From Mytilus edulis (lineage: Eukaryota): a DNA stretch of 64,000 nucleotides. The stretch lies in NCBI RefSeq assembly GCF_963676685.1, contig NC_092351.1, positions 26,288,001 through 26,352,000 on the forward strand, in the 5' to 3' direction. The translations under genes were made by a program, and so were the position numbers. Below the pieces are notes generated by a model. The model ran no database searches. It was not told where the DNA came from and worked only from the letters and a program-made list of their open reading frames with translations. Positions 1 to 64,000 of the stretch are shown piece by piece. Within the stretch, counting starts at the first letter, position 1; each line of letters starts with the position of its first letter.

Positions 1-15
1 ATAACAGATCATATC

Positions 16-1877
16 CACTGTGCTTAAACGGCTGTGGGTAACTTAAGTTACCCACAGCCCAAGATGGAGCCGCCTTGCGTCGGTTAGATACTTTTCTTCT
101 ATAGAATAACAATACCACGAATGCATCAATTAAACAACTGAATTTAAAAGTTGTATTAATCGTTTAGGGAAACTCCTAAACTGGAAAGGTGATTAAATTC
201 TACAAAATAAACGATCACAGCACGATTTAAAAAAACACTTAGGCTGTCCGTAACTTCAAAACAACTTGTCCGTAACTTTTTTCATCATACCAATAGAGAT
301 GTCCGTAACTTTCAAAGAATCGACATACGCGGATGTAATGTTTAAACTGATGATAGAGATTGCATCGAATACATATTCACAAAACGAAGTAGATGTCTAG
401 TATGATAAAATTCATTGTATCGATGGAAGACAAAATTGGAAAAAATATGAAAAAAATCACGATAAATCCGCAAAACTCGGGTCTCATTTTGTATAACGTC
501 GAGGTACCCGAATCGCCTAGTTCGGAGGGTTGTTTCCGATCATAGCAGAAAAACTGTTGAAACATCATTGTTCGTTTTTATTTTTGAACAAGTAGACTAC
601 ACAAGTATTTTTTACACATACATGTAGCATGTATACACTTACTGATTTTCTGCCAGCAACGACAAGGGTAGCGTACGTGAATCCGGGATTTTGGAGGGGA
701 ACCCAAATTTCCCAGGCATGCAGTGGATATACTATACGAGACTTAAGTGCACAAACTTTTCCCGTCTTTTGGAAAAAGCCAAAAACACCTTTCTCTCATC
801 CCCACAAAAACAAATCCCATCAGCATTGACAGTAAAATAAAAGGGGTGTCAATCTGGACACACGGGGACGTTGCGCACGGTGATATTGCGGCACCCTAGC
901 CAATATTTACAGTAAATGGGAAAACTTTAAAAAAGGACATTTTGTATAAATGAATAAACCTAGTTTTACAGCTAGCTGCATATTTCATTTGTATGCAAGT
1001 TGCATTAAATCTCATTAAACTGAATAAAACTAAAAGACACAATAGGTAAAAGTCAGTGACAATAAAAGGAAAAGAGCAGTCAACATACAGTAGTGTAACA
1101 ATTCGACATAGTATATAAAAATATAAATAACTACGTAGGACAACAGGGTAATTTAATAGTCTAACAACCCCTGATAACATACAAAGAGAGAAAAAAAAAC
1201 ATACTAGGAAACATATTCAAAAAATTATAACACTATAACTAACTGGTGGGATGTATAAATACCGAGCCGCTTCAAAGAGTATTCATCAAAATACACATAG
1301 AAAGAAACAGAGGTGAAGGTAAACCGCACACATATAATTAAACTCAAAACATTAAAGAGTATGGAAAAGCCTTGGTCTGACAAGCGAAAAACGTCGATAA
1401 GACGCACATCAGTAAATAAAAGTTCAAACCATAACCAGGATGGAGTACCACAAACCCCACATAAAACTTCTGTGGTGTAACATTTGGTGGTGAATGAGTA
1501 GTATAAACGGCCGCGAAAGTTACAAATATGATGTTAATTGTCTTCTAATTGTTGAAATTATAATTCTTAAAATTTTAAATCAAAAGTTACCCACATCTAA
1601 AAATAAAGTTACGGACAGTCTGCTTAGTTTCGATCAAAAAGTTATGGACATCTTATGCATTTTTTAAAGTTGACCTTGCGCTTTAGTGAACTCTATATTA
1701 ACAAATTTATGGTAATTGTTAGTCATTTCTTTATTCAATAATCCTATAAATATTTACATTCTGCATGAAAAACGTCGCAAAAGGTACATTTTGTATGAAT
1801 TAAATATCAACGAGTTTAGAGTCCGCCATCTTGGGCTGTGGGTAACTTAAGTTACCCACAGCCGTTTAAGCACAGTG
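16..1877. mobile_element. Non-autonomous Transib/RAG-like (CMC-related) DNA transposon
   Basis: Perfect 52-bp TIRs (16-67 and 1826-1877) beginning CACTGTG; exact 5-bp TSD ATATC at 11-15 and 1878-1882; mirrored subterminal TGTCCGTAACTT-like repeats; no transposase ORF. Confidence 0.85.
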
Positions 1878-1997
1878 ATATCCAAGGTGATAACATGATT
1901 GATTTGATCAATACTGAATTAACATATAATTACAATGTAATTTACTGAATAAACATATAATTTCAATGTAATTTACTGAATTTAATTACAATGTAAT

Positions 1998-2105
1998 TCA
2001 CACAACACTTTGCTGTTCATGGCAGGAATCTTCTACAAAACTTTTGTGATACAAGCCTGTGTCCCCATTGGGTAACATCCCTACACATACACCACTTTCA
2101 TCATC
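1998..2105 (-). CDS. Last exon: degenerate SH3-4 C-half and PDZ-binding terminus (DDESGVCVGMLPNGDTGLYHKSFVEDSCHEQQSVV*)
   Basis: ATTACAG acceptor, phase 0; G-x-x-x-G...TGLY-x-x-SFVE completes the SH3 fold; TGA at 2000-1998. Confidence 0.82.
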   Translation of the reverse strand, partial: DDESGVCVGMLPNGDTGLYHKSFVEDSCHEQQSVV

Positions 2106-2731
2106 CTGTAATGATAATTTAAATGATTATCTCCAGATGATTATAATATAACATTGGTTGCAACAAAATACTGTTATTTTCCAGTAACATATACACTGAT
2201 TTTATCTCATGTGGAAAAAATCTGATAATTTAACTCCCCCCAATAAGTCATAAGCAAAAGTAGAAATACAAAAATGTATACTTACTTTTTTCTAAATAAA
2301 GGACTAAATTCATTATCAAAATCATGATATTTCTATAAATAGGTCACATTAACATCTGACTCATCATCAGTCATAGTTATAATTTTTCATAAATAAATGC
2401 TGTGAAAACTAAGCAGTTACAACATTCAGTTTGGATCATTATTTTTGTACTCATATTAACTGGACCATGACTTATGAAGGTAGGGCCTGGAAATAGTCCA
2501 CTAACTGATATGAACTGATCAATGATAGTAATGCAACTTCATATTTAATATCAATGATCTATCACAAGTAGTTCCTATCAAAATATCTTAAGCGAAAAAC
2601 TTAACATTGAAAACTGCTATTAATTCAAAGTGTGCTTGACAATGACCTAGTAGGCAGGGCCTGGAAATAGTGGTTAAACAGATATGTACTGATAGAAATG
2701 CAACTTTGTATAACATATGAATGATCTTATA

Positions 2732-3160
2732 TAAATAACACATAGATGAGAGGTTGATAGAGCAGATTGTTACCTTAAGAAAACATTGTCAACCGCGGCA
2801 AAGCTATGTGTTATTTAATTTATTATACTGAATTTTCTATCATTATTGTCTTTTACAGATGAGTTGTATTTAAAAGTATTTTCTATGACGTCACGTACAT
2901 AACAACGTCACAGGTATTAAAAAGATCAACAGAAGTGAAGCAAAATGTTTTATCTTTTATTTTGACAGTCAAATAACAAGATCTGATTCAAAACGTAGAA
3001 CTTAAGCATTGTCTTTAATTACTTGATGTAAATTCAATTCATTGTCCTTGAATAGTAAATTTGATTGGTCTGGACAAGAGGGTGACATTAAAAAAAATTG
3101 TCACCCGCTCAGCCATGTGATAGAATAAATGATCACTCTCTTATTAGCCAACTATAATAT
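2732..3160. mobile_element. Degenerate hairpin-containing non-autonomous element (Crypton-like)
   Basis: TAAATAACACATAG ... CTATGTGTTATTTA inverted pair and a related ATTGTCACCCGC motif near the far end; CpG-richer than its flanks. Confidence 0.4.
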
Positions 3161-3423
3161 GGCATTTTAACATGAATTATAATAACTCACAATAGTTCAT
3201 ATCAAACTAACTTAAGCAAAAAACTTTGTTGATGCCACCAGTGCCGCAGTCATTGCTGGAAAAGCAATCCCTACGTCTTGCTTTTTCTAGAGATTGAGAA
3301 AAAAACCACTTGAATTTAGCAATGACCCATGATTCTAACATTTTGTTATCCACATAAAAGTTGCTGTCAATCAAATTTAATAACAATTAAAACTTAATCT
3401 ATAATTAGTTATAAAGAAGTCAC

Positions 3424-3529
3424 CTGACTAATTTCCTGGATAAAACTTCCTTCTTGGAAAGACAATTCATCTTCATTCTGAGCTGTGTAAGATGTGATAG
3501 CCTTTTTTAGTAAACTTCCTTCATTTTGT
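3424..3529 (-). CDS. SH3 domain 4, N-terminal half (KKAITSYTAQNEDELSFQEGSFIQEISQ)
   Basis: TTTCAG / CAG|GTGACT, phase 2 to 0; YxA-xx-DELSF-xxG SH3 signature. Confidence 0.87.
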
Positions 3530-3916
3530 CTGAAATATGAACAAACTGGTTTTTATAATCATTTATGATGTAAAAAAGATGAAGATGGTTTCAAGTATTA
3601 TATCTTGAATTGTGTGATTAGGGATTACCAACCTGCCCAGACAAACCTATATGTTGGAAGAAATTTTAAAACTTTCATGCTATTTGTATTTCTATTCTTA
3701 GTATAAACATTAGTTTATATAAAGTCCATTGTAAATCTATGATTCCATCTACCTGATTTTTTTTACAATCTGCTTCAACATATGTTTCTGTGAACAAAAC
3801 TGACTTCAATATAAATGGTGGGGTGGGGGTCATAAATGGAGTGAGTTTATGCATCATCTAATGTCAAAGAAAATTAAATGTCTATAGCTACACACAATGC
3901 TAATAAAATAGACAAG

Positions 3917-4160
3917 AACAAGAATGTGTCCATAGTTCACAGCTGCCCCACTGGCACAATTGTTTTCTATGTTCAGTGGATCATGAAATTGGGGTCAAAA
4001 ATCTAATTTGGCATTTTAATTAGAAAGATAATATCATAGGGAACATGTGTATTAACTTTCAAGTTGATTGGACTTCAACATTATTAAAAACTACCTTGAC
4101 CAAAAAATTTAACTTGAAATGGTACAGACGGACGAACAGACCGACCAGAAAACATAGCAC
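3917..4160 (+). mobile_element. Partial HINE/Helentron-type non-autonomous element
   Basis: Highly similar to 28522-28824 (AACAAGAATGTGTCC... GACG microsatellite), 3' hairpin missing. Confidence 0.7.
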
Positions 4161-4482
4161 ATATCATGATATTTTTGTGCTCAATCCCAGTTCAATTGCA
4201 AACTATTTGATAACAAATTTAAAACAATCCATACCATCCAAATGAAGATTTATCATAACTTAATCAATCAGGAAACTAGAAGTAAATCTAAGTGTTTCAC
4301 AAGGAAATGTTTTCTGAAAAACATGTAGCCACTTCAAAAACAATTATTTATATACCTTATCAATGTAAAATACTCTACCATATGAGAACAGAAAGTTAAA
4401 CTGAACACACATTCTAATAATTTTAGAAAAGAAATGTGTTTATATTATTAAGGGAGACCAGAGAAGTTACAAACATTTAACA

Positions 4483-5898
4483 ATGAATAGACGTGATTCA
4501 CAAGTGTCATTATCTTGTGGTGAATGCTGTACAACAAAGAATCTGAAGTACCGCTGTGTTGAGTGTAAAGTTACATTATGTGAAAAGTGCAAGGATTGTC
4601 ATTCTAATTCTCCATCAAATTCAAGTCACATTGTTTTATCCTTTGATTGCATCACCACCAACAATTGTATGGAAAATGAAATTCGAAAAATGCCTTGCAA
4701 GAAACATGGCACAAAAAAATATTCAGTTTTTTGTCAAAATTGCAATTTTCTGATTTGTGCAGATTGCTTTGTTGAAAGCCACTCGTATCATAGAACTATT
4801 AATATAGATGAATTTTTACAGGAGAAGTTTACCATTGGAGAAAGAAGTAGAAAGAAATTTATGAGAAGAATGTCATCTGATGATTCAGGTTTTCTTATCG
4901 TGGATTACCCAGAGGAGAATAGCAATCAGCCCCCTGTCTGGCATTCAGCTGCTGCAGGTTCTTTATTCATGACAAGAACAGTAGAAATTAAACTCATTAA
5001 AACATTCTCGACAAACTTACCAGCAATAGACAGTATAGAAATGGTAAATAAAGATGAAGCATTCATTTGTCATTATGAAGGAGACATCTGTAAAATTAAA
5101 CTAACACCAACAATATTTACCAACAGACTGAAGCAGTTTGATGAAGTAAGAGGTTTAGAACCAGCTGATATAGCTGTTAATTCCGTCGGGGATTTGTATC
5201 TAATATGCAGAGTTGACAAGTCTATAAAACTAGTGAAGAAAAACAGCCACAATAAAACTCAGATATCATCACTTCCCAAACATTTGAACATGGAACCTCT
5301 GTGTATTCACTGTGAGAAGGACAATGATTTACTCATCTGGATAGGGCTTGTTGAATTAGGAGCAAATTTTAAACTATCAAATCATAGCTCTCGTTGTGTG
5401 GTTTCTATACACGCTGATGGAAAATTATGTAATACTTTTGAATATTCCCATATAAATGAAGCACTGTTTACATTTCCATTGCGGATAACATCACATCAGG
5501 GTAGGATTTATGTTATTGACAGAAACAGTCAATCAGCTGGGACAGTCGTAGCACTCACTGAGAATGGCAATATCAAATGGAGGTACAGTGACCTACATCC
5601 AAGTTTCAGTCCAAGACCATTCCTTCCTTCCGATATAGTAGTTACAGAATTCGCAAAAATAATAGTGTTAGATTCAGCTAACAATGCATTCCATATACTT
5701 AACAATGATGGTTATCAAATTTTACACCAATCATTGAAAAGCTTAGAAATAGAATACCCAGTCAGCATGAAGTTTGATGAATCAAACTATTTATGGATTG
5801 GCAGTGGATTTAATGGGGGAACCGAAAATAAAGCTAAACTGAACAAAATTAAAATCACAGGAATAATTATAATAAAAGGTTTCAGTATTTTTCAATGA
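4483..5898 (+). CDS. Nested B-box1/B-box2/NHL-like beta-propeller protein (RING-less TRIM-NHL-like), 471 aa
   Basis: CxxC...CxxC-x4-CxxC-x3-H B-box1; CxxH-x8-CxxC-x4-CxxC-H-xx-H B-box2; C-terminal NHL/propeller-type repeats (FPLRIT..IYVIDR, PSDIVVT..IIVLD); uninterrupted ORF antisense in the intron 3530-7265. Confidence 0.88.
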   Translation: MNRRDSQVSLSCGECCTTKNLKYRCVECKVTLCEKCKDCHSNSPSNSSHIVLSFDCITTNNCMENEIRKMPCKKHGTKKYSVFCQNCNFLICADCFVESHSYHRTINIDEFLQEKFTIGERSRKKFMRRMSSDDSGFLIVDYPEENSNQPPVWHSAAAGSLFMTRTVEIKLIKTFSTNLPAIDSIEMVNKDEAFICHYEGDICKIKLTPTIFTNRLKQFDEVRGLEPADIAVNSVGDLYLICRVDKSIKLVKKNSHNKTQISSLPKHLNMEPLCIHCEKDNDLLIWIGLVELGANFKLSNHSSRCVVSIHADGKLCNTFEYSHINEALFTFPLRITSHQGRIYVIDRNSQSAGTVVALTENGNIKWRYSDLHPSFSPRPFLPSDIVVTEFAKIIVLDSANNAFHILNNDGYQILHQSLKSLEIEYPVSMKFDESNYLWIGSGFNGGTENKAKLNKIKITGIIIIKGFSIFQ

Positions 5899-7265
5899 CT
5901 GGTTAAAGCAAACATTATAACTACTGTATAACTACATGTCAATTATTTATAAAAAAAAATATTACACACTTTTGTTTTATTCTTTCATAATTCTGACTTT
6001 TTTCTTAAACCCAGGCAATTGTATTTAGTACATATATGTATATACAATTTTTCAATACTATAAAATTTGAAATTTTTTTGAGGCAAAGCTGACATGTGAC
6101 AGTCAGTTTTGCTAATCTTTCTATCAAAGCTCCCTGTTATATATAAATATTTTGCCCTATACCTGTAAATAATTCTGCCTTTTATAAAGTTTGGCTTGAA
6201 TAAAACTGGATAAAGGTTACTCATAATTCAGAAAGTATACATTGAGATAATTGCAATTTCAGGAAACCTGCATAGATATATGTGTCAGACAACGCAATGT
6301 AATTTTTTTATTATTGTGACACTGTACTCCCCAAGAAGCATTTTTGGCAATAATAAAAACTTTACAATAATTTCTGCATTTAGTTTTCCAGCTGCATAGT
6401 ATGTTTAATTTCATGACTTCCTTCAAGACAAGTGAATTAACAATGACAAAACAAAAAGTCAGTCTGGAAATTAAAGTTTTTTATGTACTGATTTATCATA
6501 AATGGGAATAAAGCAAACCAGTACAAACAAAAATAATTTTCAGATTTTTTTTATGTTAAAAGTCAAAATAACTGATTCGAGTTATTTCCCTTTTATTATA
6601 AGTTTTCTTTACTAAAAAGCTCCTAAGTTATAACATGTATAGAGAGATTATGTTTGTAAATAACAAAATCAGGTTGAATTAAATGTAAAATGAGATTTAA
6701 AATTCTTAAAAAAAAACAGGAAAGTTTTGGGTTGATTCTGACAGGACAAGAAATTCTGAAATACCAAAATGTATGATTTTAAGGTTTGTCAAAAGGGTAT
6801 TTATAAATTGAAAATTTCGCTGCAAATACATCACAAAATTTATTCAAGCTGTGTACTGGGAAAAGATATAGAAGAGATGATGGTGTCTGAGATTTAGTGT
6901 CTTGAACTTTTAACAGTATAAATATAAGGACATGCGGAATGAATACTGATGAGACAACTATCCACAAAGGTTTTTAATGTTGCAGGCAAGCCATTCTCAA
7001 GATTGAAGCATTTATGTTTTTTTATGATTTGAACAAAATAAGAAATAAACTATTTTGATTTTAAATCAAAGTGCTAATATTAAACCTTAAGTTGTTGGTC
7101 TCGTGTTGGTGTTAGACAACAAAACCTGGCATACTAGATACTAGACTGGTTACATATTGCAGCTAGTTTGGAATAAAATAAGACTGTCTGTGGGCTTGAC
7201 AGTCTTGATTCTATTTCACTAGTGTATGGCACTGAAAAACTGTAACAATCAATAATTCTACCAAC

Positions 7266-9544
7266 CTGTTGTCTCCTGTGTCATTGATCTGTAAGTGACC
7301 ACCCTCTGGTATGCTGCTGTAATTTGGACTAAAGGTAATAGTTTTAGGGCTGTCAGTCACTGGTGAAGTAGGAGGAGTCTTTGGAGGTGGTGGTCTCTTT
7401 GGCTTGGGACTAACTACTCCGTTCATAGCTTTCCGTGGAAGTCTTGAAGGACTGGAAGCAGTTCGTGATGAGCCCATTGGATTTGGAGCTTTCTGTTTGG
7501 GACTTTTAGGGATAGCACTAGAAATTTTACCTCTTTCTTTGGCAGGTTTTTGTTTCTGAAATTTTCTACTCACATTTGGTGAATCTGATAAAGAGCTTTT
7601 TGATTTTTCAACTTTTGGCAGTCTACTTGGAGAGGGACTAGTCATACTGCTATGCCTCACAACATTTGGAGGTCTTGATGGTCTTTCAGGTTTTGATTTA
7701 TTTTCATTTTCACTTTCCTCAACATTTTCAATATGAGTTTTTGTGGTTGGACTAAAGTTTGGCTTAGGAATAGAAGTATTCCCATGTAATTGTTTGTTTT
7801 TTACCGCAGGACTAGTCATTCTCTTTGGAATATTGCTCTGATATGAATGTGCAGGTCCAGGAATTGAAGAAGTTTTGGGACCATTGTCTTGTGATGGTCT
7901 GTTTTCTGAAACATTTTTTGGACCTGAAACAGAACTTTCTTCTGTAGCATCACAAGCCAATGACCCAGAAATATCAGCCATCTTTTGATCACTATCTTCA
8001 CTTATATGAGCATTTTCCAAACCATTTTCCTGTATATGATTATCAATTTCAGTTCCTTTATTTTCAATAATCTCATTTGTAGATTTTTGTTCATTATTCA
8101 ACTCAGGATCATTAAAACTCCTATCTATTGAATTAATAGAGTTCTTTTGATTTGGCACAATGTATTTTTTGTCTATTTTACTATAAATTGGACTCAGTGG
8201 CCTTTGGTAAAAACTGATTTTATCTGGGCCATCTACTACATCTTCACCTACTAAACTGGTCCCAACCTCACTATAGCCTGGTTCCCCATCGTAATGAGAG
8301 TTTACGTAATTTTTATTTGGTTTTGGAGCCACTGGTGGAGGCTTTGGTCCATCGCATCTCAAACTTTGTGATTTTGGTATAAAAGTTGGTTTAGGTGAAT
8401 CATCCCTCATGCTATGTGATTTGGGTTGGGGCAGTTTACAAGGTAATCGACTGTCAGATTTATGACTGGGTTTTTGATTACCAACATGATGATCCAGTAT
8501 ATCACCATTAATTGTCAGCATAGCACCACTATGTTCCACAGAAGGCTCACAAATTACATTTTGATTTCCAATTGAAGCACTAATTTCATCTGACTGACTA
8601 TTGTCCATAGAATTCTGTCTGTTCACTAACTGTCTAGAATCATTCATATCAGACATGTTGATTGCAGACACACTTGTCAGTTCAGATTGATCATGAGTTC
8701 TGTCTCCTTGCACACTACTAGACAAACTAGTTAATCCTGATATTTTACCTAAACTTGTGTCAGTTGTTGCAGTATTCTCTAAGAAACTAGTCACATTTTG
8801 AGTATCATCTGGTAAAATAGCACTGTCATTGTTATCATTGTGAGATTCATTTCCTGTTTCATTTGCATATTTTATATTACTAGTATCAACATCAGTCTGA
8901 GATACGTTTGGAGTAGAATTAACATCTTTTAAATCTGGATACACGCTGTTGGCTTTTTCCTGACGAATCATATATTTTTCTTTCAATAATTTTGGTGGGT
9001 CAGGCCGAGGAGGTGGTGGTGACCTAACCTTTCTTCGACATAACTCAGATTCATTACCAGCTTTCGTTTTTGTTTTAGGCACTTTACATAATTTTGGCTT
9101 TATATATCTTTTTGGCACTTCTGGTTTTCCATTCTGACTGTTGTTTTTGCTTACACTATTACTAACCTTAGTTTTATTAAATTTCTCCATTAAATTTGTT
9201 TTTGATTCGGGTGTTGAATGATGTTGAGTTGGCGGAGGTGGAGCAGGCCTTGATGGCCTCACTGACTTAGGAAGTTTACTCCTTTTGTTAGGAGAATCTT
9301 TTGATAAACCATTTGAGACTTTTGTCCTTTGATCCAGAGACTCTGTTGATTTCTGTGAGATTTCATCCTCAGATCTGTGACCACCAAGTGGTTTGATGGG
9401 TGATAATGCGGCTATATCCTTGTCAATTGTAGTTTCTAAAGGTACATCATGAATCACAATCTTATCTGGTATATCATCATGAGTTATCTCCTCTTCTTGA
9501 GTTACATCCCTTGAAACAGGACCATCTATTTCATCTGCAGTCAT
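7266..9544 (-). CDS. Large exon: ~760-aa disordered Pro/Ser/Lys-rich region
   Basis: ORF 7211..9544 starts immediately after a TTTCAG acceptor (phase 0); donor AG|GTTGGT at 7265 (phase 2); many PxxP motifs. Confidence 0.88.
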
Positions 9545-10959
9545 CTGAAAATATAAATTCTATGTAATGATACTCTGATTTTACCATATTAAACTTTAAG
9601 GTTAATGTGATACAAAATCAAAGAAAATTGTTCTATTTAGTATTTTTGTTGTATGGATACTGCAGAAATCATTTTCATCCCAGTTACCCACCAAGGGCAA
9701 TGGCCCTTTTATAGCTGACTATGCGGTATTGGCTTTGCTCATTGTTGAAATCTGTACAGTGACCTATAGTTGTTAATGACTGTGTCATTTTGGTCTCTTG
9801 TGGACAGTTGTCTCATTGCCAAGCATACCACATCTTCTTTTTATACTTGATAAAATTTTCTATCTTTCCTTTGAAACTTCATTAAAACTGTATTTTGAAA
9901 TCCAGTATATACAATCTTAAACATTAAGACATTTATATGTTCCTCTGTGGTTTTTTTCAGAAGTGTCATTTCATATTTATTATATTTTCTATGGAGCAAT
10001 TCATACAGACACAATATATAAAGTTCCCTAACATCAATGCTAATCTCACTACAAATTGTGCCTAATAGATCTCGATTCATGCTCAAAACTTGTTGAATTC
10101 TATTTAAAATGCTTTTAGATGCATGTCATTTTAACTATCAATTCAATTAACAAAGATCTACAATATGAATACAAAGATGAGGTATTATTGTAATATAACA
10201 ACTATCAAACAGTTTTTTTCTAAATGCAATAAAAATCTCTGAAGATTTGCTAAATCATCCACTTTTGAGAATCTAACAGCTGATATGTTGCACACCTGTT
10301 TTTTGTGCATGTTTCAATCATAAGTGATTTTATTTGTTTGCAAGTTGTAGGTTTTTTTTCTGAAGAGTTGAGTGTTTGTGGTTAGAGTGATATGTTGTAC
10401 TGTCTATTATTTCGGTAAGTCCAATTATTTTTTTCAATGTATCATAAAATGGCAAACAATCACATCAAATAATCTTCTTGCTCATAAAATTATTTTAAAA
10501 TGCTATAAAGTGTTCCTGTTCTGCTCACACAGTTTTTCTTTAAGTGACAGTAAATAATAATAAGTTTTCTAAAAGCTTCAAGATTAGAAGAAATCATTGT
10601 AATAGATGTAGGGTAAGAAATAAGTTTGTCATAAATGAAGTAATGTCCTTCCTTCAGGGAAGTTATGCCTAAGTCAATGTTTAGTTTGTTAAATCAATTG
10701 AAAATATCCTAAAATCAATTGTTTTATAGAATTCTTAGAAGTGATTTATTGTATTCTTTAAGAGTATGGTACAATGAGTTGTATCTAAAAGTTTTAACTT
10801 AAATTAAGTAATACTAAAAATACTTTAACAATATATCCTGTTTCCAAAGAATGTTTTGTTTTATGTATTACATATATGAATCTTTTGAGTCTGAAATAAA
10901 GATTATTCCATATTGATAAAACTTTAGTAGGTTTTTCTATATGAATGGGATTTTGAATA

Positions 10960-11262
10960 AATAAGCATATTCACCTGCGGAAAAAGGATATTCACCGCGC
11001 ATAACGTCGCGTGCTTTTACCTGCACTATTTTGGTAAAAAAACGATTGATGTACAATTGGTTTTGGTTAATAATTGCCATTACATACATTTCTCTCGGAA
11101 TATGGAATAAAACAATTACTGTCTTTTGTTTCGGTAAATATGTGGTTTAATTGACTTTTGAAAAACTGATATTCACTTCGGCCGTTGGCCTAAGTGAATA
11201 TCAGTTTTTCAAAAGTCAATAAAATTACACATTTACCTCATCAAAAGACAGTAATTGTATAT
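10960..11262. mobile_element. Long-hairpin non-autonomous element (Crypton-like)
   Basis: Foldback 11112-11258 with a perfect 29-bp inner stem (11150-11178 / 11192-11220) around CGGCCGTTGGCCT. Confidence 0.6.
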
Positions 11263-11432
11263 TATCTTATTTTATATTATGTAACAATATGCATTGTATA
11301 TTACGTACACAACAAAAAGCATGCAGTTAACTAAACTCAAAAGATCATCCCCTATCAAAGGGACACAACTGTGAACATTAACCTCTACAGTAGAGGTAGA
11401 AAACTAAAAACACTTTGAGAACACAAAATCAC

Positions 11433-11450
11433 CTGGTCTTGTCTAATAGC
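11433..11450 (-). CDS. Candidate 18-nt microexon (AIRQDQ)
   Basis: ATATTTACAG acceptor, CAG|GTGATT donor, phase 0-0; extends the SH3-3 end to YVE-AI, matching the usual YVExI ending. Confidence 0.55.
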
Positions 11451-11913
11451 CTGTAAATATAAGGAATTATATCTTTTAATGAAAATAGAATTTGATCTAA
11501 AACAAATTGCATTGATCTCTTAAAAAGGGGTCAAGTTGAAAGTATGTATAAATTTTCATGTAAAAATACGTTTTGATCTGACACATAAATCTTTCTCTTC
11601 CCAAAAATAAAACAAACACATTAATTTGAAAATTAACTTAAATCATGTTCCATCTAGCTTCTTTTTCTGTTCCAAAAAATATTTTTTAAAGGTCCTTTAC
11701 TGCTCTCTCTGCATTACTGCAAGTACATTAAACTTGCTATGTAAATATTTCATATATTCAATCAGTTCAGTGAAATAAATATTTTTTGTACTTCTATAAA
11801 TTCTTCCTATTTACTAGAAATTTGATAATCTGGGATCAAAGATTAAACTAGATATAGTTTAGAAAGTCAGATCCTATTTTTAGTGCATTTCACATGTTAG
11901 TACTGCATAAATG

Positions 11914-13745
11914 AACTAGAGGCTCTAAAGAGCCTGTGTCGCTCACCTTGGTCTATGTGAATATTAAACAATGGACACAGATGGATTCATGACAAAATTG
12001 TGTTTTGGTGATGGTGATGTGTTTGTAGATCTTACTTTACTAAACATTCTTGCTGCTTACAATTATCTCTATCTATAACAGTACTTTCTGTGGAAAATGT
12101 TATTGAAAATCTTCAAATTTTAAGAAAATTGTTAAAAATTGACTATGAAGGGCAATAACTCCTTAGGGGGTCAATTGACTATTTTGGTCATACTGACTTA
12201 TTTTTAGTTCTTACTTTGCTGTACATTATTGTTGTTTACAGTTTATCTCTATCTATAATAATATTCAAGATAATAACAAAAAAACAGCAAAATTTCCTCA
12301 AAATTACCAATTCAGGGGCAGCAACCTAACAACCGATTATCCAATTCATCTGAAAATTACAGGGCAGATAGATCGTGACCCTAACAACCGATTATCCAAT
12401 TCATCTGAAAATTACAGGGCAGATAGATCGTGACCTGATCAACAATTTTACTTCCTGTCAGATTTGCTCTTAATGCTTTGGTTTTTGAGTCAGCCAAAAA
12501 CTGCATTTTACCCCCATGTTCTATTTTTAGCCATGGAGGCCATCTTGGTTTGTTGGCCGAGTTACCGGACACATTTTTTTTACTAGATACCCCAATGATG
12601 ATTATGGCTATGTTTGGTTAAATTTGGCCCAGTAGTTTCAGAGGAGAAGATTTTTCTAAAAGATTACTAAGATTTATGAAAAATGGTTAAAAATTGAGTA
12701 TAAAGGGCAATAACTCCTAAAGGGGTCAACTGACCATTTTGGTCATGTTGACTCATTTGTAGATCTTACTTTGCTGAACATTATTGCTGTTTACAGTTTA
12801 TCTCTATCTATAATAATATTCAAGATAATAACCAAAAACAGCAAAATTTCCTTAAAATTACCATTTCAGGGACAGCAACCCAACAACGAAATGTCCCATT
12901 CATCTAAAAATTCCAGGGCAGATACATCGTGACCTGATCAATAATTTTACTTCCTGTCAGATTTACTCTAAATGCTTTGGTTTTTGAGTTATAAGCCAAA
13001 AACTGCATTTTAACCCTATGTTCTATTTTTAGCCATGGCGGCCATCTTGGTTGGTTGGCCAAGTCACCGGACACATTTTTTAAACAAGATACCCCAATGA
13101 TGATTATGGCCAAGTTTGGTTAAATTTGGCACAGTAGTTTCAGAGGAAAAGATTTTTCTAAAAGATTACTAAGATTTACGAAAAATGGTTAAAAATTGAC
13201 TATAAAGGGAATAACTCCTAAAGTGGTCAACTGACCATTTCGATCATGTTGACTTATTTGTAGATCTTACTTTGCTGAACATTATTGCTGTTTACAGTTT
13301 ATCTCTATCTATAATAATATTCAAGATAATAACCAAAAACAGCAAAATTTCCTTAAAATTACTAATTCAGGGGCAGCAACCCAACAACGGGTTATCCGAT
13401 TCATCTGAAAATTTCAGGGCAGATAGATCTTCACCTGTTTAACAATTCTACCCCCATGTCAGATTTGCTCTAAATGCTTTGGTTTTTGAGTTATGAGCCA
13501 AAAACTGCATTTTACCCCTATGTTCTATTTTTAGCCATGGCGGCCATCTTGGATGGTTGCCCGGGCCACCGGACACATTTTTTAAACTAGATACCCCAAT
13601 GATGATTGTAGCCAAGTTTGGTTTAATTTGGCCCAGTAGTTTCAGAGGAGAAGATTTTTGTAAAAGTTAACGACGACGACGGACGACGATGGACGCCAAG
13701 TGATGAGAAAAGCTCACTTGGCCTTTTAGGCCAGATGAGCTAAAA
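11914..13745 (+). mobile_element. Helitron/Helentron-related (HINE-type) element with internal ~502-bp tandem array
   Basis: GCTCACCTTGG near the left end; terminal hairpin GCTCACTTGGCC-TTTTA-GGCCAGATGAGC; GAC microsatellite; CCATGG(C/A)GGCCATCTTGG recurs at ~12531, 13033 and 13535; extra 55-bp duplication at 12325/12380. Confidence 0.8.
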
Positions 13746-14166
13746 AAAGAAAATTTACTTACAAGAAGCAAGGTATAACAAGTTAATATCAATGGGTATT
13801 TAATATAACATTTAATATACTACAAAACACTTAATGGTGGCAAAAATGCATTTACCTTTAGACATAAAATAATCATCTAATAAAGGTCAACTAATTTTTA
13901 TACATAACAATTAAAAATATAAAATGGTTGTATCTATACTGTAGATTCAAAACACATATTTTTGTAATCTAACAAACAAAATTTGTTTCCAAATTTCAGC
14001 ATATAATTAAGTTATTTATTTTAAAAGAAAATTCCAATAAATATTTATTGTCTACAGTATATATAGAACTAAATGACAAAGTCTACAAATTAAAGTCCTA
14101 TAATGCACCCCAATAATTCTTTGAATATAGAATAAATATTTTAAAAATACCGTAATGAAACCTCAC

Positions 14167-14321
14167 CTCAACATAAGAGCCAGGAAACCATCCAAACTGG
14201 TCGTCATAGCAACCATACCACCATCCATTGTCCAATGTCTGACATACTATAATGGTGTCACCAATGTCAAATGACAAATCCGTCTCGTTTTCTGCAGCGT
14301 AGGGACAGACAGCTGTATGTT
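14167..14321 (-). CDS. Exon encoding SH3 domain 3
   Basis: HTAVCPYAAENETDLSFDIGDTIIV...GWWYG...FGWFPGSYVE; TTTACAG / GAG|GTGAGG, phase 1 to 0. Missed by the ORF track (<60 aa). Confidence 0.93.
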
Positions 14322-15694
14322 CTGTAAAGTAAATAGCATCACACTAAGAGCATTCTAAATATGCTTAATTCAAATCTAAACTTTACATCAAAGTATTAAT
14401 TTGAAGACAACATTATATTCTGGCAATTCTGCCTTTGTTAGTCATAAAATCCACATCAGGGCTGATATGAATAAAGCTACTTAAAAAGTGTTTTGAATGG
14501 ATAGAATTTTCTACATGTCCTACGATAAATTAGTGCAATGATTGGATATTTTAACTTCAGTAGTTTTATGCATATAAACACAGTATGTTAAGTAGAGAAT
14601 ATCTTAATAGGGATCATTTACAAATTATTTCTTAAATGAATAATATCAATTTAAAAATTTCTATAGGTTGGGTCATATTATGTACTTAGACAATATACGT
14701 ATAGTGTCTTGAAATATGAAATTTATTTGTATGAGGCTAAGAAACAGGGGGAAATGCAAGGTTGTACCGAGCATTTCCCTGTTTCCTATATTGTCTTTAT
14801 ACTGAAATCGATAAAAAAAAAAGCACATAAAATAATATGTAACAAATTTATTGTTAAAAAAAGTGTTTTGAATTTCCCTCTTGGGGTATCATTTTGGGTA
14901 TTTCCCTGTAAGCGTAGTAACTCTGAAGGCCAGGCGGTAAGACTTTGACATTTTAAGAAATTAGAAAGAGAAAATGAAATTAATTAATAACATTTAATAA
15001 ACATGGTATGTAAATTACCAATTTGAAGACATAAGTTTAAATTTATAAAAGTTTGACAATTGTTACTACACGTTGTCATGGTTGTGACGTGACATTGTTG
15101 ATGAAATACAGTAGTTCGGGTAAGTAGGCGGGGCTAATAGGTTAGTTGAGGTCATTGACGTATAAAGCTATCATTTATACGTATAGCTTTATCTGTATAG
15201 TAAAAAAGCTGATTGCAGTATAAATAAGAATATAAACAGATGCTTTGAACATGTCAAGCTGGCACAAGTACCTTTCAGTTTGAGGTCCAGTTTTCAAGAA
15301 AATATTTAAATGATGTCAAAATCTATGTGTAAAGTGTCTTACAAAGAATTCTTCTGGTTTTAAAAATGATATAAATCTATGGTACTGTATAACAAATATT
15401 TTAGAAGAAATATTCAGTCACTTATTTCAACAACTCAAAATTTTCCCATAAATAGCCATACTTTCAGAAACAGATTATTCCAATGGCAACAACATGTCCC
15501 CTTTACTTGTTAATTTCTGTGTCAGTTGGTCTCTTGTGGAGTGTTGTCTCATTGACAATAATACCACATCTCCTTATTTTTATATTTATTTCATTTTATA
15601 ATGCCTATCAATTAGCATTTTAATTCCTCCTTTCACTGATATCTTCCCAACAATATGGTAAAACTAATTATCCATCTTAAAAGTACAACCTTAC

Positions 15695-15791
15695 CCACTC
15701 CAATATATTCAGCTGTACTCAGATCATTGTTACAGACTGGTAGTTGATCATATACGCTCTGTTTGTCTTTATAACCCAATGGTTCTTCATT
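15695..15791 (-). CDS. Linker exon with Tyr motifs (NEEPLGYKDKQSVYDQLP...AEYIGV)
   Basis: GTACAG / GTGG|GTAAGG, phase 0 to 1. Confidence 0.82.
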
Positions 15792-16845
15792 CTGTACAAT
15801 ATATAAATGAACTACAATCAGAAGCAGTAGGAGAAACAACAAAACTTCACAATAAATTTTGGTTACTCTGAACTAGTCCTAGAGTGAGGGTTAACACGAT
15901 GAAGGTTCACTTTTGTGTCAAAGATGTGTACCTCTGATTGAAGTGTAATGTGAATAAGGAAACAGCTGATACAAGGTTCATCTGCTAGACAAGAAGGTTT
16001 ATCAAGGGAACAAATGATAAAAATATTATCTTTATGAAGAGGAACAAATAATGTGGGGAGGTTTATCTGTCTGACAAGAAAACAAATGATATAATGTTTA
16101 TTTGCTTGATAAAAGAATAATTACGTTTTGTAGAAGGAAATTGCTACTTGAAGACTGAGTCAGAAATTTACTGTTTTCTATAGGGCAAGATCTGACATCC
16201 AATGGCCAGAGTCAGATACTAGAGCTATCTAAGACTTATATAGAACATAGCATGACTTATTGTTTCCTTGTGGATGTGGTTCATCTTTTTGATGTTAGGG
16301 TTATTGTCTACAGATTATTGTTGAAGTTTTTTGTATAAATCTATATATACTATAAACCAAAACTTGTATAATAATTGTTTATGCTGCATGTACTGTTTTT
16401 TTCTTCTTCAATTTCATAAGAGATATGATTTTTAATAATGGACATTGACCCAACAATTACTACTGTGAATTGATTTTCCTTTGAGAGATACCAATTTTGT
16501 TGATTTCATGTGAAAAAGTTAACCACAAATTTAAATGTTTTTAATAATGAGGTGTAAAATTTTAACTTTTAATGTACCATTGAGGTCAAATAGCCACAAA
16601 AATAAAAGTTTTCCCCACTCACTTAAAAAATTGGTACCCAGAAAATAAATGAATCCAGTTGTAATAAAATTATCAATGCTTTCAAAAACGGGTATTGCAA
16701 TACAATTATTTACAAGATGGCTATAATGTGGTACTTGTATTGACGTGACCTGCAGTAAAGCTGATCTAATATTTGTGAAAGTTTTACGACTAGTACTTTA
16801 TCTAAGTACAGTAAAAGTTTTACGCCTAGTACTTTATCTAAATAC

Positions 16846-17027
16846 CTGTGAGATTTCTTGTACATATATAGCAGGGAACATTCCAATTTCTTCAGATTTG
16901 TTCTTCCTTCCTTTCATCCAGCCATTCATATCTCTCTCAATACCAATAACAACATCCCCCACATCTAACTGAAGTTCGTTGGAGAAGTTTGGCTCATGGC
17001 TATATAACGCATAAAAACTTCTTCCTC
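16846..17027 (-). CDS. Exon encoding SH3 domain 2
   Basis: FYALYSHEPNFSNELQLDVGDVV...GWMKG...GMFPAIYVQ; TTTGCAG / CAG|GTATTT, phase 1 to 0. Confidence 0.93.
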
Positions 17028-17133
17028 CTGCAAAATACATAGTATTTTTATCACATTTAATATATAAGTAAGATGAACCTGAATATATTCATACTTGTTA
17101 CCCGAATGGGAAATGGAAAAGAAATTACATAGT

Positions 17134-20100
17134 ATTATTGCGAACCCTATCATAGTTTTCCATAGATTCACCTGCAAGTTACCTGTCCATTTAAACTTTT
17201 GTAAGTTCTATTGTCCCATTGAACAAGTACAACAGGTATTGTTCTCTGTATAGTTTATTTGATGGGACCTTTAAATTTCTTCCAAGAGAATTCTATCACT
17301 CATTGATTAATTTACCTGAGTAAAAAAAAATTCTTCCAAATAAATGAAAATACACTTGTAATTGTTCAATATACCCTGGTTGTTGTTTTGTATTCTTCAT
17401 TCAAAACTGAGGTTTTGTTATGTTTTCATGAAAGGATGTCAATAGTGTATTTATTAGGACAGAAATCAATATAATAGATGCCCAAGGTGTATGAATGTTT
17501 GTTTTTTGTTTATTTTTCAAATTCTGTAAACCAACTTATTTTCACAAATAGTTATTCATCTGAACTTATTCCTTTTATGTTGATTTCTCAGCTATTTATT
17601 TGAATAGATTAATAATTTTCTTGCTGTTTTTATGTAAGGGAAGACCAAAAAGTAACATTTGTACAATGATTTATTTGTACTCTTATTTTTATAAAATCAC
17701 TGTTATGTTACTTTTGACCATACAAGAACTGCAATATGTGATGCAGTTATAGATGGAATAACGCTTGAAAAATCTGAGAACATTTTTAAACACTGTGGAT
17801 ATATTCATTAAAATTACCTCCCCTGGTTATAGTTGAGTCTGACTGTTCATGTATTATGTAGTTCTTTTGATTCATACAAAGTGCAAATTTTGCGTTGGAT
17901 ACATTATTTACACATTACATTAAAGGGAAATTCCGCGATTTTTTACTTATCATCTAATTATGTTCATCTCAACATAAAAAACACATTTGCAAAGTTTTAA
18001 ATTTATATTCCTTCTAATAACGGGGAAAATCAAGTATTTGTAACTTTTTTGGTTGAATTCTCGAGTGGGTCGTGACGTATTAGCCCGATTTATTGAATTC
18101 TGGGAAAAAATAAAATCTGTTTAACTCTTATAGCTTATCGACAATATACGTAATTAAAAGCGCACAGCTGACGAATGGTCGAAGTTATTAACCACAATAT
18201 AAGAATGAACGAAAATGAATATGCATATACCGTTTTGTATTGATTGAATTAAACTCCTATAAAATTATCTCTAGTAAATGTTTTTGAATAAATTTAATTA
18301 ATTATTGTTGAGATTTTTTTCATAAAATATTTATTATACATTTTTACTGATATTGAACTGAAAATATTTCAGTTCTATTTACCGTTATTGTTTTGATAAT
18401 CATTTCAATGCAACTAATGTGTGAGCAGAGTGTGTATATTATTTTGTAAAGGTCACTGTATATTTCTCGGCTTGAGGTCAATTCGTTTACCTTGTAGCTA
18501 TTTAGCCGCAGGTGTGAGTTCAAGCGTACACAGGTATAAATGTTGTTATTTGGAAAGGATAAACAGAAAGGATTAGAAAGAGTATGCTGTCACGATGTTA
18601 ATACACTAAGATTTAATACACGATGAGAATAAAGATACAATAATTAAATTGTGTAAATTAATTGAAAATAAAATTCAGATTCGTAATTCCGAAAGTGTAT
18701 AAAAATAAAAGGAAACAATTTTTGATTACTTTCTTAGCGGCAATTGGCGTAAAGATTCAAATATGAAGCAAAAAATAGTAGTTTTAATCTTTTATAAAAA
18801 CTAAATGCAATATTACCCAATTTGATATACCATTGTACATCTGTTTGATATCATTGACTTTACCGGAATTTCTTAACTTGTATTCAAATCTGGCTGTGTT
18901 TAAATGCTAATAAAACTATTGCAATTTTAAAGTTTTTAATTGACAAAAAAATACAACATACAACATGCATGATTTTTTTTTAGTTTCTTTTTAACATTTT
19001 ATTCTTACATAATTAAATTCATTTGACAATCATTTACACGAACTTTTTGTGAAAAGATTACTAATTATCTAAGCTAAGGCATTATATCTTTTGAGGATTT
19101 TTGAGGATTTTTTTTTAAAATTCTATGATAATATTTGTGCAATGTTGAACATGATAGCCGTCATTAATCCAAATAAGTAATACAGTAGTTGTAATAAAAG
19201 TTATACTTTAGTCATGCATTACAGATATTGACGAATTTATAATAGTTCGTTCATACATCGTTGTTCATGAAACAATCATTATTAGTATACATGTAAGTTT
19301 CCTGACGTATAAGAGCCATTGAGGATGAGCTCCAGAGAAATCAGACTAGTTGCGTTTCGTTCGTTTGTTTGTTGGGAAAGGAGAGGAAATGCAACCGCTT
19401 GTACAGATAAACGACAGAATTACCATACAAGCATTTATAGTCAACACAATCAGAAAGAGTTCCCATCGTTAGACGGGGAATATGAAGGCTTCCAAGAATG
19501 AACAAGTGACATGTCTAACTATGAACAGTTAGAAAACAGACTATCGACATCGACCGCTTGTTCTTAATATTTGAAACTGTATGCATATATATACGTATAC
19601 GTGTATGATATATATAGTGATGAGTTCTTGCGTCTGACAAAAACTAAATTCCTTCATGGTTATATCTTGCCATACGTTTATATTGGTTTGTAAGGTGATT
19701 ACTCACAATCGTTATTTGAAAATCCTGTTTGTGAGATGTAGATTCCTTTCAATACAGAAATTTCGTCTATATATTTCACAAGTGTATAACACGGAGAAGC
19801 TCTGAAGGTCCATTACTCCCATTTTGTTTGGGTGTGAACCATCGATGTTTACAGCAATATCACAGAATAAGATGATGATGGTAGAAAGAACTATGGGCGT
19901 CATGTGGCAAATATTACATGCATATCGGACAATGAGTTGTCAATCTGTATGAAAAGATTTCCAATACAACCATATTATTGAGAAGGAATGTTTACATGCT
20001 ATACTCTCGTACAAGTATTACAGGGTTCTTTTGGCGTTCACCTTAGACACACATCTTTTTAACGATGTTTTAAAAAAAGACAGAACCAATTTAATGTCAT

Positions 20101-22162
20101 ATTTCCCTATTTTTTAAATATAACCAAAAATACCCCTATTTAGCGAACAAGTAATTTATTCTTTTTTCTGTTATTGAATACCAAGAAAGAAAATAAATCC
20201 CGAAATTAAGTTGAAACTTTGATACTCAAAAGTTTCCCAGCAAAATATTCACATTCCCTGGGGATAATTAGTGTTCGTCCAGTGGCATATATAACAATTG
20301 TGATGACGAATTACTTCCTTTGTTCGAGAACAATCTTATTGAAATATAAATCTGTGATTTTACTAGGTCCACAGCTTCAATGAACCAAAGCAAAAGTTAT
20401 ACATCGACCTGTATTTAAATCAAATTGGTTCTCTTCTTCTTCTGGTATACAATAGTCTATCGACATTCGATGATTACATACTGTTGGCATACGTGGACTA
20501 GTCTATTTACAACACTTTTACCCCTATTTATTCAAAATATATGTTTTTTTCTTATGTTTAATGTATACATGTATATATTTTAAATTGCGCTATAGTTCCG
20601 TAACTTTCTATCCAGTCGTATAAACGAATCGTCGGCAAGTGCGTACATTTTTTTAAATCAATATTTCTGGTCTGTTCCAATCTGTCCTTCACTATTGACA
20701 ATAACTATATATTACATTTTCCCAAATTCACCCTTGGAAAAAATATTTAAATAGATTTTAATTTCATCAAATCTTATTTTTTGGGTATTATTTATATATG
20801 TTTATGAATTATATTCTTTACACCAGAAATGTTATTTATAAACAAGCGTATGAGTTTAGTAATGACAAGTAAGACAGAGTTGTATATTATTCATCTGATA
20901 GTTCAAAATGGAAAGTTATAAGTTATTAGTTATCAGCCGTGTACACTGATCAATACCTGCAGAAGTGAAACGATGCATGAACTTGCAAGCCCGACAGGAA
21001 ATCGCTTGAATACCTGGACGTGTCACCTCACATCCGTCACAATACCTTTGGAAGTAATACCTTTAGCCATGCTGGTGATCTGATGAGGGAAGATCAAAAT
21101 ATATTTGTTTATTACTTTAAAGAATTATGAACAAATTAGATTTTCGAAAACAATTTTCACTGAACACTTATTTATGATTTCAACTTTGACTTTTCACCTA
21201 ATTCCAATATCAACAGTTTAAAAACAACAGACCATGGTAATTTAAAAAAAGTAAGAATATTTTTCGTATCAAGTTAGTTAGTCGGATAAAACAACCGTAC
21301 GATTGACAAGATATCGACACGCAATTACGACTACATCGGTTACTGTAGTTTTGTTTCTTTGTGGTTTATAGACATATCGTTTTTATTAATCGGGAAAGAA
21401 GACAAAATGGCGGATCGCAGAGAATTGATACTCTAAATTTAAAATCGATGGTGATCGCTTATCTAGCGGAATAAAACTTTAATATCTATGAATTTGAGCA
21501 TTTTTATACAGAATGAACATAATATCAATTTTTGATTTTTTTGCGAAGTTTCCCTTTAATTTAGATAAAAAAAATATTTTAAGAATTACATGATTAATTT
21601 GATTAAAAAAACGCTTTAGTTTTGCATCTTGAATAATTTTGAAATCTTGAAAATGACTTTGAAATTTATTTTGCAAACTAACTTAACTAAATAATAGCAA
21701 TGCACACATGGCTGAGATTCATTTTACTATCATAAATACTGAAGTATGAACAAACTAATCCCCCCTTAGACAAGCTAACCCTCCTATAGGTTATAAGGTT
21801 AATTATACAAAAGTTTGATCAGAAATCAACTTTTAATTTTTGAATCATTGTTTATATTGAAACTATTAAAAATGTATTATTGATATTGAATAAATACAAT
21901 GCCACATGCAGTTTTGCAGGAGTTCTTATTTATTATTTGTACATGTATATTTATCATTGACAGTTCAATTTTTTGTTCAGGTAAATTAATCAATGAGTGA
22001 TAGATTTTTCTTGGAAGAAATTTAAAGGTCCCATCAAATAAACTATACAGAGAACAATACCTGTTGTATTTGTTCAATGAGACAATAGAACTTACAAAAG
22101 TTTAAATGGACAGGTAACTTGCAGGTGAATCTCTGGAAAACTATGATAGGGTTCGCAATAAT
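17134..22162. repeat. ~186-bp inverted repeat pair (17134-17319 / 21977-22162)
   Basis: Near-identical reverse complements, e.g. ATTATTGCGAACCCTATCATAG vs CTATGATAGGGTTCGCAATAAT. Confidence 0.92.
17924..21555. mobile_element. Kolobok-like non-autonomous DNA transposon (~3.6 kb)
   Basis: TTAA TSD at 17920-17923 and 21556-21559; short imperfect TIRs AGGGAAATTCCGCGA / AGGGAAACTTCGCAA; CpG-rich interior. Confidence 0.75.
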
Positions 22163-22559
22163 TAATGACACAAAATGAAAACACACATCTGAAAAAAATT
22201 AAAATAAAGGAACGATTTGATTGCTGTTCTTTATCTGACATTTTCTGTCATGGCCTTTCCATAGCAAGGAATATTTTGAATTGTTAAGGAAGATGCACAG
22301 CTTCATTCTTCAAGTGTCTATCTTAAGTCGGGAGTCTGTGGACCATTGGTTGTCGTTGATTTCTGTCATATTTGTTATTCTTTTATTGTTTTGTCATAAA
22401 TCAAGCTGTTGACTATCTCCTTTAATTTTTTCACATTTTGTTTTCTAGATGTATATGCACTATGGGGTTTGCTCATTGCTGAGAACTAAAAGATAACTTA
22501 GAGTTGCTTGCAATCCTGTCATTTGGACTCGTACCATATCTTAATTTGTATACCAGTAT

Positions 22560-24170
22560 CGGTTGACATTTTCCATGATGACTATTGCTATGACTATGAG
22601 GAATATGATATGGTAAAAAGTTAAGTTTTTACTTTAAAAACAAAATGATATGGTAAGGTTAGGTTACTAGTTGACTAACCACCAACCTTGCCTTAGATTG
22701 ATTGATTGTTGGTGCTTAATCTTGTCTTAGACAACCTTTCTATAATTAGACCAAAATTGTATGGTTAATTACGGTTACTTGTTGACTTACCTATGAATTC
22801 CGTATGACCGGGCAATGACTAGCAAGAAATGACTTGGTAAAGTAAGTCTACTAGTTGACTTACCTACATTTTCTGTGACCTTGAGGAATATGACTTGGTG
22901 AGGTAGGTTGATTTTTTGACTTACCTACATTTTCTGTGACCTTGAGGAATATGACTTGGTGAGGTAGGTGGATTTTTTGACTTACCTACATTTTCTGTGA
23001 CCTTGAGGAATGACCTTAATGACCTTGCCATAACTATGACGAATATGACTTGGTGAGGTAGGTTTGCTAGTTGACTTACCCACATTTTCTGAGATGACCT
23101 TGCCAAAACTATGAGGAATATGACTTGGTGAGGTAGGTTTACTAGTTGACTTACCTACATTTTCTGTAATGACCTTGTCGTAACTATGATGAATATGAGG
23201 TAGGTTTGCTTTTGACTAACCTACACTTTCTGAAATGACCTTGCTAAAACTATGAGAAATATGAAGTTGACTAGTTGACTTACATACATTCTTGATGACC
23301 TTGCCAAAACTATAAGAAGTATGACTTGGTGAGGTAGGTTGACTATTTGACTTACCTATATTTTCTGTGATGACCTTGCCATAACTATGAAGAATATGAC
23401 TTGGTGAGTGATAGATTGACTAGTTGACTTATCTGCATTTCTGTGATGACCTTGCCATGACTAGGAGGAATATTACTTCGTGAAGACGGTTGACTAGTTG
23501 ACTTACCTACATTTTCTGCAATGACCTTGCCTTAACTACGATTAATATGACTTGGCAAGGTAGGTTGACCAGTTGACTTACCTACATTTTCTGTAATGTC
23601 TACTAATGACCTTGCCGTAACTATGATGAATATGACTTGATGAGGTAGGTTTGCTAGTTGACTTATCTTCATTTTCTGAGATGACCTTGCCATGACTAGG
23701 AGGAATATGACTTGGTGAGGTAGGTATATTAGTTGACTTACCTACATTTTCTGTGATGATCCTGCCATTACTACCAGGAATATGACTTGGTGAGGTAGGT
23801 TTGCTAGTTGACTTACCCACATTTTCTGAAATGACCTTGCCAAAACTATGAGGAATATGAAGTTGACCAGTTGACTTACATACATTCTGTAATGACCTTG
23901 CAAAAACTATGAGAAATATGAATTGATGAGGTAGGTTGACTATTTGACTTACCTAGATTTTCTGTGATGACCTTGCAATAACTATGAAGAATATGACTTG
24001 GTAAGTAATTGATTGACTAGTTGACTTACCTACATTTTCTGTGATGACCTTGCCATGACTAGGAGGAATATTACTTCATGAGGACGGTTGACTACTTGAC
24101 TTACCTACATTTTCTGTAATAACCTTGCCAAAACTATGAGGAATATGACTTGGTGAGGTAGGTTTACTTG
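22560..24170 (-). repeat. ~75-bp tandem array (~20 units) derived from the exon 3' end plus donor site
   Basis: Unit ...CCTACCTCACCAAGTCATATTCCTCATAG..GGCAAGGTCAT.ACAGAAAATGTAG|GTAAGTCAACTAG on the minus strand; donors 75 bp apart (24104/24029). Confidence 0.95.
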
Positions 24171-24240
24171 CTGGTGGACTTTGAAATGGCGATGATGTAG
24201 GTGTCGGAACTTTTGGTATAGATACTTCCTTCCCTAAAGC
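24105..24240 (-). CDS. Pro/Ser-rich linker exon (ALGKEVSIPKVPTPTSSPFQSPPASKPTSPSHIPHSFGKVITENV)
   Basis: TTTTAG acceptor at 24241, GTAG|GTAAGT donor at 24104, phase 0 to 1 matching the SH3-2 exon. Confidence 0.8.
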
Positions 24241-24539
24241 CTAAAATATCAAAACATATAAGACTTTCTGTGATAGTAATTCAGCTACAAAAAGTTAAAA
24301 TCAACATTGCAGGAGCATCAATTCCAATTTTAACCAGTATTCTTTTCTTATTGCTAGAGTTTCCAATATATAAGCCAAAAACTGCAACTAAGACTCCTAT
24401 ATTCTATTTTTAGCCATGATGGCAGTGTAAGATGATATAGACATCCTATAGATATAACAGGCAAACTTTGATTCCACTGTAAAAGTTTTTTAAATAAAAG
24501 TGTACAGCCATGGGTTGTCAGAAGAATGACAATAACTTA

Positions 24540-24751
24540 CTGTGAATTCATTTAATTGCGTGGGTACCAATTTTTGTGGATTAAGGAAAACTTGCATGTT
24601 TGGTGATATATATCTAATTTTGTGGTTCTACCAAAACCTGCATACAAACCTACAGAAAATTTGTCATTCGTTTGACATTTAATTTTGTGGTTCACCTGTA
24701 CCCACAAAATCCACAGAAATGTGTATCCAACAAATAATAATGAATCCACAG
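24540..24751. mobile_element. TA-flanked MITE (Tc1/mariner-like); further copies at 46520-46729 and ~16460-16660
   Basis: TA|CTGTG(A/G)ATTCA ... TGAATCCACAG|TA terminal inverted repeats. Confidence 0.8.
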
Positions 24752-24815
24752 TACATAGCACTTCTGGCCAGGTGGGCCAAAAAAATATTAGATCATAAAA
24801 GTTTATCTATGTTAC

Positions 24816-24952
24816 CTTTTTATCGTATGAGAAGACTGGTGCACTGTTTCTGTTCAGGGAAGATTTGGCTAGCTTTGGTGTTAGATCCTGGTTCTTTAGG
24901 AAGGAACTGACAGGAGAGTGTCCATTAGGTAAATGAAGGTTAGATGTGTACA
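24816..24952 (-). CDS. Linker exon (VYTSNLHLPNG...FSYDKK)
   Basis: TTTACAG / AAG|GTAACA, phase 1 to 0, open frame. Confidence 0.8.
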
Positions 24953-25838
24953 CTGTAAATATAAACATGTCTTCACCATTATAATAATAAATACAGACAA
25001 TAAGCTTGATTGAGTACACCCCATTCATTTATAGTTTTTAAATATTCTTGAACGACAAATAGTATACTGTCATCAGAGAGAGTTTTTTCAGGCAAAATAA
25101 AGTAAGATTCAAGATATAAAATCTTCCTTTAAGCTGCTCTTATAGAGTTGGTCTACACTTCTGTCCCTTTTTTGGGGTGCAGCTATCATGTCTTGCTTGA
25201 CCCACAAAATTTTTAACCACAAATGTTTACTTTACAAAAGAAGATGATGTTGTTTCACATGTACTAACAATGAAATTTTGTGTAAATTCACAAAAAAAAT
25301 CAAGGGAATTTTTTATTACAATAATTCTCAACTTATCATCACGTCTCGTTTTTACAGTTGTTTACAGCTGACTTTTCCTATTTAGAGGTTAATGGGTAAT
25401 ATATAGTATTAAATTCAAGTGTTATATTCATTTCAATTACCAAGCCACTTAAGATTATGGTCTGTGCTGCCCTCTATCAATATCAAATTATTACTATAAC
25501 AATAATTGAATATCTGGATTGCTCACCACAGTATGCCATTAGAGATAATCAACCCTGAACTTACTGGTAATGACTTAGAACACTAATATCTTCCCTATAA
25601 TCATTTGGTTCAAAGCTAAATGGTTTTCCTACAGATGATTTGATTTATGAATGACAGATGTAAACTGTGACCAGAGATCATTAATTCATATCTGCTGCTA
25701 TGCATAAGACATTTTTTTTAGTAGGAAAACATAACATCTTTTTATTGTTATATCACTGAAACTGTTGGATTGCCTCCCCTTGTCTTGCTTTTGTAGACTT
25801 ATGTTGAAAGTGAGACATAACAACCCTAGACACCTAAC

Positions 25839-26018
25839 CTTTGCCTATATCAGTTTCCTCCACATAGCTTCCAGGGAACCAGCCTTCTTTATCCTTTATC
25901 CTGCCCTTCCACCACCCATTTCCTCTCTTTTCTATCAAGGTCACAACATCACCAAGGTCAAGATTAAGTTGGCTGTCTTCCTGGGCTGTGTATGGGTACA
26001 GTACATGGTATAGTACAT
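25839..26018 (-). CDS. Exon encoding SH3 domain 1
   Basis: YHVLYPYTAQEDSQLNLDLGDVVTL...GWWKG...EGWFPGSYVE is a canonical SH3 pattern; TTTCAG / AAAG|GTTAGG, phase 1 to 1. Confidence 0.93.
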
Positions 26019-27050
26019 CTGAAATCAAATTTTACAAACTGTGATGACTATTGGATTGACAATTATTTTGTATTCTCTATAAAGAATAAATACATGTGCC
26101 ATTAATTTTACCTCAACTAATTTATTATAGTTGGAAAAGAATGAACATTTTTTGATTGTTTAAGTTGCAATGCCTATTAAAGACCTTCTTCTTTATGTTT
26201 TGTTGTTTTCAAAAAATAGTTCACTAACAGTAGTTTAATGTAGCTCATTCAATGTCAATGCCCTCAGTTCATTTTGTATCAAACAATCAAACATAAGAAG
26301 CATATGGCATATGGTCCAGAGACCTTTACCCTTAAACTGTAAAATTCAAAATATCTACTAGGAATTAGAATTGGAAAACTTTTTGTAAAACCTTATAAAA
26401 GACCAAAGAATCTGGAACAAAAATTAAAAAGAAGTTCACCTGCAAGTTAAAAAATTAAATCAGTGATATAAATCATTATGGACAACAGTTACAAAATATT
26501 GTGTATTCATTATCTATCTAAGGCATCAGGCCCTGGGTCATGGACATCACACATTAAAGAAAATAATTAGTATAATATATTGTCACACCTAAGGCATTAA
26601 CAAGTTTTTAAATATTGCTTAAAATGAACAGAAAATAATGGTTTGAAACAAAAGTCATAAAAGCAGCTTAATAAAACCAAATGTTTGTCAAATGTAAAAA
26701 GCTGCAAGACAAAAAGCTCTGGGAACCATTTTTTTTTAGATGTATATAATAATCACTGTATATCTGGAAAAAAGAACTTCCTTGAGATGTAATATTTTAA
26801 GAAGTACCGGTACAGATTTCATCGTGGATTGAGATCAGATTACAAAAAATACCCTGAAAAAACTTCTTATATTACATCAAAGGCATCACAATATGTGTTT
26901 TGCAATACCCTTTGTTAAAAGTTGCCAAGTGTTTCTAGTGATCAAATCAAAAACATGGAAAACATGAAATTACACTTGTGAGAGAACTTTGTTTATAAAG
27001 TGTAAGCATACCTCCTAATCAATACACAAATGAAATCAACATTTACTTAC

Positions 27051-27194
27051 CATAGGCGGATCCGAAAAAAAAAAAATGGGAAAAAATTGGTTGATTATAT
27101 AGAGAATCATTGAAGCATGACTGGAGCGGGCCCCCCCTTAGGTCAGTCAGCGACCCCCCCCTCCCCCTTAGGAAAAGTTCTGGATCCGCCACTG
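27051..27194. mobile_element. hAT-like MITE, 5-bp TSD subfamily
   Basis: CATAGGCGGATCC ... GGATCCGCCACTG ends flanked by CTTAC on both sides. Confidence 0.8.
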
Positions 27195-28521
27195 CTTACA
27201 CATTAAAGATAACCAGCATCGTTCAATTATCTATTAAGAATTCTTATCTTTTGTCAAAAAGTAATTTTAGAGTTACATGTAAGAAGAATAACAAATTAAA
27301 ACATGAAAATTAGACTTAAACCTGCCCCTTTTTCTAATGTGAAACATATATATGTTTATATATATGTTACAAGAATTTCCACTGCTTAATTCTTAACCCT
27401 TGTCATCGGCAGATTAAATGATTAAAAAGTATGTTAAAAGATTTGATTAGTGCCATTATCCAAAGCAACTGTTTACAATAAATTAAAGAAGAATATTTGA
27501 CAATTACTTGAGTCAGCTATGATCACATAGTATGAAGAACAGCCTTATGTTCAATCAAATCATAATCTTGCTAAACACATGTAAAGATGATAAATTGTAA
27601 ATATTTCTTGGTAACATACTTTCTTACAATTAGCAGGCAGTAAATTGTTCAAAGATAACTGGTTTTCATTAATTTAACATAAAACGCAATATTCTCAAAG
27701 CTGACATATGAACATTGCTTTCCTGGAAATTTTCTGCTATTTAATTTGTAATGATGATCTAGTAATACAGGTGCTTTAAAATCAGTGAGTCATGGGGGTC
27801 TGTTATTGTTATACTAATGATACTATCTAAAACCTGAATCAGAGGGGTAGAGAGAGTGGTTCTTCTCCAATGGTGAACTCTAGGAAGTAAATCATTAGTT
27901 TAAATATTCCCTTGCACATATTCCCTAAGGTTTCAATTTGGACAGATTATATACATTAGCAAGAAGAGGAATTACACCAGTGAATGTCATGTGATAGAAG
28001 TACCAGCAGCTCCAGACTTAGAACTAGGAAAGGAGAGCATTTAAAAAAGAAGATTTGGTATAACTGCCAATGAGACAACTCTCAACAAGAGACCAAACGA
28101 CACAGAAATTGACAATTATAGGTTACCATACGGCCTTCAACAATGAGCAAAGCCCATGTCTGACACTGATAAAAAAGAGAGAAATAGTCTTGGCAGCTCA
28201 GGTACAGATGAGTTTTGATATATATATTGTGTCGTTTCGGAACTGATATATAATATAATTGAAATTTTCATTTATATTATATATCAGTTCCTATAATCTG
28301 TAATGAAAAATCATCTTTGTTTTCTAAAAATAAAATCATAGCTTTATATATTGATTGATTATTACTAAAAAAGAACTATTCACCAGACACAAAAATGATG
28401 CAAATATAATCAACTATAGTTCGTTATACATCCTTTATAAGAAGAAGCAAAAGACTTATTAAAAAAATATCTAATATGAAGCTATAACAGACCCAGATAT
28501 GGCAAAAGGTAAAATCGAATA

Positions 28522-28824
28522 AACAAGAATGTGTCCTCAGTACACGAATGCCCCACTCGCACTATCATTTTTCTATGTTCAGTGGACCGTGAAATTGGGG
28601 TAAAATCTCTAATTTGGCATTAAAATTAGAAAGATCATATCATAGGGAACATGTGTACCAAGTTTGAAGTCGATTGGACTTCAACTTCATAAAAAACTAC
28701 CTCGACCAAAAACTTTAACCTGAAGCGGGACAGACGGACGAACGGACGAACGAATGGACGGACGAACGGACGCACAGACCAGAAAACATAATGCCCCTCT
28801 ACTATCGTAGGTGGGGCATAAAAA
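28522..28824 (+). mobile_element. Complete short HINE/Helentron-type element
   Basis: AACAAGAATGTGTCC start, ATGCCCC sub-terminal repeat, GGAC/GAAC microsatellite, terminal hairpin ATGCCCC-TCTAC..GTAG-GTGGGGCAT. Confidence 0.8.
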
Positions 28825-30901
28825 GAAAATCAATGGCCTGATTTATGACAAAAATTTAATTGAAAAACAAAAATATCAAATAGCAACCAATGGCTACTTT
28901 AATCACAACCCTTTAGTATTGGGATAGGTACATAAAAAATATGGCAGGAGCCTGGTTAATCATGTTATTTCATATTATACCTAATATAACTAAGCAAACA
29001 CCAAAGTTGTACAAATACACCAAAACTAATAATGAACTAAAAGTATATTGTATTCATAAACTGGTTACTATTGGTCTGTTTTTGTATTCTAGTGACTGCT
29101 TTACAAAATGTCAAATTAGACTTTAGAGTTCTTCTCAATGTTAAATTATGGTAAATATGGTGGACCTCCATACATCCCTAATTTTTGTTTTTCAGTATTT
29201 GGATTTCTGTGTAATCTTTTATAAACTGATGTTTGTCTTTATATCATTTTGCTTTTGGCCATAGTAATTGTCTTCCACTTCTGATTTTTTGGTACCTCTT
29301 CCATGTTTCCTCCCATTTTATCAAATTCAAAGACACAAAAAATGCTTCATTACAATATTACTTCCTGTTTAGAGTTAAAATTATTGTTTTGTTCATCTTT
29401 GAGCTTCAGTATTTGTGTGTGTTCTTCTGCATGAAAAAACAAACTTTATTGACTTGTATACTATGCAAAATTAAATAAATTTGTACTTAAATATTTTTGA
29501 TAAGGAAATGTGCTATAAATCTATTTTCTCTATGATACAGTATGTATATCTGTCTTAGTAAATCTGATGAATAATTCTGATTTAAATAAAAGATAAAAAT
29601 AAGATGTATGATTTCCCTTGATATTGAACATGGTGAAAGGAAATTCCACAAACAACAAAAGCACTTTAGATTATCAAATCAGATCAGATTTTACTTTCCC
29701 AGACATAAAATGGAATGATTTCAATAATGTTAATACCACCATGTCGTTTATTTCAAAGATAGATTCTGGCAAGTTTTCTAAAATGATTTGGCATACTGTG
29801 TCTTCACTAAGTCTCTGGTAGTGCTTATTTTATCTGGGGGTGTATATAAATTTACCAACTGCTATTTTAATAACAGAATGAAAATGACAAAGGAATTAAG
29901 AAAATTTAGAATTTAAAAAGTTTATTATGTAATACATTTTATTCAAATGATCATAGAGTTTGATGACATAACAATACATGTTTGACGTTGCGGATAAATA
30001 AAATGAGATATGGAGTATATATCAATTAGACAGCAACCCAACAAAGGAAATAACTGAATGCATTAATGAGCTACTTGTTACAAGGTCACTGTAAAAAACA
30101 AATAAAACCTAAAATGACAGGAACAACCTTTCTATCCTCACTTAGCAACTAAAACCTTCAATGCAATATTAAGAATTGTTCTTGCAAATTAGAATATCAG
30201 TTTTTTTTCATTGAAAATGCACCAAAAACATTATAAAAGTATGATAAACCCTCCTTAAAAGATTAATAACACAAGTATTTGTTAACTTATGTAAGTGCCA
30301 ATAACTTAATTTGTTCATTACAATTAGGTTTCAACAAGACTTTGCTCAGAGCTTTGCTCTAAGTATAGGAATTTATGAAAACTTTAAAGTAGAAAAGAAT
30401 TTTCAACAAATCAAATAGAAGTTAAATGTAATTTCTTTTTTATCCCTAGAGTGAAACCTGTGATCCCCTCTGGAGCACAGAAAAATCACTTTCAAATGTA
30501 ATTTCAAAATACATAGAAATAATTATTACATAGGGAAAAAGACAATGACCCTAGAAGACAGGTTTTTCCTTAAATGAGGTGACCTTTTTAGCAGGTTCAA
30601 TTGTACTTAATATGACATGTTTATCAATTTCACCAATATTTGTAATGTTTCCTCAATATTTCCATCATATCTAATCCTATAAACAATGTTTTTTTAAGAC
30701 CTGTCACTTTGATGGGTGTAAATAATGAGATGTATATTTAATACGATTGACCTGAATAACATGTCAATTTGACTGATAGAAAATAATAAAAAGTATAATA
30801 ATTAATGCAAATAAAATAAATAAATGTGACACTAAAAATTAAAGCAGAATAAATAGCATCTGAAAAAAAATAACAAATTCAACAACAACATATTTTTATA
30901 C

Positions 30902-30931
30902 CTATTCTATACTTCTTTTTTCCAGACCAAC
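30902..30931 (-). CDS. Candidate 30-nt microexon (GWSGKKKYRI)
   Basis: TTTTTACTTCAG acceptor, ATAG|GTATAA donor, symmetric phase 1-1, no stop, fits between exon 3 and the SH3-1 exon. Confidence 0.6.
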   Translation of the reverse strand, partial: VGLEKRSIE

Positions 30932-31416
30932 CTGAAGTAAAAACAACTTAAAAATGTTGTGCTCTCAATTAATTGTTTAAGAGTACCAAGTACAAAAAAA
31001 AAGACCAGACAATTATACTGATCAATACTGTAATATGACTCCTAAATAGATAAAGTTACTCTTTTTAGTATATTGTGTCCCTAAGTGATTTTTTTTTGCA
31101 GTACAGACATTCAACCATCACTGAAAACAATTATTGGATTCATAAATGCCATGGTATTTCGTTCAATTTAAAAAATATGGATTTCAAAAGATTGATTGTA
31201 CATGTATGAACTTTGTTAATTTAAAAAACAGAAAGTTACTTCCCTTTTCTCTTCAATTTTGAAAGATCAAATGAAATATTCAAACTATCTTTTTAATCAT
31301 ATTATCCATATTCATTGTTATCATGAAATCAAATATCCACAGGCTTTGGTCAACCATATTTAAACATATGCCTTATACTGGAAATATCAGACAAATATCA
31401 ACATTTAGGGTAATAC

Positions 31417-31552
31417 CTTTACTGGTTTTGGTCTGAACCTTTGGTGATTCTGATACTGTATCTAGTACTGAGTCAAATGTTGGTGCATAAGATATATCTC
31501 CTCTGTTACTGGCCCAAAGGTCTCCGATCTGTACGGTTTCTATGGTTTGTTG
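31417..31552 (-). CDS. Coding exon 3: juxtamembrane cytoplasmic segment (QQTIETVQIGDLW...TKTSK)
   Basis: TTTCAG acceptor, AAAG|GTATTA donor, phase 0 to 1; part of ORF 31373..31627. Confidence 0.8.
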
Positions 31553-32460
31553 CTGAAATATGTTGTAAATGAAAGTTAATAAGGTCACGCTTTTAAGATA
31601 GTTATCTCCCTTGTTTAAAGTATCCAATTTTACAGTTAAAGTTTAGGTCATACTTATGTGATAACCTAATTAAAATATATCATGCACACTGCACAGTATG
31701 TCTTTTATGCAACAAAGTTTAACTAGTGCGTTTTTTTTGGGGTGTCTGTTGATATGAAATAATTCTATTTATCAGAAAATACATCTGGCTTTGATGTAAA
31801 GCAATGTGAATTGTGCTTTTACTTTTGACTCAAATAGTGAACCAATATTTTTTTATGTCTGGGGGGGGGGGGGGAGGATAGGGTTATTTCTTGCAAGAGT
31901 TGAAAAGAGAAAGGTATTTTTTGCTTTCTTGAACATAGAGGAAAACTTATATATTAATATGCAGTAAAGTTATCTTTCTATAAGTTGAACATATTGTTTA
32001 CAAAGTTATTCTTTGATTCATAAAATCAATCAATCAGTGTATAACATTTTAAAGACAAAATGTGATAACTGTATTTGGTACTATGTACCAGGAGTTTGTT
32101 GAAATATTTCTGTCCTAGGAACCAAAAATACATATAGACTACAGCAGTTTCGGCTGTGGTTAACATAATCTGTTAAAATTTATGCATGTTATGTTTCATA
32201 GTAACACCTAGAATTTGTGACCAAAACCAAACCAATTTATTTACTAATTAACTATTCCGCATAAAAGGGTTTATGTTCAATACTCTTTGAGAATGCATGG
32301 AATATACAAAAATTCCATATATGGGTGGCTCCTTAACTTACAAAATTTCTACTCTTGATAATTATTTCAATGCACAGTTGTACCATATTTTAGCTTATCA
32401 AAGTGTCATTTCTACATACATTTATTATACTACACAATTGTATTCCAATTGAATATTTAC

Positions 32461-32576
32461 CTTTGTGCTTGATCTTTTCTTGCAACAGACAAACAAAACT
32501 ATGATTAAAAGAATGAGTAACCCAACTCCACATAATGACATTCCAAGGATTAATGTCAAGTTGTCTGTTAAAGATG
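32461..32576 (-). CDS. Coding exon 2: transmembrane helix (LTLILGMSLCGVGLLILLIIVLFVCC-KKRSSTK)
   Basis: TTTGCAG acceptor, AAG|GTAAAT donor, phase 1 to 0; hydrophobic stretch followed by CC and a basic KKR stop-transfer. Not in the ORF track. Confidence 0.9.
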
Positions 32577-32864
32577 CTGCAAATAATACGAATTTAATTT
32601 AATACAAACTTTGCAGTAATTTTTATATGAATTATTCAATTTTACAAGGTTGACATTTTCAAAAAGCGGAAGATTTCAAATTTTAACGGGAGGGACGGAA
32701 GAGGGTCTAAAAAGCGGGAGATTTTGACTCCCCCCGGAAGAATCACATGTATTCAGAATACAAGAAATTTGTAACTTTTCTCCATTAATGAATGTAATGA
32801 CAATATTTAATTCTGATAAATACAATGTTCATTGAACATGACTGGGTATGAATTATACAATATC

Positions 32865-33159
32865 TAGATATAGGAAGATGTGGTGTGAGTGCCAATGAGA
32901 CAACTCTCCATACAAATAACAATTTAAAAAGTAAACCATTATAGGTTAAAGTATTGTTATTATATTTTTTTCATGTTTAAATGTTATGCTTCATGACCTA
33001 AAGGGACACTTTTTTGGGCCCTTTATAGCTTGCTGTTAGGTGTGAGCCAAGGCTCTGTGTTGAAGATCGTACTTTGACCTATAATGGTTTACTTTTATAA
33101 ATTGTGACTTGGATTGAGATCTATCTCATTGGCACTCATACCACATCTTCTTTTATCTA
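32865..33159. repeat. Head-to-head inverted pair of an abundant interspersed repeat
   Basis: GAAGATGTGGTGTGAGTGCCAATGAGA ... TCTCATTGGCACTCATACCACATCTTC. Confidence 0.8.
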
Positions 33160-33935
33160 CCTATAAAGAATAACAAAATCCAAAATTTTAAAGAGTGCTT
33201 CCAACATAATTTATAACATTTATTAGTTCTATTTCTATTTGTGATAACTCTCAAACCATTTTCAATTCAATTGATTGAAACTTTTCATAATAATTTTATT
33301 AAAATCTATTTAGAACTGTAAGAATGAGGCAAATATTTTTCAAATAGTTAGAATTTTAAAGGGGCTTACATTCAATTGAATTTGGTTTTCAAATTTGATT
33401 GAGACACTTTTAAAATAAGTCTTTTTATGATTCTTATCAAAATCTGTTAAAAATTACAATGATCATACATTCCAAAGAAAATTTCAATCCAACTACTGAA
33501 TTTTGAACTTGATCTAATTATTGTTGCTATAAACCTTTGATGTAAATTTTATCAACATCTGTTCAGAAAAGCAAAGGTGAAAGTCATTACTGAATCAAGA
33601 TTTGTTCATATTATACTATAAAATAAATACATCAAGAACTGTCAAATATAAAACAAACTTTCACATTCTAAACTTTTGGGACTCATTTCTATTCAACTTT
33701 TTGATATTGCCTTTAAACTTTTTTGATTCGAGCTTTACTGATGAGACTTTTGTAGATGAAATGCACCTCTGACACACAAAATTTTGAGCCTGATATCTTT
33801 AATGACTTTTATTTACTAGGTCATGCAGTTAGATGGATGGACAGACACCCATCATAGCTCTTTTCCCCTCTCTTCAATGTATCGGAGGGTGAAAACAGAT
33901 TTTTGAGTTTAAGCAATTACTCTTGTAATACTTAC

Positions 33936-34464
33936 ATGGAGTGGCTGATACACTACCATTGGTGGCAGCAGTGGTTATTGGCAAGAGTGGGGGGATATAT
34001 GAAGAACTAGGATTAACAACTGATGATGACGGGGAAATGTTTGATGTCAATTGCACTGAGTCTATTCCATTTGATTTCACAGGACTTGATGAATGACTAG
34101 AAATTTTGTAGTTTGACGTTTCATATGATCCTCCAACAGAGTTCAGAGGTGGTGTGGCTGAGGTTGATAGTGGTTGAGATGTTGATGATACTGATTGTGA
34201 AATGGCATGATGAACGGTGGAGAAGGCACTATGACTTGATGCTAATGAATCTTGTAGAATAGTCGTGGATGGGACATCATTATGTAGTGTCGCTGACGAC
34301 CCTGAAAGTAATGCTGATGACCTTGAAAGTAATTCTGTTGAAGAATGCTGTGATGATGACATCTCAGATGAAAATGAGGCTGTCAAACTGATAACATCTC
34401 CATGGAACACAGTTTGTGTACTAGTTAATGAACTTGTGTCACTTTCGGTTGCATTAACTGCCAT
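33936..34464 (-). CDS. Coding exon 1: Ser/Thr-rich mucin-like ectodomain (MAVNATESDTSS...SVSATP)
   Basis: ATG at 34464 with an in-frame TAA just upstream; S/T-rich sequence with N-glycosylation sequons (NAT, NIS, NGS); donor T|GTAAGT at 33935, phase 1; likely acceptor TTCAG near 34624 for the 5' UTR part. Confidence 0.8.
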
Positions 34465-35248
34465 TTTCACTTATTGCGAGGTTTTAATTTGTAAATTCCT
34501 AAAGAACAATTTCACGTCATTGTAAGAATTCCTTGGTATTATAACAAGCCACAATGTACTATCCATAATCAAATCCAGTTATCATGCCATAAGGTGGCCA
34601 TTCCTAATCATGACTTTCATTTTCTGAAGAAGAAGAAACAACAGTAAACATTTTTACATATATACATAAATACCAAGAAACTTGTTTTGCATGCACATGA
34701 TTAAAAAATGTGGTTTTCATCCACGCAATCATAGATTTGAACGTTGTTTTCAATTAAGACTTTCTTACATATATATTGTGGATTTCATCTTTGAAGAAAA
34801 AACTCCCTTTATGAGAAAACTTCACATCTGAACAAATCAATTACATAATCAATAAACCTTGAAAGGTCATATCTTACAAATTTTCTGGTATTTTAGATAT
34901 ACAGATACTAAAAAGGCAACTGTATATATCTAGTAATTACGTTCTCTTCTGCTGATCTAATGAAAAGACTATAAAATAATTTGAAAGTAAATGTACCATT
35001 CCTAATTTAGCAACATAAAAAAACCCTGTAAACTTGAAAGATGTAATGAAATAAATTCTATCACATGGTTAATTATTTAAAGAGCTTATGGTACTAAAAA
35101 CAATCAAATAAAATTTTAGCTATATTTACAATTATATCAAAACTTAATAGAAAATGACTAATTGGGTGAGGAATAACAAGCATGGAAATAAAACTTACAC
35201 AACATAATGTAGCGCAACATGACTTTTTTGTACCTCCATTAGTGTATA

Positions 35249-35986
35249 TCTATAATACTAAAATTACGAGGTCCAATTTGTCAGCCGTCATCACGTAAAA
35301 ACGACGAATCAAAGAATTCAACTTTATATACAACTAATATAGTACAAAGGTGTACATTAAAAATTACACCACTCCAGGTCCTTTTGTTTTCCACGTAATT
35401 AATATTGCCAATAATTAGGAAGTTCCGGGTCGAGTCCGATACCGATACCAATATTATAATCACCTGTTACCTATTACCTTATCTGTACGTTCCGCGTCTG
35501 ACAGGCGCACCACCAAACGGTGTATTCGGGATTAATATGCTATATACACAGGTCATAATCACAGGGTTGACACTACTAAATTGTCAAATGTTACCTATTG
35601 TAGTATTTTAATCCGTAAGACTTTCTAAGATAACAATACGAATACTAAAAATCTGGACTAAAAATAAGTTTCAATTTGTAAGCGGGCATGACGTCAAACA
35701 GCGAATCAAAGAATTCAACTATATCTATAACTAATATACGACAATGCTGTTGATTAAAAAATACTCCATTCAAGGACCTTTTGTTTTCCAAATAATTAAT
35801 ATTACCAATAATTGATAAATTCCAGTTCGACGGGTTCAAACAGAAAGATTTGAAAGCAGAGAAAATTGTGTATCTTATAATCGGCATGACTTTATCAGAT
35901 GACAGTACTAATACTAAAATAAGGCTTGCGCATAGTTATATACTTTAATTCAGTCACGGACCCGTGATATCACGGGTGTGTTCTAG
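35249..35986 (+). mobile_element. Non-autonomous Helitron
   Basis: A|TC 5' end; ACCCGTGATATCACGGGT hairpin at 35960-35977; CTAG|T 3' end; internal ~397-bp duplication; CpG-rich. Confidence 0.88.
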
Positions 35987-36419
35987 TATTGTTTAAAGAA
36001 TTTAAAACGATTTTTAAGTAAACAATTTTTTTTGGATAAAATATTACCATAAATGTCAAAAATAACAATGTAATTTCATTTTTTGTTCCTGTTTTAATAC
36101 ATAAACATACCTTTCATTCCATTGTGTAATTAGTTTATATAAGTACCATCATATAAAAGTACTGACCCACTCTATTTAATATTTCCTGTTTTAATATATT
36201 ATTTCCTAATAGAATTATGGACCAAAATAGACTTTTATCTCAATCTTCCGTCAGTTCATAAAGTATAGACAGCTAAACAAATAATCACTAGAATCAATTG
36301 TAATATTACTAAAAATGATTACTCTTCTGTTTATATTCAATAAATGTAAGAGATGATTTTTCAAAATGAGATGACATGGTTCAAGGGAAAAAATAACCAT
36401 TATATATAACTTCTACAAG

Positions 36420-37250
36420 ATTTGGTCTCTGGTGGATAGTTATCTCATTGGCAATCATACTCATTGTTGAAGGCTGTGCAAAACCTATAGTTGTTAATTT
36501 CTGTGTCACTAGGTCTCTTGTGGAAATTATCTCATTGGCATTCAAACCGCATCTTCTTCTTTGTTATTTAAAATTAATGTACTAACATATAGCCTTTTAG
36601 CTGACTGTGATATGTATTTTGTTCATTGTTGAAGGATGTGTAGAACATATAGTTGTTAATTTCTGTGTCACTAGGTCTCTTGTGGAGAGTTATCTCATTG
36701 GCAATCATACTGCATCTTCTTTGATATTTTGAATAAATATACCAACTTGAGCTTTTTATAGATGAATATGGGATATGGACTTGGCTCATTGTTGAAGGCC
36801 ATACAGTGACCTATAGTTATTAACTTCTATATCATTTAGTGTCTTGTAGAAAGTTGTTTCATTGGCAATCATACCAAATCTTCTTATCTGTATATTGTGG
36901 TATAAACATACTTACCTATAGCCTTTTATAGCTGATTATGTGGTATGGGCTTGCTTATTGTTAAAGGCCGTACGGTGACCTATATTTGTTAACTTCTATA
37001 TCATTTGGTGTTTTGTAGAGAGTTGTTTCATTGGGAATCATACCACATATTTTTATCTATATATTGTTTAATAAACACTTACATATAGCCTTTTATAGCT
37101 GACTATTCGGTATGGGATTTGCTCATTGTTGAAGACCGTACTGTGACCTACAGTTATTATAAACTTCTATATCATTTGGTGTCTTGTAGAGAGTTGTTTC
37201 ATTGGCAATCATACCACATATTTTTATCTATATATTGTGGAATAAATATA
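36420..37250 (+). repeat. Tandemised copies (~165 bp) of an abundant interspersed repeat (dispersed copies also at ~9705, 15500, 22380, 28050, 45710, 62400)
   Basis: Recurrent CTCATTGTTGAAGGCC..TGACCTATAGTTGTTAA..TCTCATTGGCAATCATACCACATCT. Confidence 0.85.
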
Positions 37251-40200
37251 CTAACAACATGCATGATGCCATTAAATGTAATGGTTATCCAGAATTTATC
37301 AATTTTTACCTTAAAATCATGTTAATTTGCTGAAATACCCCCTTCTTTTAATCATTAAAAGCCATTAACCATGCATAATATACCACAGTGTTAAAACGAT
37401 ACACCCCGTTTGGTTAACACCCTCAAGACTGTTTCTAATACAAAATAAGTTCAACAATGCAGTGATACCCTACAATCCAATATAATTTTAATAACTGTTT
37501 AAAATATCTCGAAAGCAAACATTCCAGATTGACATCAAGGATTTTGGAAAGGGGTGGAGGGTGCAAAATTAGACAAAGTTTGGAGTGTAACATTAAATTA
37601 TTCTTCTTCTCTAAATGTAAAGATATGCACTCTAAGAAAAAGAACCAGATCATATGGTAGTGAAAGATTTTTTTATCACATATTCCAATAAGACATAACA
37701 GAAAACCAATCCATACAAAAGATCAAAGGTCTAGCTACAGCACCAAACATTTCTCTTTTTTATTTCGTGCATACAGTCATAAATCATAACTTAGGAAATA
37801 TGTCTCATCCCTCATCTCAAGATATTTTACATTTTCATCTTTCTTATAACTATAAAGAATCCTTACCAGAAGTGAGGCATGATCTCCATCATTTAACACA
37901 TGAGTTAATCATAACAAGCCATTACAAAAGATGTGTATTGGTAGTTAGTCATAATAATATCTATTAATTTTGATTGGTAATTGGTGTATAATTGGAAAGT
38001 TCTGCCATATTATGGATCTTCTATAATGGATAAGCATGGGGCATTATCAGGCGATCAAACGAATAAAGATCAAGTTCTAATTTTGTTGTATACATACATG
38101 TAATAGATTATTAATCCTGACAATCTAAACAGGGGGTGTTTATAGGGATACTGTTTACTAGTAGCAGAAAATATAATGTATATAAATTCAAAAATAATGT
38201 AAAAGTTACAAACACCCAAATGCTGCTAGATTATAGAAATAAGGTTACTTCAACATACTTCATATGTAGCAGTACTAAAATACACAGACGTCCAAATGGT
38301 ATGGGAATGTTAAACTCTAATGCCCTAGGTTTGGACAGTGTCATAATCAGTGTGAAAGAAACTCTTGCAACAATTCCTCTTTAAAGGGTCTATAGATGGT
38401 TTGTTTTGAGTCAAAACTTTCCCCCTTATTAAGCAATGTAACATACCATATTTATTGTTAGTTCCAATCCAAATAGTCCCACCAGCATCCCAGTGACAAC
38501 CTAATTTACTGAACTCATCTGTTTGTTAATAAATTTTCTTAGTCCTGACTATGCATGAAATAGGAAATTTAATTGTTTATATTTTATCTTACTTTAATAA
38601 CACGAAAGTATGAAACATATATATATAAATACAGGATGAGATTGAAAGTCATGTGTGTGGTCATGATGAAAGGACTACAGTACAGGATCCCTACAAGGAC
38701 TATTTTTTCAAAAGTATTAAAATGAGATTTTTTACTAAATCAAATATAAATCTCTTTGTAGTATGCCACATAAACTTTTATACCGCTGGATAAAAAAGCA
38801 CGATCTATATTTTTTATGTTAATGGTTATATAATTTATAATTTAAATAAGATAGAAAATGTAGATGTTTACAAACAACAACGAACACAAGTATTTAATCA
38901 AGTGAGGTTATTTACAACATTTAATAGATGTTTTACTATATGTAATATGAGGTCAGTTCAATCTAGTGTTAAGGTAAAATACTAACTGTACCTGTAAGAT
39001 CAAAGTGATTGTCACCTGAACTAGGTATATATCTAATTAATGATAGAAGGTACCAGTTAAAAGGTTAGCATGCATCCTGTTGGTATACATTTGATTACAT
39101 TACTTCTAATTCCTTATTTTGTTTATGATTTATTCGCTCTTATTTCTATGTTTTTGACAAATAAAAACTATTAAAATCTGTGTCTTCTAACATAAACTTT
39201 ACACTTTCGACCAGCCCAGAGGAAAAATATAAATTGATGAAATGTTTCAATAAAATCACGGTATCCAGAAGGTATTTGTTCTTTAATGTATGAAATCAAG
39301 AATTTGTCAAGTTATACATGGTACATTTTATGAAAATTTTCTTAACCTGAAATTAAATATTATAAATTGCCACCTGAATATGACCTCATTGCTCCATGGT
39401 TTATATACAAGACTGAAACTCAATGAAGTTTTTTTTACATACTGATACTTGCAAACATAATAAAATATAAAAAGTCTTTTTGGTTTTTCTTTATAATTTT
39501 TCCAGGGGGGGGGGGGGGGGGGGGGGGGGTTACATTTTTTTTGGTACCTGAAATATTTGTTATATGATTTGAAAAAGCAGGAGCTATAATTGGACACTAC
39601 CTACTTCTGGACTGCTAACTATTTAATTGTGAATTTCTCCTTTTCTTCTTTTGATAAATTAACATTGTGTCCTGTCACAATCCAGAAAAAGAAATTAATT
39701 TTGGACCAAACTAAGTTTAAAACTTTAAATAATTTCATTGACTTACCCCCTTTGAAAGGACCCGTAGAATGATGTGCTACAAACCCAAATCCTATATGCT
39801 TAAGTGAATTTAAAATCAATTTTGACTTCTGTAAAATAAATTATTTCTTTTACAGTATTCAAATGTTCAATAAAATGAAAGTAACATACTTTAACATCAT
39901 TGAATACATAACAATAAAAACACCATAATAGATATAAAATCATTCTAAGTGTCACATACTGGTACAATGTAGTCATTTTGGCCAGCTGATTACTAGTGAC
40001 TTTAGTAAAGATGAAACATATATATATATACAGTAACCCCAAAGTGTACAATTGATATTACTTTTAACTAATAAGCAATCTGCAATGGAATAATCTTAAA
40101 AAGAGGAATCCAGTTAACTGTACTGTGTATAGCATTTGTCACTATAAGTATAAGCTGACAACTAATTCCTGCTGTGTGATGTTATATACATGTTAGCTTT

Positions 40201-41269
40201 CTGTTTTGCTTTTTCCAATCATATTGTGTTGTAAAATGATGCCCTTTATGCATTCTTGATTAGATTAATAAAAATTCTTATCTTCTTATCTTATACCAGT
40301 AAATAACTGATTGTGCACCAATCAATACCTATCAGTAGCCAGTGTTAGGGATACATTTACATTTTTATGCATTATGTTGTGAGAATATCTTTTAAATTAG
40401 TATGACAATTTTAGATGATACTCAAAAACTGGATACAGCTGGTTATACGTGTATCTTATATGAAATAGTCAATAGTCAAATAGTCTTAGAACAAACAAGA
40501 CAATATTTTTTTAATTTAATTTCAATCACCAAATATTTCTGTTAAAAATAATCTTTGTTGATAATTATCTAAAATTTTTTTACAAAAATCAATGTATGGT
40601 ATGCTTACCTTGACAATCTATCAATATATAAAGGTATTGATGTTGTAACACCTGCCTCTCACCTGACATTTTTACCTGGCTATAAAAAATCTGATGTCCC
40701 AATCAAAATAATAATTTGTATGTAATGATGTCAATTTCATGAGCTAGAAAACAATTAGGAGGTGGGTCACAATTCATTGATGTGACTATTTTATGTTTAA
40801 TTAAATACTTAAGTGAAAGATAGTTCAGGTTAATGTCTTATAAGATTGACAAACATTACTTTGTTAAGACTACATAAATGCAATCAATGCATCATTTACA
40901 TAGATCTTTTCATGTAAGCTTAAAAGTATTGACTTTAAATAGCCAGGAATTTCCAAGGGGGGGTTCGTTGGACTCATGAACTCGACTTTAACAGTCACAA
41001 TTTGAACAAAACGTTGACTTTAACAGTGCTTATTTGAACCCCCCCCCCCCCTGGCTACGGGTATAATTAAATGAAGTGACTTGAGAGTTTAATATGACAA
41101 ACTTATCATTGGAGAGTTATGTTTAAAATTTTAATCTTTTCTTCAACACAGTTATGAAAAAGGCTGTCTTCTGAATCCTAGATTCTATGCACAATCAATT
41201 GAGGGGTAAAGTGTTTTTACTGGGACCAATTGAACCTTCCTAAGCTAAAAATACACAGGGAACAGAAGG

Positions 41270-41705
41270 AATACTTACAAAAGGAGGGAACAATTACATC
41301 ATTGAGGGAACACTTATTGCAGAGGGGAGACTTACATCATAGCAGGAACATTTACAGCATGGAGGGAACACTTACAATATGATGGAAACACATACAGCAT
41401 AGAGGGAACATGTACAGCATGGAGGGAACACTTATTGCAAAGGGAACTTTTACAGTATGATGGAAACACATACAGCATAGAGGGAACACTTACAGTATAA
41501 TGGGAACACTTACAGTATAATGGGAACACTTACAGTATGATGGAAACACATTCAGCATAGAGGGAACACTTGTAGCATGGAGGGAACACTTACAGTATGA
41601 TGGAAACACATACAGCATGGAGGGAACACTAACAGTATGATAGAAACACATTCAGCATAGAGGGAACACTTGTAGCATTGAGGGAACACTTACAGCATGG
41701 AGAGA
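41270..41705. repeat. ~20-bp minisatellite (GGGAACACTTACAGCATGGA variants)
   Basis: Direct tandem periodicity. Confidence 0.92.
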
Positions 41706-43167
41706 AAATTTACATATAGTTTAATAATTTCTATCAATTCTCCATCAGTTAAATAAATCATTGGTTGAGAATCATATCAAGTCTAAGACCGTTTTGTGCA
41801 CAGACCTTACAAACTTACCAATCGTGTGCATAAAAAAACAAAATTTGTATTTAAACTAAGGAAATACTATTATCTATGTTAAGTTTTCTCATCAATGACA
41901 AGAGTATCACGCTACCGTAAACCTGGTGTTCCAACTATCTTGAGACAGTACAAAAATTACTCTCAATGCAGTCATGTAGCAGAACTGATATTATTCTGGC
42001 AGAGAAAAACAAGAGTGCACATGCTGAAATGTCTCGCCTTCTTTACTTATCATTGATATTATATTGATACTAAAATATAAAGCGATTAAGAAGTTAGCTA
42101 ACGCTGCCTCCACCGCTGCTGCCATATCACTATCCCTTTGTCGAGCTCTCTGCTACATAATTCGCAGGCTCTACAAAATTCAATTACAAATATCCCCCCT
42201 AACATTATTTTTACGCTTTCAAAGTTACATTGAAATTTTGAGGTGGCCTATCATTTGATTTTGAAAGTCATGTTCCTCTTTGGTAAATATTCAATGGTTA
42301 TTTTTTCTAACCACATTAGAAATTTAACTTGTTAGTTATGTCAAGTATTTTGAGTCTTTTTTATTTTACAATGTTCACAATCAAATATCAACTGATCTCA
42401 TTTAAATAGACAGCCATATGCGTAAAACTATGAATGGAATTACAGCTACTGTGAAATATCCTAGGTAAGTAAAATATGACCAAATGATAACATTCTATAT
42501 ATGAATGAAAGCTCAATCATTTTACGGATATTGATGAAACTAGGCCAGACACTGAAGATAAACAATAAAGAATGCTTTAATAATTGACAACTAATAAGGG
42601 ATAAGCATTTCCAATATGTATACATGGTCCGCCTGATATGTTTGCCTCCATTCATCATATATAAAAACTTGAGGCCACGTTAACATTTATGTTATAGTAG
42701 TCTCAGAGAATACAGGTTTTTCCCTTCGAAAGCCAGTTCAAATCAGAGCAGTTTATGTACAGACATATATATATACACATTGCAAAATTTAACACCATGC
42801 AACAAACTGAAAATTCCTTTAAAAAGTCACACAAGAAAAATAAATTATTTTATTTATATCTCAACTAAAATTTACTTCATTTATTAGATTACAAAGTTCA
42901 TAAAAAATATGAATTTGCAATAATTCTCTTCATGTCCTCCTAGGTTTCTTCAATGCCCCCCCCCCTCAATAATATAAATCTTCTGTCTTTGTGTATTTTT
43001 TAAAGCCAGTCATACCTATAAATTTAAATTTACAAAATATATTATCGCATCTGTCACTGACTTGTCTGTTTAGATAGTATTTCATTTGCATCTATTCATT
43101 TCTTATCAGCATCTTATCAAATATAATCAGGGCTTGTGAATGTCAGTTTGCTACCAGTTTCCTTACA

Positions 43168-43317
43168 CAGGGGCGGATCCAGCCATTTTAAAAAGGGGGG
43201 GTTCCCAACCCAGAGTAAAGGGGGGGTTCCAGCTATATGCTCCCATTCAAATGCATTGATCGGCCAAAAAAAGGGGGGGTTCCAACCCCCGGAACCCCCC
43301 CTCTGGATCCGTGCCTG
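43168..43317. mobile_element. hAT-like MITE, 6-bp TSD subfamily
   Basis: CAGGGGCGGATCCAG ... CTGGATCCGTGCCTG; flanks CTTACA/ATTACA; near reverse complement of 49168-49321. Confidence 0.8.
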
Positions 43318-46300
43318 ATTACACATATTTATTGTATTATCAATAATGCATTAGATATAAGTAGTTTCATTTCTTTTTCAGTGGCACACATTAAATTCTA
43401 ATGCTTCTAATTTTGAGACTGTTTTATCACCTGAATGTTGAATGTGTAGTAAATGAAAAAATAAAATAAAATAAAACTCTGAAACCTTCACATAATATTT
43501 ATGCATGGTCCTGTCTGAAATTTAAAAAAAATTGCATGGTGTTTTATAAGGCCACTACAAACAAAGAAACTTTAAAAACTGTATTCAGTATAGTTTAAGC
43601 ATTAAATAATAATACAGCTTTCCCATAAACTACTATAAGCCTAGCTGGTTTGTCCTTGTGTTTAATTCCAATAAATCAGCTAGCAGACAAACAAACATTG
43701 TGCAAGAGGTTGTAATGAAATATGCCATTTGCAACCATGTATTAAAGCCCCAAAATTGGCCATTTCAGAATCTAAAGTATCATGGGTAATTTCATTATTC
43801 GTACCCCAAAATGAAAATAACGTCACAGCATTGGTTAAATTTCCATTGTTTATGAAATTTTTAACCAATCAGGACGTTTTGGTGTACACTTTTGAAAATA
43901 TTACCCAGGATGCATTTGATTCTGAAACAGTGAATTGAAATAGAAATCTATTTAGAGCAGCAATACTAGAAAACATATTGACATGCATGGGACTTTTATA
44001 CACTGCTTATCCTTATGGAGGAATTCAGTTGTGAATCAAGGGTTAAGGGTTAGGACAGGCATAAGTGAAAATCTTACACAATTTGGCTATTTTCAATCCA
44101 AAAGGGACATAACTCTGAAACGTGAAACATTATAAGTAAAACATTTACCAAATTTCAAAAGGTTTGGTAGAGGCTTAATGAAGATACTGTCTGGAAGTCA
44201 AACATTTGTCTTTATATTTTCAGTTGTCCAAGGTGCTGAACTCAGAAAAGACAAACATGAACTTGGACAATTTAGTATTGGATCTGCAAGTGGTGTCTAT
44301 CAATATTCCAATTTTAGATAGTTTAGTAGAGACTTTAAAGTCATTGTTTGAATATATCTGATAAACTAGCAAGTGCACACACAACAGAAACAAAAGATAT
44401 CGAATAAAAGGAAAAAAGGAAAAAAGGAGTTTATTTTTGAGTGGTACATGTAGTAAAAATCACTCTCTACCAAAAAAAAAGCTTGAACTTAAACCACTTA
44501 AGCGTAATATCTGGGTTAATATCTCTTCCATTAATTTCAATTTTGCTATACATTAGTGACGTTTAAAATGATTCAAATTTTTACCCTTCCACTCCTTCAT
44601 CAGGAAATGAGTAGTTATTATCAAATTTTCTCTGTGTATCAATTATCATCATGACTATAAGCTGCCTTAAAACAGTACTTAATATTATATAATTAGAACA
44701 GGAAATCGGTAGTTATTTAAGCTATTAATGTATACAATTCTCCTCTAGTCACATAAATCATAAGGGGACTTGAAATAAACACGACTTTTCATTTCTGGTT
44801 GACATTCATAAAACATTCATGTATCAATATATAGACACAAATTGAAAGAGGATAAATTACTGCTACATTTTAAAATATCAGTTTTCAAATTACTTAAACA
44901 CTGATATTATTGATTTATTTTACCATAATCTTCATCAATAGCAATTACTAGATAGATTATCAGGATTAACCTTAATATTTTGTTGTTGTTCACAAAAACA
45001 TTTAACATCCAGATAATGATTGAATAAGATGTCTTTAATCAAGCTTTTTCTGTATGCAGGTGCAGTGATTCAAGTTATTCTCATCAGAGAAAAACTGAAC
45101 TTTTTTTCTATCAAGAATGAGAATCAGAACCTTTAATCAAAGTTGACATATCCTTTTCCTCCTCAGCAATACTGATAAGTATTGTGGTTGACTGCATGCA
45201 TGTTAGTGGCAGATCCACAAATTTTGATAAGGCCCACTGACTGCCTAAGAGGGGGGACAGTCGATTGTCATGCTTCACTGAACTCCTATATAAACCACAA
45301 AAAAATTCCCACAAAAAGAGGGAGCAGGCACCCTGGCCCCCTCTAAATTCGCCTTTGTGTGTTATTCTGTAAAAACACAACAATTGATCCTTTACAATTC
45401 CAAAACACCACATATGTATGGCCTTCTTCACAGATTTTTGGTCCATTTTAGGTTGATGTCAGTAATAAGAAGTCTCTGTAGAATTCACTTACCGGTACAT
45501 CTTTTCTAGGCTACATTTATAAGACCTTTTAGCGAACATTATATAATTTATGAAGGGTTTGTGGGTATATACATGAATGACACGATAGCCAACCATGACC
45601 ACAACTAACAATAAAATCATCTAGAGGGGTCAAGAACACATATATTCTTGAAGGCTGTAAGATAATCCATTGAGGCCATTTTTCTTAAAACATGTTTCCA
45701 TAACCTTTAAACTTTTATAGATAGTTGTCTCATTGGCAAATTATACCACATGTCCTTATTTTTCTTCTTACAGATTCATACTAGAAATCATAAATATCAT
45801 GATAGCAATTATGCTTTCCAAAATTATATAATTACTTTAACACATTGCACCAATATTTGTGAATTAAAAAAGGAAAAAAGTTTGGTTGCTTTGATTTTGT
45901 GATGTTTAGATAACAGAACATTTCTGCATGCAACACATCAAAAGAATATAACATGGTTTGGAATATCAGTTAAAACTTTTTAATTCCAGATTTCTCAGCC
46001 AAATACATAGTTTAAAAAAAATCAAATTTATTATGTAGTAAATAATTAGTAAGCTATTAATGGCTTTTCTACTTTTACTCTTTCTTTTGACAAGCCCTTT
46101 TCTTAATACTTAAATGGGTGTTGCTTGATTAATGTCCAGTGGCAATTATCACATGCATATTGAGGACAAGAAACAATCTACAGTTAATACAATAGCTAGT
46201 TACAGCTGTGTGGGGTCACAGGGATAAAAGAGAAAAAATAGAACTACCTTATAATGGAAATCAGTGGGCTGTAGGATGGGGACATCCATATATGGATCAC

Positions 46301-49167
46301 TTAAAGAGTTGTTGCAAGGGTTATTTTACATGGAGATTAATTGATTAATGGATTGGTGTTTAATGCTATTTACAGCACTATTAGCTACTCTGTGGCAGTC
46401 AGTTTTACATGCAGAGGTTGTTATAAAAAAAAGTCAGTATACATGTATCTTCATTATGCTATGATTAGGAGCTCTCATTATCAATTCTTGTATCAACGCT
46501 AAAGTTAAAAGTGGTATTACTGTGGATTCAATTATTTTCATGGTTACCAATTTTTGTGGATGGCAGAAACCTTGCATTTTCGTTGATATTTGATTTCATG
46601 GTTCTGCCAAAGTCTAGATACAACTTTATAAAAATATGTAATTTGTTGAACATTTAAATTCGTGGTTGGCCTGTACACACGAAACCCACGAAAATTGGTA
46701 TCCAACGAATAATAATAATGATTCCACAGTAACTAAATTTGTAGGATTTAAAATTCTTTGGAAGTCAATAATAATGAGTTTCTTTCTGTTTAAGTTTGCT
46801 TTTATTTACAGTAACAGTTGAGATTTCTCTAATCTGTATTATATACTTCAACATAAATCATTTCTTTTTTCTTTTAAATATATCTAGATCTGTTGTGATC
46901 ATACCCCTCTCTACTTTCAGATTTGTTTATTCACAGTTAATATCAAACGTCATGCGACCATACAAAACACTTATACATCATTACATGTATATATTATTCT
47001 CCTTTTATTGAAAATACATAGTTTTCAAATTTTCATCACTAAAAAGCTTTTATAATTATCTAGCAGTAGCTAGAATAGTTTCTACTTTCATAGATAATTA
47101 AGTCAAGGGATTTGTTGGTGAAGTATGATCCAAGTTGCATGAATTGAAAAAAAAGTGTATTTTATCCCATTTTTTCTTGGGTCTCTAGATATTGTTAGGT
47201 AGCTGCCTTATTGAAATTTATATACTACAGATCTCCTTTGACTAATTGTATTGTGTAATTTCATGTCCATCATTTGATGAAAACCATCAACATTCCTGCC
47301 TCAACACAATAAACAGCTGAAAAATGATTAGCAATATGAGGCAACACATTTGAAGTGTGTACAAATTGTTGTCCTTGGGAGTACAGCAGACTCTCTTATG
47401 TAACAAATCAATACCATCCCCACAACTCAATGAGTCATCATTAACAACTGTTCTTCAATCAAGACATGAGAGCCAAACACACTACAAGGATTTTTTCCAC
47501 TGACATTAAAATCTATCAAGAGACGCTTAAGCCTTTATCAGAAAATAACTGATGATATTTTGTAAAATTTTAAGATCGTTTGTTATGCAAAGATAACACA
47601 GAAAAGTAACAAAGACTATCAAAACGATTCTAAAAAGTTATCCTCTAATTGGTTTTTATCCTGATTACATGTACATGAAGTTTGTTCCAACATTTATCAT
47701 TGGAATGCAGTGATGCTTCTAATTTTTCAGAGCAATAAACTTATATATATTATATAATGTGATGTTTACTTGGTGGTTTCCAATAGAAACAGAAAAAATT
47801 TCAGACTTAGACGTCTGTATGGTAGAAATATACCCAAAACAAAGAAAAAGTTCCAAATACTTGCACATTAATATTTAATACAATGATTGATTATAATAAT
47901 AATCTAAAAGAGTACATTTTTAAGCAATTTAAGAACTTGTCTTTATTTTGTTTTAATTTATGCTTAAAATTCTTTTTTTTGTTGTTGTAAATTTATCCTT
48001 ATCTTTTAAAAGTGCTATGCATTTCAATTTTCAGTTAATACATTTGTACCAGTATATATATTAAAATCCATAATTCTTATATTCATAAATTATATTATAA
48101 TAATTACTGTACAAAACTAATAGATATTAAATTGATGTACTTGCACTAGATTAATTAACATAAAATCACTAACCTTTTAGCTAAAAATCCCATCAAATAC
48201 ACAGCCTTAATACATAAACGATACAATCACTTTCTACTTCCAAACAAACAAACAAAAAACAACCTATAGAAAATACAAGTTATCTGTTGATATTCTTTGT
48301 GTGTTTAGGCACTAGCATCAAACGCATAGTGATTAATACACACAAAATTCTATGTTGTTCAACTCAAAAATCATGCTGTGTAAATTTTAATAACTTTCCC
48401 AGCTTCAACAGACATCCTCCATATAAAAATGTACTTATACAAATGAAAAACATCTGTTACTCAAAGTTTTTAATGAGTGAATATTAAAATTATGTGTGAT
48501 AATACACGACAAATGTAATTGATGTATACATTAGCTACTACAGTTTCTGAAACATTTAAAACATGTGATTTTAAATTTAACATGACAATCTTTATCCTCT
48601 TTATAAGAAATATCAAGAGGCCTACATCATGTCATAATGAAATTGATTAGTGGTAGTATACTATAACTGATTGCTTACAATAACTTATCACTTCAAGATG
48701 CAGGATTTGTTGAAAGTTTGTCACCAACTTTTGATATTTTTTTACCTGAGAAAATAATATAGAAATTCACATGTTGTAAAGGATGCTTGTGAAATTGTTA
48801 CAATTTTGATTGTAAATTAATCTTTTGTACTCATTCAATCAAAGTATGTCAAACTATGAAAATAATAAGGGATTATAGCAGACATCACAAGTGTATAACT
48901 TTTCTCTTAATCAATTTTTAGTGAGTAAGCATCAGGCTATAACTTAATCAGTGGTGGATTCAGGGGAGGGTTTCAGGGTTATAACCCCCCTCTTTTTTTA
49001 TTACAATTAATGCATTTGAATGGTCTGGGCATACAGTTGAACATGCACCAGTCCCACTTTTTGAAAATTGCTGGATCCCTCCCGTTAATAAATCTTCTCG
49101 ATGTGTTTCAGGAGACAAAAGTATCACATGTGGATCAGGATCTGCTAACCCTTCGAGAGCATCTGAG

Positions 49168-49321
49168 CAGTGGCGGATCCAGGGGGGGGGGGGGTTCCGG
49201 GGGTTGGAACCCCCCCTTTTTATTGGACGATCAATGCATTTGAATGGGAGCATATAGTTGGAACCCCCCTTTACTCTGGGTTGGGAACCCCCCCTTTTTA
49301 AAATGGCTGGATCCGCCACTG
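49168..49321. mobile_element. Young hAT-like MITE with perfect 15-bp TIR and 6-bp TSD
   Basis: CAGTGGCGGATCCAG / CTGGATCCGCCACTG flanked by TCTGAG; inserted in a retroelement-tail fragment; an older copy lies at ~48950-49080. Confidence 0.9.
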
Positions 49322-49759
49322 TCTGAGATCACCCATCCCCTATTCTTATTTCAGCCTTTAAAGAGTTCCTTAGTGCTCAGCTTCTTCTAGTGAACAATGA
49401 ACTGTCATTTCATACTGTTAACCTGAGACTCTTTAGGAATGGTTTAATACTTGATTCATTAGAAAAGATGATTTTAAACTGCAACTTGGAGAAACATATA
49501 AGCAAGCTAGTATTGTGAATGAACAAAGAATTTGGAAAATTATCCATTACAACAAATTGTACCAATCATCAATGAACAATAAACCTCAGCATAATTTTTC
49601 TTGAGCTTTCAACATAGAAACAAAATCTAAGTGACTTCCCGTTTTGTAGACGACAGCTGGATTACATATGTTGCAAATGTAATACATGTAGTCGAAAGAT
49701 CAATATTTACAAATGCAAGGAGAATTGATAATTTACATTTATTAAAGAAATTTATAAGA

Positions 49760-50005
49760 TTGATTGATTTTTTGGTGTTTTAAAACCGCATTTAGGCTAT
49801 TTCATGGTGGCCAGTTTTTATTGTTGGAGGAAGCTGGAGTGCCCAGAGAAAACCTTCAACCTTTGATAGGAAACTGACAATCCTAGTGGATTATGATTAA
49901 AGTGGAGTGCACATGCACAAGAGGGGATCGAACTCACAACCTCAGTGTTGCCTGGCTAGTGATTTCAGTATTAGCTACTAAGACCACTCTGTCACTGAGG
50001 CCCCC
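49760..50005 (-). mobile_element. tRNA-derived SINE
   Basis: Minus strand: A-box-like GTGACAGAGTGG, B box GAGTTCGATCC, (CAAT)n tail; exact 12-bp TSD AAATTTATAAGA (49748-59 / 50006-17); decayed copy at ~62045-62355. Confidence 0.88.
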
Positions 50006-51796
50006 AAATTTATAAGACAAATGGTAATTAAATATATGTTCAAAAGCAAGTCACAAACTACTTAAAGACACATTGGTATTGGAGGTATATCAATGAATGT
50101 GTCTATAAAAATAATTCACAACTTTTTAGACTTGTGGCAATTTAAAGCTTGCACTTATGTCTGCTGTTGAAGACTTATATTTACCTTAAATAAAATGTCT
50201 CTTTGTCTTTGAATTGCATACTCATTGAACCCAGACCTATTTTACTCAAATTAGATATACAAAGCTATTTACTCTGTACAATATGGTTAGGCTCTGTGCT
50301 TATCTTATCCATCAATATACAAAATACTTTAACATGTAAGTGGTACATACAAATTCCAGCCTGCAGTCTGTTACATGTTAAACAGTAACCTCTTATAATC
50401 ACACTGCAATGATACTTGCACGATTGTGAAATCTATAACCATGTGTTTACCGAAAATAAAACATCATTAAAATGTAATCAGTATCTACATCTACATAATT
50501 AGCCTACAGTTACAATGATAGTATCACACTTTAGGTTAGACATATCTCTACTATTCTGTCCTTTCCTTTGATCAGTGTGACCTTGAAAGGTTTATGAGGG
50601 GATTGAAGGGCATGATAGTGTTGGGTTCATCCTGTATTATTTATACCATCTATTTAGTAAACAAATCAAAAAATGTCTAGTTCAGTTTAATAGTGGATTT
50701 TGGAAGCAAATATTTTTAAAATTCCAAATTTCTTCTATACATTTTGTACTTAATTGTCTTTAAACGTAATAATCAGTTGATGATATGACTAAAATAACAA
50801 AATATTCTAATACAAAATACCAAAAGTAAAAAACCTCAATGAAACAAAATTAAAAATTACAGAGAAACACCATGGTTACCTAAGAGTTGTGATCCTTATC
50901 AAGGACGTATAACTAACATAACTAATATACCTCCTTGTCCTTATTGATTTATAATAGAAGAAACAGATTTTTGTGTCACAAATTTGTTTGTACAATAATC
51001 ATGTTCAATGAAGGGGAAATTAAAATGAAAGAATTAAAAAGAATTTGAGTTTATTAATTACTTCAGTAACCTTGACCTTTGAACTAGTAACCTAAAAATC
51101 AATATGCTAAAAATATCTACTGATACCAAACAACCATCTCATTTAAGGCTCAAAATCTGCTGTTTGAAAACAAATTTGTATTTCCTGGTCCAAAATTGTT
51201 TTCTGCTGATGGTATCCTGAACATTGACTTTTGACCTGCTAACCAAACAATCAAAAGGGTCTTGATCTTTCCAAAGTTTATTGTCCAGCTACTTGTAAGT
51301 TTGGTGATGGTGTGACATATAATGCTAAAGATGTCATCTGGCAGTGAAAACCATGTTTTTGCCCCAAGGGAAGTGTACTAATTACTGATGAGACAATAAA
51401 CTTTGGCCCAGTGACCTCTTGATCAATGTTCTTTTCCTCTCATTGGACATTAATAAATCAAGTTGTGAAAAGATGGACATATGGTTTAAAAGATAATCTC
51501 TGCCAACCAAAATTGCAATAAATTTTAATCTTTTAACTGATGTGACCCTAATCTTTATCCTTTTTAATTTAAAATTTACAGGGCATTCCTCATCCTATGG
51601 GTCATTTTTAAACCAAGTTTTGTAAAGGTATTTTTAAGATTCAAAAGATTTTGTGAGAAAAGAAAATGCTGTCAATGTGCTGACATTGTGACATCATTCA
51701 CCAGCAGGCTGAGTGTAGAGTTAACTTGGTGACACCCCAACTAAGCCAAACCTGTGTGAGCACTGAAGAATAAAGACAGCAGTCATTTTACTCTGA

Positions 51797-52730
51797 GAAT
51801 TAAGCATTGGAAGGCAGTACTACTGGTTCATGTATGAGAATTAAGCATTGGAAGGCAGTACTACTGGTACATGTAAGAATTAAGCATTGGAAGGCAGTAC
51901 TACTGGTACATGTAAGAATTAAGCATTGGAAGGCAGTACTACTGATACATGTATGAATGGAGCATTGGAAGGCAGTACTACTGATACATGTATGAATGGA
52001 GCATTGGAAGGCAGTACTACTGATACATGTATGAATGGAGCATTGGAAGGCAGTACTACTGGTACATGTATGAATTAAGCATTGGAAGGCAGTACTACTG
52101 ATACATGTATGAATGGAGCATTGGAAGGCAGTACTACTGGTACATGTATGAATTAAGCATTGGAAGGCAGTACTACTGATACATGTATGAATGGAGCATT
52201 GGAAGGCAGTACTACTGGTACATGTATGAATTAAGCATTGGAAGGCAGTACTACTGATACATGTATGAATGGAGCATTGGAAGGCAGTACTACTGGTACA
52301 TGTATGAATGGAGCATTGGAAGGCAGTACTACTGGTACATGTATGAATTAAGCATTGGAAGGCAGTACTACTGATAAATGTATGAATGAAGCATTGGAAG
52401 GCAGTACTACTGGTACATGTATGAATGAAGCATTGGAAGGCAGTACTACTAGTACTGTCACGGAATAGAAGTTCCTTCATAATATAAGTTCCAAAAGGAA
52501 GAAATATTCTGGAATATTATTTCCACAGGAATAAATATTACAGTATATGTTCCTAACGGAATAAATGGTATAGAATATTTGTTCCAACAGGAATAGGTAT
52601 TATGACATTGTTTATAACAAAGTTTCCAGTGGAACTTCTGTTAGGCGGAACAAATATACGTTGACAGTACATGTATGAATTAAGCATTGGAAGGCAGTAC
52701 TACTGGTACATGTATGAATTAAGCATTGGA
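51797..52730. repeat. 39-bp minisatellite (AAGCATTGGAAGGCAGTACTACTGGTACATGTATGAATT) interrupted by a MITE
   Basis: ~17 near-identical units plus ~2 units after the insertion. Confidence 0.95.
52455..52667. mobile_element. TA-targeting MITE
   Basis: CTGTCA...TGACAG ends, TA duplicated, internal GGAATA repeats; removing it restores an intact 39-bp unit. Confidence 0.85.
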
Positions 52731-53915
52731 TTTCATAGTTCAAGCTTTTATTGTGGACAAAGGAGGATAACTACAATATTAAATATCACTTTTAACAATA
52801 AATTCATTGAAACTTGCATAAGAACCAAAATTGATGCACCATGCACAAATTATGTAATTAATTATCTTGACAAGTGTGTTGATACGTATACACATCATTT
52901 TGTTCTTGATATCTAAGTATATATGTATGTTTCATTTATAAATTTCTTGAAAAGTTTATGGTTTAAAATCCTGATTTGCTTACTTATTCTCAATGCTGTT
53001 ATTGAGTTAATACTTGTTTTATTAAAAATGTGTAACACACAAGACCCTTACTGGTATAAGACCAGTGGCATAATTGACATTTATACATGTATGTTAATGT
53101 TTGAATGGACTTAATAACCAGACTGAAGTGAAGGGTAACAAAGTATTGCAACGACTTCCAGATATTGATATATCTTGAACAGAGGCAGATTGAAGGGTTA
53201 GAGTGGAGCATGACTGGAGCAGGCCCCATATTCTGCAGTCAGTGCTGTTGGACCCCCACTAATGAAAATTTCTAGATTCGCCACTGTTTACTACAATTTT
53301 ACCAAAGTAATTTTTCAAAATATGTATTTAGACAATGTCACAAATAAAAAGTGCATTCTGTATTGACCACAGCATAGGAGATTTAACGCTCTCCTTTCCT
53401 AAAATAATGGTGCATTGATCAAGAATCTTGAACTAAGAAGTTTAACTAAGTTACGTGTATCTTCTCATAAGTTACAAATAGAACTAGGTAGATATCAGGA
53501 TATTACTTGAATTAACAGAATATGTAGTAAATGTTCTTCCAATACTGTTGAAGACAAGGCTCATTTTTTATTTGATTGCAACAAATTTGAGGGGGATCAT
53601 GGTGATAGAAATTGTGTAAGCTAGCAAAATGTAATACTTAGTTTAATCATACGATCAGTCAAAACAAAATCATCTAGTTATTTAGTGTAGAAAATGTTAA
53701 TTTACTCAAAATTATATGTAATTTTATGTACAAACACCTTCCTTAGTGAATAAGATAAAGGGAATCTATGTGTGTATGTACATTTAATTGGACATAGAAA
53801 TATATATTCATCTGAATATCACAAACATACTTTTACTAGCTGATTTATAAAAAAAAAAGATGTAATTGTTAAGATACATTTTTTATTCATATGTTCTCTT
53901 ATTTCCTTGAGACAT

Positions 53916-54075
53916 CGGTGGCAGATCCAGAACTTTTCCTAAGGGGGGGGGGGGGGGCTGACTGACCTAAGGGGGGCCCGCTCCAGTCATGCTGCAATGA
54001 TTCCCAATATAATCAACCAAATTTTTCCCACGAAAGGGAGGGCCCCCCCCCCCCCCCCCCCTGGATCCGCTTATG
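53916..54075. mobile_element. hAT-like MITE, 5-bp TSD subfamily
   Basis: CGGTGGCAGATCCAG ... CTGGATCCGCTTATG flanked by GACAT; related copies at ~45204-45357 and ~53190-53286. Confidence 0.82.
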
Positions 54076-57000
54076 GACATCATCCCCTGGTATCAACTGC
54101 ATTCAAGTTAACTATGATGCTTCCTTGTTTGCTTTTGATACAGGTAGGAACGAGACATTTACACACATTTAACATGCCTATGTTTCATAATCCATTGATC
54201 CATCTTATTGTGTACTATATATATATGGATATCTATTCTTTTTTTGGCTGTTTGTTTGTTCTCTATATATCAACCACCATGACCACACTTGCATTAATAT
54301 TATAGATTCTTTATCTACATATGAATTAAGAACTAAAATTGTTGTCCTTAATAAAAAAAAATGGTTTATCTCATTGTTTGTATTGTACAATGTGTTATGA
54401 AAATTATTGATGTTGTAATGTTGATGGAAAGGGGGGAGTGGTCCTGAAATTGAAATCCCAGGGTCAAAAACATGAAATTCCGAGGTCTTGAATTTAAAGA
54501 AATTTAAATCCTGACATCCTGAAATTCGTAAAAAAAAATCCTTAATCTGGAAAGGATCAATCCTGAAATCCCGGGCTTTAAGAAACAACTGATCTGATGT
54601 TCAGAAAAAGATCCTTAACCCCCCTCTTGATGCCCTTTGGGGCCCATAATTGGAAATAATTTAAAATATCTTCTTCTTCTATACAGTATCATCTAAAGAA
54701 AAAAATCCAAAAAGCATTTCAAGACGTTCTTATTATTTGCATGTTGGACTAGTAGAAATCTGGGACCCCCCTTTTTGATGTTTTTCACAAGCCCACCTTA
54801 GCATCAATAGAATATATCAAAATGATAGGATGCCCCTAATGATTATGTTTACAGCATATCTATCTATTGTGAGTTCTTTTCATACAGTAATTCACACTAT
54901 CCTCAACATTCCCAGTAATATTTTAAACCTCGCTTTTATTTTTAAACAGTGTATCGTTCCCTCCCCCTATTTTCACCACACATTCACAGTCATTCATAGG
55001 ATAGTGTTCACTAAATTCCTTTATCTAATGGCCAAGGATAGCATTGTACAATTTCTTACTTTTTAAGGATCATATACACATAATTAATTTTCTAAAACAG
55101 TTTTTTGTCTGATGTTCTGTTTCCACCAGTCTCAGCAACCACAATTCATGGGAGACAACTATGTAAAATATTTTATGGCGGGAAATTCAAAATATTACAC
55201 ACACACATACAAATTTTCTATGATCTTCTATCATGATCTATCATTGGAGGATCAAGAAAATTTTGATGAAAAATGTATTCAGGGAGCTACCATTTGATTT
55301 TTACGAGAGGCCATGATAGGAGTTTTGAGTTTAAAAAAAAGGATAACAATATATGATGTTAAAAAAAGTCAGGATAAACCAAGGTTTAGTATAAGCAAGA
55401 TCTTACTAGACTGTACAAACCCTTGGATAAACCTTTTATAAAAAAGGCAGGACCGAATAGAGTGAAAAATAAAAAAGGCAGAACAGTAATTACAACTTAA
55501 AATGATTATTTCTATTTTCAGTGTTTTGCAATTCTAAATGGGGTCTTAGTTTCATCATCAGTAAAATTACATGATGGTTGGGCAATTTTGTGTTCGAATA
55601 ACACTGGCTTTATCCTCAGACTCACTGAATATAAAGTCAATACAAAAGACCAAAACACAAAAAACTAAGTCATCCAATTAATCTGTTTTGTACGGGAAAT
55701 CAAGGATTTTTATAGTTAACTACTAGTATACAAATCCTTGGGGAAATGAATCCGAAATTGTATAAAATTATCTAGTGATCTTGAGGAAGCTTTTGTTCAA
55801 GTTTCGTGAAAAATTCCAAGAAAATAAAAAAAAAAATAGTCATTGATGCATAACAAACTTTAACCTCACCCAAAGTTGAAGAAAAACGACGACGAAATAT
55901 ATACATTCGTCGTCGGTCGTCGTTTAGGATTGTTAAGTTTCGCCTTCTGACAAAAAAGATGAAAAGAATATTTCAACCAATTGCATAACAAGTACACAGA
56001 TCATTTGATTTTGTGGAACACGAACCCATTCTAAATCCAGGTCCAAGAAATATGGTACTCAAGAAAGGTAGGAACTTTTTCTGAATTTGTCCATGACGTC
56101 TACGGTCATATCCACAAAACCTGAAGTTTAATATAAGATAAGGCGCGGATAAAGTTAAAATAAAGTATAAAACAATTATGCTATGGACAAAATGTCTTAG
56201 TTCTAACTGTGTAATATTCCGAGTATTGCACAGTCAGCTACGATATGCATTATCTACCTCTGATATACCAGGAACATATATATTGAAATATACTGTTCCC
56301 AGGTTATACTCCACAGTTCAAGTGTACTTTTATCTTTAGGGGCGGATTTAGGATTTTTCAATGGGGACAAAGTGCACCCTCCCACTGAATTCATCACCGA
56401 CCTTTCTTTAAATACGACACACATGTAGTTGAACTTTGTAACGTGAAACTTCGTAGTTTCAAAATATGAAAAAGAGTGTGTTTCTCATTCCTTAAACCGG
56501 GAACATTTTACCTTTTATGATAAAGTCTTGTTTGTATGCGATATAAATTTAATTCAATGTAAAACAGATTACTATAAGTTTTATATTTACTAGCTGTAAA
56601 AGAAAGGTTATTTAGAATATTCCTCAAAAATCTTAATTAGTTTTGTGCTCAATTCAATTTATTAGGTTTTTAAATAAGTATTACTTTAAATGAAGCCAGT
56701 CGTTTAAAAAGGAACGTTTGGTACATTATCATCCGTCTATATGTACTATGAATGTACGCCGAAAACAATTTGGACATTAAACCAAAAACGGTTTACCAAT
56801 TTTATTGAAACTTTGGTTTAATTGTGGGCAGTTGTGGATAAGATCCTGAAATATATCCTTATGGTTCTCAATTAATATTAAGGATATTCTGATATATAGC
56901 AAACTAGACAACTTATTGGTGGAGGTCGTAAATATATTCAGGATATCATGACAATTGAATAATGGAGGTTCTTAAATATTCGAGAATGATATCCAAAATC

Positions 57001-57559
57001 TAGGAGTATGATCCGTTATGGAGTTCATGATTTATTGATAATGGCGCGGATTCCGTTTTAAGATGGTCAAGAAATATTTCAAGAGTTCCTTAACACCGTG
57101 ATAATTTTGAAAAAATCTCATACTGTCACTTCAGTTAATAACAAATTGGTGACTAAGTGTGTACTATCTAGCCCATCGAACTTACCAGTTAAGTCTGATT
57201 CGTATCTTGACTTACATCTTGCAATTGACAAAGACTGGCTGTTAAGAATTTATACAACAAACTGAGATATTATTTCATCTTTCCAATTGTCAACTTTACA
57301 TTCCTATGAAGCAACATTCCAGCAGTACCTCCCAGTTGATGTTATAGTAACAACAGAGCCTGACGCTGTATATAAGGAATGTGTGTTTCCTATCATGATT
57401 TCCTTGATATATGTTTTACATATAGTACTAATATATAAAGGAAGCTTTTGAAAAAATGATTCATTATAAATTTAAATTCAGGTGTTTCACATCATTTGTT
57501 TCCAGTAATATTCTATTCAAAGCACAATAACGTAGTCATTCATCTCAAAAGATTTACAA

Positions 57560-59860
57560 TTTTGTATAAAAAACACACTATTCATGTCTCGATGGCGTCA
57601 ACTTAGGCAAATCCTTCTAGATCATAAATTAGTTAAGTCGAAAATACCTCCTTATTTCAAGGGGGTCTCATTGGGGGGTTCTGATCCCGGATCCCGCTTA
57701 CTGTTTTGTCAGATTCCCGTATCCCGCTTACACTTCATTTCGCGTTTTCAGGGCACAATAATTTGACTTTCACGCGTCACGCTTACGAAAAATCGGCAAT
57801 CCCGCATCACGCTTAGACCCCAATGAGACCCACTTTCAAAGATCAGTCTGTACCAATAATTTCTTATACCTATACTAAACCAATTGCAACTAAAAATTTC
57901 AATTACAAACACGTTTTGCAGGATCTCAACATTGACGACTTCGAGTCCGGCTAAACCTCTTGATTGCACCTGTGCTAGTTCCCAATTCACATGTAACCCG
58001 ACTAGCCACGTTATTACCGGAGACCTCAACGTTGTCAATAACAGTTCCCGGCAAAATTTGATATCCAAAGGTCCGAAATATCGTAAGCCTAAATCCATCA
58101 ATGGGAAATACAGCTTCAAAATACTGATGGATTCAGTCGAGGATTATGCCAGGCAATGGACTAAACGCGAGAAAGAAGACGTAGAAACAATGTTACAAAA
58201 CACTTGTTTTATCTCCATGACAAATAGGTTGTTGTCTCTGCAGATAAAGCCCCAAACAACATCATTTTTGTGTGTAAGTATCATTAAATAAACTGCTTGA
58301 TAAATGAATAAGGTATTAACAATTCACTTGGAAACTCAACATATACCCTCACGACACTTACCAAAGAGGAAATCCTGGATAATCATAGGTTTGTTCTATG
58401 TTCTTTGGAATTTCAACCAAAGATGAAGAACTGGATCATCCATCACTAGCTGTATTGGATACACAAGTGTCCTTACAAACAACGGTATATTGCTGGGTCT
58501 TCCAAGTGCTCCACGAAACCTCTTTCTAAATTATTAACATCTATTTTATCAGCAATCAAAGCCGGGCTCCAAATTTATTGTGAAACTGCCTATTCTAAAG
58601 GTGGTGTGAATGAAATGTGGATACTGAAAAATTCCAAAGATCTTTTAGAGTACATACAATCATAGACTATCTCATCTTGCAATAGTATTAAAACATTTGG
58701 CTTTTCTACACTTTACACAAGTATTCCCCATTCCAAACTAAATGACAAATTTAAAGAGTTGGTATTACTTTGTTTCATTAAAAAGAATGGCGAACGTAGA
58801 TACAAGTATCTTGTCTTAAAAATTGGGGAGGGATAAATCCTACTTTGTAAAGAATCACTCTGATTCAAACAAAAAATTATCTGAAACTGACATTATCAAG
58901 ATGCCTGATATCTTGATTGACAATATATTTAAGTTACGTTTGGAGGACGTGTTTTTCAACAGACTGTCGGAATGGGAACCAATTGTGCCCCTCTTCTTGC
59001 CGACTTGTTTCATTATTACTATGAAGCTGATTTCATGTATACAGGAACTTCTTAGGAAGAAAGATAAAAATTTAGCAATATCCTTTAACTTTACGTTCCG
59101 CTATATATAGATGATGTTCTCTCACCAAATAATACACTAGTATGTTGAGACAAGAGATAAAATGATACTTCAGATACAGTTAAGTCTGCCTCATATGTTG
59201 ACTCACATCTAGAAATTGACAATGAAGGTCGGTTTAAAACAAAACTTTACGACAAAAGAGATGATTTCAGCCTCCCAATAGTGAACTTTCCATTTCTATG
59301 TAGCAACATTCCAGTAGCGCCTGCATACGGAGTATATATGTCTCCCAATTGATACGATATTCCCGAGTTTGTATTTCCTATCATGATTCCTTGATAGAGG
59401 ATTGCTGCTCACAAGGAAGCTATTAAACCAAGAGTTCAAAATGTTGACGTTGAAATTATCCCTTCGTAAATTTTACGGACGCCATCACGAGTTGGTTGAC
59501 CGTTATGAAATAACCGTGTCACAGATGATATCAGATATGTTACTTAAGTCGTAACTACAATATTCTTCCCTTTTCACGAATATGACCTACCAAATTAGAC
59601 TATTTGCTGGATTTGTAATAACATAAGCAACACGAATGGTGCCACATGTGGAGCAGAATCTGCTTACTCTTCCAGAGCACCTGAGATTACCCTAAGTTTT
59701 TGGTGGGGTTCGTGTTACTTAGTCTTTAGTTTTCTATGTTGTGTCTTCTGTATACTATTATTTGTCTGTTTGTCTTTTTACTTTTAGCCATGGCGTTGTC
59801 AGTTTATTTTCAATCTATGAGTTTGACTGTCCCTCTGATATCTTTCGTCCCTCTTTCAGA
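57560..59860 (+). pseudogene. Decayed Penelope-like retroelement (reverse transcriptase)
   Basis: Frameshifted RT motifs: KTF(G)FSTLYTSIPH, MGTNCAPLLADLF, FRYI/DDVL, KTKLYDKRDDFS..VNFPFLCSNIP.APAYGVY; N-terminal CxC..HVITGDL; partial second copy at ~57170-57410. Confidence 0.85.
57661..57833. mobile_element. MITE nested in the retroelement ORF
   Basis: GGGTCTCATTGGGG / CCCCAATGAGACCC TIRs; TTTCAA (or TTCA) duplicated; removal restores PPYFKDQS. Confidence 0.85.
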
Positions 59861-61249
59861 AAAGATATACAGTTACGATACTATTGTCAGGTCGTTAAAT
59901 TTTTTTTAACTTAATATTGATTCAATTATAGGGTCTTTGAATCGGAAATAAACAAATTCATTCTAAATTCAGTTGTTGGGATGATAGATCATGATACGGG
60001 TTATGTTCTTCTCGTATATTTTATGGTGGTATGCTACTAACCCACTAAAGGTCGAGATTGTGCTTGATTTTCATACGATGAAGACCTAATTTTCAATCAG
60101 TTTAATTGAGGTCTAATTCTGGCATGTCTGTAACTGGTTGTATAGTCCTTTGTTAAATGATGTATCAGTAATTTTAATTAGTTTCTTCTGTTATCTATTC
60201 TGACATCGGACTTTTTTTATAAACTGAGTTTTACTGTGCGTATTGCTGTGTGTTTGTATATTCTACATTGTCTGGAGATATAATAGGGGGATTAATATAC
60301 CACAAAACAGTCCGATTTAACTCTGCCGCATTTTGTGCAGGTCCTCAGAAGCCTCTTGGCTTTGTTGGTCATTCATTGTTTTTTTTTAATTTTTAGTTCA
60401 TTTTATAAATGATTCAGGGCCAGCTGAAGCCCACCTCCGGGTGCAGGATTTTCTTACCGTGTTAATGACTAACTGGTAGCCTTGGTCTGCATGTCTTCTG
60501 CTATTTGGCCGAGGTGTTGTATATATCAGACACATTCCGCATTTCCATTCTTTTTTTCTCTGAATGTTTACGTACAATAAGCAACAAGATAGGTGGCACA
60601 TGTGGAACACGATATTGCTACCTATCCGAATCACCTTAGATTACCCCTGGTTTCTCGTTGAGTTCTTGTTGCTTAGTATTAACTTTTTCATGTAATGTTT
60701 TTTTTGGTTTCTCCTTAACTTTTAAATTTTGATTAAGTCCTTTTAGTATCTTCTGTCTTTTCCCAAGAATATTTCTCTATATCATTATATTCATTCAATA
60801 GACTCTGTTGTTAAATTAAGCCTCCTGTTTATGGCCATTTTGATGAGCACTTAAAATAGTAACATCACTTCTCAGATTTACTATGTCAGGAACATATTTT
60901 TTATTCGTAGAAGTTCTTTAAATCCTTGCCAACCAAAAACGTTTTTTGACAGGGCTGTCATTTATTTCCTTGTTTAAGTAAGTGATCATCCTGTTGAAAT
61001 TGAAACACTGAATACAGCCAAGGTTTTCAATTGTGTGCTTTTCTATTCCAACATAAGGTTAGATAGCACAAGGCATGTCAAATAATCCCTTCACATTTTA
61101 TATGCCTACTCCAAATCGGGTAAACTGAACCAGAGTTGTTCATTGATTTTTGTCCTTGCACTTCTTCTTTTCTCAGAGCAGTTGGTAGTTGGTCTGTTGT
61201 TAATGTCCATTATTTTTTCGTAATTCCTGCTATCATGACTATCTTTGTG

Positions 61250-61392
61250 TTATAAGAACAAAAGAAGATGCATGATGTACAAAATAAGTCAAAAATATTG
61301 TATTTGAGGGAATCTTGAATTTATAAGAACAAAAGAAGATGCATGATATACAAAATAAGTAAAGAATATTGTATTTGAGGGAATCTTGAATT
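61250..61392. repeat. 71-bp direct tandem duplication
   Basis: TTATAAGAACAAAAGAAGATGCATG... at 61250 and 61321. Confidence 0.9.
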
Positions 61393-62130
61393 CCTCAAAA
61401 ATTCGATTTCAGGTTCTCCTAGGATAAATAAAATCTCATGTGGGTGATTAAAGGGGCTATATCTATGCTTAATCCAGACGTTTTACCTGATCAAATCCAA
61501 ACTTTGCTTAGTTTGGGGGTCCTTAAGCTTCTTTCCCTTTTTTCAAAATTCTGTATTCCCATCGGAGCTCCAGCCTTGACCTCAACTCTTATTATTTGTT
61601 GATCAAGACAGCAAATTGATAAAACTAAAGGCGTGCATACTTGAAAGAACTGCTCTAAAGATATAACTCACATTTTTCAAATTTGTGCATATGTACACAG
61701 ACATGAGAATAATCGGGACCTAGAATTAGTAGATAACCTGGCTAAATTCTGTTTAGTAAGGGTGGTTAGTGCCTAAGGAAACAATACTTCCAATCTTTTC
61801 AAAAACCTTACATAATAAACCAAGTATGGGGGTACTAAACATGCTGATTTGAAATCATATGATATGAAATCATGTCATCTTACACTCTATTGTCAATGGT
61901 CTAAAAAGACACAGAAACATTACAGGAAGCTGTAATCTGTTTAAATACAGAAACAGTTTTATGATTCTGAGCAAAGTATCATTTGTAATTCTTACAACTA
62001 ATAGAAATATTCACTTTAAAATAAGGAATAAAATTTTTGCTTTTGATTGATTATTTTATGTATATATGCAACTCTCAGCACTCTTAGCTATTTTGTCCAG
62101 TTTGTATTCGTGGTGGAAGCTGGATAGTCT

Positions 62131-62237
62131 AGCTTCTAGTACAAGATTACTCTGACGTCCAACAGCTTTTTTGCCACCGCCCCAGCTTGTCTGGCAAAAC
62201 AGCTGTTCAACTTCAGAGTAATCTCGTACTAGAAGCT
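62131..62237. mobile_element. 107-bp foldback MITE inserted in a SINE remnant
   Basis: AGCTTCTAGTAC(A/G)AGATTACTCTGA and its reverse complement form almost the whole element. Confidence 0.8.
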
Positions 62238-64000
62238 TAAATGTGAGAAGAGAACACCATACTATTGACAGGAAAACTTACAATCCTAGTCAATTAAGAT
62301 TGGAGTTTAGCACACATGTCAAACACTGGGCAAGAACTCACAACCTCAGTGTTAACATATTCTTATGCATGGTTGGAAGCTGTAATGTAATCTTTAGTTG
62401 TTTACTTACACATCATTTGGTCTCTGGTTAAGAAATGTCTCATTGGCAATCATACCACAACTTATTTAGTGATACAGTAGATGATCCACATAGACCACTG
62501 CAGCCTTTGTGGCCATCATTTTCTTTTGACCGTCACCAAGTGATCTGATACAAATAAATGGTGTACTATTTTAATGAACATAGCAGATGATATGACATAA
62601 ATACAATATTCCTTTTTCTATTGCACATTGCCGTACATTATTCTTTCCTTTAAACAAACAAACCTAAGGAATGCCAGTTCAAATAAATGTCTACATTCTA
62701 CTCCATACTAGTGTCTTCAATCATTATTAGGCATGACAGAAAAAAGATAGTGTAATATAGAATGCAGAAATTTATCAGGGGCATCCTTTACAAATGAAAG
62801 ACATTTTTTTAACATCACCACTTATTAATTTTTGCATTATCATCAATAACCTTATTTCTTTTTATTTCATTTTGTTGAAATATTATTACTTTATTTTTAA
62901 ACAAATAAAATCTCTTCTGCCAAAAAATAATTAAAACAGGAAGACATATTTGACCTTAGAAACCTGAGATCAGGATTAACCAATGAATATGCAAAAATTA
63001 ATAATAACATTAAACAATACAATGTACAAACATTTTTCATACAATAATAAGTTCCCCTTTGATTATGTTACTATATGTATATAACACAAATTTTCATAAT
63101 AGAAATGTACATCAACTAAGAAATGAAAGCATCAATTTCAAAGTTTGAAACATATTAGAAAATATTGCTTAGAAAAATACTTTTATTTTTTTTGCTTTTT
63201 TGATAAACTTTATCAGAAACCACAAGGATGGAAGAAAACAACAGATAATCAACATACAACCATAAAATTATATTTTCCAAGCCAAAAGTTACAATCCTGT
63301 CCCCTCCTCATTACTGAAGAAAAGAGAAGGGGCCCAGATCATAACCTTAGACTACTGAAGATGCCATTTTACTTTTAACATTTACAAATCACAAGTAAGA
63401 TTTAACAGAGATCCTAATCAACATTACAGTTTTTTCATCATCAACTATTATTTACAATAAGTTAACCCATAGCAGGCTAACCTCGGTACAGTTATACAAA
63501 GGTCATTCGTATAATGGAGAGTTGAAAAAAATATATCAAAAAGCAATGAATTACTACATAAAAACATTAAATATCTATATTTTGTAATGACATATACATC
63601 CACAGTATTGTCTTAAAGCTCAAAACTTTTGGTTTCAGCAGTACTCTATTTCTAATATTTTTCAACATAGAAACAAAATCCTTGAACAATACTCAGTAAC
63701 AACTGCATCAATGTCCAATCTATAACAGGACAGATTTTAAAACTTACCGTAATTTCAAATCGACTAAAATTACAACTGATGTTTAAAAGGGCTAAGACAT
63801 TGTGTAATAGAACAATTGTGTACTATAAATTATTCACAAAAACTCAATGGGTGGACAAATAGATTGCATACTGTATTTTTTAATTTGAAAATAAATTTAA
63901 TTAAATTACTTCTGGATCAACCCCAATCAATTAAATACATATAAAGTTGTTGTCAGAAAAGCATAAGGACTAACAATTGACAACCAGGTGCTCTGCAGGG

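Follow-up and report, generated by a model that had tools for sequence, protein, structure and literature searches.

A gene-less Mytilus edulis transposon with Transib-like ends leads to an apparently undescribed P-related lineage of two-gene elements

To our knowledge a single solved structure, of an enzyme whose end chemistry is odd, represents the P-type transposase fold. The Drosophila P transposase is a GTP-using enzyme that makes 3' extensions of 17 nt (PMC7776569). CAC termini combined with a 5-bp target-site duplication (TSD) are hallmarks of the Transib and RAG-like (RAGL) elements, RAGL elements being known also from bivalves (PMC7204232, PMC1131882), and a single Transib ORF is recorded among 14,275 mollusc DDE elements (PMC10294476). 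Here we describe a gene-less element of Mytilus edulis that carries the CAC/5-bp signature, together with the long elements that share its ends, their transposase and the related lineage. The element in itself is ordinary and leads to an apparently undescribed lineage.

The element occupies positions 16-1877 (1,862 bp) of the window, the whole 64,000-nucleotide stretch of DNA that was analysed, and lies between ATATC TSDs at 11..15 (+), one copy of which is kept in the empty allele, and 1878..1882 (+). The left 52-bp TIR with its CAC terminus is located at 16..67 (+) and is the same at 51/52 positions as the left end of the long partner; the right 52-bp TIR (1826..1877, -) is 100% complementary to it. 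Each TIR holds a 30-bp palindrome, at 30..59 (unstranded) and 1834-1863. In the left palindrome the subterminal motif occurs twice, head to head, which makes it, judging from its sequence, likely a dimeric binding site. The TIRs, palindromes and TSD are as described in the initial annotation, which also reported three mirrored half-site repeats at each end. These repeats were found at the positions given, as copies of a 12-bp subterminal motif at 245..256, 267..278 and 300..311 on the left (+) and at 1584..1595 (inner), 1606..1617 (middle) and 1639..1650 (outer) on the right (-). The mirroring is only approximate, because the left-hand copies lie 230/252/285 from the element end and the right-hand ones 228/261/283.

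The left end region (16..311, +) and the right end region (1532..1877, +) are homologous to a long transposase-coding element (84% and 87%, respectively). The interior between them (312..1531, unstranded) has a longest frame of 106 aa and contains no transposase remnant. It is unrelated to the interior of the long partner, so the element did not arise from that partner by simple deletion. The 9-mer GCCATCTTG is present at 1825..1833 (+). The 9-mer fits a YY1-type site (PMC11602158) and is not conserved in the long partner, being altered at both of its ends; it was not found in the parts of the RAG literature searched. YY1-like motifs recur directly inside the TIRs of several sister families (L071, L073, L087 and L089). 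The initial annotation attributed an element of the GCCATCTTG type, in the opposite orientation, to the TIRs of amphioxus ProtoRAG, where it would lie at a fixed spacing.

A genome search, in which 40 of 770 candidates were scored, recovered 30 full-length copies at 94-100% identity. The first 27 bases of the element have 330 exact matches in the genome, 165 per strand, and the reversed control has 0. Tabulated over 53 distinct two-ended copies, the TSD is mostly 5 bp long (exact in 43/53) and sometimes 6 bp (7/53, 13%). With shuffled flanks of the 53 copies, 5-bp TSDs arose 1.4 times on average and 6 times at most; together, the reversed-end and shuffled-flank controls show that the ends and TSDs are not due to chance. 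The target site is a loose palindrome, cATNATg, with a GC content of 18% in the TSD, 35% in the 15-bp sites and 32% in the flanks. After removal of 3 mis-oriented sequences from 42 aligned copies, 37 copies form a star-like tree at distances of 0.5-1.7% from the majority sequence, and two others are 4.7% and 12% away from it. The family is a recent burst of a young non-coding cut-and-paste transposon; the low divergence and the frequent 5-bp TSDs bear out the view of a recently mobile non-autonomous element.

A presence/absence polymorphism, for which the initial annotation had suggested looking, was seen as an empty site in 4/4 DNA runs from four studies. Contigs of these runs skip 1,867 bases between the flanks, that is, the 1,862-bp element plus one 5-bp TSD, and an empty allele therefore exists; contigs do not tell whether the runs lack the filled allele. 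One further copy (L012, C3:31.4767-31.4786 Mb) has no TSD, and its flank shares 9 bases with the right flank of the copy at 16-1877, by chance or through a rearrangement. A non-autonomous 1,648-bp subfamily with the same TIR (L053, C3:69.004-69.006 Mb) is nearer to the left part of the long partner, and older non-autonomous subfamilies with the same TIR (L047, L049, L061 and L069) do not contain the part at window positions 691-904. Contigs from each of the four RNA-type runs give the element family good coverage.

The last coding exon of a host SH3-domain gene lies at 1998..2105 (-), with the stop codon at 1998-2000, 120 bp from the element and in agreement with the distance first estimated. 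Contigs bridge the empty site in 3/4 RNA-type runs (one recorded as RNA, two guessed). The bridging contig includes the SH3 last exon in two runs, in one of which its end is loose at the splice acceptor, and extends at least 900 nt further in the third. Since RNA-type contigs span the empty site and the last exon, the insertion site lies in the SH3 3' UTR. An AATAAA on the strand of the host gene (1730..1735, -) is a candidate premature polyadenylation signal; any effect of the element on the SH3 gene would be a local matter. An intronless 497-aa B-box/NHL frame occupies window positions 4405-5898 (+), on the strand opposite to the SH3 exons.

Among the longer and unpaired ends fetched, two long copies have the ends of the element in common. 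Both are about 9.6 kb long and damaged. The copy at C1:62349904-62361911 measures 12,008 bp including a 2.4-kb insert and has its own 5-bp TSD; the copy at C2:49.345-49.355 Mb is without its first 22 bases, and the two are 98.7-98.9% identical to one another. The C1 copy matches the element at 51/52 TIR positions on each side and at 84-87% over the outer 300-350 bp, and shares the motif spacing 230/252/285. Gene 1 encodes a transposase of about 1,450 aa in a long frame and two short downstream exons. Gene 2 is convergent, encodes five C2H2 fingers and has its stop 59 bp from the transposase stop. The damage to the two copies in this assembly consists of an in-frame stop in one and a frameshift plus the clipped left TIR in the other, so that the active source is elsewhere, lost, or a sister family. 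A protein search of the genome, with 70/70 candidates scored, found no other full copy of the partner family; its matches number 58 in total, and in several of them the frame is open over 1,336-1,511 aa. A protein record from another assembly is 98% identical, and the partner family therefore exists elsewhere. As the long copies were sought among 100 listed of the 330 end matches, other same-ended long copies with different genes are possible. Two internally deleted partner copies (L150 and L151, C13:27.86-27.88 Mb) have kept no more than the left part, along with a short piece of the transposase. A copy of the finger-gene region, 81% identical, occurs at C5:11.076 Mb (L137, L138) and at 49.7 kb of C1253, with no matching transposase or ends in the stretches fetched.

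In the alignment of transposases the order of parts is the first D in xDGKK, YqaJ, P-like strands, the second D in FDGQ, DxxH, a helical region and the final E in ExFF; YqaJ thus separates the first catalytic D from the second, inside the RNase H fold. Pfam detects YqaJ (PF09588) in 18/25 members and PF21787, the N-terminal family of the P-type RNase H, in 10/25 (best E 2e-5), and the THAP and RAG1 families are absent from the matches of these 25 members. THAP is also unmatched in the scanned frames of the ordinary P elements of this genome, so a separate small THAP exon is possible. Many members have an N-terminal C2H2-like finger. In 50 full-length representatives, drawn from the best 150 matches, the catalytic residues are kept in 92-100% of the covering rows, both for the DDE/DxxH set (D1 49/49, D2 47/49, DxxH 49/49, E 46/46) and for the exonuclease (E 44/48, D 48/50, E 48/50, K 48/50). 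On these alignments the members possess the DDE triad and the D(2)H motif by which the P superfamily is recognized (PMC9587614, PMC3698922).

Two fold models were compared with solved structures. The first, of an intact relative 52% identical to the partner transposase (pLDDT 83), matches the Drosophila P transposase 6p5a with Z 25.8 (rmsd 3.7, 350 residues aligned) and, at residues 290-498, lambda-type exonucleases with Z 14-15; values for other enzymes are Z 11.3 for HzTransib, 8-10 for RAG1, 8.5 for BbRAGL and 8.1 for Hermes. The second, of the C-terminal 270 aa of the partner itself (pLDDT 89), has 6p5a (Z 14.5) as the sole chain of 48,161 with Z of at least 8, BbRAGL and HzTransib reaching 6.5 and 5.5. 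The transposase is accordingly predicted by the models to have an RNase H fold with a P-type helical insertion domain, and YqaJ, which keeps the catalytic E, D and ExK, to be a nuclease with a lambda-exonuclease fold. Likeness to P in sequence is faint (Foldseek E 9e-4 and 0.02), and profile-profile comparison with the ordinary P elements of the genome was non-significant (E 0.011 and 0.34). PDB sequence searches with family profiles yielded no P chain, one giving an exonuclease (E 0.014) and the other nothing meaningful, and Pfam had no match to the C-terminal block alone. Of the GTP contacts of P, the non-significant alignment suggests conservation of S409 and F443; at N447 it shows D, and at K400 and D444 variable residues.

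Convergent C2H2 exons are present in 20/20 related loci fetched from this genome, all with the same gene layout. At 21 long loci including the partner the TSD is 5 bp in 12 and 6 bp in 1, with none recovered in 8; the termini of the 13 TSD-bearing loci are CAC in 12/13 and CAA in 1/13. Several related families carry a repeated subterminal motif of their own, and the closest families share finger tip residues and a GTAAC motif. Over 14 families, the more alike the transposases are, the more alike are the fingers (Mantel rho 0.60, p 1e-4), which shows joint inheritance and is not proof of binding; shared ancestry alone can explain the correlation between fingers and motifs.

A profile search gave 1,076 representatives at E 1e-30 or better. 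Of 20 clusters looked up, four are named and belong to Batillaria, Branchiostoma and, in two cases, Owenia, i.e. to a gastropod, an amphioxus and an annelid. Metagenome contigs delivered 7 short loci, and on one such contig the element's motif precedes, on the upstream side, a transposase that is 50% identical; as these loci are without full ends, the TIR, TSD and finger gene are established for this genome only. No relative was found in viral contigs, and the ESM Atlas contains one unnamed YqaJ cluster.

The same genome harbors an ordinary P family (Pfam PF21787-9), with a 7-bp TSD in 3/3 independent copies. Its copies are located at C10:60.59/60.63 Mb (L139, L140), C3:6.92 Mb (L142) and C11:7.52 Mb (L149). 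The family is about 12 kb long, with CAAGG termini and, as a second gene in convergent orientation, an ORF of 433 aa that weakly matches C2H2, and other P copies also have convergent ORFs; two-gene layouts may be common among mollusc P elements. Copies L139 and L140 (C10:60.586-60.644 Mb) lie in an inverted duplication, at least 18 kb long, whose limit coincides with the element terminus.

The best explanation, held with good confidence, is that the element at 16-1877 is moved in trans by the same-ended two-gene long elements, whose transposase would combine a P fold with a lambda-type exonuclease nested in the catalytic core. Confidence is higher still, from the shared ends, that an enzyme of this P-like family mobilizes it in trans; the partnership rests on those ends, as no transposition was seen. 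In the proposed mechanism the C2H2 protein with its five fingers would take the role that the THAP domain has in P, bind the subterminal motif array and the palindrome and bring in the transposase. Such recognition by the finger protein is marginally favored. The DDE core would then cut at the CAC ends and join them to the target with a 5-bp stagger, and the nested exonuclease would trim the 5' strands at the break. This trimming could yield long 3' single-stranded ends like those of the staggered cut of Drosophila P, or could resect the donor for a homologous repair that restores the copy. Lambda-type exonucleases run 5' to 3', and lambda exonuclease works as a trimer, so that a fused domain fits poorly. 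The trimming is the least certain step and falls a little short of an even chance.

The initial annotation had proposed a Transib or RAG-like transposase as the enzyme to which the element is a non-autonomous partner. In its favor are the CAC termini and 5-bp TSDs and the occurrence of RAGL elements in bivalves, the secondary likeness of the first fold model to Transib and RAG1 (Z 8-11), and the convergent arrangement of the two genes, as in RAG1L/RAG2L. Against it, the same-ended long copies encode a P-fold enzyme and a C2H2 protein rather than RAG2L, and a non-Transib transposase was the very outcome named in advance as speaking against this partner. Moreover, the TSDs are poorer in GC than the flanks, whereas Transib favors GC-rich sites (PMC1131882), and in the TIR the AAA stands at 11-13, not at 8-10 as in the protostome RAGL consensus (PMC7204232). 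A RAG1 family search of the genome gave no candidate, a weak result because its control was silent. A Transib or RAG-like partner is largely refuted and now very improbable. Cross-mobilization by an intact sister family, such as those at C7:59.04 Mb or C1:121.78 Mb, is improbable to a lesser degree. Frames of 1,343 and 1,336 aa are open in these families, which are 62-65% identical in the C-terminal part and possess similar finger tips and related motifs, but their TIRs differ widely past the first bases, whereas the TIR of the element agrees with that of the damaged pair at 51/52 positions, and the 98%-identical protein indicates a partner family in existence elsewhere.

A closer contender keeps the same P-like lineage and assigns the exonuclease and the finger gene to tasks other than end processing and binding, for instance the clearing of DNA intermediates or the regulation of transposase expression. 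The accessory nucleases of ISL2EU and Kolobok have no shown function (PMC4482050, PMC9587614), and the N-terminal C2H2-like finger of the transposase could itself bind the ends. On the other side, the exonuclease is nested in the catalytic fold with its active-site residues kept across a deep family, and the finger gene travels with the transposase at 20/20 loci. This division of labor is a substantial possibility, somewhat below even. For mobilization by the two-gene long elements, which remains the preferred reading, a wider generalization would be a widespread animal group at sister level to P, in which an exonuclease built into the core processes the ends and a retargetable C2H2 protein recognizes them, and which converged on the CAC/5-bp-TSD signature; this we regard as possible and on balance rather doubtful.

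The long elements apparently constitute an undescribed P-related two-gene transposon lineage in which an exonuclease is nested and the ends bear Transib-like marks. In the literature searched, no description of a P-like transposase with YqaJ was found, and the layout was absent from the available parts of PMC7204232, PMC9587614, PMC1131882, PMC11602158, PMC10294476, PMC3698922, PMC7776569, PMC4482050, PMC5718144 and PMC8355894; Repbase, supplements and subscription journals lay outside the scope of the search. The portion of the main text of PMC10294476 covered mentions neither YqaJ nor an exonuclease, and that of the preprint bioRxiv 10.1101/2021.09.26.461848 no YqaJ. Because CAC termini with 5-bp TSDs can come from a P-fold enzyme, Transib or RAG calls of gene-less elements in marine invertebrates need a check of the partner. 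A large family with a core-nested exonuclease and a separate zinc-finger protein offers a direct test of how ends are made and recognized, and young families with intact frames are on hand for assays.

Compared with known systems, the lineage resembles the P superfamily (6p5a/6pe2; Galileo, 1360; PF21787-9) in the RNase H fold, DDE triad, DxxH and P-like GTP-binding-type helical insertion, as well as in CA termini and internal repeated binding sites. It differs from P in TSD length (5 bp, 13% 6 bp, versus 7-9 bp; PMC3698922), in the size of the transposase (about 1,450 aa versus 751 aa), in the nested YqaJ and second C2H2 gene, and in that THAP was not detected among the members scanned; it thus shares the fold of ordinary P elements and neither their THAP domain nor their 7-9-bp TSDs. 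With Transib, RAGL and ProtoRAG it shares the CAC termini and 5-bp TSD, and with RAGL the convergent two-gene layout. It departs from them in its own insertion domain and motifs and in AT-rich targets. Transib is 3-4 kb long (PMC1131882), with a single RAG1-core-like transposase of about 700 aa and GC-rich targets, whereas elements of this lineage measure 7-14 kb and the partner, at about 9.6 kb, has two genes and P as its best fold. Where RAGL and ProtoRAG pair a convergent RAG1L with a kelch-type RAG2L, the second gene here is a C2H2 array and not RAG2-like.

The YqaJ-type nuclease and the Kolobok C/DxxH motif recall KolobokE (PMC9587614), in which, however, the nuclease is located downstream from the transposase domain, with the elements having TTAA TSDs and RR termini; the differing transposase layout and TSDs place the present lineage outside that group. 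ISL2EU (PMC4482050) likewise possesses a lambda-exonuclease-like (YqaJ) nuclease, encoded there in a separate ORF beside a PHIS-type core and accompanied by AT TSDs, whereas here the nuclease is nested within a P-type core.

What the first reader, a model, noticed from the sequence alone, without database searches (positions are those of the whole stretch)
1998..34464. Membrane-anchored four-SH3 'mucin receptor/adaptor' with an unusual metazoan architecture
Seen: a phase-consistent exon chain giving S/T-rich ectodomain without signal peptide, TM, CC-KKR, SH3 x3, ~760-aa Pro-rich region, degenerate SH3, -QSVV. Known: triple-SH3 plus Pro-rich adaptors (CIN85/CD2AP) are cytosolic; palmitoylated type III transmembrane adaptors (LAT/PAG) lack SH3 domains; fungal Fus1 combines an O-glycosylated ectodomain, one TM and one SH3. 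Inference: this is a hybrid surface sensor/scaffold that I cannot assign to any named animal family. It could couple glycocalyx sensing, adhesion or fusion to actin/endocytic machinery. The ORF track misses the TM, SH3-3 and SH3-4 exons, so automated annotation may split or mislabel the gene.
Basis: partly seen in the sequence, partly recalled or inferred. Interest (0 to 1): 0.8.

Follow-up and report, generated by a model that had tools for sequence, protein, structure and literature searches.

The report
Membrane-anchored four-SH3 scaffold gene of mussels
This is a real mussel gene for a protein that has a sugar-carrying-type serine-rich outer part, one membrane span and four SH3 docking domains inside the cell; the combination is shared by molluscs and an annelid but has not been studied.

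Summary
On the minus strand, 34464 (ATG) to 1998 (stop), 12 constitutive and 2 optional exons, all GT-AG and phase-consistent, encode 1386-1402 aa. Each exon matches a RefSeq Mytilus edulis model, misnamed 'serine-rich adhesin for platelets-like', at 90.6-100% in tblastn; the shortfalls lie where hits run past an exon edge. Pfam finds four SH3 domains and nothing else. The rest is a 176-aa Ser/Thr-rich, Cys-free N-terminus with no signal peptide (in-frame stop 9 nt before the ATG), one TM helix, CC-KKR, a 759-aa Pro/Ser-rich exon with conserved PxxP motifs, and -QSVV. Spliced contigs of three RNA-type runs join exon 1 to the TM exon to exon 3 and then run 3.3-4.7 kb further. The junction into the first SH3 exon was not tested directly because of the 6000-letter limit.

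The same architecture occurs in pectinids, oyster, three gastropod genera and the annelid Owenia. Two unnamed transcripts are relatives; one carries a Cu/Zn-SOD-like ectodomain and a signal peptide. It belongs to no named SH3 family: no PX, DH/BAR, EH or coiled coil.

Best reading: a type III membrane-tethered multivalent SH3/PxxP scaffold. The function is inferred. An older annotation split the gene. I rate it a new variant of a known kind.

The parts
33936..34464 (-). E1: start codon and 176-aa Ser/Thr-rich (S 29.5%, T 11.4%), Cys-free N-terminal region with 3 N-x-S/T sequons. The 5'UTR continues in the same exon to at least 34625, with an in-frame TAA at 34473-34471.
32461..32576 (-). E2: transmembrane helix (SLCGVGLLILLIIVLFVCC) followed by KKRSSTK. 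Phase 1 in, phase 0 out.
   Evidence: (joints 32576-33936 and 31552-32461)
31417..31552 (-). E3: juxtamembrane cytoplasmic segment carrying the mollusc-conserved DLW motif. It restores the reading phase between the TM exon and SH3-1.
30902..30931 (-). E3b: optional 30-nt micro-exon (GWSGKKKYRI). It is present in RefSeq isoforms of 1396/1402 aa and in contigs of 3 runs.
   Evidence: joint 30929/31-31415/17; short side 28 nt
25839..26018 (-). E4: SH3-1
   Evidence: (SH3_1 2.2e-15)
24816..24952 (-). E5: linker with the conserved (V/I)SSFL motif
24105..24240 (-). E6: linker with the ALGKEVSIP motif. Its 3' end and donor are the first unit of the 75-nt tandem array at 22855-24168.
16846..17027 (-). 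E7: SH3-2
   Evidence: (SH3_9 2.9e-10)
15695..15791 (-). E8: linker with the conserved VYxQL motif
14167..14321 (-). E9: SH3-3, the best conserved domain (51-70% identity to the non-Mytilus orthologues)
   Evidence: (SH3_1 6e-13)
11433..11450 (-). E9b: optional 18-nt micro-exon (AIRQDQ)
7266..9544 (-). E10: 759-codon disordered Ser/Pro/Lys-rich exon (P 11%, 18 PxxP). It carries conserved motifs RPxRxAPxPP, KPEVPKRFxKPKLxKVP, SPPPPRPxPP, PPVAPKP and PxRPPPP. Single copy in the genome.
3424..3529 (-). E11: first half of SH3-4
   Evidence: (SH3_1 22.6 bits vs cut-off 22.9)
1998..2105 (-). E12: second half of SH3-4 (Trp replaced: GVCVG; Pro replaced: GLYH), the C-terminal -QSVV and the stop codon

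Best explanation
This is one single-copy gene. It encodes a type III (N-terminus outside, no cleaved signal peptide) single-pass membrane protein.

Architecture:
- A disordered, Cys-free, Ser/Thr-rich and probably glycosylated N-terminal segment is exposed on the outside.
- One TM helix follows, then two juxtamembrane cysteines (palmitoylation candidates) and a basic cluster.
- The cytoplasmic part is a long multivalent scaffold: three SH3 domains, a ~760-aa disordered region with at least five conserved proline motifs, a divergent PACSIN-like fourth SH3, and a C-terminal S-V-V that looks like a PDZ ligand.

Proposed mechanism (inferred): because SH3 domains and SH3 ligands sit in the same membrane-tethered chain, the protein can fold back on itself or cross-link with neighbours. 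It could thereby recruit proline-rich or SH3-bearing actin and endocytic proteins to the membrane. This is the job that cytosolic adaptors (CIN85/CD2AP, Tks4/5) do after being recruited, but here the anchor is built in.

Shown: gene structure, splicing of E1-E2-E3, domains, conservation.
Inferred: topology, glycosylation, palmitoylation, binding partners, cellular role.
For: Gene model:
- All 12 constitutive exons match RefSeq M. edulis XP_071125566 (P0018) at 90.6-100% in tblastn, 7 of 12 at 100%.
- Splice sites and phases were read.

RNA:
- In 3 of 3 RNA-type contig runs (X1, X4, X10, from three studies), joints lie at 32576/33936 and 31552/32461 with CT..AC ends. That is GT..AG on the minus strand.
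- Intron bins have depth 0.
- One 5582-nt contig (X1) and one 4524-nt contig (X10) carry E1+E2+E3 and then 4.7 and 3.3 kb that lie outside the stretch laid. About 3.4 kb of CDS is expected downstream.

No signal peptide:
- An in-frame TAA lies 9 nt upstream of the ATG, inside the contig-covered exon.
- The first 35 residues have no hydrophobic core (maximum KD 1.32).

Topology:
- The C-side flank of the TM holds 4-8 K/R in 12 of 12 family proteins. The N-side holds 0-2.
- Relative P0048 has a signal peptide and three Cu/Zn-SOD stretches on the N-side.

Domains and structure:
- Pfam finds four SH3 domains.
- The AlphaFold2 model of the Patella orthologue gives a disordered residue range 1-218, a helix at 219-245 and four SH3 barrels with 10-residue block mean pLDDT of about 80-93. 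The rest is mostly below 50.

Conservation:
- A single TM was found in 18 of 20 family proteins examined.
- Four SH3 were found in 10 of 15.
- Proline motifs and linker motifs are conserved across bivalves, gastropods and Owenia.
- SH3 domains are 36-70% identical to the non-Mytilus orthologues, against 8-26% for the ectodomain.
- SH3-4 aligns end to end with PACSIN SH3 (43 bits).
Against: - The E3/E3b-to-E4 junction, the only link between the TM part and the SH3 part, was not seen directly in M. edulis RNA. It rests on contig lengths, RefSeq models and orthologues.
- The raw RNA-seq run X24 had depth 0 on E1-E3, so expression is not universal.
- Twelve oyster-type transcript ORFs (P0028-P0039, 1072-1084 aa; one stands for 692 sequences) came up. 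The three I fetched (P0028, P0029, P0038) begin just after the TM position. This could mean a TM-less isoform or only a contig break.
- Translocating a 176-776-aa N-terminus without a signal peptide is unusual.
- Glycosylation, palmitoylation, surface location and all partners are untested.
- The Pinctada model lacks the TM.
- Juxtamembrane Cys is absent in the 2 Patella proteins (10 of 12 have it).
- In Mytilus, SH3-4 has lost the ligand-binding Trp and the conserved Pro, so it may not bind PxxP.
Confidence: 0.72

Rival explanations
1. The model is a chimera. A small mucin-like TM gene (E1-E3) and a separate cytosolic multi-SH3 adaptor gene (E4-E12) were fused by gene prediction.
For: An older M. 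edulis annotation has exactly this split: CAG2229784 (298 aa, E1-E3 then read-through) and CAG2229786 (1148 aa, from E4). The fetched oyster transcript ORFs start after the TM position.
Against: The contigs with E1-E2-E3 do not run on into the intron (depth 0 at 30982-31375). They continue for 3.3-4.7 kb elsewhere, which matches the downstream CDS. E3 ends in phase 1 at a GT donor and E4 needs phase 1. RefSeq models in four Mytilus species, and models in pectinids, oyster, gastropods and Owenia, place TM and SH3 in one protein. The unnamed transcripts P0048 and P0049 carry TM and SH3 in one ORF.
Confidence: 0.04
2. It is a diverged orthologue of a named cytosolic multi-SH3 adaptor (Tks4/5, CIN85/CD2AP, DNMBP/Tuba, intersectin or SH3D19) that gained an N-terminal anchor. 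The family is then old and only the anchor is new.
For: The layout of three SH3, a long proline-rich linker and a C-terminal SH3 resembles Tks4 (recalled). The next hits after the orthologues are intersectins, CIN85 and DNMBP. One Mytilus model is named 'dynamin-binding protein-like'.
Against: Pfam finds no PX, DH, BAR, EH, PH or C2. In a tree of 63 SH3 domains, none of the family's SH3 groups joins the SH3s of intersectin, CIN85, DNMBP or SORBS1 (only 54 columns, many forks open). The apparent top rank of p47phox sums two domains. Per domain it scores 39.6 bits, below myosin IB at 59 and nostrin at 53. Tks, p47phox and PACSIN sequences could not be put in the tree.
Confidence: 0.1
3. The protein is membrane-anchored but sits on internal membranes (ER, Golgi or endosomes). 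Alternatively the Ser/Thr-rich N-terminus stays in the cytosol, for example as a phosphorylated disordered region. In either case it is not a surface molecule.
For: There is no signal peptide. N-terminal segments of 176-776 aa are long for signal-anchor translocation. No tool here predicts localisation.
Against: Charge asymmetry across the TM is uniform in 12 of 12 proteins. The N-side has no Cys in 14 of the 17 proteins with an N-side of 9 residues or more. It carries N-x-S/T sequons, one of them at residue 4. Relative P0048 has a signal peptide and SOD-like domains with 16 Cys on that side.
Confidence: 0.14

Closest known systems
Tks4/Tks5 (SH3PXD2B/A) organiser adaptors
   Same: They are membrane-targeted multi-SH3 scaffolds with long disordered proline-rich linkers and an SH3 at the very C-terminus (recalled). 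The likely mode of action is the same: bringing SH3/PxxP partners to the membrane.
   Different: Tks proteins reach the membrane through a PX domain. This protein has no PX and has a TM helix and an outside segment instead.
CIN85 / CD2AP
   Same: Both have three SH3 domains followed by a proline-rich region and act as endocytic/actin adaptors (recalled; PMC10453029, passages seen).
   Different: CIN85/CD2AP are cytosolic and end in a coiled coil. This protein ends in an SH3 plus -QSVV and has a TM. Its SH3s do not group with an amphipod CIN85.
Transmembrane adaptor proteins LAT, PAG, LIME (TRAPs)
   Same: Both show type III topology without a signal peptide, juxtamembrane cysteines next to the TM, and a long disordered cytoplasmic tail used as a scaffold (abstracts of PMC2213442 and PMC2194117 in search listings).
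   Different: TRAPs have very short outside parts (16 aa in PAG) and no folded domains, and they work through phosphotyrosine motifs. This protein has a 176-aa or longer outside segment and four SH3 domains.
Yeast Fus1
   Same: Both combine an O-glycosylated N-terminal outside part, one TM and a cytoplasmic SH3 (recalled; the abstract of PMC2063912 in a search listing calls it a raft-associated transmembrane protein).
   Different: Fus1 is fungal, has one SH3 and lacks the long proline-rich region. Homology was not tested because no Fus1 sequence was in hand.
PACSIN/syndapin SH3 domain
   Same: SH3-4 aligns over 52-57 residues with PACSIN1-3 SH3 (E 2.8e-10, 43 bits). These are the best solved matches.
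   Different: There is no F-BAR domain. In Mytilus the conserved Trp and Pro are replaced (GVCVG, GLYH), while other molluscs keep the Trp.
Bacterial SraP ('serine-rich adhesin for platelets'), the RefSeq name
   Same: Only the serine-rich composition is shared.
   Different: Pfam matches nothing but SH3. The gene is a spliced animal gene, so the name is a low-complexity artefact.

Membership tests
Tks4/5 (SH3PXD2) | N-terminal PX domain | tested here: not met
   Pfam gives no PX hit on the exons or on P0008. A scan of all six frames of the window with three recalled PX-like patterns gave one irrelevant hit on the + strand.
Tks4/5 (SH3PXD2) | Several SH3 domains, long proline-rich linkers and a C-terminal SH3 | tested here: met
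   Four SH3 at residues 274-326, 426-480, 516-568 and 1340-1394 of P0018. The 759-aa linker holds 18 PxxP.
CIN85/CD2AP | C-terminal coiled coil | tested here: not met
   The C-terminus is an SH3 domain. The model of orthologue P0042 shows strands 963-1018 and only a 6-residue helix after them. No coiled-coil predictor was run.
CIN85/CD2AP | SH3 domains orthologous to CIN85 SH3-A/B/C | tested here: inconclusive
   The two SH3 of an amphipod CIN85 group with DNMBP and SORBS1 SH3s, not with this family. The tree has 54 columns and 27 of 60 forks are open.
DNMBP (Tuba) | DH and BAR domains | tested here: not met
   Pfam lists only SH3 families for P0008, while the DNMBP hits carry PF00621 and PF03114.
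Intersectin | EH domains and a DH-PH-C2 module | tested here: not met
   None is found in P0008, whereas the intersectin hits carry them. The intersectin SH3s form their own clades.
Transmembrane adaptor proteins (LAT/PAG type) | No signal peptide, one TM and juxtamembrane cysteines | tested here: met
   In-frame stop before the ATG. One TM at residues 190-208. CC directly before KKR, and juxtamembrane Cys in 10 of 12 family proteins. Palmitoylation itself cannot be tested here.
Transmembrane adaptor proteins (LAT/PAG type) | Very short ectodomain and a tail without folded domains | tested here: not met
   Among the 12 full-length models, the N-side is 182-776 aa. There are four SH3 domains.
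p47phox / NOXO1 | PX domain plus closely spaced tandem SH3 | tested here: not met
   There is no PX. SH3-1 and SH3-2 are about 100 residues apart. The per-domain score to p47phox SH3-A is only 39.6 bits. Molluscs are reported to have their own p47phox-like gene (PMC2121648, abstract and passages).
Fus1-like (fungal) | Sequence homology to Fus1 | not tested
   No Fus1 sequence was available from any call. The resemblance is one of architecture only.
SraP-type serine-rich adhesin | Bacterial serine-rich repeat adhesin domains and cell-wall anchor | tested here: not met
   No Pfam family other than SH3. The gene has 13 introns that are spliced in RNA-type contigs.

The most novel reading that the evidence does not exclude
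This is an undescribed animal family of type III 'mucin-SH3' membrane proteins, a receptor and a multivalent SH3/PxxP adaptor in one chain. It is conserved across molluscs and annelids. The outside module is exchangeable: Ser/Thr-rich in molluscs, and Cu/Zn-SOD-like with a signal peptide in the unnamed relative P0048. Clustering of the outside part would then directly drive condensation of an actin/endocytic SH3 network, with no kinase or separate adaptor needed.
Probability: 0.25. Interest if true: 0.7.

Novelty: new variant of a known kind. Interest (0 to 1): 0.5.

Why it matters
In the animal systems that have been studied, SH3 scaffolds are cytosolic and must be recruited to receptors. Transmembrane adaptors, by contrast, carry motifs but no SH3 domains. 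A conserved protein that fuses both parts would be a simple, kinase-independent way to couple the cell surface to actin or endocytosis in molluscs and annelids. It would also be a natural test case for membrane-tethered multivalent SH3/PxxP assembly.

In practical terms, the family carries several misleading database names, and one older annotation splits it. Expression studies in bivalves are therefore likely to misreport it.

Tried and rejected
1. p47phox/NADPH-oxidase organiser link. Searches ranked p47phox first for SH3-1 and SH3-3. One search showed that the 69 bits are the sum of two SH3 domains of one chain (39.6 + 27.8). Myosin IB (59) and nostrin (53) score higher per domain, so I dropped the idea.

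2. PX exons upstream. I found none in the window. The patterns used were recalled, so this is weak evidence.

3. An alternative acceptor for SH3-3, which I considered in order to repair the phase. It proved unnecessary once E8 was found.

4. The 75-nt array at 22855-24168 as coding sequence. Its frames break and only its first unit is in E6. An older model does use later units.

5. Wider relatives. One search (P0049) found only intersectins and SORBS1. The Atlas searches returned only the family's own mollusc cluster (0.89 and 0.87, leads only).

6. Literature. Six searches found no description of a TM plus multi-SH3 animal family. The ten papers that contain the RefSeq name were seen only as a listing. 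The supplements of PMC10453029 (domain charts of the 221 human SH3 proteins) are closed and could list a TM-bearing case that I did not see.

7. Rfam found nothing in 32600-35700.

8. The AlphaFold model is of the Patella orthologue, not the mussel protein, because the mussel proteins exceed 1200 aa. I could not inspect contacts between motifs and SH3 domains.

Full report
**What is in the sequence**

- a 198-aa Ser/Thr-rich frame at 34470-33877
- a hydrophobic stretch followed by CCKKR at 32598-32428
- three frames with SH3-like sequence near 26000, 17000 and 14300
- a 782-aa frame at 9559-7214
- two short frames that together look like a fourth SH3 and end in QSVV before the stop at 2000-1998

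Pfam on the single exons gives SH3_1 or SH3_9 for the three full domains, at E 2e-15, 3e-10 and 6e-13. The first half of the fourth scores just under the cut-off, 22.6 against 22.9 bits. The Ser/Thr-rich exon and the long exon match nothing.

**Gene model**

Reading the splice sites, I first found that the TM exon ends in phase 0 while the SH3-1 exon needs phase 1. At least one more exon therefore had to lie between them.

A search of 1.84 billion representative proteins with the long exon returned 4 proteins. One of them, P0008, is 1386 aa and 99% identical, with the exon at residues 554-1319. Its cluster of 12 members holds these entries:
- RefSeq Mytilus edulis isoforms X1-X6, 1386-1402 aa, named 'serine-rich adhesin for platelets-like'
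- M. galloprovincialis 'uncharacterized protein LOC143085470'
- M. trossulus 'dynamin-binding protein-like'
- an older M. edulis annotation that splits the gene into 298-aa and 1148-aa products

tblastn of isoform X1 (P0018) against the window places all 12 constitutive exons at 90.6-100% identity. Seven of the 12 are at 100%. Five hits, at 90.6-97.9%, run past an exon edge.

With the sequence around each exon, the boundaries are as listed under parts. The two optional micro-exons, of 30 and 18 nt, were found by peptide search. All 13 introns are GT-AG and all phases fit. The exon lengths add to 4209 nt, which is 1402 codons plus the stop.

The long exon is single-copy in the assembly: 1 match in 1.37 Gb.

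**Transcript evidence**

One read-laying run was available, with at most 6000 letters.

I laid 29800-35700 (E1, E2, E3, E3b and the 5' flank) for two reasons. The fetched oyster ORFs begin just after the TM position, which cast doubt on the TM-to-E3 link. This stretch would also reveal any alternative first exon.

Result:
- In 3 of 3 RNA-type contig runs from three studies, joints lie exactly at 32576/33936 and 31552/32461 with CT..AC ends.
- A third joint lies at 30929(+2)/31415(+2), into the micro-exon. Its short side is 28 nt because the exon is only 30 nt, so it is weaker.
- Intron bins have depth 0, so these contigs are spliced RNA.
- X1 holds a 5582-nt contig with E1 (positions 1-580), E2 (581-696) and E3 (697-834), and then about 4.7 kb that lie on nothing in the stretch.
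- X10 holds a 4524-nt contig with the same three exons and about 3.3 kb more. The CDS downstream of E3b is 3.4 kb.
- No other joint enters E3, so no alternative first exon was seen within the stretch.
- The raw RNA-seq run X24 had depth 0 on these exons.

The E3/E3b-to-E4 junction itself stays unverified in M. edulis RNA.

**Protein features**

*N-terminus.* The ATG at 34464 is preceded by an in-frame TAA 9 nt upstream, in the same transcribed exon. An upstream signal peptide is therefore excluded for these transcripts. The first 35 residues have no hydrophobic core. The 176-aa N-terminal exon is 29.5% Ser and 11.4% Thr, has no Cys, and carries sequons at N4, N142 and N169.

*Membrane span.* A single hydrophobic span lies at residues 190-208 (mean KD 3.03). 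Its last two residues are CC, and KKRSSTK follows directly.

*Long exon.* It is 14% Ser, 11% Pro and 9.5% Lys, and holds 18 PxxP.

*SH3-4.* It aligns end to end with PACSIN SH3 domains (43 bits). In Mytilus, Val stands where the ligand-binding Trp is expected, and His where the conserved Pro is expected. 'Degenerate' is a fair description.

**Relatives**

A search with residues 170-553 of P0008 found 34 proteins. Orthologues with E values from 1e-247 to 1e-40 come from:
- M. californianus
- four pectinids
- Pinctada
- Magallana
- Gigantopelta, two Patella species and Littorina
- the annelid Owenia

After these the list drops to intersectins, CIN85 and DNMBP.

Findings across the family:
- Of 20 family proteins examined, 18 have exactly one TM. 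The exceptions are the Pinctada model and an oyster-type ORF that starts after the TM position.
- The N-side is 32-42% Ser+Thr in the eleven full-length mollusc and annelid models. It is Cys-free in 14 of the 17 proteins with an N-side of 9 residues or more.
- The C-side flank of the TM holds 4-8 K/R in 12 of 12, against 0-2 on the N-side. Juxtamembrane Cys occurs in 10 of 12.
- Four SH3 are found in 10 of 15. Four models end early with three SH3, and one unnamed protein has a single SH3.
- A C-terminal S/T-x-V/L occurs in 7 of 12.
- Conserved linker motifs are (V/I)SSFL, ALGKEVSxP, VYxQL and IEHxA.
- Conserved proline motifs are PxRKAPxPP, PxRxAPAPP, KPEVPKRFxKPKLxKVP, SPPPPRPxPP, PPVAPKP and PxRPPPPxSPP. 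They are shared from bivalves to Owenia.
- Against the non-Mytilus orthologues, the SH3 domains are the best conserved parts (36-70% identity). The ectodomain (8-26%) and the long region (9-20%) keep mainly composition and motifs.

Two unnamed transcript-type proteins belong with the family. Their SH3-4 is sister to the molluscan SH3-4 (95/95), and their SH3-1 groups with the mussel SH3-1 (98/80). One of them, P0048, has a signal peptide, three Cu/Zn-SOD stretches (E 1.8e-37), a Ser/Thr stretch, a TM with CC-KKR and four SH3. This supports the N-out reading.

The AlphaFold2 model of the Patella orthologue (mean pLDDT 48) gives a disordered N-side, one helix at 219-245 and four confident SH3 barrels. 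It also gives a few medium-confidence segments at the conserved proline and basic motifs.

**Comparison with known families**

No PX, DH, BAR, EH, PH or C2 domain is present, and no coiled-coil end. It is therefore not a member of Tks, DNMBP, intersectin or CIN85/CD2AP.

In the SH3 tree, none of its domains joins the SH3 clades of those families that I could include. Resolution is low, and Tks, p47phox and PACSIN were not available.

The p47phox lead was an artefact of summing two domains.

By architecture, the nearest analogues are Tks4/5 (membrane-targeted multi-SH3), LAT/PAG-type transmembrane adaptors, and yeast Fus1. A review of the 221 human SH3 proteins mentions no single-pass surface SH3 protein in the passages I read (PMC10453029). 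Its supplement was not visible. Six literature searches found no description of this family.

**Verdict**

The gene is real, single-copy and transcribed with the TM exon. It belongs to a conserved family of molluscs and at least one annelid.

It is already present as a full-length RefSeq prediction, under misleading names, so the gene model itself is not new. What appears undescribed is the family and its design: a built-in membrane anchor and outside segment on a multivalent SH3/PxxP scaffold. The function is inferred, not shown.

Noticed in passing
window 4483-5898 (+): An intronless 471-aa ORF with a B-box zinc finger (PF00643, 8e-11) and a weak NHL repeat hit. It is a TRIM-NHL-like gene nested on the opposite strand, inside the intron between E10 and E11.
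   Followed up: partly
window 22855-24168: A 75-nt tandem array (about 12 to 18 units) that starts at the 3' end of exon E6 and repeats the exon end plus a GTAAGT donor. An older annotation (P0015) uses a later donor and adds three units in frame. RefSeq isoforms do not.
   Followed up: partly
window 32860-33164 (intron 1): A hairpin-like inverted repeat of about 305 nt (71-nt arms at 82%, inner 27-nt arms at 96%). Summed depth is about 10,000 in RNA-type contigs, and 20-45 reads on both strands in raw RNA-seq. It looks like a multicopy MITE-type element. There is no Rfam match.
   Followed up: partly
window 35119-35700: A second multicopy stretch upstream of the gene, present in RNA (depth 500-2000 in contigs, about 12 in raw reads). 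It carries many fixed differences from the window.
   Followed up: no
protein P0048 (unnamed transcript-type contig): A relative of the family with a signal peptide and three Cu/Zn superoxide dismutase-like stretches outside. After these come the same TM, CC-KKR, three SH3, proline-rich region and C-terminal SH3.
   Followed up: partly
proteins P0028-P0039 (oyster-type transcript ORFs): Twelve ORFs of 1072-1084 aa, one standing for 692 sequences. The three I fetched (P0028, P0029, P0038) begin just after the position of the TM and DLW motif of the Magallana model. This is either a TM-less isoform or a contig break at a splice branch.
   Followed up: no
window 51800-52480 (-): A 226-aa ORF made of tandem TSSTAFQC(F/S/L)IHTC units. 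It is probably a minisatellite rather than a gene.
   Followed up: no
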